Below are positions 1 to 64,000 of a DNA stretch of 64,000 bases, in pieces (within the stretch, counting starts at the first letter, position 1; each line of letters begins with the position of its first letter). The DNA is from Candidatus Aldehydirespirator sp. GTDB lineage: Bacteria > Actinomycetota > Acidimicrobiia > Acidimicrobiales > Aldehydirespiratoraceae. The translations under genes and the position numbers were made by a program. Below the pieces are notes generated by a model, which searched no databases, was not told where the DNA came from, and saw nothing but the letters and a program-made list of their open reading frames with translations. Where the stretch lies: NCBI GenBank assembly GCA_965203635.1, contig OZ241903.1, positions 3,330,918 to 3,394,917 of the forward strand, given 5' to 3'.

Positions 1-677
1 AGGGCATGGTCAACGCCATCCTGGCCGGCAACGGGGCGGCCACCTACGGGCCGTTCCCCACCACCGACCGCCAGTACGACCCCGCAGTGGAGCAGTTCAA
101 CCAGTTCGACGTGGATCTGGCCAACCAGAAGCTCGACGAGGCCGGCTGGGTGATGGGCGACGACGGCGTGCGGGTGCGCGACGGCAACCGCTTCGAGTTC
201 CGCTACCTGGTCGAGGACGAGTCGGTGCAGAAGAACGTGGCCGCCGCGGTGTCGGCCCAGTTCGCCAAGGTCGGCGTGAGGGCCAACCTCAACGTCGTTG
301 ACCGCGGCCTGGCCTTCGCCGAGCAGAGCCGGCCGGGACGCGACTCGGTGGAGATGTCGCTGTTCTTCTGGCTGTGGCCCATCCCCCTCGATGTGCTCAT
401 CCTGTTCGGCTGGTCGGCCACCATCCCGGTGCCGAACTTCTCTCACGCGGTAGAGCCCCGCATCGACGACGCCATTGCCGCGTGGCAGCAGTCGGGCACC
501 GAAGCCGAGGCGCAGGCCGCTTCGTCGGAGTTCCAGCTGGCCTGGGCCGAGCAACTGCCCTACCTGCCGATCATGAACCAGAACGCCACCTTCGTGCACC
601 ACAACAAGGTGCACGGCTGGCAGCCGTTCGTGTGGAACCTCTACCCGTACTACAACGACACGTGGATCGAGGGCTAG
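1..677 (+). CDS. ABC transporter substrate-binding protein, family 5 (peptide/nickel type), C-terminal part; 5' end outside window
   Basis: ORF 6..677 runs in from the window edge. It is followed by DppC/DppB/DppD-like genes, and the C-terminal region resembles SBP_bac_5 proteins. Confidence 0.7.
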   Translation, partial: GMVNAILAGNGAATYGPFPTTDRQYDPAVEQFNQFDVDLANQKLDEAGWVMGDDGVRVRDGNRFEFRYLVEDESVQKNVAAAVSAQFAKVGVRANLNVVDRGLAFAEQSRPGRDSVEMSLFFWLWPIPLDVLILFGWSATIPVPNFSHAVEPRIDDAIAAWQQSGTEAEAQAASSEFQLAWAEQLPYLPIMNQNATFVHHNKVHGWQPFVWNLYPYYNDTWIEG

Positions 678-692
678 CCGAGGCCGAGCGGA

Positions 693-742
693 GCCGAGGC
701 CGTGGCCCGAGCGGCCCGTGAGCGAAGCGAACAAGAGCGGGG
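693..742. repeat. GC-rich intergenic repeat, copy 1 (core GAGGCCGTGGCCCGAGCGGCCCGTGAGCGAAGCGAACAAGAGCG)
   Basis: Near-identical sequence recurs in reverse orientation at 3724..3771 and 44551..44600. A partial copy lies at 55631..55660. Confidence 0.8.
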
Positions 743-1737
743 AACAACACCTGAGCGACCGGGCTGACCGCGCCCTTGATACGGTGCCGGCCCTAGGCGC
801 AGGATCGGCCGTCGCAGCGCGGCGACTCGACTGGGAACACCGGCTCCTGGAGCTGGAGGAGGCCCAGCACATAGGCGGCATGCGGCGCAGCCTTCGCCGC
901 ATGCGCCACAACCGGCTGCTGCTGCTGGGGTCGGCCCTCGGCGTGGTGGTGCTGGCCGCGGGAATCTTGGGGCCGTGGCTGACCGGCGGCGACTACGTCT
1001 CCCAGGACTACTCGGCCATCCACCTCAAGCCGCTCAGCGACGGCCACATCTTCGGCACCGACGCCCTCGGGCGGGACATGGCCGTGAGGGTCTTCGTGGG
1101 CATCAGGGTGAGCCTCACCGTGGCCGCCGGCGTGACCCTGCTCGCGCTGGTGGCCGGAATCGTGCTCGGCATGGTGGCCGGCTACCTGCGGGGCTGGACC
1201 GACCGGGCCATCGGAGGGGCCGTCGACTTCATCTGGGGCTTCCCGCTGATCCTGCTGGCCGTGCTGTTCGTCGGAGGGATGGGCGGCGGCCTGTTCCCGG
1301 TGATCCTGGCCGTCGGGCTGGTCAACACCGCGGCCATCGCCCGAGTGGTCCGGGGCGAGGTTCTGACCCTGTCGCAGCGGGAGTTCGTGGAGGCGGCCCG
1401 GGCCGGCGGCTACTCGTCCATGCGCATCATGTGGCGCCACATCTTCCCCAACATCCTGGCCCCCGCATTCGTGCTGGCGTCCTACTACGTGGCCGTGGCC
1501 GTGATCGCCGAGGCCGCCCTGTCGTTCATCGGCCTGGGCGCCCAGCCTCCCACCCCGAGCCTGGGGCAGATGGTGGCCGACGGCCGCAACTTCCTGCGGC
1601 TGAACCACTGGGAGTCGACCATCCCCGGCATCGCCATCGTGCTGGTGGTGCTGTCGGTGAGCCTGATCGGCGACGGCCTGCGGGACGTGTTCGACCCGCG
1701 CCTGCGCCACGAGGCCAAGTCGGTGGACGAGCAATGA
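718..1737 (+). CDS. Peptide ABC transporter permease (DppC/OppC-like)
   Basis: Multi-TM protein with an EAA-loop region (EFVEAARAGGYSSMRIMWRHIFPNILAP). The GTG at 718 lies inside the intergenic repeat, so the real start may be the ATG at 880 (MRRSLRRMRHNRLLLLG...). Confidence 0.8.
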   Translation: MSEANKSGEQHLSDRADRALDTVPALGAGSAVAARRLDWEHRLLELEEAQHIGGMRRSLRRMRHNRLLLLGSALGVVVLAAGILGPWLTGGDYVSQDYSAIHLKPLSDGHIFGTDALGRDMAVRVFVGIRVSLTVAAGVTLLALVAGIVLGMVAGYLRGWTDRAIGGAVDFIWGFPLILLAVLFVGGMGGGLFPVILAVGLVNTAAIARVVRGEVLTLSQREFVEAARAGGYSSMRIMWRHIFPNILAPAFVLASYYVAVAVIAEAALSFIGLGAQPPTPSLGQMVADGRNFLRLNHWESTIPGIAIVLVVLSVSLIGDGLRDVFDPRLRHEAKSVDEQ

Positions 1738-1756
1738 GCACCAGGGGCATCCTGGC

Positions 1757-2674
1757 ATGAAGCGCATCGCGGCCCGCACCATCTACACGCTCATCGTGTT
1801 GCTGCTGTCGTCGATCGCGGTCTTCTACGCCATCCGGCTCTCGGGCGGCGACGCGGTGTCGGCCCGGCTGCCGGCCTCGGCCTCCTACGAGGAGCGCGAG
1901 GAGTTCCGGGAGCTGCTGGGCCTGAACGACCCCGTCCACGAGCAGTACTTCCGCTACATGGGCCGCCTGCTCACCTTCGACCTCGGCAAGTCGCTCACCA
2001 ACAACGCCGACATCTTCGACATGCTCACCCACCACGGCAAGAACAGCCTGATACTGGGGGCCGCCGCCTTCGGGCTGGTGTTCGCCATCGGGGTCCCGTT
2101 GGGCATCCTGGCCGCGGTCAGACGCAACGGTTGGGCAGACGGCTCGGTGATGACGTTCTCGGTGGCCGGCATGGCCGTGCCCAACTTCTGGCTGGCCCTG
2201 CTGACGGTGTGGTTATTCGCGTCCACGCTGGGGTGGCTGCCGTCGGCCGGATGCTGCAGCTTCAAGCAGCTGATCCTGCCCGCGGTGGTGCTGGCCATGG
2301 AGGGGATCGCCCTGACCGTCCGGATGACCCGCTCGGCCATGCTGGAGAACCTCGGCCAGGACTTCGTGAGGACGCTCAGGGCCGGCGGCCTGTCGGAGAC
2401 GAGCATCATCGGCAAACACGTGCTGCGCAACGCCATGGTGCCGATCATCTCCCTGGCCGGGCTGAGGATCGGCCAGATCGTCGGTTACGCCCTGGTGGTG
2501 GAGACGATCTTCGGGTGGCCCGGCCTCGGACAGGTGCTGGTCAACGCGGTGCTCAGGCGCGACTACCCGGTGGCCCAGTTCTTCTCGTTGGTGCTGATCG
2601 CCATCGTCGTGCTGAGCAACTGGGCGGCCGACGTGGGCTACACCGTGGCCAACCCCCGGCTGCGCAAGGCATGA
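1757..2674 (+). CDS. Peptide ABC transporter permease (DppB/OppB-like)
   Basis: 305 aa. The N-terminus (MKRIAARTIYTLIVLLLSSIAVF) and six-TM layout are typical of DppB-type permeases. Confidence 0.85.
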   Translation: MKRIAARTIYTLIVLLLSSIAVFYAIRLSGGDAVSARLPASASYEEREEFRELLGLNDPVHEQYFRYMGRLLTFDLGKSLTNNADIFDMLTHHGKNSLILGAAAFGLVFAIGVPLGILAAVRRNGWADGSVMTFSVAGMAVPNFWLALLTVWLFASTLGWLPSAGCCSFKQLILPAVVLAMEGIALTVRMTRSAMLENLGQDFVRTLRAGGLSETSIIGKHVLRNAMVPIISLAGLRIGQIVGYALVVETIFGWPGLGQVLVNAVLRRDYPVAQFFSLVLIAIVVLSNWAADVGYTVANPRLRKA

Positions 2675-2681
2675 GCCCGCC

Positions 2682-3692
2682 GTGAGCACCCCAGCAGACC
2701 AAGCCGCCGCCAACGGCTCGACCGAGGCACCGGTCCTGTCGGTCCGCAATCTCCACACCGCGGTCGGCACCCCTGAGGGTTCCTTCGACGTGGTGCGCGA
2801 CGTGTCCTTCGACATCCAACCGAATGAGGTGCTGTGCCTGGTGGGCGAGAGCGGATGCGGCAAGACGATCACCGCGCTGTCGATCATGCGGCTGCTGCCC
2901 ACTCCCCCGGTGCGGATCGCCTCCGGTGAGGTCGTCTTCGACGGCGACGACCTCACCCAGCTGCCGGCGCGCCGGGTCCGCGACGTCCGCTCCGAGCGCA
3001 TCTCGATGATCTTCCAGGATCCGCTGACATCGCTCGATCCGGTGTTCACGGTGGGCCAGGTGATGACCGAGGTGATCCGCACCCACCGCGACGCCACCAA
3101 GGCCGAAGCCCGCGACATGAGCGTCGACATCCTGAGAGCCGTTGGCCTGCCCGCCCCCGAGGAGCGGTTCGACTCGTACCCGCACGAACTGTCGGGCGGG
3201 ATGCGCCAGCGGGTGATGATCGCCACCGCGCTGGTGCTGGACCCCGAGATCCTCATCGCCGATGAGCCCACCACCGCGCTCGATGTGACCGTGCAGGCCC
3301 AGATCTTGGAGCGGCTGCGTCAGGAGCAGCAGGACCGCCACATGTCGATGCTGCTCATCACCCACGACCTGGCCGTGGTGGCCTCGATCGCCGACCGGGT
3401 GGCGGTGATGTACGCAGGCGAGATCGTGGAGGAGGCCCCGGTCGACGAACTGTTCTCCAACCCGCGCCATCCCTACACCCAGGGCCTGCTCCGGGCCCTG
3501 CCCCACGCCAGTCGCAAGCGCCGGGAGTTGGTCCCGATCCCGGGTCTGGTCCCGCCCATGCAGATGATGCCCCCGGGCTGCCGCTTCGCTCCCCGCTGCC
3601 CCCACGCTCTGGAGCAGTGCTGGAGCGACCATCCCCCCCACGAGGTGGAGGCCGGAGTGGGGTTCCGCTGCTTCAACCCCCAGCCGTTCTGA
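2682..3692 (+). CDS. Peptide ABC transporter ATP-binding protein (DppD/OppD-like)
   Basis: Walker A GESGCGKT, signature LSGGMRQR, Walker B ILIADEPTTALD, and an oligopeptide-type C-terminal extension (HPYTQGLL...PPGCRFAPRC). Confidence 0.9.
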   Translation: MSTPADQAAANGSTEAPVLSVRNLHTAVGTPEGSFDVVRDVSFDIQPNEVLCLVGESGCGKTITALSIMRLLPTPPVRIASGEVVFDGDDLTQLPARRVRDVRSERISMIFQDPLTSLDPVFTVGQVMTEVIRTHRDATKAEARDMSVDILRAVGLPAPEERFDSYPHELSGGMRQRVMIATALVLDPEILIADEPTTALDVTVQAQILERLRQEQQDRHMSMLLITHDLAVVASIADRVAVMYAGEIVEEAPVDELFSNPRHPYTQGLLRALPHASRKRRELVPIPGLVPPMQMMPPGCRFAPRCPHALEQCWSDHPPHEVEAGVGFRCFNPQPF

Positions 3693-3723
3693 CCGCTGGC
3701 TGACATGGCGCTATCGAGTTTCA

Positions 3724-3771
3724 CGCTCTTGTTCACTCCGCTCACGGGCCGCTCGGGCCACGGCCTCGCTG
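3724..3771. repeat. GC-rich intergenic repeat, copy 2 (reverse orientation)
   Basis: CGCTCTTGTTCACTCCGCTCACGGGCCGCTCGGGCCACGGCCTCGCTGC is the reverse complement of copy 1 with a few mismatches. Confidence 0.8.
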
Positions 3772-3790
3772 CACTCCCCCCGGAGTTCCC

Positions 3791-4516
3791 ATGACACAGC
3801 CGTCTCCCCGCTCGGCCTCTCGGCCGTACCCCATCGAGGTCGCGCTGGCCGACGGGACTGTGCTGCGGGGGATCGAGCATCCTGCCGACGGGCCGCCGCT
3901 GCTGTTCGTGCACGACCTCGGCGAGGACCTGGACGCCTGGGGTTCGGTGGCGCCCGCCGTGAGGGCGGAGGGCTTCCGGGTGATCTGCCTGGAACTCCGC
4001 GGTCACGGTCTCTCCGACGGCGAGCCCGACCCGTCGGCCACGGTCGGCGACGTGACCGGCGCGCTGGCCGAGGTGCAGGGCGCCTTCGGACCCTGCGGGC
4101 TGGTGGTCCACGGAACCGCGGCCCGGGCTGCCTTCGAACTGGGTGGTGAGCACGGCGCCCCGGTCCATGCTGTGATCAGCCCGGCGCCCGGATCGGGCCG
4201 CTCTGACGACGACTACGACGGCGTCGGGTCGGTCCCCTCCATGCGGGTGCTGTTCACCGGCGCGCACGACGAGCCCGTACACGAGCATGTGCGGACGAGC
4301 CATCCGAAAATGCGGGGTCAGAACATGTGGATCTCGACGGGCACCGCGCTGCGAGGCCCGGCCCTGCTACAGGAGCACCCCCACCTCGTGGAGCAGTTGG
4401 TGATGTTCATGCGCCGGCACCTCACCGCCTACCACCTCGCCTGGATCGCCGAGCAAGACACTCACCGGCAAGACTCCGAGGAACCAGGCTCCGAGGAACC
4501 AGGGTCCGACGAGTAA
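3791..4516 (+). CDS. Alpha/beta-hydrolase-fold protein with degenerate catalytic motifs
   Basis: LLFVHDLGEDLDAW...RVICLELRGHGLSDG matches the alpha/beta-hydrolase N-terminal pattern. The nucleophile elbow reads VVHGTAA rather than GxSxG. The C-terminal tail is SEEPGSEEPGSDE. Confidence 0.6.
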   Translation: MTQPSPRSASRPYPIEVALADGTVLRGIEHPADGPPLLFVHDLGEDLDAWGSVAPAVRAEGFRVICLELRGHGLSDGEPDPSATVGDVTGALAEVQGAFGPCGLVVHGTAARAAFELGGEHGAPVHAVISPAPGSGRSDDDYDGVGSVPSMRVLFTGAHDEPVHEHVRTSHPKMRGQNMWISTGTALRGPALLQEHPHLVEQLVMFMRRHLTAYHLAWIAEQDTHRQDSEEPGSEEPGSDE

Positions 4517-4541
4517 CGACCTATAAGAAAGGCCAGCCACC

Positions 4542-5408
4542 ATGGATGTAGTCGACGCCCACCTGCACCTGTTCAAGGCCCTCAGCGACGACTATCCGCG
4601 GGCCGTCTTCGGGGAAATGGCGCCGCCCGAGCGAGAAGAGCTCGCGGCGCGCCTGCTGGAGGCGATGGACGCCGCCGGCGTGGATCGGGCCGTCATCTGC
4701 GCCCTGTCGGAGCACGACCGCTACCTGGCCGAGGTGCTGGCCCAGCACCCGGGCAAGTTCGCGGGCGTAGCCGTGCACGACTTCGAGGACCCCGACCCGC
4801 TGGCCACCCTGCAACGCAGGATCGACGCCGGGATCGAAGGCGTCCGGTTCTACGGGCTGGAGGGTGAGCCCGGCGCCGAACCCGAGTCGCTGGCGGTGTT
4901 CCCGGTTCTGGCCGCCATGCGCGACGCGGGCATGAAGGCCTGGTTCTACGGGCCCGCCGACCAGGTGGCCCTGCTCGACGGCTGCCTGGACCTGCTGCCC
5001 GGCCTGAAGGTGGTGCTCAACCACCTCGGGTTCCTGCCCAACATGCATCTGGAGCTGCGGGTGGACGACTACCGGCGCCCCCGGTTCAACATGCCGCTAC
5101 CCCCTCCGGGACTGGAGGTCGTGGAGGCCCTGGCGGCCAAGCACTCCAGCGTGCACGTCCACCTCTCGGGGCACTACGCCTTCAGCGGCGCCCCCTACCC
5201 CTACCGGGACCTTCAGGAGACCACCGACCGGATCTACGCCGCCTTCGGCGCGGAGCGCATGGTGATGGCCTCGGACTGGCCCTGGATACGGGAGGAGCCC
5301 GGCTACCCCGAGACCCTCGGCGTGATCGACCAACTTCTTGGCGGCATCAGCTCTGCCGAGCGCGACATGATCCGCGGCGGCACCGCCATGTCGCTGTTCG
5401 ACTTCTAG
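4542..5408 (+). CDS. Amidohydrolase-2 (TIM-barrel metal hydrolase) family protein
   Basis: N-terminal metal motif VDAHLHLF; 288 aa; architecture like COG3618-type hydrolases. Confidence 0.7.
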   Translation: MDVVDAHLHLFKALSDDYPRAVFGEMAPPEREELAARLLEAMDAAGVDRAVICALSEHDRYLAEVLAQHPGKFAGVAVHDFEDPDPLATLQRRIDAGIEGVRFYGLEGEPGAEPESLAVFPVLAAMRDAGMKAWFYGPADQVALLDGCLDLLPGLKVVLNHLGFLPNMHLELRVDDYRRPRFNMPLPPPGLEVVEALAAKHSSVHVHLSGHYAFSGAPYPYRDLQETTDRIYAAFGAERMVMASDWPWIREEPGYPETLGVIDQLLGGISSAERDMIRGGTAMSLFDF

Positions 5409-5413
5409 ACGCC

Positions 5414-6565
5414 TTAGCTGCCCCACTCGTCGATGGCGTCGGCCAGGCGCTCGACTCCCTCCATCAGGAGGTCGGTGGCCGTCGCCAGCGAGATGCGCAC
5501 GAACCGGCCGGAGCCGGGGCCGAAGGTGTCGCCGGGAACCACCGCCACCCGCTTCTCCTTCAGCAGCCGGAGCACGAAGTCCTTGCCCGAGCAGCCGCTG
5601 CCGCTCACGTCGATCATCAGGTAGAAGGCGCCCCGCGGCCTCACATGGGGGATACCCCGGCCGGTCAGGAACCCGGTGACCAGGTCGCGCCGCTGCCGGT
5701 AGGCGTCGCGCATCTCGGCCACGCAATCCTGCGGACCGGTCACCGCGGCCAGGGCGCCCATCTGCGCGGGGGCGTTGACGCACGACGTGATCGGCTCCTG
5801 GGCCCGCACGATCAGCGGCGACACGCCCGGCGGCACCACCAGGTAGCCCACCCGCCACCCGGTCATGGCGTAGGTCTTGGAGAAGCTGAAGAAGGTGATC
5901 ACCCGGCCGTCGGTGTCGAGCGGCGCGGCCGGTGTGTACGGCCCGTCGAAGGAGATCTCGTCGTAGACCTCGTCGGAGAAGACCAGCAGATCGTGCCGGC
6001 GGGCCAGATCCATCAGCTCGGCCAGGGCGGCGGCATCGGTGACCGCTCCGGTCGGGTTCCCCGGAGAGTTGAGCAGGATGGCCTGCGTGCGCTCCGTGAT
6101 CAGCGGCTCGACGTCGGCGGCCTGCGGGACCAGATCGGCCTCGGGCCGCAGCGGGAAATGGACCGGCGTTATCTTCAGCAGCGTCATCATCTGGGCGTAG
6201 TTGGGCCAGCTCGGATCGCCCAGCAGCATCTCCGCGCCGGGGTCCACCAGCGAGACCATGGCGCTGTAGATCCCGGCCACAGCACCGGAGGTAACCACCA
6301 CCTGATCGGCGGTGGCATCGATGCCGTTGCGCTCGGTGACCTTGGCCGCCAGCGCCTCACGCAGCGGGGGGATCCCGGCGTTGGAGGTGTATTTGGTGAA
6401 CCCGTCGAACGCGGCCTCGGACGCGGCCTCGCAGACATGGCGGGGGGTGTCGAAGTTGGGCTCGCCCGTCTCCAGGCGGATGGCGCCGTCGATCGAGTTG
6501 GCCAGCTCCATGACCTCGCGTATGCCCGAGCGCGGCATCCCCGCGATGGGCTGCGACGGTCTCAT
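5414..6565 (-). CDS. Class I/II pyridoxal-phosphate aminotransferase (aspartate/aromatic type)
   Basis: 383 aa with the PLP-lysine region FSFSKTYAMTGWRVGY and NSPGNPTG. Confidence 0.85.
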   Translation of the reverse strand: MRPSQPIAGMPRSGIREVMELANSIDGAIRLETGEPNFDTPRHVCEAASEAAFDGFTKYTSNAGIPPLREALAAKVTERNGIDATADQVVVTSGAVAGIYSAMVSLVDPGAEMLLGDPSWPNYAQMMTLLKITPVHFPLRPEADLVPQAADVEPLITERTQAILLNSPGNPTGAVTDAAALAELMDLARRHDLLVFSDEVYDEISFDGPYTPAAPLDTDGRVITFFSFSKTYAMTGWRVGYLVVPPGVSPLIVRAQEPITSCVNAPAQMGALAAVTGPQDCVAEMRDAYRQRRDLVTGFLTGRGIPHVRPRGAFYLMIDVSGSGCSGKDFVLRLLKEKRVAVVPGDTFGPGSGRFVRISLATATDLLMEGVERLADAIDEWGS

Positions 6566-6579
6566 TCTCTATACGACCT

Positions 6580-7659
6580 CTACACGACCTGGCGGGCCTC
6601 GGGGAAGTGACAGGCCACCCAGTGGCCGCCGGTCACCTCATCGAGAGGAGGTTCCTGGACCCGGCACACCTCCTGGTCGCGCCCCACATGGCAACGGGTG
6701 TGGAAACGGCAGCCGGGCGGGGGGTTCAGCGGGCTGGGAACATCCCCCTCGAGCAGGATGCGCAGCCTTCCCCGCTCCAAGTCCGGGTCCGGCACGGGAA
6801 CCGCGGACAGCAGGGCATGGGTGTAGGGGTGCATCGACTCCGCGAACAGCCGCTCGGCGGAGGTGCGCTCCACGATCTTGCCCAGATACATCACCGCGAT
6901 GTCGTCGCACACATGGCGCACCACCGCCAGATCGTGGGCGATGAACAGGTAGGTGAGGCCCAGTTCCTGCTGGAGCTCGTCGAGGAGGTTCAGGACCTGG
7001 GCCTGGATCGACACGTCGAGCGCGGACACCGGCTCGTCGAGCACCAGGAAGCCGGGATCGAAGGCCAGGGCCCGGGCCACGCCGATGCGCTGGCGCTGCC
7101 CGCCGGAGAACTCGTGGGGGTAGCGGTCGATGATGCGGGGATTGAGGCCGACCAGCCGCAGCAGCTCGCCCACTCTGGTGTCCTGCTCCGTGCGGGGCAT
7201 CGAGGTGTGCACCTTGAGCGGCTCCCGCAGGGCCTGGCCCACCGTCATGCGGGGGTTCAGCGAGGCGAAGGGATCCTGGAACACGATCTGCATGTCGCGG
7301 CGCAGCCGGCGCAGGTCGGCCCGGCTGCTGGCGATGATGTCGATCCTCTCGGTCGTGCCGTCCGCTATCGGGCGCTGCAGGACCACCTCACCCGAGGTCG
7401 GCTCGATCAGGCGAAGGATGCACCGGGCGGTGGTGGACTTCCCGCAGCCCGACTCCCCCACCAGACCCAGCGTGCGCCCGAAGCCGATGTCGAAGGACAC
7501 GCCGGCCACCGCCGACACCTCGCCCTTCTCGCCGCCCAGCCAGCCGCCGCCCACCTCGAAGGTCTTCACGAGGCCGCGCACTGAAAGGGCCACATCGGAG
7601 CCGGTGCCGTTGGCGCCGGCGCCCTTCGAAACGCCTTCGACCGGCTTGGTCGGGTCCAT
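6580..7659 (-). CDS. Peptide ABC transporter ATP-binding protein (DppF/OppF-like)
   Basis: Walker A GESGCGKST, signature FSGGQRQR, Walker B LVLDEPVSALD, C-terminal PPGCRFHTRC. I chose the ATG at 7659 (MDPTKPVEG...) over the longer ORF start at 7806. Confidence 0.85.
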   Translation of the reverse strand: MDPTKPVEGVSKGAGANGTGSDVALSVRGLVKTFEVGGGWLGGEKGEVSAVAGVSFDIGFGRTLGLVGESGCGKSTTARCILRLIEPTSGEVVLQRPIADGTTERIDIIASSRADLRRLRRDMQIVFQDPFASLNPRMTVGQALREPLKVHTSMPRTEQDTRVGELLRLVGLNPRIIDRYPHEFSGGQRQRIGVARALAFDPGFLVLDEPVSALDVSIQAQVLNLLDELQQELGLTYLFIAHDLAVVRHVCDDIAVMYLGKIVERTSAERLFAESMHPYTHALLSAVPVPDPDLERGRLRILLEGDVPSPLNPPPGCRFHTRCHVGRDQEVCRVQEPPLDEVTGGHWVACHFPEARQVV

Positions 7660-7711
7660 CGGCGCGATGGTACTGTCTGGCCTCGACCAGTGAGAAAAGG
7701 AGCGGTCGACT

Positions 7712-8248
7712 ATGAGCAGTTTCCGAGGCGATCTGGGCGGCTTGACAGCCGATGAGATGGAGCAGTTCCTGGCGGGCAACCCCATCGCCCGCCTGGCCAC
7801 CATCAAGCCCGACGGGTCGCCCTACGTGATGCCTGTGTGGTACCAGTGGGACGGCGAGGCGCTGTACTTCGTCGGCCGCCAGCGGGCCCTGTGGTGTCAG
7901 TACATCCAGGCCGACGGCCGGGTCAGCGTGGTCATCGACGCCCCCCACAGCGACCCCGACGAGTCCGGCCAGTCGGTGGAGATCCCGAAGGTGTACATGG
8001 AGGGCACAGCCACCGTGGAGGAGGAGCCCAACGTCGGCGGTCGCTGGGTGCAGGTCGCGGAGCAGATGTCGTACCGGTACCTCGGCCCCAACGGCCCGAC
8101 CTACCTGGTGTCCACCCTCCAGCAGCCCCGCTGGCTCATCAAGCTGGTCCCCGACAAGATCAAGACCTGGAAGGGCGTCGGCTGGGCCCGTCGCTACTGG
8201 GTGGAGGAATCGGGGGGGCCCAGCTACGAGGAGGCCCACAGCTCCTAG
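7712..8248 (+). CDS. Pyridoxamine 5'-phosphate oxidase-like (PPOX-class, possibly F420/FMN-binding) protein
   Basis: 178 aa. LAGNPIARLATIKPDGSPYVMPVWYQWDGEALYF is typical of the split-barrel PPOX family. RBS AAAGGAG lies upstream. Confidence 0.7.
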   Translation: MSSFRGDLGGLTADEMEQFLAGNPIARLATIKPDGSPYVMPVWYQWDGEALYFVGRQRALWCQYIQADGRVSVVIDAPHSDPDESGQSVEIPKVYMEGTATVEEEPNVGGRWVQVAEQMSYRYLGPNGPTYLVSTLQQPRWLIKLVPDKIKTWKGVGWARRYWVEESGGPSYEEAHSS

Positions 8249-8398
8249 ACCGCAGGATCTCGGGTCGAAACCCGGCACATACGACCCAATACCAACCCGA
8301 GACTTCCGAGGAGGCCCCAAGCGCCCAACCCGCTCGACCTGTTCCGCCTCGACGGACGCGCCGCCCTTGTTACCGGCGGATCCAGGGGGCTCGGCGCG

Positions 8399-9094
8399 GT
8401 GATGGCCGAGGCGTTGAGCTTCGCCGGCGCACACGTGGCCGTGACCAGCCGCAGCCTCGGCGACGCGGCGGCCAAGGCAGCCGAGATCGCCTCGGCCACC
8501 GGGGGCCAGACGTTGGGGGTGGAGATGGAGGCCACCGACGGAGACTCGGTCGAGACGGCGGTGGCCGGAGTGGTCGAGCGCTTGGGCGGTCTCGACATCC
8601 TGGTCAACAACGCCGGGATCCTCGTGCGGGGCGCCATCGGTGATCTCGAGCCGGGCCAGTTCGAGGAGTCCCTGGCCGTCAACGTGACCGGCCCCTGGCT
8701 GATCTGCCGGACTGCGGCCCCGCACTTGTGGGAGTCCGGCTGCGGGCGGGTGATCAACGTGTCGTCGACGTTCGGGCTGGTGGCCGCACCCGACCGCACC
8801 GCCTACACCTCCTCCAAGGGCGCCATCGTCCAGCTGACGAGAGCCCTGGCCATGGAGTGGGCGCGGCGCGGGGTGAACGTGAACACGATCGCTCCCGGCC
8901 CGTTCCTGACCGATATGAACCGGGCCCACCAGCACAGCGAGCACAGCGTCAGGGTGATCGGCCAGGAGGTGGCCCTGCAACGCTGGGGCGAGTTGCCCGA
9001 GATCGCCGGAGCGGTCATCTATCTGGCCTCCGACGCGTCGTCGTACGTGACCGGCTCGGTGTTGACGGTCGATGGAGGCTGGACCGCCCACTGA
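8399..9094 (+). CDS. Short-chain dehydrogenase/reductase (SDR); true N-terminus probably upstream of the first canonical start
   Basis: YTSSK catalytic motif and NNAG. The cofactor motif TGGSRGLG is encoded at 8369..8392, upstream of the first GTG/ATG (8399/8402). Confidence 0.8.
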   Translation: MMAEALSFAGAHVAVTSRSLGDAAAKAAEIASATGGQTLGVEMEATDGDSVETAVAGVVERLGGLDILVNNAGILVRGAIGDLEPGQFEESLAVNVTGPWLICRTAAPHLWESGCGRVINVSSTFGLVAAPDRTAYTSSKGAIVQLTRALAMEWARRGVNVNTIAPGPFLTDMNRAHQHSEHSVRVIGQEVALQRWGELPEIAGAVIYLASDASSYVTGSVLTVDGGWTAH

Positions 9095-9112
9095 TACCCG
9101 GAGGTACCGACA

Positions 9113-9901
9113 ATGAACCGTCGATTCGAGGGACGCAACGTCTTCGTGACCGGAGCCGGCAGCGGATTCGGTCGCCGCACCGCTGAGCTGTTCGCAGCCG
9201 AGGGCGCCAACAACCTCTACCTGGTCGACTACAACCAGGAGCGTCTGGAGGCGGTCGGGCCGGTGATCGAAGAGTTGGGGGCCACGCCGCACCTGCTCAA
9301 CTGCGATCTCAGCGTCATGGAGAACTGCGCCGAAGCGGTGGCCCAGGCTCTGGCCATCGATCCCAAGCTCGATGTCATGGTGTCCAATGCGGCCGCCTGG
9401 GACCTGTCCGAGTTCGTTGACGTGAGCGACGCGACCTGGCGTCGGATCCTGTCGGTCAACCTCGACGCCTACTTCGTGCTGGGCAACCGGGCGGCCCGAG
9501 CCATGAAGGAGACCGGCGGTGGCGTCATCCTGTTCACGTCGTCGATCGCCGCTCTCGGGCACGGTCGAGGGTGCACGCCCTACTGCGTGGCCAAGACCGG
9601 CGTGGTGGCCCTGGCGAAGGCGATCGCCGTCGAGTGCGCGCCCTACAACATCCGGTGCAATTGCGTCGCTCCGGGCCCCGGAGACACCCAGCAGTCAGTC
9701 GACATCGTGGGCGAGGAGTTGATGGACAAGTGGCGCTCCGAGGGCTTCCCGGCGGTGCCGGCCAACCGGCTGACGTCGGTCGACGACATCGCCAACGCCT
9801 TCCTGTACCTCGCCTCGGACGAAGCCAGGTACGTGTCCGGCGTCAACCTCGTCGTGGACGGCGCCCTGAGCGCCCAGACCTACGACGTACCCGAGAACTA
9901 A
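9113..9901 (+). CDS. SDR family oxidoreductase (paralogue A)
   Basis: TGAGSGFG cofactor motif, SSIAAL, YCVAK (YxxxK). About 85 percent aa identity by eye to the ORF at 28532..29320. Confidence 0.9.
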   Translation: MNRRFEGRNVFVTGAGSGFGRRTAELFAAEGANNLYLVDYNQERLEAVGPVIEELGATPHLLNCDLSVMENCAEAVAQALAIDPKLDVMVSNAAAWDLSEFVDVSDATWRRILSVNLDAYFVLGNRAARAMKETGGGVILFTSSIAALGHGRGCTPYCVAKTGVVALAKAIAVECAPYNIRCNCVAPGPGDTQQSVDIVGEELMDKWRSEGFPAVPANRLTSVDDIANAFLYLASDEARYVSGVNLVVDGALSAQTYDVPEN

Positions 9902-9917
9902 CCGAAGGGAGCGGATC

Positions 9918-10667
9918 GTGAGACTGACATCCGACGTTCATCTGGTAGGCGGAGGCACGCTCAGCGGCTTCGGCGTCTCGTCGGACTTCGACGCCCACTG
10001 CTACCTCCTCGACGGCGGCGACGAGCAGGTCCTCGTCGAGTGCGGCATGGGTACCGAGACCGGGTTCCGGCGCGTCACCGGCAACATCCGGCGCGCCGGC
10101 TACGACCCGGCCGCCCTCACCAGGCTGTTCTTGACCCATTACCACACTGATCACGCCGGAGGCGCATCGGTCTACCGCGAGCAAGTTGGACTCTCTGTCG
10201 CGACCGGCACGGCCACCGGACGAGCGCTCGAGGCGGGCGACCACGAGGCCACGTCCTTCTGCCGGGCTCAGGCCGCCGGGATCTTCCCCGAGGGCTACTC
10301 CTACGAACCCTGCCCCGTCGACGATCTGCTCACCGACGGAGACCAGCGGTCGGTGGGTCGACTCACGCTCACCTACCTGGACACACCGGGCCACTGCGGC
10401 GGCCACGGGTCGTTCCTCGTCGAGGGGGGCGAGCAGACGTACCTCTTCGCCGGCGACGCCATCTTCGCGTGGGGAAAGCTGCACTTGCAGGCCATTCCGG
10501 ACTGTGACCTCCAGGCCTCGCTGGCAACCGTTCTGGCGCTGGCCGAGCTGGAGTTCGACTCACTCCTCCCGGGTCACGGAGCCATCGCCCTCCATGACGG
10601 CCAGGCCCATATCGGCATGGCCAAGGACGCGATCGAGAGTCTCGCCGTCCCACCGAGACTGGTCTGA
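9918..10667 (+). CDS. Metallo-beta-lactamase-fold hydrolase
   Basis: HYHTDHAGG (HxHxDH) and TPGHCGGH motifs; 249 aa. Confidence 0.8.
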   Translation: MRLTSDVHLVGGGTLSGFGVSSDFDAHCYLLDGGDEQVLVECGMGTETGFRRVTGNIRRAGYDPAALTRLFLTHYHTDHAGGASVYREQVGLSVATGTATGRALEAGDHEATSFCRAQAAGIFPEGYSYEPCPVDDLLTDGDQRSVGRLTLTYLDTPGHCGGHGSFLVEGGEQTYLFAGDAIFAWGKLHLQAIPDCDLQASLATVLALAELEFDSLLPGHGAIALHDGQAHIGMAKDAIESLAVPPRLV

Positions 10668-10692
10668 CAGGCCGGCGGGCATCCCCGCAGCA

Positions 10693-11814
10693 TCACGCCT
10701 CGATCACGAACCGGTCTTCCGTCAGGCGCTCCAGAAGGTCGGGTCTGGGCACCGGCGCGATGCCGGCCTCCTCGCCGGCCACCGCGAAGCACCCGCCGTC
10801 GCTCGATGTCTCGAAGCCCACGGCCGGGTCGGCCAGGTCCTCGGCGTAGAAGCGCGAGGAGGGGAAGATGTCCGACGGGTAGGTGAAGTTCTCCAGCGTC
10901 GCCAGCGCGACGCAGACAGCCGCGCCCACTCCGCTCTCCAGCATGCCGCCCACCCAGCATCCGATGCCGGAGTCCCGGCAGAGATCGTGGATCGACTTCG
11001 CGACCGTCAGCCCGCCGACCCGGCCCGGCTTCACGTTGATGTAGCGGCAACTGCCGAGTTCGACAGCGTGCTCGGCCCCCTTGACGGAGACGATGCTCTC
11101 GTCGAGACACACCGGCGTGTCGATCTGCGCCTGGAGCTTGGCATGATCGAGGAGGTCGTCGTGCTGCAACGGCTGCTCGATCATGGCCAGCTCGAACCGG
11201 TCGACCGCACGGAAGAGATCAAGGTCGGACAGCTGGAAGGCCGCGTTGCAGTCGATGTGGGCGGTGAGGTCGGGAAAGGTCGAGCGCACCGCCTTCAGCA
11301 TGTTGATGTCCCAGCCCGGCCGGAACTTGAGCTTCACGCGCCGGTAGCCGGCCCTGACGGCACCGTCCACCGCGGCAACGAGATCGTCGAGCGAGTCCAT
11401 CACGCCGAAGTCGGCTCCGACCTCCACCCGATCGCGCCGGCCGCCGAGCAGTGCGTGCAGCGGCCGTCCTACCCGGCGTGCTTCGAGGATCCACCAGGCC
11501 ACATCGAGCGCAGCTTTGGCGAAGTAGTTGCCCTTGAAGTGGGCGAGCCGCTCCTGGAGCAGCTCACCGGAATCGATCTCGGCGCCGACAACCGCGGGCG
11601 CGAGCCAGTCGCGGAGCACTGCGAAGGCGCCCCGGGCGTACTCGGGGCTGTAGCCGGGCGACCCGAACGGACAGGACTCGGCCCAGACGTCGAGTTCCCC
11701 GCTGGTGATCCTCACCAGCAGGCTGTCGATGGCTGGTATGTCGTGTGACGCTGTTCTCCACGGATACAGCAGCGGCATGGTGACGTGCGAGACTTCGACG
11801 CGGTCGATCCTCAT
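10693..11814 (-). CDS. Enolase-superfamily enzyme, MLE subgroup (o-succinylbenzoate synthase / N-acylamino-acid racemase / dipeptide epimerase type)
   Basis: KLKFRPGWD (KxK), HIDCNAAF, MIEQP, CLDES and INVKPGRVGG acid/base and metal-ligand pattern. The ATG at 11814 overlaps the upstream stop (TGATG). Confidence 0.8.
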   Translation of the reverse strand: MRIDRVEVSHVTMPLLYPWRTASHDIPAIDSLLVRITSGELDVWAESCPFGSPGYSPEYARGAFAVLRDWLAPAVVGAEIDSGELLQERLAHFKGNYFAKAALDVAWWILEARRVGRPLHALLGGRRDRVEVGADFGVMDSLDDLVAAVDGAVRAGYRRVKLKFRPGWDINMLKAVRSTFPDLTAHIDCNAAFQLSDLDLFRAVDRFELAMIEQPLQHDDLLDHAKLQAQIDTPVCLDESIVSVKGAEHAVELGSCRYINVKPGRVGGLTVAKSIHDLCRDSGIGCWVGGMLESGVGAAVCVALATLENFTYPSDIFPSSRFYAEDLADPAVGFETSSDGGCFAVAGEEAGIAPVPRPDLLERLTEDRFVIEA

Positions 11815-13349
11815 CACAGGGTCCCCATCTCGAGTCTGGTTCCGGGACCGAGGGCGATCCGCCGGCGGCCCCGGCCCGGTCGCCACCGGTACCGGGGGAA
11901 GGCCCCGAAGGAAAGGGTCAGGCGCACGCGGTGCCCGGCGCCGAACTGGTGGGCCGCGTGGCCGAACTCGACCCGAGTGCTCGGCCCGGTGACGGCCGCG
12001 CCGCCGTCGGCGACATTCCACACCGACGCGTCGGGCCCCATGTCGCTGAGTGTCGCGAACACCATGCCCTCGGGCTGATCGGCGTCCGCCACCACCGTGA
12101 GCGTCACTCCTCCAGCAACGGTTACGGCATTGGACAGCGGCTCAGACGTGAAAGTGACCACATCACGGCGCGCGTCCCGGGCCGTCTGGTCGAAGGGACC
12201 GGGCACCAGGTCGGGTGCCCAAGGGAAGACCCGCCCACCGACGGATGGCGTCGGATCTTCAGCATCGAGGTCCACGTCGACCATGGCATCCTCAGCCGTG
12301 TCGCCGAGTTGGCCGGCCGCGGCGGGAAACAGGGTCAACCCGCTGGTCGGGGGCGGCCAGGCTGCGAGCCACTCCCAGCGGTTGGCGCCGGTCACGAACA
12401 CACGCGCCCCGGCTGGGGCGGTGTCGGCGTCGCGCAGGTGCTGATCTAGGAACATCCGTTGGGCGCCCGCGAGGTCGAAAGCGGCCGCCGCGCCGTGATC
12501 GCGTGCACCCGCGTCGCGGGCCAGGGGCAGACCGCGATGCCCCCATGGGCCGGCGACGAGCACAGACTCGACGAGGGCGCCGTGGAGTTCGAACGTCGAA
12601 GGCTGGAACACATCGAACCACCCGGCCACCACCAGGGCCGGGATCGGCACGCCCGCGATGGAGTCGCGGGTCGGGATCGACGGGTTCCCGGCGTACGGAG
12701 CAGGCCGGTTCCACTCCAGCCAGGCTCCTGCCAACGGGCTGCCGGCGATGAGTTGGTCGATCGACGAGCCGCCGGCCGCAGTCGCGGCGGGCCGAGACCA
12801 CGCATCGAGCGCCCCAGCCGGGTCGGCCGTGCGAGGATCGACCGGAAGCAGGGCTCCGAACATCCAGGCCAGGTTGAAGCCGTGGTTCGACTCCCCACCC
12901 TCGCGAATCCAGCCGTCGCGCACGTCGCACGGTGTGAGTCCGGGAATGATCGCCTGCAACGGCTCGGGGCGGCGTACCGCCGCGGCCAGCTGGCAGTAGC
13001 CGAGATAGCTGATGCCGGCCATGGCGACCCGCCCGTTGCACCAGGGCTGTGAGGCCACCCACTCGATGGTGTCGATCCCATCGGCCTGCTCGTCGACGAA
13101 GGGCTCGAAGTCGCCGCCGGAGCCGAACCGGCCCCGGGTGTCCTGGATCACCACCGCGTAGCCGGCCTCGGCCAACCCCAACGCATCAACCTGCAGTCCG
13201 CGCGACGCCGGAGTGCGGCGGTTGTAGGGGGTTCGCACCACGACGGCGGGAACCGGACCACTGCCAGCCGGCCGGATCACGTCGGTGGCGAGCCCCGTGC
13301 CGTCGCTCATCGGGACATCGATGCCGGCATCGACGCTCAAAGAGTGCAC
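11814..13349 (-). CDS. CocE/NonD-family (S15 X-Pro dipeptidyl-peptidase-like) serine hydrolase
   Basis: IDVPMSDGTGLATDVIRP...VVVRTPYNRR...VVIQDTRGRFGSGG pattern. The start is uncertain: GTG 13349, ATG 13310, or the long-ORF start 13511. Confidence 0.75.
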   Translation of the reverse strand: MHSLSVDAGIDVPMSDGTGLATDVIRPAGSGPVPAVVVRTPYNRRTPASRGLQVDALGLAEAGYAVVIQDTRGRFGSGGDFEPFVDEQADGIDTIEWVASQPWCNGRVAMAGISYLGYCQLAAAVRRPEPLQAIIPGLTPCDVRDGWIREGGESNHGFNLAWMFGALLPVDPRTADPAGALDAWSRPAATAAGGSSIDQLIAGSPLAGAWLEWNRPAPYAGNPSIPTRDSIAGVPIPALVVAGWFDVFQPSTFELHGALVESVLVAGPWGHRGLPLARDAGARDHGAAAAFDLAGAQRMFLDQHLRDADTAPAGARVFVTGANRWEWLAAWPPPTSGLTLFPAAAGQLGDTAEDAMVDVDLDAEDPTPSVGGRVFPWAPDLVPGPFDQTARDARRDVVTFTSEPLSNAVTVAGGVTLTVVADADQPEGMVFATLSDMGPDASVWNVADGGAAVTGPSTRVEFGHAAHQFGAGHRVRLTLSFGAFPRYRWRPGRGRRRIALGPGTRLEMGTL

Positions 13350-13465
13350 CAGCCGAGAGCTTAGGCTCGCACAAACAGGCGGGCCGTTTAGAGCTGATTC
13401 TCCGCCCGGATACCCGGCTTGGCGCTGGTATTTCGGTCTGCCTAGTGTCAAAGCTGGTGAATTTA

Positions 13466-13498
13466 ATTTCGCGTTAGGGGGTATGAAATGCGCGAAAT
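13466..13498. promoter_or_regulatory. Inverted repeat ATTTCGCG-N17-CGCGAAAT in the AT-richer divergent control region
   Basis: Perfect 8-bp arms at 13466..13473 and 13491..13498, 56 nt upstream of the SBP start codon. This is the lowest-GC stretch of the window. Confidence 0.3.
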
Positions 13499-13553
13499 CT
13501 CTAAGGACCATTATTCCGGGGGAAGTGGCGCGAGAAATGAGGAACTCACGTCG

Positions 13554-14870
13554 ATGTCCGGCAGCCGTTTCGGACGACGCGGGTTTCTTCAGGGAGCTAT
13601 GGGTCTCGGACTCTCACTCCCAGCTGCAGCAGCATTACTCGCTGCTTGCAGCGGGGAAGATCCCGAGGCGACGCGGAGGACGCTGAGGTTCGTTGGCTGG
13701 GACTTCCTGCCCGACACGATCCAGGCGCACCTGGACACTTGGATGAGCGTGTCAGGCGGAACGGTTGAACTCGAGGTGCTTCCCGTCACCGGTTACCCGG
13801 CTGCGATCCAGACGAGGTTCCGGGGTGGAGACCGACCCGACCTCTTCTACAACTTCACATACCTGTTGGGCCAGTTCCTTGAGAACGGGTGGAACCGGAC
13901 TCTGAATGACCTGCCAGGCGTGGAAGAGCGCATCGATGCGCTCTACCCGGGCGCACGATCACGATTTGTCACGGCCGACGGGCAAATCACCAGCTTGCCC
14001 TACTTCTCGGCAGTCTTCATGAACCACTACAACGCGGCGATGGTCGAGCAGGCAGGATTCTCCGGCCCGCCTCAAACGCTGCAGGAATACTACGACCAGT
14101 GCGCCAAGATCAAGGCTGACGGAATCTCCGACGCTCCCTACGAGTCGTCATGGCTCAACGAGCGGATCGAGGAATACCTCATGGCCACTCTCCTAGGAGA
14201 GGGAATCACCGCGTTCGATGATGCTGCCCAGCCGGTATTCGCTGATGATCCGAGGTCTGTGGACGTTCTGGAGTGGTGGCGGGCCATGTACCAGGACGGG
14301 TTGACATCGCCGACCATTCTCACCGATGACAATCCGGAACTCATCGGCGGAATGACGCAGGGAACATTCGCGTTCTATGCGGGTCACGACTACTGGTTGA
14401 AGATCTTCAACGATGTCGGAGGACCGGCAGCCGCAGACCTGCGGATGGCCCCGATGCCGGGAGCGGGCCAAACGCTCCTAGCCGGCGAAGTCGTCCAGAT
14501 GGGTCCAGACCTGGAAGGCACGGCGCTCAATGACGCGTGGGACCTGCTGAAGTTCTACACGGGGGCCGACAACGACGGGAACTTCACCGTTCCATTGACC
14601 TGGGTCGAGGCTGCCGCGCTGGCCGTTCCGTACCCGTCATTCTTCGAGGATCCCGCCATCCAGGCCGCGTATCCCGACTACTACGACCTCGGCGTGATCA
14701 CGTCGGAGTACGACAGAGCGGCGACACCGGCAGCAAGAGCGCTGAGCTGGTACCAGGGCTTCCAGGTCAAGGTGGGCGAGCGCGTCAACGACATGCTGGC
14801 CGGGGACGCGACACCGGCAGAAACGGTGGCCAACATGGCCGACGACGCGGTAGAGCTGGCGGCGGGCTAG
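13554..14870 (+). CDS. Sugar ABC transporter substrate-binding lipoprotein (CUT1, SBP family 1) with Tat-type signal
   Basis: MSGSRFGRRGFLQGAMGLGLSLPAAAALLAACSG (twin-arginine plus lipobox). The body resembles family 1 extracellular solute-binding proteins. Confidence 0.85.
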   Translation: MSGSRFGRRGFLQGAMGLGLSLPAAAALLAACSGEDPEATRRTLRFVGWDFLPDTIQAHLDTWMSVSGGTVELEVLPVTGYPAAIQTRFRGGDRPDLFYNFTYLLGQFLENGWNRTLNDLPGVEERIDALYPGARSRFVTADGQITSLPYFSAVFMNHYNAAMVEQAGFSGPPQTLQEYYDQCAKIKADGISDAPYESSWLNERIEEYLMATLLGEGITAFDDAAQPVFADDPRSVDVLEWWRAMYQDGLTSPTILTDDNPELIGGMTQGTFAFYAGHDYWLKIFNDVGGPAAADLRMAPMPGAGQTLLAGEVVQMGPDLEGTALNDAWDLLKFYTGADNDGNFTVPLTWVEAAALAVPYPSFFEDPAIQAAYPDYYDLGVITSEYDRAATPAARALSWYQGFQVKVGERVNDMLAGDATPAETVANMADDAVELAAG

Positions 14871-14970
14871 TAGCACTGACGCATTCACGGGGATCGCTTC
14901 AAGCTCCGAAAGGCGACCGGAGCGCACTCCGCATTGCCGCCCGGACCCTCGCGTGCTGACGTGACGAACG

Positions 14971-15912
14971 ATGATCTCCAGGGTCGGGGCGGGTAGCACT
15001 ACCGGCGCCCAGGCGCCTCCCCGAACTGGGTCTCGGCTGAACGACCGGATGTTCGGCCTGGTCCTCGCGCTCCCCGCGATCATCTCGTTGGTCCTGGTCG
15101 TCGGCATTCCGGGTGTGCAGACCCTGGTGTACAGCTTCCAGCGGGTCCCTCTCTCGGACGATCCCGCCACGTTCGTCGGCACCGACAACTACGCGAAGGT
15201 CCTCGGGGACGAGTCCTTCGTTGAATCGCTGGTGGTCACCTTGCAGTACACGGCCGGATACGTCGTCCTGGCCACGGTCCTCGGACTGCTCTTCGCGCTG
15301 CTGCTCGACCAGCCGCTGCGAGGGCGGGGCATTGCCCGGGCGCTTCTGATCATCCCCTGGGCCACGCCCGTCATCATCGCGGGGGTGATGTGGAAGTGGC
15401 TCATCGACCCGTCGGTGGGCGGGCTCAACGCGGTTCTGTTCGAACTCGGTGTGCTTGAGGACTACAAGCCGTTCCTGGCCGACCGGGAATGGGCGCTCGT
15501 CTTCACGATCCTGGCTGCGGGATGGCACCAGGCGTCCTTCTCGGCCCTCCTGTTCCTGGCTTCTCTCCAGACCCTCCCCAACGAGATAGTCGAAGCGGCG
15601 AAGGTCGACGGGGCCACGGCGTGGCAACGGTTCCGCGGGGTTGTCTTCCCTTGGATCCGCCCGATGCTGCTGGTGGTTGTCATCATCAACGTGATCTACG
15701 GGGTTCTCCAATTCGACACGGTCTGGGTGATGACCCAAGGCGGACCCGGTGATGCCACGACCCTGTTGCCGATCCTGCTGTACCGGCAGCTCTTCATATT
15801 CTCGGACATAGGAGCAGGATCGGCGCTGGCGGTGATGCTGGGAGTCGTCGCAGTGCTTGTGAGTTCAATCGCCCTGATATTGCTCGGCCGAGACGACCCG
15901 TTGGAAGCGTGA
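14971..15912 (+). CDS. Sugar ABC transporter permease (MalF/UgpA-like)
   Basis: Six-TM permease with an EAA-type loop (EAAKVDGATAWQRFRGVVFPWIRP). Confidence 0.85.
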   Translation: MISRVGAGSTTGAQAPPRTGSRLNDRMFGLVLALPAIISLVLVVGIPGVQTLVYSFQRVPLSDDPATFVGTDNYAKVLGDESFVESLVVTLQYTAGYVVLATVLGLLFALLLDQPLRGRGIARALLIIPWATPVIIAGVMWKWLIDPSVGGLNAVLFELGVLEDYKPFLADREWALVFTILAAGWHQASFSALLFLASLQTLPNEIVEAAKVDGATAWQRFRGVVFPWIRPMLLVVVIINVIYGVLQFDTVWVMTQGGPGDATTLLPILLYRQLFIFSDIGAGSALAVMLGVVAVLVSSIALILLGRDDPLEA

Positions 15913-15922
15913 GCGAGAGGCG

Positions 15923-16798
15923 ATGGCGAGCAGGACCGTGAGTCGACCAGTTCTCAGGAGAAGAGCGGTAACTGCACTGCTGTACGCGGCTCTCGTGTTG
16001 TTTGCCGTCTGGGTGCTGTTCCCGTTCTGGTTCCTCGTCAACAGCAGCTTCATGACTCCCGCCGAGGCAGTGGCGGTACCACCGCACTGGATACCGGAAG
16101 AGCCGACGCTGGGGAACTACAGCGCGATCCTTGCCGGCCAAGTCGCTCCCGGAGGCGCTCAAGTGGGCCTCCGAGTACTGACGGCGCTGGGAGAGAGCCT
16201 CGCCGTGGGCATCCTCACGGTCGTGGTGAATCTCGCCCTGGGCGGTACGGCCGCGTACTCGATGTCACGTTACAAGTACCGCGGCTCCCGACTGGCCTAC
16301 CTGGCGGTCCTCTTTGCTCGCCTGGTTCCCGCAATCGCGATCGTCGCTGCCTTCTTCGTCGCCCTCCGCGACCTGGGCCTAATCGACAGCCGTTACGGGC
16401 TGGTGATCGTCTACACCTCGTTCACGCTGCCGATCACAATCCTGGTCCTCAAGAACTACTTCGACGGACTGCCGCGTGAGCTGGACGAGGCCGCTCTGGT
16501 GGACGGGGCCTCGCGGCTGCAGGCGCTCTGGTACGTGATCCGCCCCATCGCCAGGCCCGGCCTCATCGCGGCCGCGTGCCTGGTGTTCCTCGAGAGCTGG
16601 GGAGAGTTCTTCTACGCGCTGACTCTGACCAACCAGTTGACGATCCCACCGGTCCTTGCCGGCTTCCGCGGCTTCTTCCAATTCAACTGGACAACGCTCG
16701 CGGCTGCGACTGTACTCGCGGTCGTGCCGCCGGTGCTGCTAGCGCTGATATTCCAGCGGTACGTCGTGCGGGGGCTGGCCCAGGGCGTCACCAAGTGA
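15923..16798 (+). CDS. Sugar ABC transporter permease (MalG/UgpE-like)
   Basis: EAA loop DEAALVDGASRLQALWYVIRPIARPG; 291 aa. Confidence 0.85.
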   Translation: MASRTVSRPVLRRRAVTALLYAALVLFAVWVLFPFWFLVNSSFMTPAEAVAVPPHWIPEEPTLGNYSAILAGQVAPGGAQVGLRVLTALGESLAVGILTVVVNLALGGTAAYSMSRYKYRGSRLAYLAVLFARLVPAIAIVAAFFVALRDLGLIDSRYGLVIVYTSFTLPITILVLKNYFDGLPRELDEAALVDGASRLQALWYVIRPIARPGLIAAACLVFLESWGEFFYALTLTNQLTIPPVLAGFRGFFQFNWTTLAAATVLAVVPPVLLALIFQRYVVRGLAQGVTK

Positions 16799-17832
16799 TG
16801 CGAGTAGGGCTCGCAGGCTTCGGTTTCGCCATCCGGCACGCCCAGGTCATTGCGGCCAACCCGTTCGTCACCGAATTCGCCATTGCCGAGTTGAACGCAG
16901 ACCGCCGCGACCAGGCGGCGCAGGAACACCCGCAAGCGAGAATCTTCGACGAAGCGGTCGAGATGCTCCAGGACATGGAGCCCGACTGTGTGATCGTCGC
17001 CTCGTCCTCCGACAGCCATGCCGCAATCACCCGTGCCGCGCTCGAGGCCGGCATCCACGTCTTCTCCGAGAAGCCACTGGCCCTGTCCTGGGCCGAGGCC
17101 CGGGAATTGAGGGACCTCGCCCATCGGCACGGCCTCATATTCCAAGCGGGCTACATCCTGCGGTACGAGGCTCGCCACCAGCTGCTGCACGACCATGTGA
17201 ACAGCGGGCGCCTCGGCCGGGTGGTGTTGATTCGTTCCAAGCGGAACTGCTCCCGCACCTGGTTCGAGACATGGGGCAAGCACAGCCATCCCGTGCTGGA
17301 GAGCATGGTCCACGACATCGACCTGACGACGTGGCTCACCAAGCAGCGCTGTGTCCGAGTGACGGCATGGGGGCAGAAGTTCCTCGGAGGGCCTCCGCCT
17401 GAGGCTGTGGTGGCCGTCCTGGAGTTCGACGGCGGCACGCTGGCGGTGCTGGAGACGTCCTGGCTCATCCCCGACGGCGCGCCGGCCAACATCGTCGGCC
17501 CGCTGGGACGCGAGGATGAGGGCGCGGGTGTCCTGGACGCGCACTTCGAGGTGCACGGCACGTCGGCTGTCGAGGCGCTCTCCCTCTACAGCCCGTCGCT
17601 CCTGCTGATGACCGACGAGCGGAGCTATGTGCCGGAGTCCACGCTGTTCCCCGCCTCGGCGCTGGGAGTGGGCGGAGCGCTCCGCGACGAGCTCTCCGAC
17701 TTCCTGGCCCATGTCCGGGGCGACCCCCACACGGGCGTCGCCTCGATCGATGACGCGGTGCATGTCCAGGCGGTAGTGGAAGCGATCGGTCGCGCCACGG
17801 AGTCGGGAACACCCGCGGCCGTCGAGGACTGA
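16798..17832 (+). CDS. Gfo/Idh/MocA-family NAD(P)-dependent oxidoreductase
   Basis: MRVGLAGFGFAIRH... Rossmann N-terminus and EKPLALS motif. The ATG overlaps the permease stop (TGATG). Confidence 0.8.
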   Translation: MRVGLAGFGFAIRHAQVIAANPFVTEFAIAELNADRRDQAAQEHPQARIFDEAVEMLQDMEPDCVIVASSSDSHAAITRAALEAGIHVFSEKPLALSWAEARELRDLAHRHGLIFQAGYILRYEARHQLLHDHVNSGRLGRVVLIRSKRNCSRTWFETWGKHSHPVLESMVHDIDLTTWLTKQRCVRVTAWGQKFLGGPPPEAVVAVLEFDGGTLAVLETSWLIPDGAPANIVGPLGREDEGAGVLDAHFEVHGTSAVEALSLYSPSLLLMTDERSYVPESTLFPASALGVGGALRDELSDFLAHVRGDPHTGVASIDDAVHVQAVVEAIGRATESGTPAAVED

Positions 17833-17852
17833 GATCGAGGACAGGAGGACGG

Positions 17853-19079
17853 ATGCCCGTCGGGTTCTGGGTCTTCCCTTGGGATATCGAGGATGACGGG
17901 ATCGACCGATTCGCCGAGCGCCTGGAACAACTGGGCGTCACGTCGGCGAGCCCCAGCGTCCTCTATCACTCCGGCCGTGCGCTCCTGCCCCGAGCACGGG
18001 AACAGAAGGTCCGTCTTCTAGGCGGGCCAGGGGCGAACTTCCCGTTCGAGAGCCTCGAGGCACACTTCGCCGACATGGAGTCGGAGTCCGCACCCAGATC
18101 GGGCAAACGGTTCTGGTGGGGACTGGCGGAGGCGCTCTCGGACCGGGGAATCCGGCTCAACGCATGGGCGATGCCGATGCACGGCTCGGAGCTCGGCCGG
18201 AGGCTCCCTAATGGGGTCGTGCGGAACTGCTTCGACAACCCCTACGGGTATGCGCTGTGTCCCTCCCATCCGCAGGCTCGCCGGTTCGCTGAGTCCCTGG
18301 TCGGCGAGTTGGCGCGATCGCGCATCTTCGGCGCCATCCAGCTCGAGTCGGTCGGCTATCTCGGCTATCGCCATTTCCACCACCATGAGGCGGAGTACGT
18401 CGGCCACGGGCCTCTCGAGGAGCTGTTCCTGTCGCTGTGCTTCTGCGATGCATGCATGGCCGGAGCCCGCCGGGAGGGGATCTCGATCTCCGGACTGCGC
18501 GCCGCGATCTGCCGCGAGCTGGAGAGACGATGGCGCGACGACGTCTGGAGCGTCGGTGTGGAGGAGGTGAGAGACGAGATCGAGGAGAACGACGACCTTC
18601 GCGCGCTGATCTCGTACCGGCAATCGACGGTGGCCTCCCTCGTCGCCTCGCTGGCGGAGCGATGCCGCCGCGAGAGCACGGAGCTCCACTCTTTCTCGGC
18701 CATCTTCCCGCCGACGCTCGAGCACAGCACTTGGATCGAGGGCACCGACTTCGCAGCCTGGTCACGGTTCCTGGACCGGCTGATCGTCTTCGGCTACACC
18801 GCCGGCGGTCCCGGCGCCGCCAAAGTCGATGAGGACTGGACTCGCTCCGAGTTGGAGTACGTGAGCCGCTACTTCGACCCATCGAGGGTCAACGTCGTTC
18901 TGAACCTCGCACCGCAATACCTGGCCACTCTCGACGACGCCAGGCGCCGCTTCGACACCATCAGCCAGATGGGATTCAGCGACTTGAGCATCACCAACTA
19001 CGGGATGCTCAGCGAGACCCGCCTGGACTGGGTTCCCGAGCTGCGGAAGATCTTGGATCCGCCGGTGGCCTCGACGTAG
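17853..19079 (+). CDS. Uncharacterised 408-aa protein (possibly a TIM-barrel glycoside-hydrolase-like fold)
   Basis: Last gene of the ABC/Gfo operon. I recognise no diagnostic motif. NAWAMPMH, CPSHPQARRF and QLESVGY resemble beta-strand-end motifs of GH-like TIM barrels. No signal peptide. Confidence 0.5.
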   Translation: MPVGFWVFPWDIEDDGIDRFAERLEQLGVTSASPSVLYHSGRALLPRAREQKVRLLGGPGANFPFESLEAHFADMESESAPRSGKRFWWGLAEALSDRGIRLNAWAMPMHGSELGRRLPNGVVRNCFDNPYGYALCPSHPQARRFAESLVGELARSRIFGAIQLESVGYLGYRHFHHHEAEYVGHGPLEELFLSLCFCDACMAGARREGISISGLRAAICRELERRWRDDVWSVGVEEVRDEIEENDDLRALISYRQSTVASLVASLAERCRRESTELHSFSAIFPPTLEHSTWIEGTDFAAWSRFLDRLIVFGYTAGGPGAAKVDEDWTRSELEYVSRYFDPSRVNVVLNLAPQYLATLDDARRRFDTISQMGFSDLSITNYGMLSETRLDWVPELRKILDPPVAST

Positions 19080-19091
19080 GGAACTCGCTCG

Positions 19092-19457
19092 CTAGGCGAG
19101 CCAGGCCTGCCTGCTGAGGGTGCCGCCCCTGGGGATCGGGGGCGGGATGTAGACGTGCTCCTTCGTGACCCAGAACGTCCCGGTGGTCTTCGCGTAGTTG
19201 GAGACGTCCGCCCAGGCGACCTCCATCTCGGGCGTCTCGGCCGCCTTCTCGAATGCGTCCAGGTCGTCCCACCACTGCTCGATGAACGCCTCCGCCTGGA
19301 GCTCGCCCTGGACCTTGCTGATCACCTCCGAGACCACGTAGCCCCGCATAGGGCCGATCTTCGCCGAGATGGGCGCGTGGACATCCCGCCAATAGTCGAA
19401 GAACTCCTGGGTCGTGAAGTCGTCGCGCTTGTACGCAGTTCCGATCACTTTGATCAC
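19092..19457 (-). CDS. EthD-domain (dimeric alpha+beta barrel) protein
   Basis: 121 aa. MIKVIGTAYKRDDFTTQEFFDYWRDVHAPI matches the EthD family N-terminus. Confidence 0.7.
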   Translation of the reverse strand: MIKVIGTAYKRDDFTTQEFFDYWRDVHAPISAKIGPMRGYVVSEVISKVQGELQAEAFIEQWWDDLDAFEKAAETPEMEVAWADVSNYAKTTGTFWVTKEHVYIPPPIPRGGTLSRQAWLA

Positions 19458-19657
19458 GTTTGCCTCCCAAAGCCGTGTGTCAGCCGATCATATTGACTCC
19501 AGAATCGCCGTTCCATCCGAGGAGCGCCCGACCGCACCCGCAGGTGGCCACGTATCAAGATCGTGAACTTGGCCCCACGTTTCTGAACCCCGTAGTGTGG
19601 CGACTACCGGGACTCACCTGTCTCGCGTCTGGGGGAAGCGACTCGGAGGAGGGAGCG

Positions 19658-21076
19658 ATGACCCGCTACAACGGCATGGACCGCCGGAGATTCTTGACGC
19701 TCACTGGAGGTGGTCTGGGTGCTGCAGCCTTCATTGGGGCCTGCGGCGACGACGAGCCCGCACCCGCGCCCACCACCACCGCGGCGGCACCGGCCACAAC
19801 AGAGGCCACCACCACTACCGCGGCCGCTGCACCCGAGCTGAGCGGCTCCCTGCGCTGGGGCGCGATGACGCTGCCGGGCCTGCCCTACCTCGACGAGGTG
19901 CAACCGACCATCGACTCGTTCACCGCTCTTCACCCGGGCGTGTCGATCGAGCTGGAGGAGATCGCGCCCGACGGATACACCGAGAAGCTGGTGGCCTACA
20001 GCGCGGTCAACAACATGCCGGACCTGTTCTTCAGCCACAACGGCTGGGTCGACCTGTTCGCCCAGCAGGGGATCACCCTGGACATGCGGCCCTACCTGGA
20101 GGTCGACCCCGACCTCAACGTGGACGCGTGGTATCCGTCGATGCTGCAGGTGTGCTCCACGGTGGCTCTGGGCGACCAGGCGGCCGGCGAGATGCACTGC
20201 CAGGGCATGAGCGCCGACGTGAACACCTTCTTCTACAACATCCCCATGCTGGAGGCGGCCGGCCTCGAGCTTCCCGGAGACGGCTTCACGTGGGACGACA
20301 TGGCCGAGTACGCCCGGGTGCTCACCACCGGCGACGTCATCGGCTACGCGCCCGCGCCCGACAACCCGGACAACGCCCACGGGCCCATCGGAGCCTTCGG
20401 CGGGGACTACCTGGACGAAGAGGCCCAGGTCATGCTGATCGACGACAACTTCCGGGCCGGGTTGCGGGCCATTTGGGATCCGGTCATCGAAGGTGTCTTC
20501 GCCACTCCCGAGCAGGTCACCGCGGCCGGCGGCCCACATGACGGCTTCATCGGCGGCCGGTTCGCCATGGTCGAGGGGGCGGTGTGGTCGGTCCCCGCGC
20601 TGCGGGCTTCCGAGTTCGAGTGGGACGTGCACACCCTGCCCGAGGGAACCCACGGCACCCGGGGCGGCGGCGGCACCGCCGGCTGGGGCGTGAGCGCCCA
20701 AACCGAGCACCCTGACATCGTCTGGGAGCTCATCAAGCACATCTACGGGCCGGCCTACGTGCCCTGGATGGAGGGCGGCGCAGTGGTGCCACCGCTGAAG
20801 CGCTACGCCGACGACCCGAGGTGGCGCCAGCCGCCGCCCAACAACCATCAGGCGTTCATCGACGCGGCCCGTTCCATCATCATCAGCCCCATCGGCGGGC
20901 CGTTCGACAGCGCGGGCGGCATCCACTACGCGGAGTTCGCCGGAGCGTTCAGGCGCTACGTCATCGAGGGCCAGTCCATGGACGACGCCCTGGCGCCCTA
21001 CGAGGAGAACATGAACGCGGCGCTGGCCGAGAGCCCGGCCGTGCGGCGCGACATCCCCATCGAAGTCCCCGGCTGA
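19658..21076 (+). CDS. Sugar ABC transporter substrate-binding lipoprotein (CUT1) with Tat-type signal and Thr/Ala-rich linker
   Basis: MTRYNGMDRRRFLTLTGGGLGAAAFIGACGDD, then PAPAPTTTAAAPATTEATTTTAAAAP. RBS GGAGGAGGGAG lies before the ATG at 19658. Confidence 0.85.
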   Translation: MTRYNGMDRRRFLTLTGGGLGAAAFIGACGDDEPAPAPTTTAAAPATTEATTTTAAAAPELSGSLRWGAMTLPGLPYLDEVQPTIDSFTALHPGVSIELEEIAPDGYTEKLVAYSAVNNMPDLFFSHNGWVDLFAQQGITLDMRPYLEVDPDLNVDAWYPSMLQVCSTVALGDQAAGEMHCQGMSADVNTFFYNIPMLEAAGLELPGDGFTWDDMAEYARVLTTGDVIGYAPAPDNPDNAHGPIGAFGGDYLDEEAQVMLIDDNFRAGLRAIWDPVIEGVFATPEQVTAAGGPHDGFIGGRFAMVEGAVWSVPALRASEFEWDVHTLPEGTHGTRGGGGTAGWGVSAQTEHPDIVWELIKHIYGPAYVPWMEGGAVVPPLKRYADDPRWRQPPPNNHQAFIDAARSIIISPIGGPFDSAGGIHYAEFAGAFRRYVIEGQSMDDALAPYEENMNAALAESPAVRRDIPIEVPG

Positions 21077-21150
21077 GGCAGCTCACGCCGACGGGATCCC
21101 GTGACCGCGCCGTGACGGCGCAGCTGGCGGGCAGGCAGTAATTTGCAGTC

Positions 21151-22140
21151 GTGGTGCTGACGCGGAAGTCGCGCGCCGTCATCGAGCCGACCGATGTCGG
21201 CGAAGCGGCCACCAGCGTGATCGATACAGCGCCAGAGGCGCTGGAACAGAAGCACCGCGGTCTGTCCTGGCGCGGCCAGGAACGGCTGGCCGGCTACCTG
21301 CTGGTGGCCCCCGCGCTGCTGATGTTCAGCGTGTTCCTGCTGGGCCCGCTGGTGTACGGCGCCTATCTCAGCCTCACCGACAGGAACCTGCTGGCCGACA
21401 CCAGCTTCATCTGGTTCGAGAACTACGCCAACCTGCCCAACGACCCGCTGTTCTTCAAGTCCCTGCGGGTCACCGGACTGCTGTTCCTGGAGGTCACGCC
21501 GCTGACCATCCTGATCTCCTTCGTGTTCGCCAACCTCTTGAACCAGCGGATCAGGGGCTCCAGCATGTTCCGGCTCGCTTACTTCCTGCCCCTGGTGGCG
21601 TCGGGAGTGGCGGTGGCCACCATGTGGCGGTTCGTGTTCACCAGCGACGGCCTCTTCAACACGTTCCTGAGCTTCTTCATCGACGTCGACACTCCCTACC
21701 TGGTGCTTCCTCAATGGGCGCCCCACGTGGTGGCTGTCATCCTGCTGTGGTCGCTGATACCGCTCAACACCGTGTTCTACATGGCCGCGCTCCAGAGCGT
21801 CCCGCGGGAGCAGGTAGACGCGGCAATCGTGGACGGCGCCAACTTCTGGCAGAAGGCCGTCTACGTCACCTGGCCGCTGTGCGCGCCCACGACGTTCCTG
21901 CTGGTGATCCTGAACCTGGCCATCACCAGCGTCGGATCGTGGGACATCCTCAACGTTCTCACCGGCGGCGGGCCCGAGTTCAGTACCACGACCACCGCCT
22001 ACCTGCTGTACCTACGGGCCTTCAGGGGGCAGTTCGAGATCGGGCTCGGCTCGGCCATGGGAGTGGCTCTGACTGCCATCCTGCTGCTGCTCACCGTTGG
22101 GGTGTTCAGGGCCCAGAAGCGATGGAGCCACTACGGATGA
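21151..22140 (+). CDS. Sugar ABC transporter permease (MalF-like)
   Basis: Multi-TM protein with EAA-type loop REQVDAAIVDGANFWQKAVYVTWPL. Confidence 0.85.
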   Translation: MVLTRKSRAVIEPTDVGEAATSVIDTAPEALEQKHRGLSWRGQERLAGYLLVAPALLMFSVFLLGPLVYGAYLSLTDRNLLADTSFIWFENYANLPNDPLFFKSLRVTGLLFLEVTPLTILISFVFANLLNQRIRGSSMFRLAYFLPLVASGVAVATMWRFVFTSDGLFNTFLSFFIDVDTPYLVLPQWAPHVVAVILLWSLIPLNTVFYMAALQSVPREQVDAAIVDGANFWQKAVYVTWPLCAPTTFLLVILNLAITSVGSWDILNVLTGGGPEFSTTTTAYLLYLRAFRGQFEIGLGSAMGVALTAILLLLTVGVFRAQKRWSHYG

Positions 22141-22982
22141 GCGCTCTCATCAGGAACCGGGGCCGGATCGCGGTCTACCTGGTGCTTACCCTCGGGGCGG
22201 TGGTGATGATCACGCCGTTTATCTTCAACCTGTCGAAGTCCCTGCAGACCGCGCCGCAGACCTTCGCCTTCCCCTTCGAGTGGATCCCGGATCCCTTCAC
22301 CTGGTTCAACTACGTCGAGGCCTATGAGAAGATCGGCGCCCAGGCCTTCATCAACAGCGCCCTGCTGACCGTGGTGGTGGTCGGCGGGCAGACGATCCTG
22401 GGGATGATGGCCGGCTACGCCTTCGCCACCCTGCGGTTCCCGCTGCGAGACTCGCTGCTCCTGCTGATCATCGGAGGCCTGCTGGTCCCGTTCCACGTGA
22501 TCATGATCCCGCTGTTCATGTTCATCTTCGAGATCGGCTGGCTCGACACCTACTGGGGACTGATCATCCCCATCGTGGCCTACACCGACGTCTCGGTGTT
22601 CATGTTCCGGCAGTTCTTCCGGACTGTCCCCCGGGAGATCTACGAGGCCGGGATCCTCGACGGCGCCGGACCGATCCGGGTCTTCCGCAGCCTGTACGCG
22701 CCGATGGCCGGGCCCACCGTGGCCGCCTTCGTGATCGTGTCGTTCCTGGCCGCCTGGAACCTGTACGCCTGGCCGTTCCTGGCCGTGGCCGACCCCGACC
22801 TGCGAGTAGTCACCCTCCAGCTGGGCATCGCAGGCGGCACCTTCAACGCCAGCTCCAGCCCGCTGCGGCCCGAGATCCTGGCGGCCATGTCGCTGCTGTC
22901 GATGGTCCCGGTGATGGCGGTGTTCATGTTCATGCAGCGCCGCTTCGTGGAGAGCATGGCCCGATCGGGGATGACCGGATGA
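22137..22982 (+). CDS. Sugar ABC transporter permease (MalG-like)
   Basis: MSALIRNRGRIAVYLVLTLGAVVMITPF...; EAA loop YEAGILDGAGPIRVFRSLYAPMAGP. ATGA overlap with the upstream stop. Confidence 0.85.
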   Translation: MSALIRNRGRIAVYLVLTLGAVVMITPFIFNLSKSLQTAPQTFAFPFEWIPDPFTWFNYVEAYEKIGAQAFINSALLTVVVVGGQTILGMMAGYAFATLRFPLRDSLLLLIIGGLLVPFHVIMIPLFMFIFEIGWLDTYWGLIIPIVAYTDVSVFMFRQFFRTVPREIYEAGILDGAGPIRVFRSLYAPMAGPTVAAFVIVSFLAAWNLYAWPFLAVADPDLRVVTLQLGIAGGTFNASSSPLRPEILAAMSLLSMVPVMAVFMFMQRRFVESMARSGMTG

Positions 22983-23010
22983 GCGCGCTTCCAGCCGAGA
23001 GGAGAGCACC

Positions 23011-23319
23011 ATGAGCCGAGAAGCGTTCGCCCTGGAGATCCGGCCCGACAAGGTCGACGAGTACGTCGAGGCCCACCGCCAGGTGTGGCCCGAGGTGCTC
23101 GAAGCCACCAAGAGGGCCGGCATCCGCAACTTCACCATCTTCCTGCACAACAACACCGCCTTCGGCTACTTCGAGTGCGACGACCCGGTCGAGGCCAACG
23201 CGGTGCTGGCCGCCGACCCCGACTGCATCCGGTGGGAGGACTGGATGGCCGAGCTTCTCACGGACCGGGTCCCTGCCGACGGCGCGCCCGCGCTGGCCGA
23301 GATCTTCCGACTCGATTGA
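23011..23319 (+). CDS. rhaM: L-rhamnose mutarotase
   Basis: 102 aa. FALEIRPDKVDEYVEAHRQVWPEVLEATKRAGIRNFTIFL is characteristic of the RhaM/YiiL family. Confidence 0.8.
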   Translation: MSREAFALEIRPDKVDEYVEAHRQVWPEVLEATKRAGIRNFTIFLHNNTAFGYFECDDPVEANAVLAADPDCIRWEDWMAELLTDRVPADGAPALAEIFRLD

Positions 23320-23356
23320 TTTTGATGCGTCCACGGACCGAAGCCGAGACCGGCCG

Positions 23357-24265
23357 GTGAGGAACTCGGATCCGCTCACTGAGTCGACCGGCATCGACCT
23401 GGCCAGCGACGGGGCCCGGCAGCGGTTGGCCCGCGACGGCTATCTGTTCCTGCGGGGCTTCCTCCCGACCACCGACGTGGCCGCGGTCGAGGGGGCGATC
23501 CTGGAGGCGGTGGCAGCCGCCGGAGGTTGGCTGGCCGAGGGCACCGACCCGGCCGAGTGGATAGCGGGCCTGTCGGTGGCAGCCGAAGGCTACGACGACC
23601 CCGACTTCTGGGCCATGTACCGGCGGGTGCAGAGCCTCCAGGGCTTCCACGAGTTCGCCCATCATCCGCTCATCATCGCGGCGGTGGAAGGTCTGCTTGA
23701 GAGCGAGGTCTTCGCCCACTCCAACCATGTGGCCCGGGTGGTGGGGCCGTCGGCCCGGATCGAGCCCACCCACATCCACCAGGACTGGCGGCCCATCCAG
23801 GGCGCGGCCGACACCCTCACCGTGTGGATCCCGCTGGCCGACATACCCCCACCGATGGGGGGACTGCGCATCCTGGAGGGCTCCCAGCACGGGGGCGTGA
23901 TGCCGTTCGACCCGGAGACCGAGTCCATCCACATCGACGAGCACGACCCGCGGTGGCGCAGCGCCTCCTACCGGCAGGGCGATGTGCTGATCTTCCACAG
24001 CCTCACCGTCCACGCCGGCACGCCCAACACCACCGACAGGCTGAGACGGTCCTGCGAGTTCCGCTACCAGCGGGTCAGCGACCCGGCCGTGGTGTCCACG
24101 GTGACGCTCCCCCACTGGCACCCCTCCGTCGACTGGCCCGAGCTGACCGAGGGCTGGACCTCGCTGGCGTCGATCGAGGTGCCCGATTTCGTCGAGTTCG
24201 AGATGCTCGACGACACCGCCCCCAATATGCCCACCCCGCCATCGCGCCTACTGGGAACCGCCTGA
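23357..24265 (+). CDS. PhyH-family Fe(II)/2-oxoglutarate dioxygenase (PhyH-1)
   Basis: HIHQDW (HxD), GDVLIFHSLTVHAGTPN (distal His), RLRRSCEFRY (2OG Arg). Confidence 0.8.
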   Translation: MRNSDPLTESTGIDLASDGARQRLARDGYLFLRGFLPTTDVAAVEGAILEAVAAAGGWLAEGTDPAEWIAGLSVAAEGYDDPDFWAMYRRVQSLQGFHEFAHHPLIIAAVEGLLESEVFAHSNHVARVVGPSARIEPTHIHQDWRPIQGAADTLTVWIPLADIPPPMGGLRILEGSQHGGVMPFDPETESIHIDEHDPRWRSASYRQGDVLIFHSLTVHAGTPNTTDRLRRSCEFRYQRVSDPAVVSTVTLPHWHPSVDWPELTEGWTSLASIEVPDFVEFEMLDDTAPNMPTPPSRLLGTA

Positions 24266-24307
24266 CATCGGGCCGCCCCGACGGCGCGGGGAGCCGGCTG
24301 CCCGCGC

Positions 24308-25483
24308 TCAGCCGAAGATCGCCTCGTTGACCTCGACGCCCAGGCCGGGGCGGGGCTCGGCGCCGACCCGGCCTCCGGACGGCTGGGGCTCTCCGATGAA
24401 GATCGGCACCTGCTCGGACTCCGGTAGGGAGTCCCACACCGGCATCGGGAAGTACTCGACCATGGGCACGTTGGCGGTGCCCAGCGCGAAATGGATGTGG
24501 ACGGGGCCGTAGGCGTGGGGGATGACGGTGAGCCCGGCCGCCTGGGCCAGAGCCGCGATCTTGCAGCCCTCGGTGAAGCCTCCGCAGCGCCTCAGATCGG
24601 GCTGGAGGATGTCCATGGCCTCGCGCTCGATGATGTCGGCGAAGCCGTAGCGGGTGTACTCATGCTCGCCGCCCGAGATCGGAATGCTGGTCTCCCGCCT
24701 GAGCTTGGCGTAGCTGGTGAGGTCGTCGGGGACGAAGGGCTCCTCGATCCAGGCCAGGTTGTAGGGCTCCAGCCGCCGGCACATCTTCTTGGCGTAGTTG
24801 AAGTCCCAGCCCATGTAGGCGTCGATCATGATCTCGATGTCACCGCCGACCGCGTCGCGGATGTTGGCCACATGGGCCTCGTTCTCGGCCATGCCCCGAA
24901 TACCGCTGCCGGGCCCGTAGGGGAAGCGGGCCTTCATGGCCTGGTACCCCTCAGCCACGTACGCCTTCGCCTCCTGGGCGACCAGATCCGCACCGACGGG
25001 GTGGAGGGCCGACGCGTACACCGGCACATCGGGATGGACTGGCCCACCCAGAAGCTCGTAGACCGCGCTGTCCGACGCCTTGCCGCAAACGTCCCACAGG
25101 GCGATGTCGATGGCGCTGATGGCCTGGAGGGCGATTCCCTTGCGGCCGTAGGGAAGGGTGGCCCGGTACATGCGGTCCCAAAGCCCCTCGGTCTCGTAGG
25201 CTGGCGCACCCACCAGAAGGTTGCGCAGGTGGCGCTGGATGACGCCCTCCACCGCGCCGACGCCGTCCTCGCACCATCCCCGGCCCACGACGCCGTCCGA
25301 CGTCTCGATCTCGATCACGGCCATAGCCGATTCCCAGAACCACGAGCCCCTGGTCTCCTGGTACTCGGGGTAGATGTCCAGCGGCGTCACCAGCGGCAGC
25401 GTCTTCTCCCGCTCGGCGAGGTGCCCCCAGATAGACCGGGGGGCGTGGCGGACTCGGACATCGGTGATCTTCACGTTGCTCAC
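24308..25483 (-). CDS. Enolase-superfamily acid-sugar dehydratase, L-rhamnonate dehydratase-like (paralogue 1)
   Basis: The N-terminal region YPEYQETRGSWFWESAMAVIEIETSDGVVGRGW parallels RhamD/YfaW. Metal ligands IDAYMGW / WIEEP / GGEHE; general-base IPHAYG. The GTG start overlaps the upstream stop (GTGA). Confidence 0.8.
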   Translation of the reverse strand: MSNVKITDVRVRHAPRSIWGHLAEREKTLPLVTPLDIYPEYQETRGSWFWESAMAVIEIETSDGVVGRGWCEDGVGAVEGVIQRHLRNLLVGAPAYETEGLWDRMYRATLPYGRKGIALQAISAIDIALWDVCGKASDSAVYELLGGPVHPDVPVYASALHPVGADLVAQEAKAYVAEGYQAMKARFPYGPGSGIRGMAENEAHVANIRDAVGGDIEIMIDAYMGWDFNYAKKMCRRLEPYNLAWIEEPFVPDDLTSYAKLRRETSIPISGGEHEYTRYGFADIIEREAMDILQPDLRRCGGFTEGCKIAALAQAAGLTVIPHAYGPVHIHFALGTANVPMVEYFPMPVWDSLPESEQVPIFIGEPQPSGGRVGAEPRPGLGVEVNEAIFG

Positions 25484-26343
25484 ACCTTGTAGTAGTGCTC
25501 GGCGTTGCTCCGGAACAGGGCGGATCGCTCGTCGGCGGAGAAGTCGGCGGTTATCTCACGGTAGGCGTCGACCACGGCGCGGTAGGGGCTGTACAGGCTG
25601 TCGACGGGCCAGTTGGAGCCGAACATGCACCGCTCCACCCCGAACACCTCAATGCAGGCCAGAACCCAGGGGCGGATGCTCTCGGTCGTCCACGAGTGGT
25701 CGGTCATGCCGAGACCGGAGATCTTGCACGCCACGTTGGGGGCTCCGGCGAGGGTGGCCATCCCGGCCCGCCAGGCGTCGAAGTACTCCGGGGTGCGCTC
25801 CATGGGCACCCCGCAGTGGCCCAGGATGAACTGGAGGTCACCGAACAGCTCGGCGGCCTGGCGGGCCTCGCCCATGCCTTCCCAAGTGGAGTTGAGGTCG
25901 TAGGAAAAGCCGAGATCGTTCAGCGCTTGAAGGCCGCGGCGGAACTCCGGGGTCAGCAGATCCTCGCCCTGCACGAAGTTGCGCACGCCCCGCATGTTGG
26001 CGTGCTCACCGTGGCGCTCGAGCTCGGCTCGCGCCCCTGGCGACGTGAGATCGGTCTTGGCCACGATGGCGTGCGGGTAGCCGTGCTCGTCGGCGACCTG
26101 CTGCAGCCACGCCGTCTCCCACACCTGGTCGTCACCGCCGTACTCGGCCTGCACATGGACCGACTTGATGACGTCACAGCCCTCGAAGTCGGCCAGCAGG
26201 TCCTCGATCAGGTAGTTGCGGCGGATAGCCGAATAGTCGCCGACGATGGCGGTCTCCTCCGGCTCCTCCTCCTCGAGCCAGTGGTAACGACCCTGGCTGA
26301 TGTCCCACAGGTGATGGTGGGAATCGACGAATGACTCGGTCAT
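25480..26343 (-). CDS. Amidohydrolase-2 family protein, sugar-lactonase-like
   Basis: FVDSHHHLWD N-terminal metal motif. Co-oriented and overlapping with the dehydratase. The family includes 6-deoxy-sugar lactonases. Confidence 0.65.
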   Translation of the reverse strand: MTESFVDSHHHLWDISQGRYHWLEEEEPEETAIVGDYSAIRRNYLIEDLLADFEGCDVIKSVHVQAEYGGDDQVWETAWLQQVADEHGYPHAIVAKTDLTSPGARAELERHGEHANMRGVRNFVQGEDLLTPEFRRGLQALNDLGFSYDLNSTWEGMGEARQAAELFGDLQFILGHCGVPMERTPEYFDAWRAGMATLAGAPNVACKISGLGMTDHSWTTESIRPWVLACIEVFGVERCMFGSNWPVDSLYSPYRAVVDAYREITADFSADERSALFRSNAEHYYKV

Positions 26344-26408
26344 GTCTCCTTCTCTCTACGGAGTCGAGATTGCTGCGTGTTCTGGTCCCTGCGTGATTGT
26401 CGTGTCCC

Positions 26409-27482
26409 CTAGCTTGGCACCGCCTGCCGGGTGCCGGTTCTGGCCGACTCGTAGGCAGCTTCCAACAGTCCCACGACAGCCGCTCCGAGTTGAGGGGGCG
26501 AGTGATTCTCGTCCCGTCCCAGGATGACGTCGACCAGGTTGTTGACCGGGGCGGCCTCCGGGTAGGCCTCGGTGTAGGTCCTCGCCCCGGCGGCCCGCCC
26601 GACGGGGTTGTGCTCTCTGGAGCCGTCGGCCCGGTAGAGACCCAACTCCGATGCGGCCAGGTCAAAGAGGATGTGACCCTCGGTGCCGTAGAGCCGGTAC
26701 TCGAGAAGCTCCTCCTGGGTCCGGACCGTCGATCCGGTGGAGCCGACCGTCCCGATGCAGCCTCCTTCGAACCGCACCGCCATGGCGTCCACGAGGTCGA
26801 CCCTGAGGTCCTGGTTCTCCATGAAGGCGAAGACGTCGAAGGGCACCAGACCGGTCATGAACAGCAGCAAGGCGGCCGAGTGGGTGATCTGCACGATGGC
26901 CTGGCCGCCGCCCGACACCGCGGGGTCGCCGTAGGTGTCGGTTCCGGTGGGTGTGATGGTGAACCCGACCGCGTCGCCCACTAGGTGGACATCGCCGCGA
27001 AAGAGCTCCCACACGATCGACGCGAACAGAGAGTGAACGTAGAGAAGCTCGCCGATCTCGCCGGACGCGATCCAGTCCCGTGCGGCGAGAACCTGCTGGT
27101 TGTAGTGGTAGGGGTAGCCGACGACTATCTCCAGTCCCCGATCGGTCGATTCGGCCAGCAGCCGGGCCGCATGGTCGAACTCCACCACCATCGGCTTCTC
27201 CAGCATCAGGTGGGCTCCGGCCTCCAGAGCGTCGATCGCCACCTGGTAGTGGGCCATGTGGGGCACCGCGATGACGACCCCGTCGAGGGATTCGCCGTCG
27301 AGCATCTCGGTGTGGCTCCGGTACGCCCGCTCCGGGCCGAAGGCCGCCACCGCCCGGTCGCGCTTGTCGTCTATTGGGTCGGCGATGGCCACCAGCTCTG
27401 CTTCGGGGTTGGCGACGATGGCAGGCAGGTGGGCCCGGGTCGCCCACCAGCCCGTTCCTACCACTCCGATCCGGGCTGCCAC
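26409..27482 (-). CDS. Gfo/Idh/MocA-family NAD(P)-dependent oxidoreductase
   Basis: MAARIGVVGTGWWATRAHLPAI Rossmann N-terminus and EKPM motif. Confidence 0.8.
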   Translation of the reverse strand: MAARIGVVGTGWWATRAHLPAIVANPEAELVAIADPIDDKRDRAVAAFGPERAYRSHTEMLDGESLDGVVIAVPHMAHYQVAIDALEAGAHLMLEKPMVVEFDHAARLLAESTDRGLEIVVGYPYHYNQQVLAARDWIASGEIGELLYVHSLFASIVWELFRGDVHLVGDAVGFTITPTGTDTYGDPAVSGGGQAIVQITHSAALLLFMTGLVPFDVFAFMENQDLRVDLVDAMAVRFEGGCIGTVGSTGSTVRTQEELLEYRLYGTEGHILFDLAASELGLYRADGSREHNPVGRAAGARTYTEAYPEAAPVNNLVDVILGRDENHSPPQLGAAVVGLLEAAYESARTGTRQAVPS

Positions 27483-27661
27483 GCGATCCCCTTGCTCACA
27501 TCCGCGGACAGTACTTCCGGGGCGGGACCAGACGGCAATCGGGGTGGTCGATGGGTCCGGGCCGGATCCTCGCGGCCCGGACGGAACTCATAGACTGACC
27601 CGCACAGATGCGACGTACAGCGGTCGCTTCGAGTATGGCGACGCCAACTCCTGGGGCAGTC

Positions 27662-28501
27662 ATGGCATGTTCACTCAGCCTCGACGAGGTGGAGCGGTAC
27701 CGGCACGACGGTTGTCTCTTGGTGCAGTCCGTGCTGGCCGACGAGGATCTGCGACTGCTCGACGAGGCCGTCCGCGAGGTCACGGAGGCAGCCATCGGCA
27801 GCCACAACCAGGCCGAGCTCATCGAGTTGGAACCCGACACCTGCAGCAGCACGCGCCGGGTGCGACGCATCCGCGATCCCTACGACCGCCATGATGCCTT
27901 CCGTTCGGTCGTCCACGACGCTCGCGTCGTGGACAGGGTCGAGTCCCTGATCGGGCCCGACATCGAGTTCCATCACAGCAAGCTGAACATGAAGCCGGCC
28001 CAGGTCGGTTCTCCGGTGGCCTGGCACCAGGATCTGGGGTACTACCCGCACACCAATGACAGCGTGCTGGCCGTGCTCATCTACATCGACGACGCCAGCG
28101 AGGCGAATGGGTGCATCCAGGTGCTGCCCCGCATGCACCACCGGTATCTCGAGCACACCCATAACGGCGGGGAATTCGCCGGCCGGATCGTTGAACCCAT
28201 CGAAGTCGAGCCTCGCACGCTGCCAGCTCCAGCCGGCAGCGCCATCTTCCTCCACGGACTCACGCCTCACTCCTCGCTGCCGAACCGCTCGGGCGAGGAC
28301 CGGCGCACGCTGATTTTCGCCTACCGGGCCGGGGACGCCTACCCCCTCTTCTACGGCCTGAGGACAGTCAAGGACGAGGAAAGACTCATCCTGGTGCGGG
28401 GTCAGCGGGCCCGCCATGCCCGCTTCGGCGGACCGGCCCCAATCGTTCCCAAGATCGACGACATAACCGTCTCCCTCTACGACATCCAAGCCAGCAACTG
28501 A
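27662..28501 (+). CDS. PhyH-family Fe(II)/2-oxoglutarate dioxygenase (PhyH-2)
   Basis: VAWHQDLGYYPH (HxD), IFLHGLTPHSSLPN (distal His), DRRTLIFAYR. The start could also be 27608 or 27635. Confidence 0.8.
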   Translation: MACSLSLDEVERYRHDGCLLVQSVLADEDLRLLDEAVREVTEAAIGSHNQAELIELEPDTCSSTRRVRRIRDPYDRHDAFRSVVHDARVVDRVESLIGPDIEFHHSKLNMKPAQVGSPVAWHQDLGYYPHTNDSVLAVLIYIDDASEANGCIQVLPRMHHRYLEHTHNGGEFAGRIVEPIEVEPRTLPAPAGSAIFLHGLTPHSSLPNRSGEDRRTLIFAYRAGDAYPLFYGLRTVKDEERLILVRGQRARHARFGGPAPIVPKIDDITVSLYDIQASN

Positions 28502-28531
28502 CACGCCGAGGAAGGATTGGGGGTACCAACC

Positions 28532-29320
28532 ATGAGCCGACGGTTCGAGGGACGCAACGTCTTCGTGACCGGCGCCGGGAGTGGCTTCGGGCGCCGCACC
28601 GCTGAGCTGTTCGCGGCCGAGGGCGCCAAGAACCTGTACCTGCTCGACTACAAGCAGGAGCGGCTGGACGCGGTGGCGCCGGTGATCGAGGAGCTCGGAG
28701 CCACACCGCACCTGCTGAACTTCGACCTCGGCGACATGGAGAACTGCGCCGAGGCGGTGGCCCAGGCTCTGGCCATCGACCCCAAGCTCGACGTGATGGT
28801 GTCCAACGCGGCCGCGTGGACCATTGCCGAGTTCGTCGACATGACCGACACCGAATGGCGCAGGGTGCTGTCGGTCAACCTCGACGCCTACTTCGTGATG
28901 GGCAGCCGGGCAGCCCGGGCGATGAAGGAGACCGGGGGTGGGGTGATCCTGTTCACGTCCTCGATTGCGGCCCTGGGGCACGGCCGGGGGTTCACCCACT
29001 ACTGCGTGGCCAAGGCCGGTGTCGCCGCGCTGACGAAGGCCATCGCGGTGGAGTGCGCCCCGTACAACATCAGGTGCAACTCTGTCGGCCCGGGCCCGGC
29101 CGACACCCAGCAGTCAGTCGACCTCGCCGGCGAGGAACTGATGGACAAGTGGCGCACCGAGGGCTTCCCGGTGGTGCCCGCCAACCGGCTGGCGTCCGTC
29201 GACGACATTGCCCACGCCTTCCTGTACCTCGCCTCCGACGAGGCCCAGTACGTGTCGGGCATCAACCTCATCGTGGACGGCGCCCTGACCGCCCAGACCT
29301 ACGACGTGCCCGAGAACTAG
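28532..29320 (+). CDS. SDR family oxidoreductase (paralogue B)
   Basis: TGAGSGFG, YCVAK. Near-duplicate of 9113..9901. Confidence 0.9.
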   Translation: MSRRFEGRNVFVTGAGSGFGRRTAELFAAEGAKNLYLLDYKQERLDAVAPVIEELGATPHLLNFDLGDMENCAEAVAQALAIDPKLDVMVSNAAAWTIAEFVDMTDTEWRRVLSVNLDAYFVMGSRAARAMKETGGGVILFTSSIAALGHGRGFTHYCVAKAGVAALTKAIAVECAPYNIRCNSVGPGPADTQQSVDLAGEELMDKWRTEGFPVVPANRLASVDDIAHAFLYLASDEAQYVSGINLIVDGALTAQTYDVPEN

Positions 29321-29351
29321 CCGTGCCGGAGCGGCAGGTCAGGTCGGCCCC

Positions 29352-30143
29352 ATGAGAGCCGAGGTCTCGCCCGAGGAGGTCCGCTCCTACCGCGACGACG
29401 GGTTCTTGATTGTCGAGGACCTGCTCGATGCTGACGAACTGGAACAATGGCGCAGCGCGGTCGACGGCGCCGTAGGCGGCCACGGCGTGTCGGGACGGGA
29501 CCTCGGCCCGGACCAGGCCGAGTACTACGACCGGGTCTTCCTGCAGCGGGTGAACATGTGGAAGACCAGCAGTGAAGTACGGGCCCTAGTGCTTGACGAG
29601 CGCTTCGGGCAGCTGGTCGCGGCCCTGGCCGGCACCGACGAGGTCCGCCTCTACCACGACCACGCCCTCATCAAGCTTCCGTGGGCCAACCCCACCAACT
29701 GGCACGCCGACAACCCGTACGACCCCTACCGCTCCGATGAAGCGATCATGCTGTGGATCGCCCTCGACCACGCCGACGCCCGCAACGGCTGCCTGCACTT
29801 CCTGCCCGGCAGCCATCGTCGCGACAGGCTCGACGACGGCGCGGCACTCGACGACGCCAACATCGGGGCACTGCTGGAGGCCAACCCCCAGTTCGCGGCC
29901 ATCGAGCCAGAGATGGCCGAGGTGGCGGCGGGCACCGGGATCTTCATCAACGGCATGACGGCCCACGCCGCCGGGGCCAACATGAGCCGTCGGCCCCGCC
30001 GGGCGTTCTCGATGCTGTTCATTCCGGGCCGGTGCCGCTACACCGGCCAGCCGGGCGCCCTTCCCGCCGAGCTGACAGCCCGCCTCCAGCCGGGCGACAT
30101 GCTCATCGACGACGAGCACCTGCCCCTGCTCTACCAGGGCTGA
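29352..30143 (+). CDS. PhyH-family Fe(II)/2-oxoglutarate dioxygenase (PhyH-3)
   Basis: NWHADNPYDP (HxD), FINGMTAHAAGAN (distal His), RRPRRAFSMLF. Confidence 0.8.
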   Translation: MRAEVSPEEVRSYRDDGFLIVEDLLDADELEQWRSAVDGAVGGHGVSGRDLGPDQAEYYDRVFLQRVNMWKTSSEVRALVLDERFGQLVAALAGTDEVRLYHDHALIKLPWANPTNWHADNPYDPYRSDEAIMLWIALDHADARNGCLHFLPGSHRRDRLDDGAALDDANIGALLEANPQFAAIEPEMAEVAAGTGIFINGMTAHAAGANMSRRPRRAFSMLFIPGRCRYTGQPGALPAELTARLQPGDMLIDDEHLPLLYQG

Positions 30144-31054
30144 TCGAAGGCCTCGGTAGCGAGGCGCTCCAGTTGATCGATCAGGAAGTCCATGTGGGCC
30201 TGCACCGGGGAGCTCGGGGTGTGCGACAGCGCCCGGACGGTCGGCGAGGCGATGAGACCCCGCCGGACCAGCGCCCGCTTCTCGATCTGCAAGAACAGCT
30301 CGAAGTCCTGGAGCGAGAAGCTGATGTAGGGCAACAGCGCACCGAACAAGTCGTGAGCCTTCTCTGGCTGTTGGGAGACCGCTGCATCGAACACCGTGTC
30401 GAGCAGGTCGGCGATGGCCACTCCGGGCATGATCCCGTCGATGCCGACGGAGACGCCCTCGAGCATGTAGAGCCCACCCCAGCCCTCAAGGATTCCGATC
30501 CGGCCCGCGGTGGCCGACCGGATGGCGAGCAGCCGGTCGACCATCATCGGATCCTCAAGCTTGACGAACCGAAAATTGTCACAGCGGTCGCAGAGCGCGG
30601 TGGCGAGGGCTGCTCCCATGGTCGGCCCGCCTGGGTTGAAGTCCTGGATCAAGACCGGCAACGGGATGGAGGAAGCGACGGCGGCGCAGTACTCGATGAT
30701 GTCATCCTCCGATGATCCGAACTGCCGGGGAATGGCGAAGGACACCACGTCGACACCCATTTCCGTGTAACGCCGAGCCAGTCCCGACGCCACCCGGGAC
30801 GAGACGTGGTTGGCCTGAGCGATCACCGGAATCCGGCCTGCGTTGACCTTGACGGCAACGGCCACAACCTGATCCCGCTCGGCCTCGGTGAGCTTGTAGA
30901 ACTCGCTTCCGTAAGCGGGCAGGCACATCCCGGCCAGACCCTGCCCCGCGATCCAGTCGACGACTGCGGCCAGCGACTCGACGTCGATCGACTCGTCGGG
31001 GGCGAAGGGCGTCGGGACCACGGGAACCACGCCGCGCAACCGAACCTCCCCCAT
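30131..31054 (-). CDS. DapA/N-acetylneuraminate-lyase-family class I aldolase (candidate 2-keto-3-deoxy-sugar-acid aldolase)
   Basis: VVPVVPTPF..., AYGSEFYKLTEAER, FRFVKLED (Schiff-base Lys context). The ATG at 31054 overlaps the dehydratase stop (TGATG). The N-terminal 320 aa of the 629-aa track ORF is a shadow. Confidence 0.75.
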   Translation of the reverse strand: MGEVRLRGVVPVVPTPFAPDESIDVESLAAVVDWIAGQGLAGMCLPAYGSEFYKLTEAERDQVVAVAVKVNAGRIPVIAQANHVSSRVASGLARRYTEMGVDVVSFAIPRQFGSSEDDIIEYCAAVASSIPLPVLIQDFNPGGPTMGAALATALCDRCDNFRFVKLEDPMMVDRLLAIRSATAGRIGILEGWGGLYMLEGVSVGIDGIMPGVAIADLLDTVFDAAVSQQPEKAHDLFGALLPYISFSLQDFELFLQIEKRALVRRGLIASPTVRALSHTPSSPVQAHMDFLIDQLERLATEAFDQPW

Positions 31055-32220
31055 CAGGCCAACGGCGTGAAACCGTCGAGGGAGAGGGTGGCGCCCAGCC
31101 CCGGATCGGCGCCGATCGACACCTGGCCGCCATCCGGTATAGCTGCGCCGTCGAAATGGGGAGCCTCCTCGACTTCGTCCCATACCGGAACGGGGAAGTA
31201 CTCGACCATGCTCACGGCGGTGTCGCTGGTGGCCAGGTGCAGGGTCGGCAGGCCGTAGGCGTGGGTGTAGACGGGCAGGCCGGCGGCTTGGGCCAGCGCG
31301 CAAACCTTCCTGGCCTCGCTGAAGCCTCCCACCCGCCCAATATCGAACTGGATGATGTCGAGTGCGGAGGCCTCGATGATCTGAGCGAACCCGTAGCGCG
31401 TGGTCTCGTGCTCGCCGGCTGCGATGGGCACGGGTGAGGATCGGCGCAATACCGCATACTCGCGGATCTGGTCGGGCAGCAGGGGCTCCTCCACCCACTT
31501 CATGTCGAAGGGCTCCAGGGCCCGGCACATCCGCAGCGCGTACTCCAGGTCCCAGCCCATATAGGCGTCGGCCATGATGTCGATGTCGTCGCCCACCGCG
31601 CCTCGCAGCATCCGGACCAGCTCGACGTTGCGGCGCAGGCCCGCGAGCCCGTCGGCGGGGCCGTGCAGGAAGCGCATCTTCATGGCCTTGAAGCCCCGCC
31701 GCACGTACTCGGTGGCCTCGGCCAGGAACTCGTCCTCGTTGGTGAAGTGGAGGTGGCTGGCGTAGACGGGAATCACGTCCCGGGCCCGGCCGCCGAGCAG
31801 CTCGAACACGGGTTGGCCGAAGTGCTTGCCGGCCAGGTCCCACAGCGCTATGTCCAGTGCGCTGATGGCGTACAGGGCCGGGCCCTTGCGGCCGTACGGC
31901 ATGGTGCTGCGGAACATCTGATCCCAGAGCAGGCTGCGCTCCAGGGGGTCCGCACCGACGAGGAGCCCGGTCAGGTGGTTCTCGATGATGACGCTGGTCG
32001 CCCGGGCGTAGTCCTCGCACCAGCCGGTGCCCACCAGCCCATCATCGGTCTGGATCTCCACCACGCACATGGCGTCGGCCGGGAACCAGCTCGACAGCGG
32101 ATGGCGGTACTGCGGGTGGATCGCCATGAGCGTCACCAGCCGCAGTTCGTCCTGGCGGGCCGCGAAGTCGCCCCAGAACGACATGTCGATGTGGGTGACC
32201 TTCACTCTCCCTATCCGCAC
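31054..32220 (-). CDS. Enolase-superfamily acid-sugar dehydratase, L-rhamnonate dehydratase-like (paralogue 2)
   Basis: About 55 percent identical by eye to 24308..25483. ADAYMGW / WVEEP / AGEHE / YTHAYG. I chose the GTG at 32220 (RBS GGGGGAG 5 nt upstream). Confidence 0.8.
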   Translation of the reverse strand: MRIGRVKVTHIDMSFWGDFAARQDELRLVTLMAIHPQYRHPLSSWFPADAMCVVEIQTDDGLVGTGWCEDYARATSVIIENHLTGLLVGADPLERSLLWDQMFRSTMPYGRKGPALYAISALDIALWDLAGKHFGQPVFELLGGRARDVIPVYASHLHFTNEDEFLAEATEYVRRGFKAMKMRFLHGPADGLAGLRRNVELVRMLRGAVGDDIDIMADAYMGWDLEYALRMCRALEPFDMKWVEEPLLPDQIREYAVLRRSSPVPIAAGEHETTRYGFAQIIEASALDIIQFDIGRVGGFSEARKVCALAQAAGLPVYTHAYGLPTLHLATSDTAVSMVEYFPVPVWDEVEEAPHFDGAAIPDGGQVSIGADPGLGATLSLDGFTPLA

Positions 32221-32249
32221 GGCCACTCCCCCAGGCCCGTCCGCGCCGG

Positions 32250-33180
32250 CTAGCCGGCCAGCCGGATCTGCGGGCGGCCCGCAAACAGCTGGGGATCGTC
32301 CCGAACCTGCTCGTAGAGCTGCCCGCACGAGCGGATGTCGAGGACCCCGGCGGCGTGGTCGAGCAGCATGCCGATGTGACTGGCGCGTTTGTCGATGCGG
32401 TAGATCGACCACGGGTGGAAAGTGGGCACGTAGGCGAGGAGTCCGGCTCGGGCCGTGTGCTCTATGCCCGGCGCGTAGGCCTCATACACCCCCTGTGCGT
32501 CTGTCGGCATCTTCGTGGGGTAGTCCCATGGCAGTGCCGGCGGCCACGAGACGAGGCCGTGCTGACCGGTCAGGACGTTGTCGTGCCAGGCGTGGGTGGG
32601 GATCTCCAGCAGGTCGGCGCAGCCCTCGAGGTCGTACCAGAAGGGCTGGTGCAGCGGCGCCGGCATGGAGTAGTGCGGCCCGGTTCCGACGCTGCGCATG
32701 TACCCGTAGCCGGCCTCCTGGAGGATCTCGGGAACCCGGGGCTCCCCGATGTAGCCGTTCTCGTAGCCGCCCGGCGTGGTGAAGCCGATGACCTGCCGGC
32801 CGAAGGCGTCCTCGATGACGTTCTTGGAGTCGACGATCTCGTGGCGCAGGCGATGGTCGTCGTGCAGGTAGGCCTTGATGTCGGGATGGGTGTAGGAGTG
32901 GCTGGCGATGTCGAAGATCGGGTGGTCGAGGATCTCGACCAACTCCGCGGTGGCCGCGTCCAGGAGACGGGCGACGATGAAGAACGTGGCCGGCGCGTCC
33001 CGCTCGAGGTGGGCCTCGGCCACCGCACGCACGCCCGCGAGGCACTCGCTCAGGCGATACCCCTCGTAGCTGACCACGTCGTCGTAGTTGTCGCCGGTGT
33101 GCTCGGTGTGATCGGAGTCCCACCAGGCGTAGATCGCCTCGACGTCGTATCCCGCCACATAGGCCGCCATGTCCGCTCCT
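32250..33180 (-). CDS. Polysaccharide deacetylase (CE4-like) family protein
   Basis: ATFFIVARL and DIASHSYTHPD motifs. ATG at 33180 with RBS GAGGAG, starting 1 nt after the sulfatase stop. Confidence 0.7.
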
Positions 33181-33181
33181 C

Positions 33182-34627
33182 TCAGTCCGAGATTGTTGGC
33201 CGGGCCGAGGCGGCCTCGTCGCGCAGCTCGTCGAAGCGTTGTACGAGCCGGTCCAGCGTCTCCTGGCAGCGGGGGTCGTCGATCACGTTGTCGGCCTCGA
33301 GGGGGTCCGACTCGAGGTCGTAGAGCTCCTCGTAGCGGTTGCCGCCCCGGATCCGCCGGCCGATGCCGCCCTTCACCGCGTTCCCCTCGCGCTGCTGTTC
33401 CTCGTCGGAAGCCGGCAGCTCCACATACTTGATGTACTTCCACCGGGTGGTGCGCAACCCCTCGCTCTTGGGGATCAGGGGATGCTCGAACAGGTGCTCG
33501 CAGTAGAAGTCCTGGCGCCAGCCGCCGGGCTCGCCCGCCAGCAGCGGGAGCAGGCTCCGGCCCTGCACCGCCTCCGGGACACCGATCCCGGCCAGCTCGA
33601 TGATGGTGGGCGAGATGTCGATGTTCAGCGCCATCTCAGCGGCGCGGCTGCCCTGCCGGGACTCGTCCAGGCGGGGGTCCATCACCACTAGGGGGACCCT
33701 GATGGAGTCCTCGTACAGCAGCCAGCAGTCGCTCAGGCCTCGCTCGCCGAAGAACATGCCGTTGTCGCTGGTGAAGATGATGACGGTGGAGTCGGCCGTA
33801 CCGAGTGCGTCCAGCTCGTCCAGGACCCGGCCCAGAACGACGTCAATGCCGCTGACCATGCGGTAGTAGCCCTTCATGTTCTCCTGGAACAGGTCGGGGG
33901 TGCCGAACCTCCTCAGCCAGCGCTCCCGGTTCTCGCTCTGCTTGATGAAGTCGGGCTGTTTCTCGATGAAGGCGGGATCGGCGGTAGGGGGAACACCGAT
34001 GACGGCGTCGTGGTAGAGGTGGTCGACGCTGGAGGGCCAGATGTACTGCTGGGGGTGGTCATCCTGGCAGTGGGGGGCGTTGAAGCTGACCGAAAGGCAG
34101 AACGGGCGCCCGTCATCGGCGCTCTGCCACTGCCGGAGGAAGTCTAGGATCTTGTCGCCGGTCACGTCGGTGAGGTGGCGCAGGCTGCCGTCGGGCTGGC
34201 GCTCGAAGTAGAAGTCGGGACCCCAGTGCTCGAAGTCGTCAAAGTGGTCGAACATCGAGTCGAGGACGGCCTCCTCGTCCTCGACGTTCATGTAGCCGTC
34301 GCTCTCGATTCCGAACTTGCCGATGAAGCCGGTGTTGTAGCCCGATGCCTTCAGCAGGGCCGGGTAGGTGATCGGGCCGAGCGAGGCCCTGAACGGCGGG
34401 GTCCGGAAGTCGAACTGGTGGCTGCGCCGGTAGAGGCCGGTCAGGAAGCTGGCCCGGCTCGCGCCGCAAATGGGCGTGGTGACGAAGGAGTTGTCGAACA
34501 TCACCCCTCGGGCAGCCAGATCGTCCATATAGGGGGTGGAGATGATGTCGTTGCCGGCCGCGCCCATCGATGTCCAGTGCTGATTGTCGGTCAGCAGGAA
34601 GAGGATGTTCGGACGTCGGCTTTCCAC
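33182..34627 (-). CDS. Type I (S1) sulfatase with a C-x-A-x-R active-site motif; no signal peptide
   Basis: PNILFLLTDNQ metal site; TPICGASRASFLTG (codons at 34454..34468). The N-terminus starts directly with the catalytic domain. Confidence 0.85.
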   Translation of the reverse strand: MESRRPNILFLLTDNQHWTSMGAAGNDIISTPYMDDLAARGVMFDNSFVTTPICGASRASFLTGLYRRSHQFDFRTPPFRASLGPITYPALLKASGYNTGFIGKFGIESDGYMNVEDEEAVLDSMFDHFDDFEHWGPDFYFERQPDGSLRHLTDVTGDKILDFLRQWQSADDGRPFCLSVSFNAPHCQDDHPQQYIWPSSVDHLYHDAVIGVPPTADPAFIEKQPDFIKQSENRERWLRRFGTPDLFQENMKGYYRMVSGIDVVLGRVLDELDALGTADSTVIIFTSDNGMFFGERGLSDCWLLYEDSIRVPLVVMDPRLDESRQGSRAAEMALNIDISPTIIELAGIGVPEAVQGRSLLPLLAGEPGGWRQDFYCEHLFEHPLIPKSEGLRTTRWKYIKYVELPASDEEQQREGNAVKGGIGRRIRGGNRYEELYDLESDPLEADNVIDDPRCQETLDRLVQRFDELRDEAASARPTISD

Positions 34628-34722
34628 TGCTGGCTCCGTCCTCAGCGGCCGGGGGGTCTAGGTTAGCTTCGCACCCGTTCACGACCCTGAAGCAGGGGTC
34701 AAGGAGACGAACCGAAGCCACG

Positions 34723-37700
34723 ATGACCGATCGCGAGCTGCTCCCCATTCCCGACGGCCTGGTGCTCCTGACCTTCGACGATGCCAACCACTCCGACCTC
34801 GCCAGCGTCGCTCCCCTGCTGCTGCGCCACGGCTTCGGGGCCACCTTCTTCATCAGCGAGGGGCTCGGGTTCACCGAGGGCAACCCCGGCGAGTTCATGA
34901 CCTGGGACGAGATCCGGCAGCTGCACGATCTCGGGTTCGAGATCGGCAACCACACCAGGAGCCACCTCGACATCACCGAACTCACCGCGGACGAGGTCGC
35001 CGAAGAGATCGCCCACATCCAGCGGCGTTGCGACGAGCACGGGATCCCGGCCCCGACCTCGTTCTGCTATCCGGGGTTCCACCACAGCCCCGAGGTAGTC
35101 CGGGTGCTCGCCTCCGAGGGGTTCGCCTTCGCCCGCCGAGGCGTGTACCCGGAGTACTCCGACACCGGCCGGGGGGCGCGAGGCCCCGCCTATGACCCCC
35201 GTGCCGACCACCCGCTGCTGATACCGACCACCGGCTACGCCGGGCCGGAGTGGGCCCTTGACGACCTCGCATGGGCCGTCGACCACGCGCGGGACGGCCG
35301 GATCGCATCGATCTGCTTCCATGGCGTTCCGCTGAGGCGCTACCACTGGGTAAGCACCGAACTCGAGGTGTTCGCCGCCTACATGCAATACCTGGCCGAC
35401 GCCGGCTGCACCGTGATCGCCTGCCGTGACCTGGCCGACTACGTGGATCCGGCCTGGGCCGGGACCGATCCCTACGCGGCCATCAACGGACGTACCCGGT
35501 TCGCCGCGATCGACGCCAAGTGCGAGTACCGGACCGACCCGCTCGGCATCGACGAGCCCGCCCCCCGATTCAGCTGGAGGATCCAGGCCACCGACCGGTC
35601 GATGAGCCGGTCGACCTACCGGACCGTCGCCCGTGATCAGCACCAGTCGGCCTACCGGGTGCTGGTGAGCTCCAGCCGGGCGGGTCTCGACGCCGGAGTG
35701 GGCGACCAGTGGGATTCCGGCAGGATCGCCTCCGGCTCCGGCAACGGGATCGTCTACGCCGGAAACCCGCTGCGCAGCGGCCAGCAGTGCTGGTGGAAGG
35801 TCCAGACATGGGACCGCGACGACTGCCGGGGCACCGACAGCCCGGTCGCGACGTTCGAGATGGGCCTGCTGGAGGCCGGTGACTGGGAGGCGTCCTGGAT
35901 CTCCGCGGCGGCCGGAGTCTCCTCTCCCCTGCTGCGCGCCGAGACCGTGCTGGATGACCGGCCGGTCCGGGCCAGGTGCTACGTGACGGGGCTGGGTTTC
36001 TACGAGCTGTTCATCAACGGTCAGCGGGTGGGCGACCGGGTGCTCGACCCGGCCACCACCTACTACCACAACGACCAGCCACAGGAGATGGGCTCGCGGG
36101 TCCTCTACGCCACCTACGACGTGACCCGCCACCTGCGGGCCGGCCCGAACGCGGTCGGGGTGATGCTCGGCAACGGCTGGTACAGCGCGGAGGACGACAT
36201 ACCTCCCTCCCCCAGCCATCGCGAGCCATACGGCGACCGGCCGGTGGCCCTGCTGCGACTCGACATCGAGCTCGCCGGCGGCGAGACCGTCCACCTGGTC
36301 AGCGACCCGTCCTGGCGGGCCTCGGCCGGGCCGATCACCTACAACGACAACAGCCACGGCGAGGTCTACGACGCTCGCCTGGAGCAGGCCGGCTGGTGTG
36401 AGCCCGGCTTCGACGACAGCCATTGGGAACCGGCCGAAGCGACCGCAGGTCCTTCGGGCCGGCTGGAGGCCCAGCCGCTGCCGCCGGTGCGGGTGGTTCG
36501 AACCATCGCACCCACCCGGTCGTTCGATGTGGGCGATGGAGCGACGATCTACGACTTCGGCCAGAACATGACCGGGTGGACGCGGCTGACGGTGAGCGGA
36601 CCGGCCGGGGCCCGGGTGACGATCCGCCACGGCCACGACATCCACCCCGACGGCAGCCTCGACAACCGGGCCAACATGTACTCCTACGCCGACGACGTCG
36701 AGTTCCACACCGACGCGGTGGCCCGGGGCGAGCAGGGCTTCGAGCCGCTCGACGAGGACTACGACCACCGGGCCCGCCAGACCGACACCTACGTGCTCGC
36801 CGGCCGGGACTCCGAGGCCTGGGAACCCCGTTTCACGCTGCACGGCTTCCGCTACGCGGAGGTCGCCTGCACCGGCGGCGAGGTCGCCGTCGAGAGCATC
36901 GAGGCCCGCCACGCCCGCACCACCCTGGCCGAGAGCGAGGGCTTCGAGTGCTCGGACCCGCAGCTCAACCAGATCCACAGCAACACCACATGGACGTTCG
37001 CGTGCTCGCTGCAGGGATACCCGCAGGACGCCGCCGACCGGTCCGAGCGGGTCGGCTGGCTCGGCGACCCGGTCGCCGGTGACTTCAGCTTCACCTTCGA
37101 CGACGTCTTGTTCTGGTCGAAGTGGCTCGAGGACTTCGCCGACTCCCAGCTGCCTTCGGGCGACCTTCCGGTGATCTCGCCGCTGCACTGGCGCCGGACC
37201 TACGACTGCTACCTGTGGTACCCGGTGTGGAAGAGCTCCTACGCCATCGTGGCCTGGGACGTCTACCTCGAGTCGGGGGATCCCCGAGTCCTGGAGCGCC
37301 ACTACGACCGCATCGAGAACCTGGTGGGATTCCTTGGCGGCCACGCCGACGACCACCTGCTCGCCGGCGGCCTCGGCGACCATATGGAGCCCCAGCCCGA
37401 CGGCACATCGGCGTTCGCGCCGGTCCACACCCCCGCCGGGCTCACATCCACTGCCATCTATTTCCGGGACGTGCAGATCCTGGCCTGGGCCGCGGCCGTG
37501 CTGGGAGACGAGCGCCGCGCCGGGAAGTACTCGCGGCTCGCGGCGGATATCCGGGACGCGTTCAACCAGCGGTACTTCGACGCCGAGACCGCCAACTACG
37601 CCACGGGCAGTCAGGGCTCGAACGCCATCCCGCTGGCTCTGGGGCTCGTGCCCACCGGCTACGAGGACGCGGTGCTGGCCAACATCGTCTCCGACATCGA

Positions 37701-38316
37701 GCTCAACCACGACGGGCATCTGTCTACCGGGATGCTGGGCACCGACGCGCTGGCCCGGGTGTTGCCCGCCGGGGGCCGGGCCGATGTGTTCTTCACCGTG
37801 GCGACCCGGACGACTTTCCCGAGTTGGGGCGAGCAGATCGCCAAGGGCGCCACCACTCTGTGGGAAGCCTGGGAGGGAGAGACCAACCCGCAACTCAGCT
37901 ACAACATGAAGCTGTTCGGCAGCATCCAGAAGTTCTTCTTCCGGGACCTGGCCGGCATCCGCCGGGGCTCTCCCGGCTACGCCACCTTCGCGGTCGAGCC
38001 CCAGGTCGTGGGCGGCCTGACCCACGCCCGGGCCGAGGTGAGCACGATACGGGGCGCCGTCTCGGCCGGCTGGCGGCGCGACAACGGCACCTTCGAGCTC
38101 GATGTGGCCGTCCCGCCCAACACCCGGGCCACAGTCCGCGTCCCCAAGCTCGGAGATGCTGATCCGGTGATCTCCGAGGGCGGGGTGACGGTGTGGAGCC
38201 GCGGCGAGCCCATCGGCAACCGTCTCGGCATCAACGGAGCCCATCAGACCGACGAGGCCGTGGTGTTCGATGTCGGCTCGGGCGACTACTCGTTCGCGAA
38301 AGGCAGAGAAGCATGA
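34723..38316 (+). CDS. Bifunctional CE4 deacetylase-like domain (aa ~1-255) fused to GH78 alpha-L-rhamnosidase (aa ~258-1197)
   Basis: N-terminal LLTFDDANHSD and EIGNHTRSH (CE4). Then KCEYRTDPLGIDEPAPRFSWRI, WWKVQTWD and a long (alpha/alpha)6-type C-terminal region typical of bacterial GH78. No signal peptide. Confidence 0.8.
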   Translation: MTDRELLPIPDGLVLLTFDDANHSDLASVAPLLLRHGFGATFFISEGLGFTEGNPGEFMTWDEIRQLHDLGFEIGNHTRSHLDITELTADEVAEEIAHIQRRCDEHGIPAPTSFCYPGFHHSPEVVRVLASEGFAFARRGVYPEYSDTGRGARGPAYDPRADHPLLIPTTGYAGPEWALDDLAWAVDHARDGRIASICFHGVPLRRYHWVSTELEVFAAYMQYLADAGCTVIACRDLADYVDPAWAGTDPYAAINGRTRFAAIDAKCEYRTDPLGIDEPAPRFSWRIQATDRSMSRSTYRTVARDQHQSAYRVLVSSSRAGLDAGVGDQWDSGRIASGSGNGIVYAGNPLRSGQQCWWKVQTWDRDDCRGTDSPVATFEMGLLEAGDWEASWISAAAGVSSPLLRAETVLDDRPVRARCYVTGLGFYELFINGQRVGDRVLDPATTYYHNDQPQEMGSRVLYATYDVTRHLRAGPNAVGVMLGNGWYSAEDDIPPSPSHREPYGDRPVALLRLDIELAGGETVHLVSDPSWRASAGPITYNDNSHGEVYDARLEQAGWCEPGFDDSHWEPAEATAGPSGRLEAQPLPPVRVVRTIAPTRSFDVGDGATIYDFGQNMTGWTRLTVSGPAGARVTIRHGHDIHPDGSLDNRANMYSYADDVEFHTDAVARGEQGFEPLDEDYDHRARQTDTYVLAGRDSEAWEPRFTLHGFRYAEVACTGGEVAVESIEARHARTTLAESEGFECSDPQLNQIHSNTTWTFACSLQGYPQDAADRSERVGWLGDPVAGDFSFTFDDVLFWSKWLEDFADSQLPSGDLPVISPLHWRRTYDCYLWYPVWKSSYAIVAWDVYLESGDPRVLERHYDRIENLVGFLGGHADDHLLAGGLGDHMEPQPDGTSAFAPVHTPAGLTSTAIYFRDVQILAWAAAVLGDERRAGKYSRLAADIRDAFNQRYFDAETANYATGSQGSNAIPLALGLVPTGYEDAVLANIVSDIELNHDGHLSTGMLGTDALARVLPAGGRADVFFTVATRTTFPSWGEQIAKGATTLWEAWEGETNPQLSYNMKLFGSIQKFFFRDLAGIRRGSPGYATFAVEPQVVGGLTHARAEVSTIRGAVSAGWRRDNGTFELDVAVPPNTRATVRVPKLGDADPVISEGGVTVWSRGEPIGNRLGINGAHQTDEAVVFDVGSGDYSFAKGREA

Positions 38317-39707
38317 CAGGCCCCAACATCGTCCTGTTCATCACCGACCAGCAGACCCGGGCCACGATCAGCGCCTACGGCAACGACCGCACCCACACCC
38401 CGCACATGGACGAGTTGGCCGCGGGCGGCGTCGCCTTCGAGAGGTCGTACTGCTCGTCGCCGCTGTGCAGCCCGGGCCGGGCCAGCATCGTCACCGGCCA
38501 GATGCCCCACACCACCGGAGTGGATGTCAACGATCTGCCGGTACGCAATGGCATCGTCAACCTCGGGGAGATCTTCTCCGGTGCCGGCTACGAGACCGTC
38601 TGGGCGGGCAAGTGGAACCTGCCCGAGTCGTTCCCGACCGAGCCCGACGCTATACCCGGATTCGGGAACCTCGAATGGCAACGGCGGCCATACCCGTCGA
38701 TAGAGCAGATACTCTCGGGCGACTTCAGTCAGGTCGGCGAGCAGGCGCCGTACCGCGACCTCGGCGCTTCGATGGACGCCGACATCACCGACGCGGCCGT
38801 GCGGTACCTGGCCGGAGCCCCGCGGGAGCCCTTCCTGCTGGCCGTGTCGCTCTACAACCCCCACGACATCTGCTTCTGGATCATCGACCGGGACCACGAC
38901 ATGCTGCCAGCGGTGCCGCCGGACGCCTTGCTGCCCGATCTGCCGGACAACTTCGACGCGGTCGCGAACGAGCCCGAGTTCGTGCGGTGGATGCGCAACC
39001 AGAAGGCGGTGATCCCCGATTATGGCTGGAATGAGCTGCGTTGGACCCACGACTGGGACGAGCGGCACTGGCGGCGGTACCTGTACGTCTACTACCGGCT
39101 CGTCGAGATGGTCGACATGCAGATCGGCCGGGTGCTGGGCGCCGTCTCCGACGCCGGGATCCAGGACTCCACGCTGGTGGCATTGACCAGCGACCACGGG
39201 GAGGGGGTGGCCGCCCACCGCTGGGCCACCAAGCAGATGCTCTACGAGGAGCCGGTCACGGTCCCTCTCGTGCTGAGATGGCCGGGGATGATCCCCGCGG
39301 GGCGGTTCGACCGGTCCCACATCGCCTCCGGCGTCGACATCGTCCCGACGCTGTGCGAGTACGCGGGCGTGGAGGAACCCGAGGGCCTGGCCGGCGAATC
39401 CCTGCGGCCCGTGATCGACGATCCCACCCTGGGCGGTCGTGACTTCGTCGTGTCGGAGCTCCAGCCCGACCGCTTCAGGATGGAGCTCAAGGGCCGGATG
39501 CTGCGGACGCGCCGGTACAAGTACGTGGCTTTCACCGCAGGCGCCGATCCCGAGATGCTGTTCGATCTGGAGACGGATCCGCTGGAGACGCTCAACCTGG
39601 CCAGCTCGGCCGGTCACGCCGACATCCTGGCCGAGCACCGCGCCCTGCTTGAAATGTGGACTAGGCGAACCGACGACCCATTCGAAGTGGGCTCGGCTGT
39701 GATCTGA
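38313..39707 (+). CDS. Type I (S1) sulfatase, canonical C-x-P-x-R motif; no signal peptide
   Basis: PNIVLFITDQQ; SPLCSPGRASIVTG (38466..38480). The ATG overlaps the rhamnosidase stop (ATGA). Confidence 0.85.
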   Translation: MTGPNIVLFITDQQTRATISAYGNDRTHTPHMDELAAGGVAFERSYCSSPLCSPGRASIVTGQMPHTTGVDVNDLPVRNGIVNLGEIFSGAGYETVWAGKWNLPESFPTEPDAIPGFGNLEWQRRPYPSIEQILSGDFSQVGEQAPYRDLGASMDADITDAAVRYLAGAPREPFLLAVSLYNPHDICFWIIDRDHDMLPAVPPDALLPDLPDNFDAVANEPEFVRWMRNQKAVIPDYGWNELRWTHDWDERHWRRYLYVYYRLVEMVDMQIGRVLGAVSDAGIQDSTLVALTSDHGEGVAAHRWATKQMLYEEPVTVPLVLRWPGMIPAGRFDRSHIASGVDIVPTLCEYAGVEEPEGLAGESLRPVIDDPTLGGRDFVVSELQPDRFRMELKGRMLRTRRYKYVAFTAGADPEMLFDLETDPLETLNLASSAGHADILAEHRALLEMWTRRTDDPFEVGSAVI

Positions 39708-39709
39708 CC

Positions 39710-39736
39710 GCCCGGCCTCGGACCGAGCGGCCGGGC
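39710..39736 (+). terminator. GC-rich hairpin (GCCCGGCC-N11-GGCCGGGC) directly after the sulfatase stop
   Basis: Perfect 8-bp stem 3 nt after the TGA. There is no U-tract, so it could be an I-shaped terminator or a processing/attenuation hairpin. Confidence 0.3.
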
Positions 39737-39795
39737 CCGGCAACGGACACGCCAGCCGGTGCCAAGTAGGGTCCGATCCTGTGACCGTCGGCAGC

Positions 39796-40617
39796 ATGAC
39801 CGAGGAGGAGCGCTACCTTTTTGACCTCCAGGGCTACTTGGTGGTCGAGGATGTGCTCGAGCCCGCCGAGGTCCAGCAGATCAATGAGCTGCTCGACTCC
39901 CGAGACCTGTGGAACCAGCCCCGGGGCCATGACGCTCCCCTCGACTATGAGACCTTCGACGAGCTCTTCTTCCACGTCAGCCCACCCCACTGCTGGGGCA
40001 AGCCCCTCCTCGACCTGCTGGGGCACCCGCGGATCGCCGGATATCTGCAGGAGATCCTCGGCCCGCGGTACCGCTACGACCACGGCCAGGCCATCTTCAT
40101 GCGCAAGGGAAGCGGCTCGCTGGAGCTGCACGGCGGGGGCTCCCCTTGGGACCCGATCGGCTTCTACCGGGTGGTGGACGGCACGATCCATTGCGGCCTC
40201 ACCGTGGTGTCCTACGCGCTGTGCGACGTCGGCCCCGAGGACGGCGGCTTCGTGGTCGTCCCCGGCAGCCACAAGAGTGGCTTCCCGCGCCCCAAGGGGC
40301 TTCTGAACCCCGAGGACTGCCGGCCCATGCTGCGACACGTCCCGCACGGGGCCGGCTCGGCCATCATCTTCACCGAGGCCCTCACCCACGGAACCCTGCC
40401 CTGGACTGCAGAACACGAGCGTCGAGCCGTGCTGTACCGATACACGCCCGGCCACATGGCCTTCGTCGGCCGCTACCGGCAGGACGGTGCCGAGCAACCC
40501 GACTGGGCCTACCCGCAGCCGTCCGACGCTGCGGACGCCGACCTCCCCCCTGAACTGCGCCGCCTGCTGGAGTTCCCCTACGTCTCGGAGCGAGCCGACA
40601 CCCTCGGCAGGGACTGA
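39796..40617 (+). CDS. PhyH-like Fe(II)/2OG oxygenase-fold protein with H-G-G in place of HxD/E (PhyH-4)
   Basis: LELHGGGSPWDP (His codon 40129..40131), VVVPGSHKSG, FTEALTHGTLPW, ERRAVLYRY. The start could be the GTG at 39781. Confidence 0.75.
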   Translation: MTEEERYLFDLQGYLVVEDVLEPAEVQQINELLDSRDLWNQPRGHDAPLDYETFDELFFHVSPPHCWGKPLLDLLGHPRIAGYLQEILGPRYRYDHGQAIFMRKGSGSLELHGGGSPWDPIGFYRVVDGTIHCGLTVVSYALCDVGPEDGGFVVVPGSHKSGFPRPKGLLNPEDCRPMLRHVPHGAGSAIIFTEALTHGTLPWTAEHERRAVLYRYTPGHMAFVGRYRQDGAEQPDWAYPQPSDAADADLPPELRRLLEFPYVSERADTLGRD

Positions 40618-40624
40618 AGGCGCG

Positions 40625-41458
40625 ATGGCGACCGGCGCAATGACCGAGGAGGAGCGCTACCTGTTCGACCTCCAGGGATTCCTGGTCATCGAGAACGTGC
40701 TGGGAGCCGAGGAACTCGAGGAACTCAACGGCCTGCTCGACGACTACGACATCTGGAACCGGTCCCGGGGGGAGGATCTGTCCTTCGACTTCTGGCAGAA
40801 CGACGAGCACCAGGTCTCGGCCGGTCCCCTGCACATGTGGGACAAGCCGTTCCGGCGGCTAATTGCCCACCAGCGCATCGTGCCCTATCTGGCCGAGGTG
40901 CTGAGCCCCTCGTTCCGCTACGACCACGGCCACGCCATGGTCATGAGCAAAGGAGGCCGGCCGTTCGGGCTGCACGGCGGCGGCACACCTTGGGATCCGG
41001 CCATCGCCTACGAGGTGTCGCGGGGGCGCATTCATTGCGGGCTTGTGGTGGTGCACTACGCGCTATGCGATGTGGGTGCGGACGACGGCGGATTCTGCGC
41101 TCTGCCCGGCAGCCACAAGAGTAACTTCGCCTGCCCGGACAGCTTCAGGCCCATCACCGATCCGGGGCCCTGGGTCAAGCCGGTGCCGCTGCGGGCCGGC
41201 TCAGTCGTCATGTTCACCGAGGCCCTCACCCACGGCACCCTGCCCTGGACCGCGGAGCACGAGCGCCGGGCGCTGTTCTACCGATACATGCCGGGCCACA
41301 TGGCCTTCGTCGGGCGCTACCGCGAGGACGGCCGGGAGCAACCCGGTGGGGCCTATCCCCAGCCGTTCCACACGGACCCCGACGATTGGACGCCATTGGA
41401 GCGCCGGATGTTGGAGCCGCCCTATGCATGGGAACGGCCTGACACCATCACGGAGTAG
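40625..41458 (+). CDS. PhyH-like Fe(II)/2OG oxygenase-fold protein with H-G-G in place of HxD/E (PhyH-5), tandem paralogue
   Basis: FGLHGGGTPWDP (His codon 40973..40975), CALPGSHKSN, FTEALTHGTLPW, ERRALFYRY. About 55-60 percent identity by eye to PhyH-4. Confidence 0.75.
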   Translation: MATGAMTEEERYLFDLQGFLVIENVLGAEELEELNGLLDDYDIWNRSRGEDLSFDFWQNDEHQVSAGPLHMWDKPFRRLIAHQRIVPYLAEVLSPSFRYDHGHAMVMSKGGRPFGLHGGGTPWDPAIAYEVSRGRIHCGLVVVHYALCDVGADDGGFCALPGSHKSNFACPDSFRPITDPGPWVKPVPLRAGSVVMFTEALTHGTLPWTAEHERRALFYRYMPGHMAFVGRYREDGREQPGGAYPQPFHTDPDDWTPLERRMLEPPYAWERPDTITE

Positions 41459-41481
41459 GGGCTGAAGCCGCTGGGCTCCGC

Positions 41482-42495
41482 TCAGGCGACTTGCCAGGTG
41501 GGGCGGGAGTGCAGCAGCTTGTGGAGGTCGCCCGGTCCGGCCTTGGACTGGGAGGCGGCTATCTGGGACGTCACGGCCGAGCCGTACTCCGAGCGCTCGA
41601 CGGCCCGGAAGACCCCGATCGGGGTGGGCACGTCGTTGGTGTTGGCCAGACGGCTCAGCGCGAACGCCACCGACGGGTCGGGATCGGCCTCGTCGTGCAC
41701 CACGAGCGCGTCCACGCCGACATCGGCCACGTTCACGACCCGGGCCCGGCCGCCGTCCATCACCACGCCGAACTCGTCGTCGGCCCCGAAGCGCACCGGC
41801 TCGCCGTGGCACAGATCGATCAGCATCGAATCGCGGGCGTCGCGCTTGGTGATGGCCGCGAAGGCGCCGTCGTTGAACACGTTGCAGTTCTGGAAGACCT
41901 CGACGAACGCCGCGCCCGGATGGTTGTGGGCCCGCCGGAACATCTCCTGCATGTGGCCCCGGTCCATGTCATGGGTGCGGGCCACGAACGACGCCTCGGC
42001 CCCCAGCGCCAGAGAGATCGCGTTGAAGGGCTGCTCCACCGAGCCATGGGGGGTGGACTTGGTGACCTTGCCCCGCTCGCTGGTGGGCGAGTACTGGCCC
42101 TTGGTCAGCCCGTAGATCTGGTTGTTGAACAGCAGGATGTTCAGATTCACGTTGCGGCGCAGAGCGTGGATCAGGTGGTTGCCCCCGATCGACATCATGT
42201 CGCCGTCGCCGCCCACCACCCAGACGTGCAGGTCGCCCCGGGCCATGGCCAGGCCGGTGGCCACAGCCGGTGACCGCCCGTGGATGGCGTGGAGGCCGTA
42301 GGTGTTCATGTAGTACGGGAACCGGGCCGCGCAGCCGATCCCCGACACGAAGACCGTGTCCTCGCGGCGCACGCCCAGTTCGGGCATCAGCAGCTGCACC
42401 GCGGTGAGGATCGAATAGTCGCCGCAGCCCGGGCACCAGCGGACCTCCTGGTCGGTGGTCCAGTCCTTGCGGGTGGTCACGGGCACGTCGGTCAT
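41482..42495 (-). CDS. korB: 2-oxoglutarate/2-oxoacid:ferredoxin oxidoreductase, beta subunit
   Basis: RWCPGCGDYSILTAV and VVGGDGDMMSIGGNHL (TPP-binding) motifs. Confidence 0.9.
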   Translation of the reverse strand: MTDVPVTTRKDWTTDQEVRWCPGCGDYSILTAVQLLMPELGVRREDTVFVSGIGCAARFPYYMNTYGLHAIHGRSPAVATGLAMARGDLHVWVVGGDGDMMSIGGNHLIHALRRNVNLNILLFNNQIYGLTKGQYSPTSERGKVTKSTPHGSVEQPFNAISLALGAEASFVARTHDMDRGHMQEMFRRAHNHPGAAFVEVFQNCNVFNDGAFAAITKRDARDSMLIDLCHGEPVRFGADDEFGVVMDGGRARVVNVADVGVDALVVHDEADPDPSVAFALSRLANTNDVPTPIGVFRAVERSEYGSAVTSQIAASQSKAGPGDLHKLLHSRPTWQVA

Positions 42496-42558
42496 CGCTT
42501 CTCTCCGGTCATCGCCGCTCTCCCGTCATCGCCTCTCCCCGGTCATCGCTTCTCTCCC
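42491..42558 (-). repeat. Four tandem 17-nt repeats (GTCATCGCYKCTCYCCS on the plus strand) spanning the korA stop and korB start
   Basis: Units start at 42491, 42508, 42525 and 42542. On the coding strand each unit carries GGAGAG + N4 + ATGA. Confidence 0.9.
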
Positions 42559-44429
42559 GTCGCCCCGATCGCCTCCCCGATCGCATCCACCAGCTCGGCC
42601 GCGGTGAAGGGCTGGCCCGAGACCTTGGTCACCGACTTGGCGTCGACGAGATACTCGGCCCGCAGCATCCGGCACAGCTGCCCGGTGTTCATCTCGGGCA
42701 CGATGACACGCTCGAACGACGAGATCAGCGAACCGAGGTTGGCGGGCAGCGGGTTCAGATGGCGCAGATGGATGTGGGCCAGGCTGCGGCCGGCCGACTC
42801 GATCCGGCGGCGGGCTGAGGTGATGGCGCCCCACGTCGAGCCCCAGCTGACCACCGCGACGGACGCCTCCGGGTCGCCCACGACCTCCGCCGGCGGGATG
42901 TGGTGGGCGATCAGGGCGATCCGCTCGGCCCGCAGCCGCACCATGGCCTGGTGGTTGTCGGGCTCGTAGCTGATGTTGCCGCTGCCGTCCTCCTTCTCGA
43001 TCCCGCCGATGCGGTGCATGAGCCCTGGAGTGCCCGGGATGGCCCACGGGCGCACCAGCCGCTCGTCGCGCCGGAAGGGCCAGAAGACGGCCTCGCCCTC
43101 GTCGTTCACGTGGTTGGGCTTGGAGGCGAAGTTGACCGCGATGGAGTCGAACTGCTCGACATCGGGGATGCGCCACGGCTCGCTGCTGTTGGCCAGGTAG
43201 CCGTCGGAGAGCAGGATCACCGGCGTGCGGTGCTCGACGGCCAGGCGCACCGCCTCGATGGCCGTGAAGAAGCAGTCCGAGGGGCTCTGGGCCGCCACTA
43301 TGGGCAGGGGCGCCTCGCCATGGCGGCCGTACATGGCCATGAGCAGGTCGGCCGCCTCGGTCTTGGTCGGTAGGCCGGTCGACGGGCCGCCCCGCTGGAT
43401 GTCGATGACCACCAGCGGAACCTCCAGGCTCACGGCCAGGCCCACGGTCTCGGCCTTGAGGGCCATGCCGGGACCCGAGGTGGTGGTGACGCCGATGTGG
43501 CCCCCGTAGGCCGCGCCGAGGGCCGCGCCCACCGCGCCGATCTCGTCCTCGGCCTGGAGGGTGCGGACCCCGAAGTTCTTGTGCCGGGCCAGCTCGTGGA
43601 GGACGTCGCTGGCCGGGGTGATCGGGTAGGACCCGAGGAACAGCGGTATGCCGGCCTGCTGGGAGGCGGCGATGAGCCCCCACGACAGCGCGGTGTTGCC
43701 GTTGATGTTGGTGTAGGTGCCCGGCTCCAGCTCGGCCGGGTTGACCATGAGCCGGCTGGCGCCCAACTCGGCGGTCTCGCCGAAGGCGTGGCCCGCAGCG
43801 AAGGCGGCCTTGTTCGCCGCGATCACCGTGTCGCGCCCTGCGAACTTGCCGTCGATCCAGTCGACGGTGGGCTTGACCGGGCGCGAGTACAGCCACGACA
43901 CCAGCCCGAGGGCGAAGAAGTTCTTGGACCGCTCGGCGTCGCGGGGCTTGACGCCCAGATCCTGGCAGGCCCGCTTGGTGAGGTCGGTCATGGGCGCAGT
44001 GACGACTGTGTAGCCGTCGAGGCTGCCGTCTTCGAGCGGGTTGGACTCGTATCCGGCCTTGGCCAGGTTGCGCTCGTTGAAGGCGTCGGCGTTGACGATC
44101 ACGGTCCCGCCCGGCTTCAGCAGATGCAGGTCGGACTGCAGCGCGGCCGGGTTCATGGCCACCAGCACCGTGGGGGCGTCGCCGGGGGTGGTGATGTCGT
44201 GGTCGGAGATGTGAACCTGGAACGACGAGACGCCGGCCAGCGTGCCGGCCGGGGCCCTGATCTCGGCGGGGAACTCGGGCAGGGTGGCCAGATCGTTGCC
44301 GAACAGGGCGCTGGCCGAGGTGAACCGGTCGCCGGTGAGCTGCATGCCGTCGCCGGAGTCGCCGGCGAAGCGAAGGACGATGCCATCGGTCGTACGGACC
44401 TCCTGGGTCCGTGCCGAAGTCTCGGTCAC
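42543..44429 (-). CDS. korA: 2-oxoglutarate/2-oxoacid:ferredoxin oxidoreductase, alpha subunit
   Basis: RFAGDSGDGMQLTG, GSYPITPASD. I chose the GTG at 44429, preceded by AAGGAG at 5 nt. Confidence 0.9.
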   Translation of the reverse strand: MTETSARTQEVRTTDGIVLRFAGDSGDGMQLTGDRFTSASALFGNDLATLPEFPAEIRAPAGTLAGVSSFQVHISDHDITTPGDAPTVLVAMNPAALQSDLHLLKPGGTVIVNADAFNERNLAKAGYESNPLEDGSLDGYTVVTAPMTDLTKRACQDLGVKPRDAERSKNFFALGLVSWLYSRPVKPTVDWIDGKFAGRDTVIAANKAAFAAGHAFGETAELGASRLMVNPAELEPGTYTNINGNTALSWGLIAASQQAGIPLFLGSYPITPASDVLHELARHKNFGVRTLQAEDEIGAVGAALGAAYGGHIGVTTTSGPGMALKAETVGLAVSLEVPLVVIDIQRGGPSTGLPTKTEAADLLMAMYGRHGEAPLPIVAAQSPSDCFFTAIEAVRLAVEHRTPVILLSDGYLANSSEPWRIPDVEQFDSIAVNFASKPNHVNDEGEAVFWPFRRDERLVRPWAIPGTPGLMHRIGGIEKEDGSGNISYEPDNHQAMVRLRAERIALIAHHIPPAEVVGDPEASVAVVSWGSTWGAITSARRRIESAGRSLAHIHLRHLNPLPANLGSLISSFERVIVPEMNTGQLCRMLRAEYLVDAKSVTKVSGQPFTAAELVDAIGEAIGATGEKR

Positions 44430-44550
44430 TGATGCTCCTTTGCACCCGCTGTGCGAGGGCGGACGGCACGACCCACGGTTGAGACCCACCATCTCCGGCC
44501 CGCAGGTGCAACCCTAGCCGGTATACCGTTTGAGGCCACGGCTTTATTCC

Positions 44551-44600
44551 CGCTCTTGTTCGCTGCGCTCACGGGCCGCTCGGGCCACGGCCTCGCTCGG
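44551..44600. repeat. GC-rich intergenic repeat, copy 3 (reverse orientation)
   Basis: CGCTCTTGTTCGCTGCGCTCACGGGCCGCTCGGGCCACGGCCTCGCTCGG lies between korA and fbaB. Confidence 0.8.
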
Positions 44601-44683
44601 CGCGCCGCGACGGTGTTCACAAATCGCTCCCCGTCCGCTCGGCCTCTCGGCCCGTTCATTTGCAGGTTCTGCGTTGCCCGGAT

Positions 44684-45732
44684 TCAGGCGACGGTGACGG
44701 CGGCGTCCAGGTACACGTCCTGGATGGCGTTGAGCAGTTCGACGCCGGAGGCCATGGGCCGCTGGAAGGCCTTGCGACCCGAGATCAGCCCGGTGCCGCC
44801 GGCCCGCTTGTTGATCACCGCGGTGGTGACCGCCTCGGCCAGATCGCTGGCGCCCGACGATGCCCCGCCGCTGTTGATGAGCCCGATCCGGCCCATGTAG
44901 CAGTTGGCCACCTGGTAGCGGCACAGGTCGATGGGATGGTCGCTGGTGAGCTGGTCGTAGACGAGGTCGTGGGTCTTGCCGAAGCCCACTGCCCGGTATC
45001 CGCCGTTGTTGGTGGGCAGCTTCTGCTTGATGATGTCGGCCTCGATGGTGACGCCCATGTGGTTGGCCTGACCGGTCAGGTCGGCGGCCGCGTGGTAGTC
45101 GGTGCCGTCCACCTTGAACGCCGAGTTGCGCAGGTAGCACCACAGCACGGTGAACATGCCGAGCTCGTGGGCGGCCGCGAACGCCTCGGAGACCTCGCCG
45201 ATCTGGCGCCGGGCGTTGTCGGATCCGAAGTAGACGGTTGCCCCGACGCCGGCCGCGCCGAGGTCCCAGGCCTGCTCCACCGAGCCGAACATCACCTGGT
45301 CGTACGACTCGGGATGGCTCAGCAGCTCGTTGTGGTTGAGCTTGACGATGAACGGGATGCGGTGGGCGTAGCGGCGCGACGCCATGCCCAGCACACCGAA
45401 CGTGGTGGCCACCGCTTGCAGCCCCCCTCGACGGCCAGCTCCACGATTCCCATCGGGTCGAAGTAGGCCGGGTTGGGTGCGAACGAGGCTGCGCCCGAGT
45501 GCTCGATGCCCTGGTCGACGGGCAGTATCGACACGTAGCCGGTGCCGGCCAGCCGGCCGCTGCCGAACAGCGACTGGATGCTGCGCAGCACCTGCGGCGA
45601 GCGATCGCTCACGGCGAGGACCCGGTCCACGAAGTCGGGGCCGGGAAGGGTCAGCGACTCCCGCTCGAAGGTCTTGCACTCATGCTCGAGCAGTGACTCG
45701 GCGGATTCGCCGAGCAGGGTGTGAATGTCCAC
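44684..45732 (-). pseudogene. fbaB: Class I fructose-bisphosphate aldolase (FbaB/DhnA type) interrupted by a 1-nt deletion near 45414
   Basis: N-terminal part (..[27 protein letters not shown]) is in the frame of ORF 45319..45825. The C-terminal part ([30 protein letters not shown]...) is in the frame of ORF 44684..45679. Colinear with E. coli FbaB from memory. Confidence 0.7.
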
Positions 45733-45913
45733 GGAAGGCTCCTGATGGGGTGGTCCGAGGCGACCGCCGGTCGGCAAGCCAGGCGACCCGCGCCCGCCTG
45801 CCGCCACGGTAGCGCCCCAACCCATCAGCGGGCGCGGACCCGCGAAGGTGGGCCGCGGGCGGGGCTCCGACGAGTTGGGCTAGCGTCGTTGCAAGCATCC
45901 AGGGAGACCAGCG

Positions 45914-46783
45914 ATGAGGCTCACCGACGACCAGCTCCGGGAATTCGACGAGACGGGCCTGCTGTTCCTGCCCGACGTCTTCTCGGCCGCGGAAGTGGCG
46001 CTGCTGCGCCGCGAGGCCGACACCTGCTTCGCCTTGCAGAGAGAGGAGGTGTGGCGCGAGGACAACGGCGCACCCCGCAGCGCCTTCGCCGCCCACCGCT
46101 ACAACGAGGCGTACCGGCGCATCGCCGCGCACCCCCGGCTCCTCGAGCCGGTGATGCAGATCCTCGACGGCCGGGTGTACATGCACCAGTTCAAGATCAA
46201 CGCGAAGGCGGCCTTCGACGGCGCGGTCTGGCAGTGGCACCAGGACTACGGCACATGGCAGCGCGACGACGACATGCCCGAGCCGCGGGCCATGAACATC
46301 GCGGTCTTCCTCGACGACGTGACTGCGGCCAACGGCCCGCTGCTCCTCATTCCGGGCAGCCACAAGCTGGGCGTGCTCGAGGCCGGCCACGACCTGGAGA
46401 CAACCACCTACCCGCTCTGGTGCCTGGAGCGTGAGACCGTCAGCGCACTGGCCGAGCGGGGCGGCGTGGCCGCGCCGACCGGCAAGGCCGGCTGCGTGCT
46501 GATGTTCCACTCGAACATGGTCCACGCCAGCCCGCCCAACATCAGCCCCTTGAGCCGGGTGATCGTCTACCTGAGCCTCTGCGAGGTCTCGAACCACATC
46601 CGCAGGTTCCAGCGGGCCGAGTGGTGGGCCCTGCGCGACTTCGCGCCGATCGAGCCGTTGGCCGACGACTGCCTTGAGGAACTGGTCCGACTCCAGAGCT
46701 CGACTCCCGATCAGCCCGCACGAGACCACAGTCTGGACCCACCGCATGAACCTCTTCCGGCTGCTGCAGGAGCGCGTCGCTGA
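45914..46783 (+). CDS. PhyH-family Fe(II)/2OG dioxygenase, ectoine-hydroxylase-like (PhyH-6)
   Basis: WQWHQDYGTWQRDDDMPEP resembles the EctD signature region. NGPLLLIPGSHK, PTGKAGCVLMFHSNMVHAS. Confidence 0.75.
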   Translation: MRLTDDQLREFDETGLLFLPDVFSAAEVALLRREADTCFALQREEVWREDNGAPRSAFAAHRYNEAYRRIAAHPRLLEPVMQILDGRVYMHQFKINAKAAFDGAVWQWHQDYGTWQRDDDMPEPRAMNIAVFLDDVTAANGPLLLIPGSHKLGVLEAGHDLETTTYPLWCLERETVSALAERGGVAAPTGKAGCVLMFHSNMVHASPPNISPLSRVIVYLSLCEVSNHIRRFQRAEWWALRDFAPIEPLADDCLEELVRLQSSTPDQPARDHSLDPPHEPLPAAAGARR

Positions 46784-48101
46784 GGGCCGCCCCGTCACCG
46801 TCGGCCTGATCGGAGCCGGCAAGTTCGGCTCGATGTTCCTGGCCCAAGCCAGGCACACACCCGGGCTCCGCGTGGCAGCCATCGCCGACCTCGATCCCGA
46901 CCGGGCCCGTGCCGCCCTGGCCGAGACCGGCTGGACCGGGGAGGCCCGGTGGGGCTGCTCGCCTCCTGCCGCGCCGGACCAGGGGACGATCTGTCTGACC
47001 GATGACGCCTTCGAGCTGATCGGCGCCGACGGTGTGGAGGTCGTGGTCGACGCCACCGGCAACCCCCCGGCCGGCCTGGCCCACGCCCGGGCCGCCATCG
47101 CCGGCGGCAAGCACACCGTCATGGCCAACGTCGAAGCCGACGTCCTGGCCGGGCCGCTCCTGGCTGCCGAGGCCCGCCGAGCCGGGCTGGTCTACTCGAT
47201 GGCCTACGGCGACCAGCCGGCGCTGATCTGCGAGATGGTCGATTGGGCCCGAGCCTCGGGCCTCGGTGTCGTGGCGGCCGGAAAGGGCACCAAGTACCTG
47301 CCGAGCTTCCACGACTCCACGCCCGAGACGGTCTGGGACGGCTACGGCATCTCGCCCGAGCGGGCCGCCGAGGGCGGCATGAACCCGCAGATGTTCAACT
47401 CGTTCCTCGACGGCACCAAGTCGGCGATCGAGATGGCCGCGGTGTCCAATGCCACCGGCCTGACGCCGGCGCCGGAGGGACTCGGATTCCCGCCGGCCGG
47501 CACCGACCAGCTCGCACAGGTCCTGCGGCCGCGTGCCGAGGGTGGCACGCTGCACCACAAGGGCCAGGTGGAGGTGGTCTCGTCGCTCCATCGGAACGGC
47601 GAGCCGGTCGAACGCGATCTGCGCTGGGGCGTCTACGTGGTCTTCGAGGCGCCCAGCGACTACACGGCGCGCTGCTTCGCCGAGTACGGCCTCATGACCG
47701 ACAGCAGCGGCCGCTACAGCGCGACCTACAAGCCGTACCACCTGATCGGCTTGGAGGTCGGCGTGTCAGTGTTGAGCGCCGCCCTGCGGGGCGAGCCGAC
47801 CGGGACACCTGCCGGGTTCGCCGGCGACGCCGTAGCGGTGGCCAAGCGGCACCTCGAGGCGGGTGAGAGCCTCGACGGCGAGGGGGGTTTCACTGTCCGG
47901 GGCCGGCTGATGCCGGCCGGCGACAGCCTCGCCGAGGGCGCCCTGCCGATCGGCCTCGCCCACAATGTGCCTCTGGTCAACGACGTGCCCAGAGGCAGCC
48001 TGGTCACCTGGGCCGATGTGAAGGTCGACGAGACCAGCGACGCGGTGAAGATCCGCCGCGACATGGAGGCCCGCTTCGCCCCAGTGCACGCCGGCGTCTG
48101 A
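46746..48101 (+). CDS. NAD(P)-binding oxidoreductase with C-terminal SAF domain (COG4091-like 'homoserine dehydrogenase-like' family)
   Basis: VTVGLIGAGKFGSMF Rossmann motif. C-terminal AKRHLEAGESLDGEGGFTVRGRLMPA is SAF-like. The ATG at 46746 overlaps the upstream gene by 38 nt. Confidence 0.6.
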   Translation: MNLFRLLQERVAEGRPVTVGLIGAGKFGSMFLAQARHTPGLRVAAIADLDPDRARAALAETGWTGEARWGCSPPAAPDQGTICLTDDAFELIGADGVEVVVDATGNPPAGLAHARAAIAGGKHTVMANVEADVLAGPLLAAEARRAGLVYSMAYGDQPALICEMVDWARASGLGVVAAGKGTKYLPSFHDSTPETVWDGYGISPERAAEGGMNPQMFNSFLDGTKSAIEMAAVSNATGLTPAPEGLGFPPAGTDQLAQVLRPRAEGGTLHHKGQVEVVSSLHRNGEPVERDLRWGVYVVFEAPSDYTARCFAEYGLMTDSSGRYSATYKPYHLIGLEVGVSVLSAALRGEPTGTPAGFAGDAVAVAKRHLEAGESLDGEGGFTVRGRLMPAGDSLAEGALPIGLAHNVPLVNDVPRGSLVTWADVKVDETSDAVKIRRDMEARFAPVHAGV

Positions 48102-48818
48102 TCAGGACAGGGCGCGGACCCGCTGGGAGACGTCGGCCAGCCGCGGGTCGTGGGACTCGACCCAGCGGAACAGCTCACGGGCTCTCGGGGAACGGCCGGC
48201 CCGTTCGTACAGGTCGGCGAGGGCGTAGGCCCGGCGCAGGTGGTGGTCTCGGGGCCGGGACGGCAGCCGCCAGCCCTGCTCCAGAACCCGGATTGCCGCG
48301 GGCAGCTCTCCCCTGTCGGCCTTGGCGCCGGCCAGCACCAGCCGACCCTCGGTCACCAACTCGGCCGAGGGCGACGCCGCGCCCAGTTCCTTCCAGAGCT
48401 CCTCCACGTCGGCCCAGCGGCCCAGGGCCCGGTGGCAGTCGGCCAGCACCGGATGCTGCTCGGTGGAGCCGCTCAACTCGCGGAAGTACTCGAGCTCGGC
48501 CATGGCTGGGCCGAACCGCCCCAACCGGTACAGCACCAGTCCGTAGAGCTCCCGCACATCGGCCACATCCGGCGCATCGCGGGCCAGCCGGGTCAGCAGC
48601 GGGAGGGCCTCCTTGAACCGTTCGGCGCGAAAGGCTTTGGCCGCCGTCTCGAAACGTCGAACCGCGCTCTTGCCGCGCTCGGGGCCCAGGGCACGCAGCA
48701 ACTCGACGTGAGGATCCGGTGCGGGAAACGGCACCGACGGCAGCGGCACTCGCCGGCGCGGCTTGCCGCGACGCGGCTTGGACCGCGGCCGACTCGATCC
48801 GTCACCGTTGCCCGCCAT
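48102..48818 (-). CDS. TPR-repeat protein with basic N-terminal tail
   Basis: Repeated helical A/L/R-rich TPR-like units. The start is limited to the ATG at 48818, because the longer ORF would run into the 5S rRNA gene. Confidence 0.55.
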   Translation of the reverse strand: MAGNGDGSSRPRSKPRRGKPRRRVPLPSVPFPAPDPHVELLRALGPERGKSAVRRFETAAKAFRAERFKEALPLLTRLARDAPDVADVRELYGLVLYRLGRFGPAMAELEYFRELSGSTEQHPVLADCHRALGRWADVEELWKELGAASPSAELVTEGRLVLAGAKADRGELPAAIRVLEQGWRLPSRPRDHHLRRAYALADLYERAGRSPRARELFRWVESHDPRLADVSQRVRALS

Positions 48819-48862
48819 AGGCGCGGAGCCTACCTGCGGCGTGAAATCGTGCCCCGGAATGG

Positions 48863-48897
48863 CAGAAGGCCCCGGATCTGGTCGACGGGGCCTTCTG
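48863..48897 (-). terminator. Perfect 12-bp stem hairpin (CAGAAGGCCCCG-N11-CGGGGCCTTCTG) downstream of 5S rRNA; candidate rrn terminator
   Basis: Located 10 nt after the 5S 3' end on the minus strand. No strong U-tract. Confidence 0.5.
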
Positions 48898-48907
48898 ATC
48901 GGCGAAA

Positions 48908-49025
<118 letters not shown>

Positions 49026-49111
49026 CTGTTGTCGTACGGGCGAACCCTCAGCGGGATCGCCTCTTGACGAACTCCATAGCGAGCACGAGCACCGAGCGCT
49101 CGATGCGAAAT

Positions 49112-52200
<3,089 letters not shown>

Positions 52201-52415
52201 TTCATTTTCATTGCATCTCGCGAAAGATGCTCGTGCTCGCTATGCAATTCTCAAGAGGCGATCCATGGGCGATGAGTCTGACGAGTTCAGCGCGCCCGTA
52301 GGAGCGGTGCCATGACCACTTCCTCAAAACGGAAGAGACGGACAGCGAGTGCCTTAACTGGAAGCACTCAACTGAGAGCTGGCTTGAGCAGCCAACCAAC
52401 TGTTGAGATCATGCT

Positions 52416-53940
<1,525 letters not shown>

Positions 53941-54304
53941 GATCTCCGGCACGGCCGAAGCCGGGCCATCGATCGGTTTGCTCGGCTGCTCCCCGCCTAG
54001 GCGGGTGCGTGAGCAGCCTTGCGGCCAGAGAGCCGGCCTCACCGCTCGGAGCGGAGAGACCTTGGCTCCCCCGGCGCCGAAGCGCCGGGCGGTCCGGCAG
54101 GCACGCCGGACCATGATTGACGGACATCGCCTCAGGCCACGCAGCCCGAGCCGACGCCCGCACTCGCTATGCGTCCGTCTCTTCCGTTTTCAAGAAGCAA
54201 TCTCCTGTCGGCGACCGTTGCGATCCCGGCCAGAACCGGTCCGATGGCGCCGAAGGCACTGCAACTCCGGCCGCGCTCACAGAGCCCCGCCGGGGTGGCC
54301 GGTC

Positions 54305-54333
54305 ACCCTACCGCCCCGGGGCGACTACATCAA
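54305..54333 (-). promoter_or_regulatory. Candidate rrn promoter: -35 TTGATG, 17 nt, -10 TAGGGT
   Basis: Read on the minus strand just after the tyrS stop. The -10 fits the actinobacterial TAnnnT pattern. Position only; no experimental support. Confidence 0.3.
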
Positions 54334-54346
54334 CCTAAGTCAAGCT

Positions 54347-55606
54347 CTAGTCCACCACCAGGAGGTGACGCTGCCGGCGACCCCGCTGCACCAGCGCGTA
54401 GCGGCCGTCCACCAGGTCGACCTGCTCCTCCGGTGACCCCACCCGCCGGCCGTTCATACGGATGCCGCCACCGGTGATCGTGCGGCGGGCGTCGGACCGT
54501 GAGGCGCACACCCCGGCCGCGACCAGGGCGTCGACCACCGGCTCGTCCGGGCCGATGACCGAGCCGCCCACCACCGTCTCGGGCACGATGCCTCGCACCG
54601 CCTCCAGCCGGTCACCGGACAGCGTCGGCTCCCCGAACAGGACCTCGGCTGCCAGACCGGCCTGATCGGTGGCGGCCGGGCCGTGCACGAGGGTGCAGAC
54701 CTCGTCCGCGAGGGCGCGCTGGGCCCTGCGCTCGTGCGGGGCGGCGGCATGGGCCGACATGATCGCCGTCACCTCGGCCACCGGCAGGAGCGTGAGTTGC
54801 AGCAGCAGCCGCTCGGCGTCGCGGTCGTCGGTGTTCACGAAGTACTGGTGCAGCTCGAAGGGCAGCGTGCGCCCGGCGTCGAGCCAAACCGTGCCCTCGG
54901 CGGTCTTGCCGAACTTCTGGCCGTCGGCCCGGGTCATCAGAGGCCACGTCAGACCGTGGACGGTGGCACCGCTGCGACGCCGGACCAGGTCGATGCCGGC
55001 GGTGATGTTTCCCCACTGGTCGGAGCCGCCCACCTGGAGGCGGCAGTCGTAGTTCTCGAACTGCCACCAGTAGTCGAAGGCCTGCAGCAGCATGTAGCTG
55101 AACTCGGTGAACGAGATCCCGTGGTCGCTCGCCATGCGGCTGCGCACCGAGTCCTTGGCCACCATCTGGTTGACGGTCATGTGCTTGCCGACATCGCGCA
55201 GGAAGTCGAGCAGGCTCACGCCGCGGGTCCAGTCGTAGTTGTTGACCAGGCGGGCCGCGCTGTCGCCGGAGAAGTCGAACAGCGACTCCAGCTGGGCCCG
55301 GATGCCCGCGGTGTTCGCTTCCAACGTGGCCGCGTCGAGCAGGTTGCGCTCATCGGAGCGTCCGCTCGGGTCACCGACCATCCCGGTGGCCCCGCCCACC
55401 AGCGCCAGCGGGCGGTGGCCGGCCTCCTGGAAGCGGCGCAGCACCAGCACGGCCACGAGATGGCCGACGTGCAGGCTGTCGGCGCTGGGATCGATGCCGC
55501 AGTAGAGGGTGACGGGCCCGGACTCGAGCAGGTCGGTCAACCCGGCCTCGTCGGTGTGGTCATGGACCAGCCCGCGGGCACGCAGGTCGTCGAGCAGGTC
55601 AACCAT
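54347..55606 (-). CDS. tyrS: Tyrosine--tRNA ligase
   Basis: HVGHL (HIGH) and KFGKT (KMSKS) motifs; C-terminal S4-like domain; 419 aa. Confidence 0.95.
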   Translation of the reverse strand: MVDLLDDLRARGLVHDHTDEAGLTDLLESGPVTLYCGIDPSADSLHVGHLVAVLVLRRFQEAGHRPLALVGGATGMVGDPSGRSDERNLLDAATLEANTAGIRAQLESLFDFSGDSAARLVNNYDWTRGVSLLDFLRDVGKHMTVNQMVAKDSVRSRMASDHGISFTEFSYMLLQAFDYWWQFENYDCRLQVGGSDQWGNITAGIDLVRRRSGATVHGLTWPLMTRADGQKFGKTAEGTVWLDAGRTLPFELHQYFVNTDDRDAERLLLQLTLLPVAEVTAIMSAHAAAPHERRAQRALADEVCTLVHGPAATDQAGLAAEVLFGEPTLSGDRLEAVRGIVPETVVGGSVIGPDEPVVDALVAAGVCASRSDARRTITGGGIRMNGRRVGSPEEQVDLVDGRYALVQRGRRQRHLLVVD

Positions 55607-55630
55607 CGCGGTTCAGCCTACCGACCGGGC

Positions 55631-55660
55631 GCGAGTGGCCCGTGAGCGAAGCGAGCCGAC
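55631..55660. repeat. GC-rich intergenic repeat, partial copy 4
   Basis: GCGAGTGGCCCGTGAGCGAAGCGAGCCGACG matches the central/right part of the repeat, with an internal deletion between the GGCCCG direct repeats. Confidence 0.5.
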
Positions 55661-55670
55661 GATCCCGAGA

Positions 55671-55730
55671 GTTCATCAAGGCGGCGCAGTTGTTCATCGA
55701 GGCGACGCCATCGTTCTCCGGTCGTTGGTC
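55671..55730 (+). promoter_or_regulatory. PHO-box-like direct repeats (GTTCATC, GTTCATC, GTTCTCC, GTTGGTC) upstream of phoX
   Basis: Units start at 55671, 55692, 55713 and 55724 (spacings 21, 21 and 11 nt), 80-135 nt upstream of the proposed phoX start. Confidence 0.35.
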
Positions 55731-55806
55731 TCAAGCTGACCTCGGCGTTGCCTCTCGGTGCATACAGTACGCATGTTGCGGCTACGAGGAACGCCCCGGC
55801 CGCGAC

Positions 55807-57942
55807 ATGGCAACAGACACGAAAGAAGGAACCATGGTGGCTTCAAGATCGCAGCAGGTAGGCAGAAGGCTCTTCGCCGTGCTGCCCGGCAGGCAAGGCC
55901 CCGAGACCGATGCATACGGCGCGATCCCTCGCAAGTGCGAGTACAAGTGCGACGCGGCCTGCTTCCATGAGGCGCCCAACGAACGCCGCGCCACCGCGGA
56001 TGGTCGCGCCTTCGCGGATGTCGCGGAGCGGCGCCTGGCCCGCCGCACCCTGCTCAAGGGCGCGGCCGTGGCGCCGCCGCTGCTGCTCGCCACCGCCAGT
56101 CCCGCGGCAGCCTCTCTCATCGGAGGACCCCCAGACGGATCCCCGGAGGCCGCGGGAGGCGCCGGCGCCACGCTGCAGGCCGACAGCGGAACGGCCGCGA
56201 CGGCGAGCCCCGCTCCGACGGGCGCCTCGCTCGGGTTCACTCCCATCAGGCTGAGCGACGTCGACGACGTCATCGTGCCCGGCGGCTACGAGGCCAAGGT
56301 GCTGATGCGCTGGGGCGACCCGATTCGCTCAGGCGGCGAGCGTATGACCGCAGCCAACGTGTCTCGCTACAGGCAGGTGAAGACCTTCGGCTGGAACGCC
56401 GACCTGAACGCGTACTTCCCGCTGAGCGAGCACAGCTCGGGACGGGCCGCGAGCGGGCTGCTCTGCGTCAACCACGAGTACACCGAGGGCGACCGCATGT
56501 TCTCCGACTACGACGCGGCCAATCCCACCAAGGAACAGGTCGATGTGGAGATCGCCGCCCACGGCATGACCATCATCGCCCTCGAGAGCACGCCGGATGG
56601 CGAATGGTCGGTGGACCTGACAAGCGGGCACAACCGCCGTATCACCGGCTTCACGCCGATGGAGGTCACGGGACCGCTGGCCAGTCACGAACTGCTCGAG
56701 ACCTCCGGAGACTCGACGGGCCGACGCGTTCTGGGAATGCTCAACAACTGCGCCGGCGGCAAGACGCCCTGGGGCACGGTGCTCACCGCCGAGGAGAACT
56801 TCCATCTGTACTTCGCGAACAACGGCATGAACGCGGCCTCCCGCCTGAAGGAGATCAACGAGCGCTACGGCGTTCCCAACGGGGCGTCGCGCCGGAAGTG
56901 GGAGCGCCACCACCGCCGCTTCGACCTGTCCAAGGAGCCGAACGAGATCAACCGGTTCGGCTACATCGTGGAGATCGACCCCCACGATCGGTCGTCCGTG
57001 CCGAAGAAGCGCACCGCGCTGGGGCGCTTCAAGCACGAGGCCGCCACGACTGCGATAGCCGACAGCGGGCAGGTCGTGCTGTACTCGGGCGACGACGAGC
57101 GCTTCGACTACCTCTACAAGTTCGTGACCAGCGGTCTGTACAACCCCGACGACAGGCAGGCCAACCTCTCGCTGCTCGACTCCGGCACGCTGTACGTGGC
57201 GAGGTTCCACGACGACGGCACCGGCGAATGGCTCCCGCTGGTCGGCGGCGGAACGGGCCCGCTGGCGGACTGGACTCAGGCGGAGGTGCTGCTGAACACC
57301 CGGGGTGCGGCCGACCGGCTGGAGGCCACTCCCATGGACAGGCCGGAGGACGTGGAGGTCAACCCCCGCAACAACCGCGTCTACGTCTGCCTCACCAACA
57401 ACACGCGCCGGGCCCCGGGCGACGAGAACGCGGTGAACCCCCGGGCTCGGAACCGCTACGGCCACGTGCTCGAGATCACCGAGGACGGCGGCGACCTCGC
57501 GTCGGTGACCTTCACCTGGGAGTTCTTCCTGATCTGCGGGGAGCCCAGCGATCCGAGCACGTGGTTCGCCGGCTTCGACAAGTCGAGCGTGAGCCCGATC
57601 GCGTCGCCCGACAACCTGGCATTCGACGAGCGCGGCAACGTCTGGATCGCCACCGACGGCCAGCCCTCGACGCTGGCGCTAAACGACACGCTGTTCGCGG
57701 TCCCGTCGTCGGGTGCTCAACGGGGAAACGTCCAGCCGTTCCTGAGCGTTCCCAGGGGTGCCGAGGTGTGCGGTCCCGAGTTCACGCCGGACTTCGAGAC
57801 GCTGTTCGTGAACGTGCAGCACCCGGGAGAACACAGCGCCGGGCCCGAGAACCCTCAGAGTCTCTGGCCCGACGGAGTATGGCCGCCGCTGCCGAGCCTC
57901 GTGGTGGTCACCAAGACCGGGGGTGGCCGTATCGGCTCCTGA
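55807..57942 (+). CDS. phoX: PhoX-family (DUF839) Tat-exported alkaline phosphatase
   Basis: RRLARRTLLKGAAVAPPLLLATASPAAA Tat signal. VNHEYTEG, NNCAGGKTPWGTVLTAEEN, GYIVEIDP, RFKHEAA, PDNLAFDERGNVWIATDG. The start is uncertain (ATG 55807, ATG 55834, or the long-ORF GTG 55642). Confidence 0.85.
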   Translation: MATDTKEGTMVASRSQQVGRRLFAVLPGRQGPETDAYGAIPRKCEYKCDAACFHEAPNERRATADGRAFADVAERRLARRTLLKGAAVAPPLLLATASPAAASLIGGPPDGSPEAAGGAGATLQADSGTAATASPAPTGASLGFTPIRLSDVDDVIVPGGYEAKVLMRWGDPIRSGGERMTAANVSRYRQVKTFGWNADLNAYFPLSEHSSGRAASGLLCVNHEYTEGDRMFSDYDAANPTKEQVDVEIAAHGMTIIALESTPDGEWSVDLTSGHNRRITGFTPMEVTGPLASHELLETSGDSTGRRVLGMLNNCAGGKTPWGTVLTAEENFHLYFANNGMNAASRLKEINERYGVPNGASRRKWERHHRRFDLSKEPNEINRFGYIVEIDPHDRSSVPKKRTALGRFKHEAATTAIADSGQVVLYSGDDERFDYLYKFVTSGLYNPDDRQANLSLLDSGTLYVARFHDDGTGEWLPLVGGGTGPLADWTQAEVLLNTRGAADRLEATPMDRPEDVEVNPRNNRVYVCLTNNTRRAPGDENAVNPRARNRYGHVLEITEDGGDLASVTFTWEFFLICGEPSDPSTWFAGFDKSSVSPIASPDNLAFDERGNVWIATDGQPSTLALNDTLFAVPSSGAQRGNVQPFLSVPRGAEVCGPEFTPDFETLFVNVQHPGEHSAGPENPQSLWPDGVWPPLPSLVVVTKTGGGRIGS

Positions 57943-57957
57943 CAGGCCAGCCCCACA

Positions 57958-60459
57958 GTGGGCTGGCTCCGGTCGCGGGCGCCGGCCGTTCGCGAGCGCA
58001 AGAGTGGCTCGGCTTGCCCGGCGCAGCACAATGAGACCGTGCGCGAGCGCCCAGCCCTGATCGCTGCCATCGCAGTCCTGCTGTCGGTGCTGGCGGCGGG
58101 CTGCTCGTACGAGTTGCGCGATGTGACCTTCGATGTGGAGGAGCTCACCACCGCGCAGTCCTCACGGGTGTACGACCGCAACGGTGTGCTGATCACCGAG
58201 CTGCGGGGCGAGCAGCGCCGCACCGATGTGACCGACATAGCCCTCGTTCCCGAGGTGGTGCGCAACGCGGTGGTCGCCATCGAGGACGAGCGCTTCTACG
58301 AGCACGACGGAGCCGACCTCAAGGCGATCCTGCGGGCGGCCCGCAGCAACGTGGCCGCGGGCGGGATCAGCCAGGGCGGCTCCACCATCACCCAGCAGTA
58401 CGTCGGCAACGTGTTCCTCGACCGCTCCGAGACGACCCTGACCCGAAAGGTCGAGGAGTTCTTCATGGCCCGGCGCTTCGAGCAGTTCTTCACCAAGGAC
58501 TTCATCCTGCTGCGCTACCTGAACTGGGTGTACTTCGGCAACGGCGCCTACGGCATCGAGGCCGCGGCCCGGCAGTACTTCGGCGCCCCCGCCTGCGAGC
58601 TGGCCACGACCGCGGCCGAGCGCGGCAGCGAAGCGTGCCTGAAGGTGACCGAACTCACCCTGGAGCAGGCCGCGCTGCTGGCCGGACTGATCCAGCGCCC
58701 CAGCGCCTTCGATCCCTACCGCAACCCTCAGGACGCCAGGCGCCGCCGCAACCTGGTGCTGGAACGGATGCTGGTCAACGGCTTCATCACCAACGACGAG
58801 TACGACCGGGCCTACAACGAGCCGATCGTGCTGATCGAGGACATCCCGATCTTCGAGGAGCGCTACCCGGCTGCTCACTTCGTGGAGGACGTCAAGCAGT
58901 GGTTCCTAGACAACAGTGCCTTCGGTCCGACCCGCGAGTACCGCACCCAGCTGCTGTTCGAGGGCGGCCTGGACATCCACACGACGATCGATCTGGGCCT
59001 GCAAGCCAGGGCCGAGGCGACGGTGGAGGCGATACTGCCCGACAACGGCGTCAATCCCGATGCGGCCGCGACAGTGCTGGGGGTGGGCGGCGGCGAGGAC
59101 GGCCACATACTGGCCATGGTCGGCGGCCGTGACTTCTTCGGCGACGACACCGACGCCAAGTTCAACCTGGCCAGCGGCAAGGGCCGGCAGGCCGGGTCGG
59201 CCATGAAGCCCATCGCGCTGGCCACGGCCCTGACCCGCGGCTTCACGGTGACCAGTAGCTACGACGCCCCCGACGAGCTCGAGATCGACCGGCCCGACGT
59301 CTGCGGACCGGTCTGGACCATCAGGGGCGGGCTCGGCTCGGAGCCCGAGACGCCGGTGGAGGCCAACCTGATAGCAGCCACCCACCGCTCGATCAACACG
59401 GTCTACGCCCAGCTGATGGTGGACATCCGGCCGGCCAACTTCGTGACCATGGCCGAGCGGCTCGGCCTGGAAGCCAGCCGCATCGCACCGGTATGCGCCG
59501 GCGTGCTGGGCACCGAGGACGTCAACACCGTCGAGCTGGCCGCGATGTTCTCCACATTCGCCCGCTCGGGCCGGCGAACCGAGCCGGTGCTGGTGACCAG
59601 CATCATCAAGTCCGACGGAACCGCGCTGTACCGCCATGTCAGCGACGACGTGCCGGTGCTCGATTCCGCCGTCGCCAACCAGATCACCTGGGTGCTCCAG
59701 GGAGCCATCACCCAGGGCACCGGTCACCGGGCGGCCATCGACCGGCCGGCCGCCGGCAAGACGGGCACGGCCCAGAACTACGCCGACGCGACCTTCGCCG
59801 GCTACACACCCCAGCGAGCCGCCGCGGTGTGGGTCGGCTTCCCCGACGCCCAGATTCCGATGGTTCCCCCCACCACCGACATCAGGGTGTCGGGAGGCAC
59901 GTACCCGGCCCAGATCTGGCGCGAGATCATGATCGCGGCCCATGAGGGAATCCCCGCCGTCAACCTGCCCGCTCCGCCGGTCAGCGCGCCACCGCCCGCC
60001 ACCGCGCCACCGCCGCTCGACTCGGTCGAGATCCCCGACCTCGTGGGCCGGGCCTGGGACCCGGCTCAGATGGCGGCCGAGCTGGGGGAGCTGACCCTCG
60101 GGGTGGCCGCGGTCGACGTCGAGACCGACGAGTATGAGGAGGGAACGATCATCGGGCAGGCGCCCGCCGCGAGGTCCCTGCAGCGGGGCGGGATCACCGT
60201 GACGGTGGAGGTCGCGGTGGCTCCCGACCTGCCCACGTTCATCGAGATGCCCAGCGTGGTAGGCGTGAGCGAGGCCGAGGCCCGAGGGGTCCTGGCCGCG
60301 GCCGGGTTGGGCGTGGAGGTGTTCGTCGAACCGTTCTTCGACGAGGAGGCGGAACGGTTCGGCGGCGATCCCGGCGTCGTGTGGCAGCAGTCGCCGGCCG
60401 CCGGCACCATCGTCGAGTCGGGTAGCTCCGCCGAGATCTGGGTGAACACCGAGCGGTGA
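57958..60459 (+). CDS. Class A penicillin-binding protein (GT51 transglycosylase + transpeptidase) with two C-terminal PASTA domains
   Basis: AIEDERFYEHDG...GGSTITQQ (GT51); SAMKP, SINT, KTGT (transpeptidase); two PASTA-like segments in the last ~150 aa. An alternative start GTG at 58039 gives MRERPALIAAIAVLLSVLAAGC. Confidence 0.9.
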   Translation: MGWLRSRAPAVRERKSGSACPAQHNETVRERPALIAAIAVLLSVLAAGCSYELRDVTFDVEELTTAQSSRVYDRNGVLITELRGEQRRTDVTDIALVPEVVRNAVVAIEDERFYEHDGADLKAILRAARSNVAAGGISQGGSTITQQYVGNVFLDRSETTLTRKVEEFFMARRFEQFFTKDFILLRYLNWVYFGNGAYGIEAAARQYFGAPACELATTAAERGSEACLKVTELTLEQAALLAGLIQRPSAFDPYRNPQDARRRRNLVLERMLVNGFITNDEYDRAYNEPIVLIEDIPIFEERYPAAHFVEDVKQWFLDNSAFGPTREYRTQLLFEGGLDIHTTIDLGLQARAEATVEAILPDNGVNPDAAATVLGVGGGEDGHILAMVGGRDFFGDDTDAKFNLASGKGRQAGSAMKPIALATALTRGFTVTSSYDAPDELEIDRPDVCGPVWTIRGGLGSEPETPVEANLIAATHRSINTVYAQLMVDIRPANFVTMAERLGLEASRIAPVCAGVLGTEDVNTVELAAMFSTFARSGRRTEPVLVTSIIKSDGTALYRHVSDDVPVLDSAVANQITWVLQGAITQGTGHRAAIDRPAAGKTGTAQNYADATFAGYTPQRAAAVWVGFPDAQIPMVPPTTDIRVSGGTYPAQIWREIMIAAHEGIPAVNLPAPPVSAPPPATAPPPLDSVEIPDLVGRAWDPAQMAAELGELTLGVAAVDVETDEYEEGTIIGQAPAARSLQRGGITVTVEVAVAPDLPTFIEMPSVVGVSEAEARGVLAAAGLGVEVFVEPFFDEEAERFGGDPGVVWQQSPAAGTIVESGSSAEIWVNTER

Positions 60460-61073
60460 CCACCCAAGAGCCGATAGGGGCAGCACCGGGCGGCGCAAGC
60501 GGCGACGTGGGCGCGGGCCCGAGGCGGTGGTGGCGGCTGATGGGCCGGTGGCTGGCCGGGCTGTTCGTGGTCGGCAGCTTCGTGTTCTGGGCGTGGGCCT
60601 TCTCGCCCTGGGCCCGCACCGAGAACCCGGCCCGCCTCGATGACCGCGACTTCGCCCAGTGGGCCGACCAGCGCTGCGCCCAGGCCCAGACCGCCATCGC
60701 GGCGCTGCCCACGGCCCGCCAGGCAGCCTCACGGGCTGAACGTGCCGACCAGGTGGACCAGGCCACCGACGAGGTCGAATCGCTGGTGGACGACCTGCGC
60801 CTGCGGGCTGAGGCCTCGCTGGCGGAGTCGACCGAGGGCGACGGGCCACCGGACGCGGCGCTGGTCCGCGACTGGCTCGCCGACTGGGACGTCTACATCT
60901 CGGACCGCCGCAACCACTCGGACCGGCTCCGAACCGCCGACGAAGACACCCCCGACCGGGAGCTGCGCTTCCTGCTCGTCGACATGACCGAGGGCAGCAC
61001 CTACACCGAGCGGATGGACGGCTTCTCCCGCCTCAACGACATGGACAACTGCCAAGTCCCCGGCGACGTCTAG
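60456..61073 (+). CDS. Hypothetical membrane-anchored protein
   Basis: The GTG start overlaps the PBP stop (GTGA). One predicted TM (WLAGLFVVGSFVFWAWAF). No recognisable domain. Confidence 0.5.
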   Translation: MTTQEPIGAAPGGASGDVGAGPRRWWRLMGRWLAGLFVVGSFVFWAWAFSPWARTENPARLDDRDFAQWADQRCAQAQTAIAALPTARQAASRAERADQVDQATDEVESLVDDLRLRAEASLAESTEGDGPPDAALVRDWLADWDVYISDRRNHSDRLRTADEDTPDRELRFLLVDMTEGSTYTERMDGFSRLNDMDNCQVPGDV

Positions 61074-61669
61074 CCCACGCCGGAGTGGCGGGAGATGTCG
61101 GGTGTGCCCGCGACGTAGAAGCGCCAGGGCAGGTCGGCGCCGTTGGTCAGGCCGATCCTTGTTGTTGCTGCGGGAGAGGGCGGTGGCGGTTCTGCGTCGT
61201 CCACGATGGTGACGCCCCGGTCGGCGGTGACTAGGTCGGCGCCGTCGAGATCGCCGTCTATTCCGAGCGCCTGGGTGAGCTTGGCCGGGCCGCTGCACAA
61301 GTCGCGGTCACGGCGAGCAGCCGGGCCCCGGGCCTCGTACATGGCGTGGAGGCCCTCCAGCGGTGTGAGCGCCCGCAGCAGCACCGCCGCGGCCACCCCG
61401 TCGGTCTCGGCCACCACGTTGGCGCACCAGTGCATGCCGTAGGTGAAGTACACGTACAGATGACCGGGCGGACCGAACATGGTGGCGGTGCGCTTGGTCC
61501 GGCCCCGGAAGCCGTGGCTGCCGGGATCGTCGGCGCCCCGGTAGGCCTCCACTTCCACGATCCGTCCGACCCGGCCGTCCGGCGCCACCAGCACCTTGTT
61601 GAGCAGCTCAGTGGCGACCTCCAGCGCGTGCCGCGCGTAGAAGTGGCGGGGAAGGCGCTCCTGGCTCAC
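61070..61669 (-). CDS. mpg: DNA-3-methyladenine glycosylase (Mpg/AAG family)
   Basis: IVEVEAYRGADDPGSHGFRGRTKRTATMFGPPGHLYVYFTYGMHWC. The GTG at 61669 overlaps the argH stop (GTGA). Confidence 0.85.
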   Translation of the reverse strand: MSQERLPRHFYARHALEVATELLNKVLVAPDGRVGRIVEVEAYRGADDPGSHGFRGRTKRTATMFGPPGHLYVYFTYGMHWCANVVAETDGVAAAVLLRALTPLEGLHAMYEARGPAARRDRDLCSGPAKLTQALGIDGDLDGADLVTADRGVTIVDDAEPPPPSPAATTRIGLTNGADLPWRFYVAGTPDISRHSGVG

Positions 61670-63051
61670 CCCAAGCGGGCCGCGTCGGTCTCGATCCGTT
61701 CCCGGAAGCTCTCCAGCTGAGCAGCCACCGCCTCCGGGCCGCCCGCGCCGCGCGTGTTGCGCCGCGCCGCGGACGCCCCCGGCTCCAGCAGCGCGGCGGC
61801 CTCCGGGCCGAGCCGGTCGTCGGCGGCCGCCAGCCCGGCCAGCGATCCCCCGCCGGCCAGCGAGCGCCGCACCAGCTCGCCGACCGCGGCATGAGCCTCG
61901 CGGAACGGCGTCCCTTGCCCCACCAGCCACTCGGCCAGGTCGGTGGCCGAGGAGTAGGGCGACGACGCGGCCTCAGCCATCCGGTCGGTGTCGAAGCGGG
62001 CCGTCGACAGGAGCCCGTCCAGGGCGGCCAGCGTGAGCAGGGTCGTGTCGACCGCGTCGAACAGGGGCTCCTTGTCCTCCTGGAGGTCCTTGGCGTAGGC
62101 CAGGGGCAATCCCTTGAGGGTGGCCAGCAGACCGGTCAGGTGCCCGATGAGGCGGCCGGCCTTGGCCCGGGCCAACTCGGCCACGTCGGGATTCTTCTTC
62201 TGGGGCATCATCGACGAGCCGGTCGCGTAGGCGTCGTCGAGCTCGACGAATCCGAACTCCGACGACGACCACAGCACCAGCTCCTCGCCGACCCGGCTCA
62301 GGTGCACCCCGAGGACGGCCAACGCGTAGAGGGCGTCGACCACGAAGTCGCGGTCGGCCACCGCGTCGAGGCTGTTCTCGAAGACGGACGCGAATCCCAG
62401 CTCGGCCGCGGTCCGCTCGGGGTCCAGCGGCAGCGACGACCCGGCCAGCGCGCCCGCCCCCAGCGGGGAGACGTCGGCCCGGCGACGGGCCTCGGCCAGC
62501 CGCTCGGTGTCGCGGGCCAGCGCCCAGCCATGGGCCAGCAGATGGTGGGCCAACAGCACCGGCTGAGCCTGCTGAAGGTGGGTGTAGCCGGGCAGCAGAG
62601 CCTCGCCGGCATCGGTGGCCCGGCCCAGGAGCGTCCGCTGCAGCCCGAGCACTGCCCGGGCGACATCGTCCAGGGCGGAGAGGGTCCACAGCCGCAGGTC
62701 GGCGGCCACCTGGTCGTTGCGGCTGCGACCGGTGTGGAGCTTGGCCCCGGCCGGGGTGATCTCGGTGACCCGCCGCTCCACCGCAGTGTGAATGTCCTCG
62801 TCGCCGGGCGCGAAGACGAAGCGGCCCTCGGCCATCTCGGCCTCGACGGTGTCGAGCGCAGCACAGATGGCGTCACGCTCGTCGCCGGTGATCAGCCCGA
62901 CCGCGGCCAGCATCGTCGCATGGGCGCGCGACCCCGCGATGTCCTCGCAGAACATGCGCCGGTCGAAGGGCAGGCTGTCACCGACGGCCCGGAGCGCGTC
63001 GGCGGGGTCGCCGTCGAACCGTCCGTGCCACAGGGTCGCCGAATCGTCCAC
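61666..63051 (-). CDS. argH: Argininosuccinate lyase
   Basis: HTGRSRNDQVA and GSSMMPQKKNPD signatures. GTG at 63051, 2 nt after the argG stop. The upstream part of the 721-aa track ORF is a shadow of argG. Confidence 0.95.
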   Translation of the reverse strand: MDDSATLWHGRFDGDPADALRAVGDSLPFDRRMFCEDIAGSRAHATMLAAVGLITGDERDAICAALDTVEAEMAEGRFVFAPGDEDIHTAVERRVTEITPAGAKLHTGRSRNDQVAADLRLWTLSALDDVARAVLGLQRTLLGRATDAGEALLPGYTHLQQAQPVLLAHHLLAHGWALARDTERLAEARRRADVSPLGAGALAGSSLPLDPERTAAELGFASVFENSLDAVADRDFVVDALYALAVLGVHLSRVGEELVLWSSSEFGFVELDDAYATGSSMMPQKKNPDVAELARAKAGRLIGHLTGLLATLKGLPLAYAKDLQEDKEPLFDAVDTTLLTLAALDGLLSTARFDTDRMAEAASSPYSSATDLAEWLVGQGTPFREAHAAVGELVRRSLAGGGSLAGLAAADDRLGPEAAALLEPGASAARRNTRGAGGPEAVAAQLESFRERIETDAARLG

Positions 63052-63053
63052 GG

Positions 63054-64000
<947 letters not shown>

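Follow-up and report, generated by a model that had tools for sequence, protein, structure and literature searches.

Conserved PhyH-family oxygenase genes in a candidate sulfated-rhamnose glycan utilization locus of an Acidimicrobiia bacterium

Introduction

Among the described enzymes closest to the oxygenases considered here, SnoK and SnoN act on sugar carbons and are the closest solved relatives of PhyH3 (TM 0.77-0.81). HygX acts on sugar residues and is the main PDB match of PhyH4 and PhyH5 (E about 1e-11 to 1e-14), with which it has in common an H-x-G...E-x3-H iron site. PtlH, the closest fold to PhyH1, is a terpenoid-acid hydroxylase, and H11, the closest characterized enzyme to PhyH6, is a free-proline hydroxylase. 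Enzymes of PF05721, including one from Poribacteria, were reported in 2025 to O-demethylate 2'-O-methyl nucleosides (2'-O-methylribose), releasing formaldehyde (PMC12709175). Within the literature searched no system like the one below has been described, as the first-pass annotation of this DNA had stated. Sponge symbionts are rich in PhyH enzymes, and the pairing of such enzymes with a sugar locus offers a testable clue to the reason. The present host, an Acidimicrobiia bacterium whose closest relatives are uncultured metagenome-assembled genomes (MAGs), is kin to sponge-symbiont lineages; the first-pass annotation had correctly guessed Actinomycetota.

Six PhyH Genes in One Window

Within the window, the whole 64,000-nucleotide stretch of DNA that was analyzed, six open reading frames match PF05721 (PhyH) at 59-110 bits in Pfam profile searches (gathering score 22 bits), which upholds the coordinates first proposed for them; no further PhyH domain was found by Pfam among the called genes of the whole window. 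All six lie on the + strand: PhyH1 (23357-24265; 63.9 bits), PhyH2 (27608/27662-28501; 101 bits), PhyH3 (29352-30143; 110 bits), PhyH4 (39781/39796-40617; 64 bits), PhyH5 (40487/40625-41458; 59 bits), and PhyH6 (45914-46783; 109 bits). Where two starts are given, the shorter form (27662, 39796, 40625) seems the more plausible, for PhyH2 because an indel boundary against relatives falls at 27662, and for PhyH4 and PhyH5 because their homologues are 273-277 aa long. The probability of meeting at least six PhyH genes among 22 by chance is 3.6e-6 at a gene frequency of 2%, as in Poribacteria, and about 1e-15 at ordinary gene frequency (frequencies from PMC3909097).

PhyH4 and PhyH5 are tandem paralogues with 57% identity, and every other pair among the six shows 20-29%; the six proteins do not form a single family. 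The motifs originally described hold for PhyH1, PhyH2, PhyH3, and PhyH6, which carry HxD...H and a conserved Arg. The description of the first His fits PhyH4 and PhyH5 only in part: these lack HxD and have H-G-G instead, with the carboxylate shifted to E-x3-H.

Genes of the Sugar Locus

The locus begins with a sugar ABC importer. Its substrate-binding lipoprotein (SBP; 19655..21076, +; Pfam SBP_bac_1/SBP_bac_8) lies in a reading frame open from 19460 and probably starts at M66, ahead of a TAT/lipobox signal (RRRFL...IGAC). Two permeases, perm1 and perm2 (21151-22140 and 22137-22982, +; BPD_transp_1), precede the L-rhamnose mutarotase gene rhaM (23011..23319, +; 81.5 bits for PF05336, cut-off 23.4), and after a further 37 nt PhyH1 forms the final gene of the importer-rhaM operon. 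The operon that follows on the - strand (24308..27482) encodes, by Pfam, a Gfo/Idh/MocA dehydrogenase (26409-27482), an Amidohydro_2 lactonase (25480-26343), and an MR_MLE acid-sugar dehydratase, MR_MLE1 (24308-25483). The top NCBIfam models for the latter two are L-fucono-1,5-lactonase and L-rhamnonate dehydratase, both scoring under their equivalog cut-offs. An SDR gene (28517..29320, +; Pfam adh_short_C2), weakly similar to the NCBIfam L-rhamnose 1-dehydrogenase Lra1 (160 bits; cut-off 400), stands 15 nt downstream of PhyH2 and 31 nt upstream of PhyH3.

A second - strand operon (30131..34627) comprises, again by Pfam, an S1 sulfatase with a CGASR motif (Sulf1, 33182-34627), a CE4 deacetylase (about 32250-33170), a second MR_MLE dehydratase (about 31054-32220), and a DHDPS-family aldolase (30131-31039). 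Sulf1 scores 6e-108 against the S1_25 domain of P36, an ulvan GH78/sulfatase (PDB 6HR5, 'alpha-L-rhamnosidase/sulfatase (GH78)' chain). On the + strand, a CE4 deacetylase is fused to a GH78 alpha-L-rhamnosidase (34720..38316; six Pfam domains; 525 bits against NCBIfam alpha-L-rhamnosidase) in a frame open from 34570 that probably starts at MTDRELL. It is followed by a second S1 sulfatase with a CSPGR motif (Sulf2, 38313..39707, +), the top PDB match of which is a BT1596-type 2-O glycosaminoglycan sulfatase (8e-61). PhyH4 lies 88 nt beyond Sulf2, and PhyH5 a further 7 nt on. The N-terminal sequences of Sulf1, Sulf2, and the CE4-GH78 protein carry no signal peptide; the SBP carries one.

The neighbors named in the first-pass annotation (S1 sulfatases, GH78, rhaM, SDR, Gfo/Idh/MocA, and MR_MLE) were thus all recovered by Pfam. 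The co-orientation and tight coupling that it proposed are borne out by gaps of 7-88 nt between PhyH genes and their neighbors, and by ATGA stop/start overlaps at perm1/perm2, at Amidohydro_2/MR_MLE1, and where the Sulf2 start codon meets the GH78 stop.

Conservation of the PhyH Neighborhoods

Each of eight MAG loci from close relatives (L001-L008) contains PhyH3, and seven also contain PhyH1, at 81-91% identity and in unchanged positions; the SBP is conserved at 88-96% in relatives. Orthologues of PhyH1 (63-91% identity) invariably lie downstream of permease/rhaM genes in relatives, and no sugar context surrounds its distant homologues (36-41% identity) in Edaphobacter and one other genome. 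Its AF2 model (pLDDT 95) has PtlH as the closest fold, and alignment invariants predict an iron triad of H141-D143...H219 with R230.

For PhyH3 the predicted triad is H118-D120...H205 with R216/R217, from invariant residues, and the AF2 model (pLDDT 87) is closest to SnoK (TM 0.81, 28% identity), then SnoN. In Chloroflexota, Deinococcota, and Poribacteria, the genes beside its orthologues encode a rhamnosidase, a sulfatase, an MR_MLE dehydratase, or components of a sugar transporter. In ten Caldilineaceae loci the PhyH gene sits within the ABC operon (SBP-SBP-PhyH-permease-permease-GH106 rhamnosidase-MR_MLE-SDR-rhaM), a pattern seen also in two Caldilineaceae-like loci (L083/L084). A Deinococcota MAG has sulfatase-PhyH (overlapping)-Gfo-...-GH78, and in a Poribacteria locus a single strand carries genes for a sulfatase, a polysaccharide lyase, MR_MLE, a membrane protein, and three more PhyH proteins. 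Among 140 proteins encoded by the two closest genes on either side of PhyH3-clade members, the top Pfam families are PhyH (20), ABC permease (16), SBP (8), SDR (6), MR_MLE (4), and sulfatase (3), and 45 of the 81 loci have an MR_MLE homologue no more than 10 kb away; these counts are non-independent events, because many of the 81 loci are from related Poribacteria. A link of this clade to rhamnosidase, sulfatase, sugar-transport, and acid-sugar dehydratase genes is supported by its recurrence in four further phyla.

PhyH4 is found in L002-L006 and L085, and PhyH5 orthologues in L005 and L085. Neither is found in the close relatives L001 and L007, and the pair is therefore accessory. The GH78-Sulf2-PhyH-PhyH module is retained, with a MalK-type ATPase gene after it, in a less closely related genome (about 69% identical). 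The sole PDB matches of PhyH4 are HygX chains 4XCB/4XC9 (about 3e-11), and the H-x-G...E-x3-H site is invariant across 28 family members. Among 96 immediate neighbors in 28 environmental loci, S1 sulfatase leads with 6, followed by Gfo (4), GH3 (3), acetyl-xylan esterase (2), and MR_MLE (2); the sulfatase enrichment drops to P about 0.01 if the hosts are sulfatase-rich (2% of genes).

Proposed Function and Candidate Chemistries

Operon membership, conserved gene order, the cross-phylum synteny of the PhyH3 clade, the sulfatase neighbors of the PhyH4/5 family, and the sugar-acting solved relatives of PhyH3 and PhyH4/5 give good support to a functional tie to glycan use for four of the six, PhyH1, PhyH3, PhyH4, and PhyH5. 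They also support reading these four as conserved components of a sulfated-rhamnose glycan utilization locus, co-transcribed within its operons. From this context, the four enzymes probably act on carbohydrate substrates of the locus. Clues to the substrate come from rhaM, GH78, the rhamnonate-dehydratase-like MR_MLE, and the P36-like Sulf1. On balance, we slightly favor the view that 19.6-41.5 kb of the window is a cytoplasmic locus using imported sulfated, acetylated rhamnose-containing oligosaccharides, with the oxygenases acting on sugars. The ABC system would import the oligosaccharide; the two S1 sulfatases would then strip sulfate, the two CE4 domains acetyl groups, and GH78 would free L-rhamnose. 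RhaM, the Gfo and SDR dehydrogenases, the lactonase, the two MR_MLE proteins, and the DHDPS-type aldolase could form a non-phosphorylative deoxy-sugar route. The four PhyH enzymes would oxidize sugar C-H bonds, handling decorations or configurations that hydrolases cannot.

The top-ranked chemistry, O-demethylation, is a tentative and rather doubtful assignment. A PhyH enzyme would hydroxylate the O-methyl (O-alkyl) group of a 6-deoxyhexose, and the resulting hemiacetal would collapse to a free hydroxyl and formaldehyde, so that each decoration (sulfate, acetyl, methyl) might have its own remover. That the natural substrate contains methylated rhamnose is an assumption drawn from marine and cyanobacterial polysaccharides generally. 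Precedent exists within PF05721, as noted above; none of the six proteins falls in a clade with the proven O-demethylases (20-27% identity; top E 6e-13, for PhyH6), and no formaldehyde-detoxification gene was recognized by Pfam among the called genes of the window. Alternatively, the PhyH enzymes may desulfate oxidatively in the manner of AtsK, but this is without precedent in PF05721, AtsK being a TauD/PF02668 enzyme and PF02668 matching none of the six, and it looks redundant given two dedicated cytoplasmic S1 sulfatases.

PhyH6 and PhyH2

The first-pass annotation had treated the six as one functional set, a view that PhyH6 and PhyH2 contradict. PhyH6 was rejected as a member of the sugar locus on its similarity to proline hydroxylases and its separation from the island by the housekeeping genes KorAB and class I FBP aldolase. 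It matches the trans-3/4-proline hydroxylase H11 (7E01/7DZZ) over its full length at 2e-59 with about 45-50% identity, an estimate read off the printed alignment, and GriE and EctD at 7e-44 and 1e-39; against the NCBIfam ectoine hydroxylase it scores 142.7 bits, under the cut-off of 336.5. It thus groups with enzymes of a characterized, unrelated substrate, and is a free-amino-acid, proline-hydroxylase-like enzyme. PhyH2 is a recent single-gene insertion 5' of the SDR gene, missing in all eight close relatives compared; window positions 27662-28520 correspond to a spacer of ~64 nt in relative L002. Its clade is small, with 78 representatives at E<=1e-30 and a top identity of 60%.

The PhyH Proteins of the Window

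The window has a G+C content of 68%, and a Pfam scan of nearly all of its called genes recovered exactly six PF05721 (PhyH) proteins, all encoded on the forward strand between 23.3 and 46.8 kb. The gene call was based on GC3 and Pfam was then run on the called genes, with ORFs 1954-2448, 3473-4303 and 63054-63950 and alternative ORFs at 61.1-63.8 kb standing outside the scan. The first-pass annotation had reported six PhyH ORFs, a claim borne out by scores of 59-110 bits against a gathering cut-off of 22 bits. These are PhyH1 (23357-24265, 64 bits), PhyH2 (27662-28501, 101 bits), PhyH3 (29352-30143, 110 bits), PhyH4 (39796-40617, 64 bits), PhyH5 (40625-41458, 59 bits), and PhyH6 (45914-46783, 109 bits). 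At a gene frequency of 2%, the value reported for Poribacteria (PMC3909097), which are the known genomes richest in this domain, the probability of at least six PhyH genes within 22 consecutive genes is still only 3.6e-6. The six genes represent five clades, PhyH4 and PhyH5 being 57% identical and all remaining pairs 20-29% identical. The HxD...H triad and Arg are present in PhyH1, PhyH2, PhyH3, and PhyH6 and are invariant within the PhyH1 and PhyH3 families. AF2 models of PhyH3 (pLDDT 87) and PhyH1 (pLDDT 95) display the double-stranded beta-helix and match solved family members with a probability of 1.00.

Besides PF05721, the six proteins gave one sub-threshold Pfam match, to 2OG-FeII_Oxy_5. 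None matched the TauD family (PF02668) at E<=0.01, and none scored above the cut-off of an NCBIfam equivalog. Membership in the 2'-O-methyl-nucleoside demethylase clade was rejected for all six, as BLASTP comparison with the Poribacteria, Acidisoma, and Sphingomonas enzymes gave 20-27% identity and a best E value of 6e-13 (PhyH6). PHYHD1 structures were only weak matches.

Organization of the Putative Sulfated-Rhamnose Locus

Refined starts and gene junctions define five tightly packed transcription units. The first, on the forward strand, encodes a solute-binding lipoprotein (SBP), two permeases, rhaM, and PhyH1, and is followed by a reverse-strand unit of Gfo, lactonase, and MR_MLE1. PhyH2, an SDR, and PhyH3 make up the third unit (forward), sulfatase 1 (Sulf1), CE4, MR_MLE2, and a DHDPS aldolase the fourth (reverse), and CE4/GH78, sulfatase 2 (Sulf2), PhyH4, and PhyH5 the fifth (forward). 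A GC-rich hairpin in the gap between Sulf2 and PhyH4, considered as a terminator candidate, shows no more folding stability than shuffled sequence does (z = -0.09). The SBP bears a TAT/lipoprotein signal, and both sulfatases and the GH78 protein are without a signal peptide, so that processing would be cytoplasmic.

Sulf1 matches PDB 6HR5, the sulfatase chain of a Formosa agariphila GH78/sulfatase from the ulvan cascade, at 6e-108; we take 6HR5 to be an S1_25 rhamnose-3-sulfate sulfatase. Sulf2 is closest to the uronate-2-O-sulfatase type, and the GH78 protein carries five Pfam domains and scores 525 bits against the NCBIfam alpha-L-rhamnosidase model. A rhamnosidase together with a rhamnose-sulfate-type S1 sulfatase, the combination expected of a sulfated-rhamnan/ulvan-type locus, is found here. 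Neither an ulvan lyase nor any other polysaccharide lyase family appeared among the Pfam matches of the window's scanned called genes, three ORFs (13488-14870, 17853-19079, and 60456-61073) having no Pfam match. Genes for the downstream sugar route include rhaM (identified by Pfam), a DHDPS-family aldolase, and several enzymes that fall under their NCBIfam cut-offs: the two MR_MLE proteins score 265 and 229 bits against L-rhamnonate dehydratase (cut-off 393), the lactonase 122 bits against L-fucono-1,5-lactonase (cut-off 400), and the SDR 160 bits against Lra1 (cut-off 400).

Sulf1 is thus close to the S1_25 domain of P36, the Formosa agariphila ulvan-cascade protein (6HR5), and the window has GH78, rhaM, lactonase, rhamnonate-dehydratase-like MR_MLE, and DHDPS-type aldolase in common with that cascade and the LRA1-4 pathway. 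It differs from the ulvan cascade in having an ABC importer instead of SusC/D, in the cytoplasmic location predicted for all of its enzymes, and in that an ulvan lyase family was not recognized. To the combined gene set of the ulvan cascade and LRA1-4 it adds CE4 domains and four Fe/2OG oxygenases; we know of neither addition in the described ulvan cascade or the described non-phosphorylative L-rhamnose pathway.

Directly downstream of PhyH5 lies a reverse-strand pair of KorB-like and KorA-like 2-oxoacid:ferredoxin oxidoreductase genes (41482-44492), followed by a class I fructose-bisphosphate (FBP) aldolase whose score of 467 bits exceeds its cut-off. These housekeeping genes end the island, leaving PhyH6 and its oxidoreductase partner outside it. 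KorAB consumes 2-oxoglutarate, which PhyH-type enzymes need. A functional partnership of KorAB with PhyH5 was nevertheless rejected; the genes probably adjoin by coincidence, as KorAB does not occur at this position in L085, another fetched locus with PhyH homologues, and a housekeeping FBP aldolase comes next. Just upstream of the island is a second sugar-type ABC system (13488-19457), comprising a 460-aa ORF without a Pfam match, two permeases, a Gfo/Idh/MocA protein (16576-17832), a 408-aa protein with neither a Pfam nor an NCBIfam match (17853-19079), and, on the other strand, a gene with an EthD domain. In the close relatives L002-L004 this EthD gene is conserved at 97%, so the island may extend further than stated.

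Conservation Within the Lineage

Gene order is kept in the eight close-relative MAG loci, L001-L008. PhyH3 is present in 8/8 and PhyH1 in 7/8, at identical positions (81-91% identity), with PhyH1 fixed in the slot after permease-rhaM and PhyH3 in that after the SDR. PhyH4 is found in five close relatives and is missing from two. A more distant 3.15-Mb genome keeps permease-PhyH1 as well as GH78-sulfatase-PhyH-PhyH, after which a MalK-type ATPase gene follows. The family, Aldehydirespiratoraceae (UBA11606), includes a sponge-symbiotic lineage (PMC11706023).

The nearest solved relative of PhyH1, judged from its sequence and AF2 model, is PtlH, which is distant. Sugar-gene context was looked for around distant PhyH1 homologues and was not found. 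The clade of PhyH2 is small, and its similarity to many family members is weak, the best named of these being methylphosphonate hydroxylase. It is a clean one-gene indel (27662-28520) missing from all eight close relatives; in L002 a 64-nt Gfo-SDR spacer stands exactly in its place, between flanks that are 91-95% identical.

PhyH6 matches the trans-3/4-proline hydroxylase H11 over its full length (2e-59, residues 4-249, about 45-50% identity as taken from the printed alignment), GriE at 7e-44, and EctD at 1e-39, and these three enzymes serve as a comparison for PhyH6 only. Its score against the ectoine hydroxylase model TIGR02408 is 142.7 bits, under the cut-off of 336.5, and it is thus not EctD itself. 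The first-pass annotation had grouped PhyH6 with the sugar-locus oxygenases. That assignment is not supported, as PhyH6 falls in an unrelated characterized clade, the amino-acid hydroxylases, and lies beyond the housekeeping genes. For PhyH1, PhyH3, PhyH4, and PhyH5 the link to sugar use is well supported; it is not supported for PhyH6, nor for PhyH2, which is an insertion specific to this strain. PhyH6 is followed by a SAF-domain oxidoreductase of the DRL type (46746-48101), whose gene overlaps the end of PhyH6 by ~38 nt. No NCBIfam match was found for this protein, which may form a small amino-acid-modifying unit with PhyH6.

The PhyH3 Clade

The nearest solved relatives of PhyH3 are SnoK and SnoN, the nogalamycin carbocyclase and epimerase (PDB 5EPA, 5EP9), with a phmmer E value of 2.4e-20 and Foldseek TM scores of 0.81 and 0.77-0.80 at 24-28% identity. 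Like PhyH3, they have a PF05721-type double-stranded beta-helix and an HxD...H triad. SnoK and SnoN act on ring carbons of an L-6-deoxyhexose-type sugar residue. They do so as tailoring enzymes of an antibiotic cluster, on a glycosylated anthracycline, whereas PhyH3 belongs to a catabolic sugar-import/rhamnosidase locus, and at 28% identity between SnoK and PhyH3 a shared substrate cannot be assumed.

A record identical to the window's PhyH3 was looked for in the protein collection and was not found, and the comparison is therefore with relatives. PhyH3 orthologues that are ~82-90% identical occur in MAGs labelled Acidimicrobiaceae, Acidimicrobiales, and "Candidatus Aldehydirespirator," and others that are 45-55% identical in MAGs of Poribacteria, Caldilineaceae, Latescibacterota, Gemmatimonadota, Opitutales, Spirochaetia, and Deinococcota. 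The clade spans at least six phyla, mainly of uncultured bacteria. Genes of the fetched loci were called by a simple ORF heuristic. Ten Caldilineaceae loci, together with L083 and L084, which follow the same pattern, read SBP-SBP-PhyH-permease-permease-GH106-MR_MLE-SDR-rhaM. The Deinococcota MAG locus (L079) reads sulfatase-PhyH-Gfo-sulfotransferase-like-AP_endonuc_2-GH78 with an adjoining ABC importer; its Sulfotransfer_3 gene (11064-11780) sits within an otherwise catabolic cluster. In Poribacteria three PhyH genes besides the PhyH3 orthologue share one strand with a sulfatase, a lyase of the PL2 type, a membrane protein of the DUF6785 family, and an MR_MLE, and poribacterial PhyH arrays also include creatininase-like and SOD genes. 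In L088, a PhyH adjoins a Gfo gene. Among immediate neighbors of the clade as a whole (n=140 proteins), the top Pfam families are PhyH, ABC permease, SBP, DUF6785/6784, SDR, MR_MLE, and sulfatase.

In 45/81 PhyH3 loci an MR_MLE homologue is found no more than 10 kb away, a count that is inflated by the many loci from related Poribacteria and Caldilineaceae. The MR_MLE of the Caldilineaceae-like L083 (18334-19461) is 72-76% identical to those of ~24 Poribacteria loci (e.g., L010 13190-14401), where the gene is found ~3 kb downstream even when no glycosidase is nearby. Identity this far above expectation across phyla suggests that a PhyH-MR_MLE module has been horizontally transferred among co-resident symbionts. 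For the MR_MLE partners in Caldilineaceae and Poribacteria, no NCBIfam equivalog above its cut-off was found.

Several of the fetched loci carry many PhyH genes. The poribacterial L082 (8261-11770) has them in tandem arrays of four, and PhyH-rich islands occur in L086 (629-13317), a marine contig also recovered from a TARA sample as L087, and in the poribacterial L010 (1480-10798). One PhyH of L010 is 580 aa long, with an ~290-aa N-terminal extension that has no Pfam match, and one of L086 has 412 aa. In L010 (11050-12972) and five other Poribacteria loci, a ~640-aa protein matching DUF6785 and DUF6784 lies between PhyH array and MR_MLE; it has no NCBIfam match, occupies the place of the Caldilineaceae ABC permeases, and may be a transporter. 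A 502-aa metagenome protein (P0275) annotated with ABC permease and PhyH domains was rejected as a true fusion. Because its sequence contains frameshift-type low-complexity stretches, it is treated as an artefact of assembly or gene calling in which neighboring genes seem to have been joined by a frameshift.

PhyH4, PhyH5, and the HygX-Type Iron Site

PhyH4 and PhyH5 both read LHGGG...TEALTH, that is H-x-G...E-x3-H...R, which keeps two His and one carboxylate. In the PhyH4/5 family, H117, G118, G119, E199, and H203 do not vary among 28 sequences. An iron site with such a relocated carboxylate, H-x-G...E-x3-H, has been described for HygX (PMC13374393), the hygromycin B orthoester synthase (PDB 4XC9, 4XCA, 4XCB), which is also the sole strong PDB match of both proteins (E about 1e-11 to 1e-14) and has a sugar as its substrate. 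In HygX, Lys137 is proposed to be catalytic and fills the vacated ligand position. In the HMMER alignment, this Lys (GKLYC) is opposite an Arg (GRIHC) in PhyH5; the corresponding residue of PhyH4, transferred via the six-way alignment, is apparently Thr (GTIHC). PhyH4 and PhyH5 share the H-x-G...E-x3-H site of HygX, yet their context indicates that they are not orthoester synthases, because GH78, the sulfatases, and the ABC importer around them point to catabolism and no biosynthetic genes are present. HygX is biosynthetic and makes an inter-sugar orthoester, whereas PhyH4 and PhyH5 come after sulfatase and rhamnosidase genes in an operon for catabolism.

The PhyH4/5 family is widespread across marine and soil metagenomes. 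Its commonest immediate neighbor is an S1 sulfatase (6/96 proteins, from 28 loci), followed by Gfo, PhyH, and GH3. The host genomes are possibly sulfatase-rich, and at a 2% background the PhyH4/5-sulfatase enrichment drops to P about 0.01.

Proposed Role of the Oxygenases

The genes of the locus, their arrangement in operons, where their products are located, and how far synteny is kept are shown by the analysis, and the chemistry of the oxygenases is what we infer. Each decoration of a rhamnose-rich glycan would have its own remover, with the sulfatases releasing sulfate and the CE4 domains acetyl, and the PhyH oxygenases would be best placed to act on decorations beyond the reach of hydrolases. 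Of the two reactions put forward in the first-pass annotation, desulfation and demethylation, the latter is ranked first, on indirect evidence, as O-demethylation of methylated 6-deoxy-sugars. It is so ranked because PF05721 enzymes provide a precedent on 2'-O-methylribose, because the locus already has hydrolytic sulfatases, and because a porphyran P450 provides a second precedent. Reisky et al. reportedly found, in 2018, a P450 oxidative demethylase within a porphyran utilization locus, an enzyme said to strip a glycosidase-blocking methyl ether from the sugar with release of formaldehyde. That 6-O-methyl-galactose demethylase follows the same logic as the favored reading, an oxidative demethylase within a polysaccharide locus, but it relies on heme and ferredoxin partners and acts on galactose in Bacteroidota, whereas the oxygenases of the locus are of the Fe/2OG type and the sugar here is rhamnose. 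The PF05721 enzymes, one of them from Poribacteria, were shown by experiment to demethylate 2'-O-methylribose with formaldehyde released (PMC12709175). These PHYHD1/FJS demethylases (Stonkus et al., NAR 2025, PMC12709175) share a Pfam family with the six PhyH but form a different clade, act on free nucleosides and not on deoxy-hexoses or oligosaccharides, and have no described link to a glycan locus.

Ring C-H oxidation is unlikely but must be taken as a serious rival, since the structural relatives attack ring carbons and all six PhyH fall outside the demethylase clade. A PhyH would here hydroxylate a ring carbon of a 6-deoxyhexose, giving a keto-sugar, an epimer, or oxidative desulfation, and SDR or Gfo reduction would follow. 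At a carbon with a sulfate ester or other O-substituent, the adduct would collapse to a keto-sugar and the freed substituent; at one with a free OH, a keto-sugar or epimer would arise, as with SnoN, and the SDR and Gfo/Idh/MocA enzymes would restore a configuration acceptable to the pathway. The closest structural relatives, SnoK, SnoN, and HygX, do abstract a ring-carbon hydrogen and not a methyl-ether hydrogen. An SDR or Gfo stands beside PhyH in the PhyH2-SDR-PhyH3 unit, in the sulfatase-PhyH-Gfo arrangement of L079, and in L088; Gfo ranks second among PhyH4/5-family neighbors; and sulfatases recur beside both the PhyH3 and PhyH4/5 clades. The SDR and Gfo are, however, fully explained as ordinary non-phosphorylative rhamnose steps. 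Where desulfation is concerned, we know of no PF05721 member that cleaves sulfate esters, and the locus already has two hydrolytic cytoplasmic S1 sulfatases, one of which is close to a sulfatase that presumably acts on rhamnose-3-sulfate. The lack of TauD-family matches among the six PhyH also weighs against it, the known oxidative sulfatases AtsK and Rv3406 being TauD-family enzymes (PMC3675115).

It is quite unlikely that the PhyH genes are in the island by coincidence, as many-copy genes that insert anywhere and encode hydroxylases of unrelated small molecules plentiful in sponge tissue or seawater (for example amino acids, osmolytes similar to ectoine, derivatives of carnitine or taurine, modified nucleosides, and phosphonates). 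PhyH6 is clearly of the amino-acid-hydroxylase type, PhyH2 is a recent insertion whose best named similarity is to methylphosphonate hydroxylase, PhyH4/5 occur in some relatives and not in others, and distant PhyH1 homologues are without sugar context. PhyH is also hugely expanded in Poribacteria, where some copies are PhnY-like (PMC3909097) and the arrays contain creatininase-like and SOD genes. Chance would not readily produce the fixed positions of PhyH1 and PhyH3 across L001-L008, however, nor the PhyH that separates SBP from permease in a sugar ABC operon, and six PhyH in 22 genes are improbable even at a 2% background. Independent pairings of PhyH3 orthologues are moreover seen in three groups: the partner is GH106 in Caldilineaceae, GH78 plus a sulfatase in Deinococcota, and the set of sulfatase, lyase, and MR_MLE in Poribacteria.

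The strong MR_MLE pairing keeps alive, as a speculative and very unlikely alternative, oxidative glycoside cleavage to a lactone. By chemical analogy, the anomeric C-H of a blocked (sulfated or methylated) rhamnoside would be hydroxylated to give an aldonolactone and a free aglycone; water would be the nucleophile, and the lactone would enter the lactonase and MR_MLE dehydratase steps without a glycosidase or 1-dehydrogenase. Across phyla, the PhyH3 clade is paired most strongly with MR_MLE acid-sugar dehydratases (45 of the 81 loci), the Poribacteria enzymes, 72-76% identical to that of L083, lie ~3 kb downstream even in the absence of a glycosidase, the window has a lactonase and two dehydratases, and HygX chemistry involves the anomeric carbon (PMC13374393). 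The hydrolytic route is nevertheless complete without such a step, since the locus has GH78 and candidate 1-dehydrogenases as well as a mutarotase that would act on free rhamnose. The analogy is purely chemical, and to our knowledge no Fe/2OG enzyme cleaves glycosides via anomeric hydroxylation.

That PhyH4 and PhyH5 are halogenases is hardly credible: the halogenases SyrB2 and WelO5 likewise have no Asp in HxD, and H-x-G (here H-G-G) is invariant across the PhyH4/5 family, but the reading is rejected because E-x3-H is also invariant, the Glu four residues ahead of the distal His being a relocated, HygX-like carboxylate and not a lost one, while neither protein matches the NCBIfam chlorinating-enzyme model and HygX is their only strong PDB match.

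Possible Significance for Glycan Degradation

Sugar-modifying Fe/2OG oxygenases are already known from antibiotic biosynthesis and nucleoside turnover, as are sulfated-rhamnan loci and the non-phosphorylative rhamnose route. In the literature searched, no account was found of PhyH with a sulfatase and rhamnosidase, or with polysaccharide utilization and a sulfatase, and the PhyH-sulfatase association was not described. Nor did that literature contain the combination seen here, of defined PhyH clades as conserved parts of glycan catabolic loci in at least five phyla. We tentatively suggest that the SnoK-like PhyH3, HygX-like PhyH4/5, and PhyH1 clades might represent an unrecognized class of decoration-removing catabolic oxygenases. 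In sulfated marine polysaccharides, such enzymes would strip off methyl ethers by oxidation or make blocked 6-deoxy-sugars accessible in some other way; a bolder variant would have them carry out intracellular, LPMO-like oxidative cleavage of glycosides to aldonolactones. A natural substrate with methyl ethers is assumed here. The locus and its cross-phylum counterparts lead to a testable hypothesis, that defined PhyH clades work on sulfated deoxy-sugar glycans, and supply candidates in the form of short, soluble, cytoplasmic enzymes along with substrates to try.

So far, marine polysaccharide breakdown is known to involve hydrolases, lyases, sulfatases, and esterases, along with a single P450 demethylase. 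If the proposed role is true, Fe/2OG oxygenases would join them and would help to explain the turnover of recalcitrant methylated or sulfated deoxy-sugar polymers in dissolved organic matter and sponge tissue. The presence of PhyH clades in glycan loci also bears directly on the PhyH expansion in Poribacteria (PMC3909097). PhyH is the most abundant Pfam family there, at >1.9% of genes, and is common in other sponge symbionts; a few poribacterial copies are PhnY-like, and in the literature searched the expansion, reported in 2014, has otherwise gone unexplained. A role in decoration removal would, if true, account for it in Poribacteria and other sponge symbionts alike. The label "phytanoyl-CoA dioxygenase" in such genomes should not be taken to mean phytol catabolism, although a preprint on freshwater Verrucomicrobia simply assumes phytol oxidation (bioRxiv 10.1101/324970).

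Genes Downstream of the Locus

A complete rRNA operon occupies the reverse strand at 48907-53940, with 5S (48907-49023), 23S (49112-52200), and 16S (52422-53940) genes and a spacer without tRNA, and accounts for the low-GC, ORF-free stretch at 49-54 kb. A TPR ORF (48102-49019) overlaps the 5S gene, so its called start is probably too far upstream. Further along (55642-57942), a PhoX-type alkaline phosphatase (518 bits) adjoins a PASTA-domain class A penicillin-binding protein and a tyrosyl-tRNA synthetase, which all look like ordinary housekeeping or phosphate-scavenging genes.

What the first reader, a model, noticed from the sequence alone, without database searches (positions are those of the whole stretch)
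39796..41458. Tandem PhyH-like paralogues whose first iron-ligand motif is H-G-G (2-His, halogenase-like) instead of H-x-D/E
- **Seen:** PhyH-4 reads LELHGGGSPWDP (His codon 40129-40131) and PhyH-5 reads FGLHGGGTPWDP (His codon 40973-40975). This is exactly where the four other PhyH proteins in the window read WHQD / HIHQD / WHAD.
- **Alignment support:** the downstream landmarks align by eye with similar spacing. These are (V/L)PGSHKS about 44 residues later, the distal His in FTEALTHGTLPW, and Arg in ERRA(V/L)(L/F)YRY.
- **Established:** replacing the facial-triad carboxylate with Gly/Ala is the defining feature of Fe(II)/2OG halogenases (SyrB2, CytC3, WelO5, BesD types). SyrB2-type halogenases belong to the PhyH fold family.
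- **Inference:** these could be anion-binding (halide or other) radical-transfer enzymes. Alternatively they could be oxygenases in which a substrate carboxylate or sulfate, or the Asp seven residues downstream (HGGGSPWD), completes the metal site.
- **Context:** they sit directly after a GH78 rhamnosidase and a sulfatase, behind a hairpin. That location is atypical for natural-product halogenases.
Basis: partly seen in the sequence, partly recalled or inferred. Interest (0 to 1): 0.72.

Follow-up and report, generated by a model that had tools for sequence, protein, structure and literature searches.

The report
HygX-type iron oxygenase gene pair
Two neighbouring genes encode iron/2-oxoglutarate oxygenases whose missing acidic iron ligand has moved to another position, as in the antibiotic enzyme HygX, so they are most likely ordinary oxygenases working on a sugar and not halogenases.

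Summary
Two tandem PhyH-family genes (39796-40617 and 40622-41458, 58% identical) carry H-G-G where canonical PhyH proteins carry H-x-D. Four paralogues in the same window have the canonical form.

The 2-His, halogenase-like reading is not supported.
- Both proteins, and 222 of 270 relatives tabulated, pair H-x-G with a Glu four residues before the distal His (FT-E-ALT-H).
- H-x-G...E-x3-H is the relocated-carboxylate triad described for HygX, the hygromycin B orthoester-forming Fe(II)/2OG oxygenase.
- HygX is the best sequence match (profile E 2e-19, hhalign 99.3%) and the best fold match (top 15 Foldseek hits, E 1e-17).
- SyrB2 matches only marginally, and no halogenase is among the top 50 folds.
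- The canonical paralogues have Ser or Gly at the Glu position, so the carboxylate moved rather than vanished.
- The Asp in HGGGSPWD is not conserved.

The pair is kept under purifying selection in 13 Acidimicrobiia genomes, at least some from sponges. There it sits beside sulfatases, a GH78 rhamnosidase, deacetylase-type genes and a rhamnonate-dehydratase-like gene. In other phyla, relatives sit next to acid-sugar dehydratases and sugar dehydrogenases.

Most likely these are Fe/2OG oxygenases with three protein ligands acting on a sugar-derived substrate. The substrate is unknown.

The parts
39796..40617 (+). PhyH-4: Fe(II)/2OG oxygenase of the PhyH family with a HygX-type H-x-G...E-x3-H motif (273 aa)
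   Evidence: ORF. Pfam PF05721, E 2.6e-17. Best PDB sequence and fold match is HygX. AF2 model pLDDT 87.5, pTM 0.89. dN/dS 0.11-0.36 against seven of the 13 orthologous loci.
40622..41458 (+). PhyH-5: tandem paralogue with the same motif set (278 aa; alternative start at 40637)
   Evidence: ORF. Pfam PF05721, E 5.3e-16. 58% identical to PhyH-4. Closer than PhyH-4 to orthologues in other phyla: 62-65% against 54-57%. dN/dS 0.09-0.22.
40129..40137 (+). PhyH-4 H112-G113-G114: proximal His ligand, with Gly at the usual Asp/Glu position
   Evidence: Codons CAC GGC GGG. H112 and G114 invariant. Aligned to HygX H102-G103-G104 and to the canonical H-x-D.
40375..40389 (+). PhyH-4 E194-A-L-T-H198: inferred relocated carboxylate ligand plus the distal His
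   Evidence: Codons GAG ... CAC. Both invariant. Aligned to HygX E202...H206. The canonical paralogues have Ser or Gly in the Glu column.
40420..40425 (+). PhyH-4 R209-R210: R209 lies 11 residues after the distal His, the spacing of the 2OG C5-carboxylate Arg in PhyH enzymes
   Evidence: Invariant in A1. R209 is invariant across all seven sequences of A2, including HygX and the canonical paralogues. The role is inferred from general knowledge of the family.
40973..40981 (+). PhyH-5 H118-G119-G120
   Evidence: Codons CAC GGC GGC; same columns as in PhyH-4.
41219..41233 (+). PhyH-5 E200-A-L-T-H204
   Evidence: Codons GAG ... CAC; same columns as in PhyH-4.
41264..41269 (+). PhyH-5 R215-R216
   Evidence: same columns as R209-R210 of PhyH-4.
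39745..39772 (+). Promoter-like element upstream of PhyH-4: GGACAC, 16 nt, TAGGGT
   Evidence: The GTA(G/T)G(G/T)TC core is invariant or nearly so in 10 orthologous upstream regions. The upstream ACAC-containing box is less conserved. The simple sigma-70 scan did not call it. Its function is inferred.
39710..39736 (+). All-GC 8-bp hairpin just after the sulfatase stop codon
   Evidence: No U tract. Not conserved in orthologous loci.
38310..39707 (+). Upstream S1 sulfatase (CSPGR motif, no signal peptide visible)
   Evidence: Pfam Sulfatase 7e-44 plus SGSH_C. Syntenic in all 13 Acidimicrobiia loci.
34720..38316 (+). GH78 alpha-L-rhamnosidase fused to an N-terminal CE4 deacetylase domain
   Evidence: Pfam Bac_rhamnosid6H 9e-74, Bac_rhamnosid_N, Polysacc_deac_1. 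Present in 11 of the 13 syntenic loci.
31054..34627 (-). Divergent unit: enolase-superfamily acid-sugar dehydratase (best match L-rhamnonate dehydratase, below its cut-off), a CE4-like deacetylase and a second sulfatase
   Evidence: Synteny.

Best explanation
PhyH-4 and PhyH-5 are cytoplasmic Fe(II)/2-oxoglutarate oxygenases of the PhyH fold. Their iron is held by three protein ligands in the HygX arrangement.
- The ligands are the proximal His (H112 in PhyH-4, H118 in PhyH-5), the distal His (H198/H204) and a Glu four residues before the distal His (E194/E200).
- The Glu replaces the usual H-x-D/E carboxylate, whose position is taken by Gly.
- 2OG would bind bidentately, anchored by Arg209/215.
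- Three protein ligands plus 2OG leave one site for O2, and no site for a halide.
- The expected chemistry is therefore ferryl-based C-H oxidation: hydroxylation or a follow-on reaction such as dealkylation, desulfation, deamination or cyclisation.
- The Gly-rich loop after the His is modelled with low confidence. Together with the cleared carboxylate position, it probably opens the site for a bulky polar substrate.

The substrate is most likely a sugar, sugar acid or oligosaccharide handled by the surrounding catabolic genes: imported sulfated or acetylated rhamnose-containing glycan, then rhamnose, then rhamnonate.

What is shown:
- the motifs and their conservation;
- HygX as the closest homologue and fold;
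- the synteny;
- purifying selection.

What is inferred:
- that E194 binds the iron (by homology to HygX);
- the chemistry;
- the substrate class (from neighbouring genes only).

The confidence of 0.8 applies to the core claim: a relocated-carboxylate oxygenase, not a halogenase. For a sugar-derived substrate my confidence is about 0.55.
For: **Family**
- Pfam PhyH, matched full length.

**Motif**
- H112, G114, E194, H198, R209 and R210 are invariant in 54 diverse homologues.
- H-x-G plus E-x3-H is found in 118 of the 120 nearest homologues.
- It is found in 222 of 270 sequences reaching down to 50%-identity cluster representatives.

**Relocation signature**
- The four canonical paralogues in the window have Asp at the 114 column and Ser or Gly at the 194 column. 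PhyH-4, PhyH-5 and HygX have Gly and Glu.

**HygX**
- HygX is the best PDB hit by single sequence (1e-10) and by profile (2.4e-19).
- hhalign gives 99.3% probability and pairs LHGGG with LHGGN and TEALTHGT with NEALMHGT.
- An AF2 model (pLDDT 87.5) has HygX chains as its top 15 Foldseek matches, E 1e-17, TM about 0.7.
- HygX is described as having an H-X-G ... E-X3-H triad with a relocated acid. It has been shown in vitro to form the hygromycin B orthoester (PMC13374393).

**Halogenases are distant**
- SyrB2 scores only E 0.009, over 55 C-terminal residues.
- No halogenase is among the top 50 fold matches.

**Both genes are maintained**
- All seven key residues are kept in both paralogues in 13 species-level genomes.
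- dN/dS is 0.09-0.36 in the seven loci tested.

**Context**
- The block sulfatase / GH78-CE4 / sulfatase / PhyH-4 / PhyH-5 is conserved in Acidimicrobiia, with the rhamnonate-dehydratase-like and CE4 genes nearby.
- In 84 loci from other phyla, the commonest neighbours within 4 kb are enolase-superfamily dehydratases (22 loci; 9 lie within 500 bp), GFO/IDH/MocA sugar dehydrogenases (15) and sulfatases (7).
- Among the adjacent dehydratases, those scanned from Poribacteria score above the galactonate dehydratase cut-off.
- No NRPS, carrier-protein or other natural-product context was seen in the neighbourhoods examined.
Against: - I could not obtain model coordinates, so the geometry of E194 relative to H112 and H198 was not measured. 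Ligation rests on homology to HygX at only 23-30% identity.
- I could not read the primary HygX structure paper. The triad description comes from a review.
- HygX Lys137, said to fill the gap left by the missing acid, is Val in PhyH-4. That column is Val or Ala in 221 of 270 relatives. The second sphere therefore differs.
- The loop after H-G-G is poorly modelled (pLDDT 67 for residues 111-120).
- The link to a substrate is weak:
  - Synteny with sulfatases and GH78 is confined to one clade.
  - The neighbour counts have no background control.
  - A conserved promoter-like element and a hairpin suggest the pair may be transcribed separately from the sulfatase.
- No member of this clade has been characterised (one search found no literature).
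Confidence: 0.8

Rival explanations
1. True 2-His site. Only the two His bind iron, and the vacated position binds chloride, bromide or another anion. The enzymes would then be radical halogenases or other anion-transfer enzymes.
For: - Gly occupies the carboxylate position, as in SyrB2-type halogenases, which share the PhyH fold.
- HygX Lys137, which fills the gap in HygX, is not conserved here.
- A few relatives have no acid at either position, so 2-His sites may exist within this clade.
Against: - The Glu four residues before the distal His is invariant and aligns with the HygX ligand.
- HygX is by far the closest sequence and fold. SyrB2 is marginal and no halogenase is in the top 50 folds.
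- Three protein ligands plus bidentate 2OG leave no site for a halide. This follows from established coordination chemistry.
- The gene context is sugar catabolism, without carrier proteins or biosynthetic genes.
Confidence: 0.04
2. The triad is completed by Asp119 of H-G-G-G-S-P-W-D, seven residues after the His, or by a carboxylate or sulfate of the substrate. Glu194 is not involved.
For: - Asp119 is present in both window proteins and is the most frequent residue in its column, at 105 of 270.
- The loop that carries it is flexible.
Against: - The column varies: E 26, N 22, Q 19, S 18, R 13, K 11 and others. A metal ligand would not vary like this while H112, E194 and H198 stay fixed.
- The same column is Asp in the canonical H-x-D paralogues and in HygX. 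It is therefore a general PhyH feature and not a substitute for the triad acid.
Confidence: 0.04
3. One or both proteins are non-catalytic. For example, PhyH-4 could be an auxiliary subunit of a PhyH-4/PhyH-5 heterodimer, as TlxI is for TlxJ.
For: - The tandem pair is fixed in 13 of 13 Acidimicrobiia loci, against 1 of 84 loci elsewhere.
- A 79%-identical PhyH-4 orthologue carries H112R on three independent contigs. It overlaps the start of an intact PhyH-5 gene by 4 nt.
- A related sequence, P0018, has both H112R and E194A.
- TlxI/TlxJ is a solved heterodimer of PhyH-like oxygenases with one inactive partner (PMC12141560), and it is among the fold matches.
Against: - In the window and in all 13 genome loci, both paralogues keep every catalytic residue.
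- Both show similar purifying selection.
- No interaction test was possible.
Confidence: 0.12

Closest known systems
HygX (Streptomyces hygroscopicus; PDB 4XC9, 4XCA, 4XCB, 4ZPI), the Fe(II)/2OG oxygenase that forms the orthoester of hygromycin B
   Same: - PhyH fold.
- H-G-G at the H-x-D position.
- Glu in an E-A-L-x-H-G-T motif four residues before the distal His.
- Arg 11 residues after that His, and the G-S-H-K motif.
- It acts on a sugar C-H bond.
- Best sequence, profile and fold match.
   Different: - Only 23-30% identical.
- HygX has a 10-residue insertion after H-G-G.
- Lys137 of HygX is Val here.
- HygX sits in an aminoglycoside biosynthetic cluster. The window proteins sit in a catabolic sulfatase / rhamnosidase / sugar-acid locus of uncultured Acidimicrobiia, as a tandem pair.
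Fe(II)/2OG halogenases of the PhyH fold (SyrB2, CytC3, CurA Hal; more broadly WelO5 and BesD)
   Same: - Small residue (Gly or Ala) at the facial-triad carboxylate position.
- The SyrB2 type shares the PhyH fold.
   Different: - Halogenases have no protein carboxylate ligand, and halide takes its site (own knowledge). Here an invariant Glu is available, as in HygX.
- SyrB2 matches the family profile only at E 0.009, over 55 residues.
- No halogenase is among the top 50 fold hits.
- There is no carrier-protein or biosynthetic context.
Canonical PhyH-family hydroxylases (human PHYH 2A1X, ectoine hydroxylase EctD 3EMR/4MHR, and the four H-x-D paralogues in this window)
   Same: - Same Pfam family and fold.
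- Same proximal and distal His, the Arg at His+11, and the PGSH motif.
   Different: They have Asp at the H-x-D position and Ser or Gly four residues before the distal His. PhyH-4/5 have the reverse.
AspH (human aspartate/asparagine beta-hydroxylase), a 2OG hydroxylase that departs from the His/His/carboxylate triad
   Same: It shows that a missing triad carboxylate does not by itself make a halogenase. It is flagged as an exception to the triad in the abstract of PMC13168262. That it has only two His ligands is my own knowledge.
   Different: - Different subfamily and domain architecture.
- AspH truly lacks a third protein ligand, whereas PhyH-4/5 have a candidate Glu.
TlxI/TlxJ (PDB 7VBQ), a heterodimer of two PhyH-like Fe/2OG oxygenase paralogues
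   Same: - Paired paralogous PhyH-fold proteins encoded together.
- Among the fold and profile matches.
- One partner can be catalytically dead (PMC12141560). Compare the H112R variant of PhyH-4 orthologues.
   Different: - Fungal meroterpenoid biosynthesis.
- Canonical triad.
- Both window paralogues keep all catalytic residues.
- Dimerisation was not tested here.

Membership tests
Pfam PF05721 PhyH (Fe(II)/2OG oxygenases, double-stranded beta-helix fold) | Match to the family HMM above the gathering score, over the full length | tested here: met
   64.3 and 60.0 bits against a cut-off of 22; profile positions 1-213 of 213.
Pfam PF05721 PhyH (Fe(II)/2OG oxygenases, double-stranded beta-helix fold) | Predicted fold matches solved PhyH-family structures | tested here: met
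   AF2 pLDDT 87.5. Foldseek hits are HygX, SptF, AndA, TlxIJ, SnoN and EvdO1, all with probability 1.00.
Pfam PF05721 PhyH (Fe(II)/2OG oxygenases, double-stranded beta-helix fold) | Canonical H-x-D/E...H facial triad | tested here: not met
   Gly at the D/E position in both proteins. This is a variant within the family, not grounds for excluding them from it.
Pfam PF05721 PhyH (Fe(II)/2OG oxygenases, double-stranded beta-helix fold) | Arg about 11 residues after the distal His, for the 2OG C5 carboxylate | tested here: met
   R209 and R215; invariant in A1 and A2. The role itself is inferred.
HygX-type oxygenases (H-X-G ... E-X3-H relocated-carboxylate triad) | H-x-G at the position of H-x-D/E | tested here: met
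   H112-G-G114 aligned to HygX H102-G-G104; hhalign 99.3%.
HygX-type oxygenases (H-X-G ... E-X3-H relocated-carboxylate triad) | Glu four residues before the distal His (E-x3-H) | tested here: met
   E194...H198 aligned to HygX E202...H206. Invariant in A1. The motif is as described in PMC13374393.
HygX-type oxygenases (H-X-G ... E-X3-H relocated-carboxylate triad) | The Glu actually coordinates the metal | not testable with these tools
HygX-type oxygenases (H-X-G ... E-X3-H relocated-carboxylate triad) | Lys137 filling the space left by the missing acid | tested here: not met
   The aligned residue is Val in PhyH-4. The column is V 171, A 50 and K 4 out of 270.
HygX-type oxygenases (H-X-G ... 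E-X3-H relocated-carboxylate triad) | Orthosomycin or aminoglycoside biosynthetic cluster; oxidative cyclisation to an orthoester | tested here: not met
   The context is catabolic: sulfatases, GH78, CE4 and acid-sugar dehydratases. The reaction itself cannot be tested here.
Fe(II)/2OG halogenases (SyrB2, CytC3, WelO5 and BesD types) | Gly or Ala in place of the triad carboxylate | tested here: met
   G114 and G120.
Fe(II)/2OG halogenases (SyrB2, CytC3, WelO5 and BesD types) | No protein carboxylate ligand, so that halide occupies the site | tested here: not met
   An invariant Glu lies at the position homologous to the HygX ligand. This rests on homology, not on a measured metal site.
Fe(II)/2OG halogenases (SyrB2, CytC3, WelO5 and BesD types) | Closest relatives are halogenases | tested here: not met
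   SyrB2 scores E 0.009 over 55 residues, against HygX at 2.4e-19. No halogenase is in the top 50 fold matches.
Fe(II)/2OG halogenases (SyrB2, CytC3, WelO5 and BesD types) | Halide-dependent C-H halogenation | not testable with these tools
   This needs enzyme assays.

The most novel reading that the evidence does not exclude
PhyH-4/5 would be the first examples seen of HygX-type relocated-carboxylate oxygenases used in catabolism. They would belong to a large uncharacterised clade: 362 clusters at 50% identity with E <= 1e-30.

The clade is frequent in lineages reported as sponge symbionts (own knowledge): Poribacteria, Latescibacterota, Caldilineaceae, Dehalococcoidia and Acidimicrobiia.

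Its members would oxidise a C-H bond of a sugar, sugar acid or oligosaccharide. Candidate reactions are oxidative removal of a sulfate, O-methyl or amino group, or hydroxylation of a 6-deoxy sugar. The products would feed acid-sugar dehydratase pathways.

In Acidimicrobiia the two paralogues might work as a heterodimer.
Probability: 0.3. Interest if true: 0.55.

Novelty: new member of a known kind. Interest (0 to 1): 0.3.

Why it matters
- **Annotation.** H-x-G at the first triad motif of a 2OG oxygenase is often read as a halogenase signature. This case shows the call is unsafe unless the position four residues before the distal His is also checked.
- **Breadth.** The HygX arrangement has been described for one antibiotic enzyme. 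Here it turns out to be the rule in a sizeable family of environmental proteins.
- **An open question.** Sponge-symbiont genomes are known to carry large, unexplained expansions of PhyH genes (PMC3909097). This window holds six PhyH genes. Linking one subfamily to sulfatase, rhamnosidase and acid-sugar dehydratase genes gives a concrete, testable lead for what some of them do.

Tried and rejected
- **Halogenase reading.** Rejected on the conserved Glu, on HygX being the nearest relative, and on gene context.
- **Asp119 as the third ligand.** Rejected because the column varies, and because it is also Asp in the canonical H-x-D paralogues.
- **Primary HygX papers.** I tried to read McCulloch 2015 (DOI and PMC4577193) and Starbird 2018 (PMC7231510). 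None is held, so I relied on the review PMC13374393.
- **Literature linking PhyH enzymes to sulfatases or polysaccharide use.** Nothing found.
- **NCBIfam.** No specific model matches either protein.
- **The hairpin as a conserved terminator or regulatory structure.** Its fold is no better than shuffled sequence, it has no U tract, and it is not conserved.
- **Sulfatase linkage as a family-wide feature.** It holds in 13 of 13 Acidimicrobiia loci. In other phyla a sulfatase is within 10 kb in only 17 of 84 loci and within 4 kb in 7. I treat it as clade-specific.
- **KorAB downstream.** These 2-oxoglutarate:ferredoxin oxidoreductase genes are convergent and separated by insertions in several genomes. 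I do not count them as part of the system.
- **A further large database search seeded with HygX.** Not run. The profile and fold results already placed HygX as the nearest solved relative.
Full report
**1. What is there**

The region holds two co-directional ORFs with the codon bias of real genes in this 68% GC genome (GC3 0.86-0.89).
- PhyH-4 is 39796-40617, 273 aa.
- PhyH-5 is 40622-41458, 278 aa. A second ATG at 40637 would give an N-terminus matching PhyH-4.

Both match Pfam PF05721 (PhyH) over the whole model. They are 58% identical to each other.

I aligned the pair with the four canonical PhyH paralogues of the window (23357-24265, 27608-28501, 29352-30143, 45914-46783; Pfam). His112 falls in the column of the canonical H-x-D His, and Gly114 falls in the column of the Asp.

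**2. The carboxylate has moved, not vanished**

In an alignment of 54 diverse homologues the invariant residues include H112, G114, E194, H198, R209 and R210, plus P-G-S-H-K.

E194 sits four residues before the distal His, in F-T-E-A-L-T-H-G-T.
- Of the 120 closest database homologues, 118 carry both H-G-G and E-x3-H.
- I then added the 150 best representatives of 50%-identity clusters from a full profile search. That search found 5041 proteins at E <= 1e-3, 1762 at <= 1e-10 and 362 at <= 1e-30.
- In the combined set, 222 of 270 sequences have H / G / E / H at the four columns.
- About 20 more keep the Glu with Ala, Ser, Pro or another residue at the 114 column.
- Most of the rest are fragments.

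The four canonical paralogues show the opposite pattern. They have Asp at column 114 and Ser or Gly at column 194. That reciprocal pattern is what a ligand relocation looks like.

Its column is also Asp in the canonical H-x-D paralogues. It is not the missing ligand.

**3. The known precedent is HygX**

HygX is the best solved relative by every measure.
- Sequence: HygX (4XC9, 4XCA, 4XCB, 4ZPI) scores E 1.2e-10 with the single protein and 2.4e-19 with the family profile. EctD is next at 4e-11. SyrB2 reaches only 0.009, over 55 C-terminal residues.
- Profile alignment: hhalign of the family against HygX gives 99.3% probability. It pairs L-H-G-G-G with L-H-G-G-N, so H112 matches H102 and G114 matches G104. 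It pairs T-E-A-L-T-H-G-T with N-E-A-L-M-H-G-T, so E194 matches E202 and H198 matches H206. A 10-residue HygX insertion follows H-G-G.
- Fold: an AlphaFold2 model (pLDDT 87.5, pTM 0.89) has HygX chains as its top 15 Foldseek matches (E about 1e-17, TM about 0.7). SptF, AndA, TlxIJ, SnoN and EvdO1 follow. No halogenase is in the top 50.

A 2026 review states that HygX has an H-X-G ... [quoted passage not shown] It also states that HygX was shown in vitro to convert hygromycin C to hygromycin B by orthoester formation (PMC13374393).

**4. Mechanism**

The following is inferred. With His, Glu and His from the protein and bidentate 2OG anchored by R209, one site is left for O2. R209 lies 11 residues after the distal His and is invariant even across the canonical paralogues and HygX. 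This is the normal oxygenase count, and it leaves no room for a halide.

I expect ferryl-mediated C-H abstraction, followed by rebound or by a substrate-directed outcome.

Two differences from HygX matter.
- HygX Lys137, which the review says fills the gap left by the absent acid, is Val here. That column is Val or Ala in 221 of 270 relatives.
- The Gly-rich loop after the His is shorter and modelled with low confidence (pLDDT 67 for residues 111-120).

What occupies the vacated space is unknown. A polar group of the substrate is a reasonable guess.

**5. Organism and context**

The nearest loci are from uncultured Acidimicrobiia. They come from Acidimicrobiaceae bins named SB06xx and from Candidatus Aldehydirespirator. 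That these are sponge-associated is my own reading of the isolate names and accession series, not a tool result.

Thirteen species-level genomes share the same block:
- an enolase-superfamily dehydratase, whose best match is L-rhamnonate dehydratase, below its cut-off;
- a CE4-like deacetylase;
- a sulfatase;
- a GH78 rhamnosidase with an N-terminal CE4 domain;
- a second sulfatase;
- PhyH-4 and PhyH-5.

Not every locus has every gene. Sulfatase is present in 13 of 13 loci, GH78 in 11, and CE4 and the dehydratase in 10 each.

Both paralogues keep H, G, G, E, H, R and R in all 13 loci. They show dN/dS of 0.09-0.36 in the seven loci tested, so both are functional genes.

The rest of the window encodes sugar ABC transporters, further enolase-superfamily dehydratases, amidohydrolase-type lactonases, SDRs and a GFO/IDH/MocA dehydrogenase. 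That set fits non-phosphorylative deoxy-sugar catabolism.

Outside Acidimicrobiia the family is widespread. The list is dominated by Poribacteria, Latescibacterota, Caldilineaceae and Dehalococcoidia, with cyanobacteria and some Streptomyces as well.

In 84 such loci:
- The gene is single in 83.
- The commonest neighbours within 4 kb are enolase-superfamily dehydratases (22 loci), GFO/IDH/MocA dehydrogenases (15), a HEAT-repeat protein (12), canonical PhyH (9), sulfatase (7), NAD epimerase (6) and Zn-dependent dehydrogenase (6).
- A separate tblastn probe found a dehydratase within 500 bp in 9 loci and within 2 kb in 16.
- The two adjacent Poribacteria dehydratases I scanned score above the galactonate dehydratase cut-off.

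These counts have no background control, so I treat them as suggestive only. Nothing in the neighbourhoods I examined looks like natural-product biosynthesis.

My commitment is that the enzymes oxidise a sugar-derived molecule. About 0.55 of my confidence goes to a sugar, sugar acid or oligosaccharide substrate. The exact reaction is unknown.

**6. Transcription**

The 88-nt spacer after the sulfatase holds an 8-bp all-GC hairpin (39710-39736).
- It has no U tract.
- It folds no better than shuffled sequence.
- It is absent from orthologous spacers.

What is conserved is GGACAC, then 16 nt, then TAGGGT at 39745-39772. The core GTA(G/T)G(G/T)TC is invariant or nearly so in ten loci. This looks like an actinobacterial promoter, so the pair may have its own promoter.

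**7. Comparison and novelty**

The pair works like HygX at the metal site, and HygX is its closest solved relative. It shares the derived H-x-G/E-x3-H character.

It is not a HygX orthologue.
- Identity is 23-30%.
- Lys137 is absent.
- The context is catabolic.

It is not a halogenase. It meets the first defining feature, a small residue at the acid position. It fails the decisive one, which is the absence of any protein carboxylate ligand. That failure rests on homology.

I rate it a new member of a known kind. The known kind is represented by a single characterised enzyme, and this clade is large and unstudied. That is the main residual interest.

**8. Limits**
- I could not access model coordinates to measure ligand geometry.
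- I could not read the primary HygX structure paper.
- No experiment or docking bears on the substrate.

Noticed in passing
window 23357-24265, 27608-28501, 29352-30143, 45914-46783 (all +), plus the pair at 39796-41458: There are six PhyH-family genes in 64 kb. Four have the canonical H-x-D and two have the HygX-type motif. This recalls the unexplained PhyH expansion reported for the sponge symbiont Poribacteria (PMC3909097). The protein from 45914-46783 resembles ectoine hydroxylase but scores far below its cut-off.
   Followed up: partly
L108 3599-4426 (also L109 and L110); protein P0009. Related protein P0018.: A 79%-identical orthologue of PhyH-4 has Arg in place of the proximal His (K-L-R-G-G-G). 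It is seen on three independent metagenome contigs. It overlaps the start of an intact PhyH-5-type gene by 4 nt. P0018 has both H112R and E194A. This suggests PhyH-4 can become a non-catalytic partner, as TlxI is for TlxJ.
   Followed up: partly
proteins P0132, P0133, P0146, P0147, P0159, P0182, P0191, P0239, P0262, P0264: A minority of relatives have H-x-(G/S/T/N) and also Gly or Ser at the E-x3-H Glu column, so no acid at either position. Several are 490-580 aa two-domain proteins. These, and not the window proteins, are the candidates for genuine 2-His sites in this clade. Alignment error has not been excluded.
   Followed up: partly
window 39745-39772: A conserved promoter-like element, GGACAC, 16 nt, TAGGGT, lies 23 nt upstream of the PhyH-4 ATG. 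Its core GTA(G/T)G(G/T)TC is invariant or nearly so in ten orthologous loci. The generic sigma-70 scan missed it.
   Followed up: partly
window 39710-39736: An all-GC 8-bp hairpin with an 11-nt loop lies immediately after the sulfatase stop codon. It has no U tract, its fold is not better than shuffles, and it is not conserved in orthologous spacers.
   Followed up: yes
window 34720-38316 (+): The GH78 alpha-L-rhamnosidase carries an N-terminal polysaccharide deacetylase (CE4) domain. A separate CE4-like gene lies at 32250-33170 (-). Some orthologous loci match only from about residue 300 onward, so the fusion may not be universal.
   Followed up: no
window 33182-34627 (-) and 38310-39707 (+): Both S1 sulfatases show the Cys-type formylglycine motif (C-G-A-S-R and C-S-P-G-R) and have no obvious signal peptide. 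Desulfation would therefore be cytoplasmic, after ABC import. I did not look for a maturation enzyme.
   Followed up: no
window 41482-44492 (-): 2-oxoacid:ferredoxin oxidoreductase beta and alpha subunits (KorB/KorA type) lie convergent to PhyH-5. They remain nearby in 10 of 13 syntenic loci, with insertions of several kb in some. Any link to 2OG supply for the six oxygenases is speculation.
   Followed up: no
window 48907-53940 (-): A complete rRNA operon: 5S at 48907-49023, 23S at 49112-52200 and 16S at 52422-53940. It explains the low-GC stretch. The 5' end of the mechanical ORF 48102-49019 overlaps the 5S gene and is probably over-extended.
   Followed up: yes
L019/L020 882-2120, 8001-8828, 10517-11317; L024 4290-5156 and 8001-8822: In Latescibacteria UBA6620 and in another uncultured genome, the HygX-type gene sits among further PhyH genes. 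The neighbours include an enolase-superfamily gene, a BNR_2 protein and GFO/IDH/MocA, with a sulfatase 7 kb away in L024.
   Followed up: no
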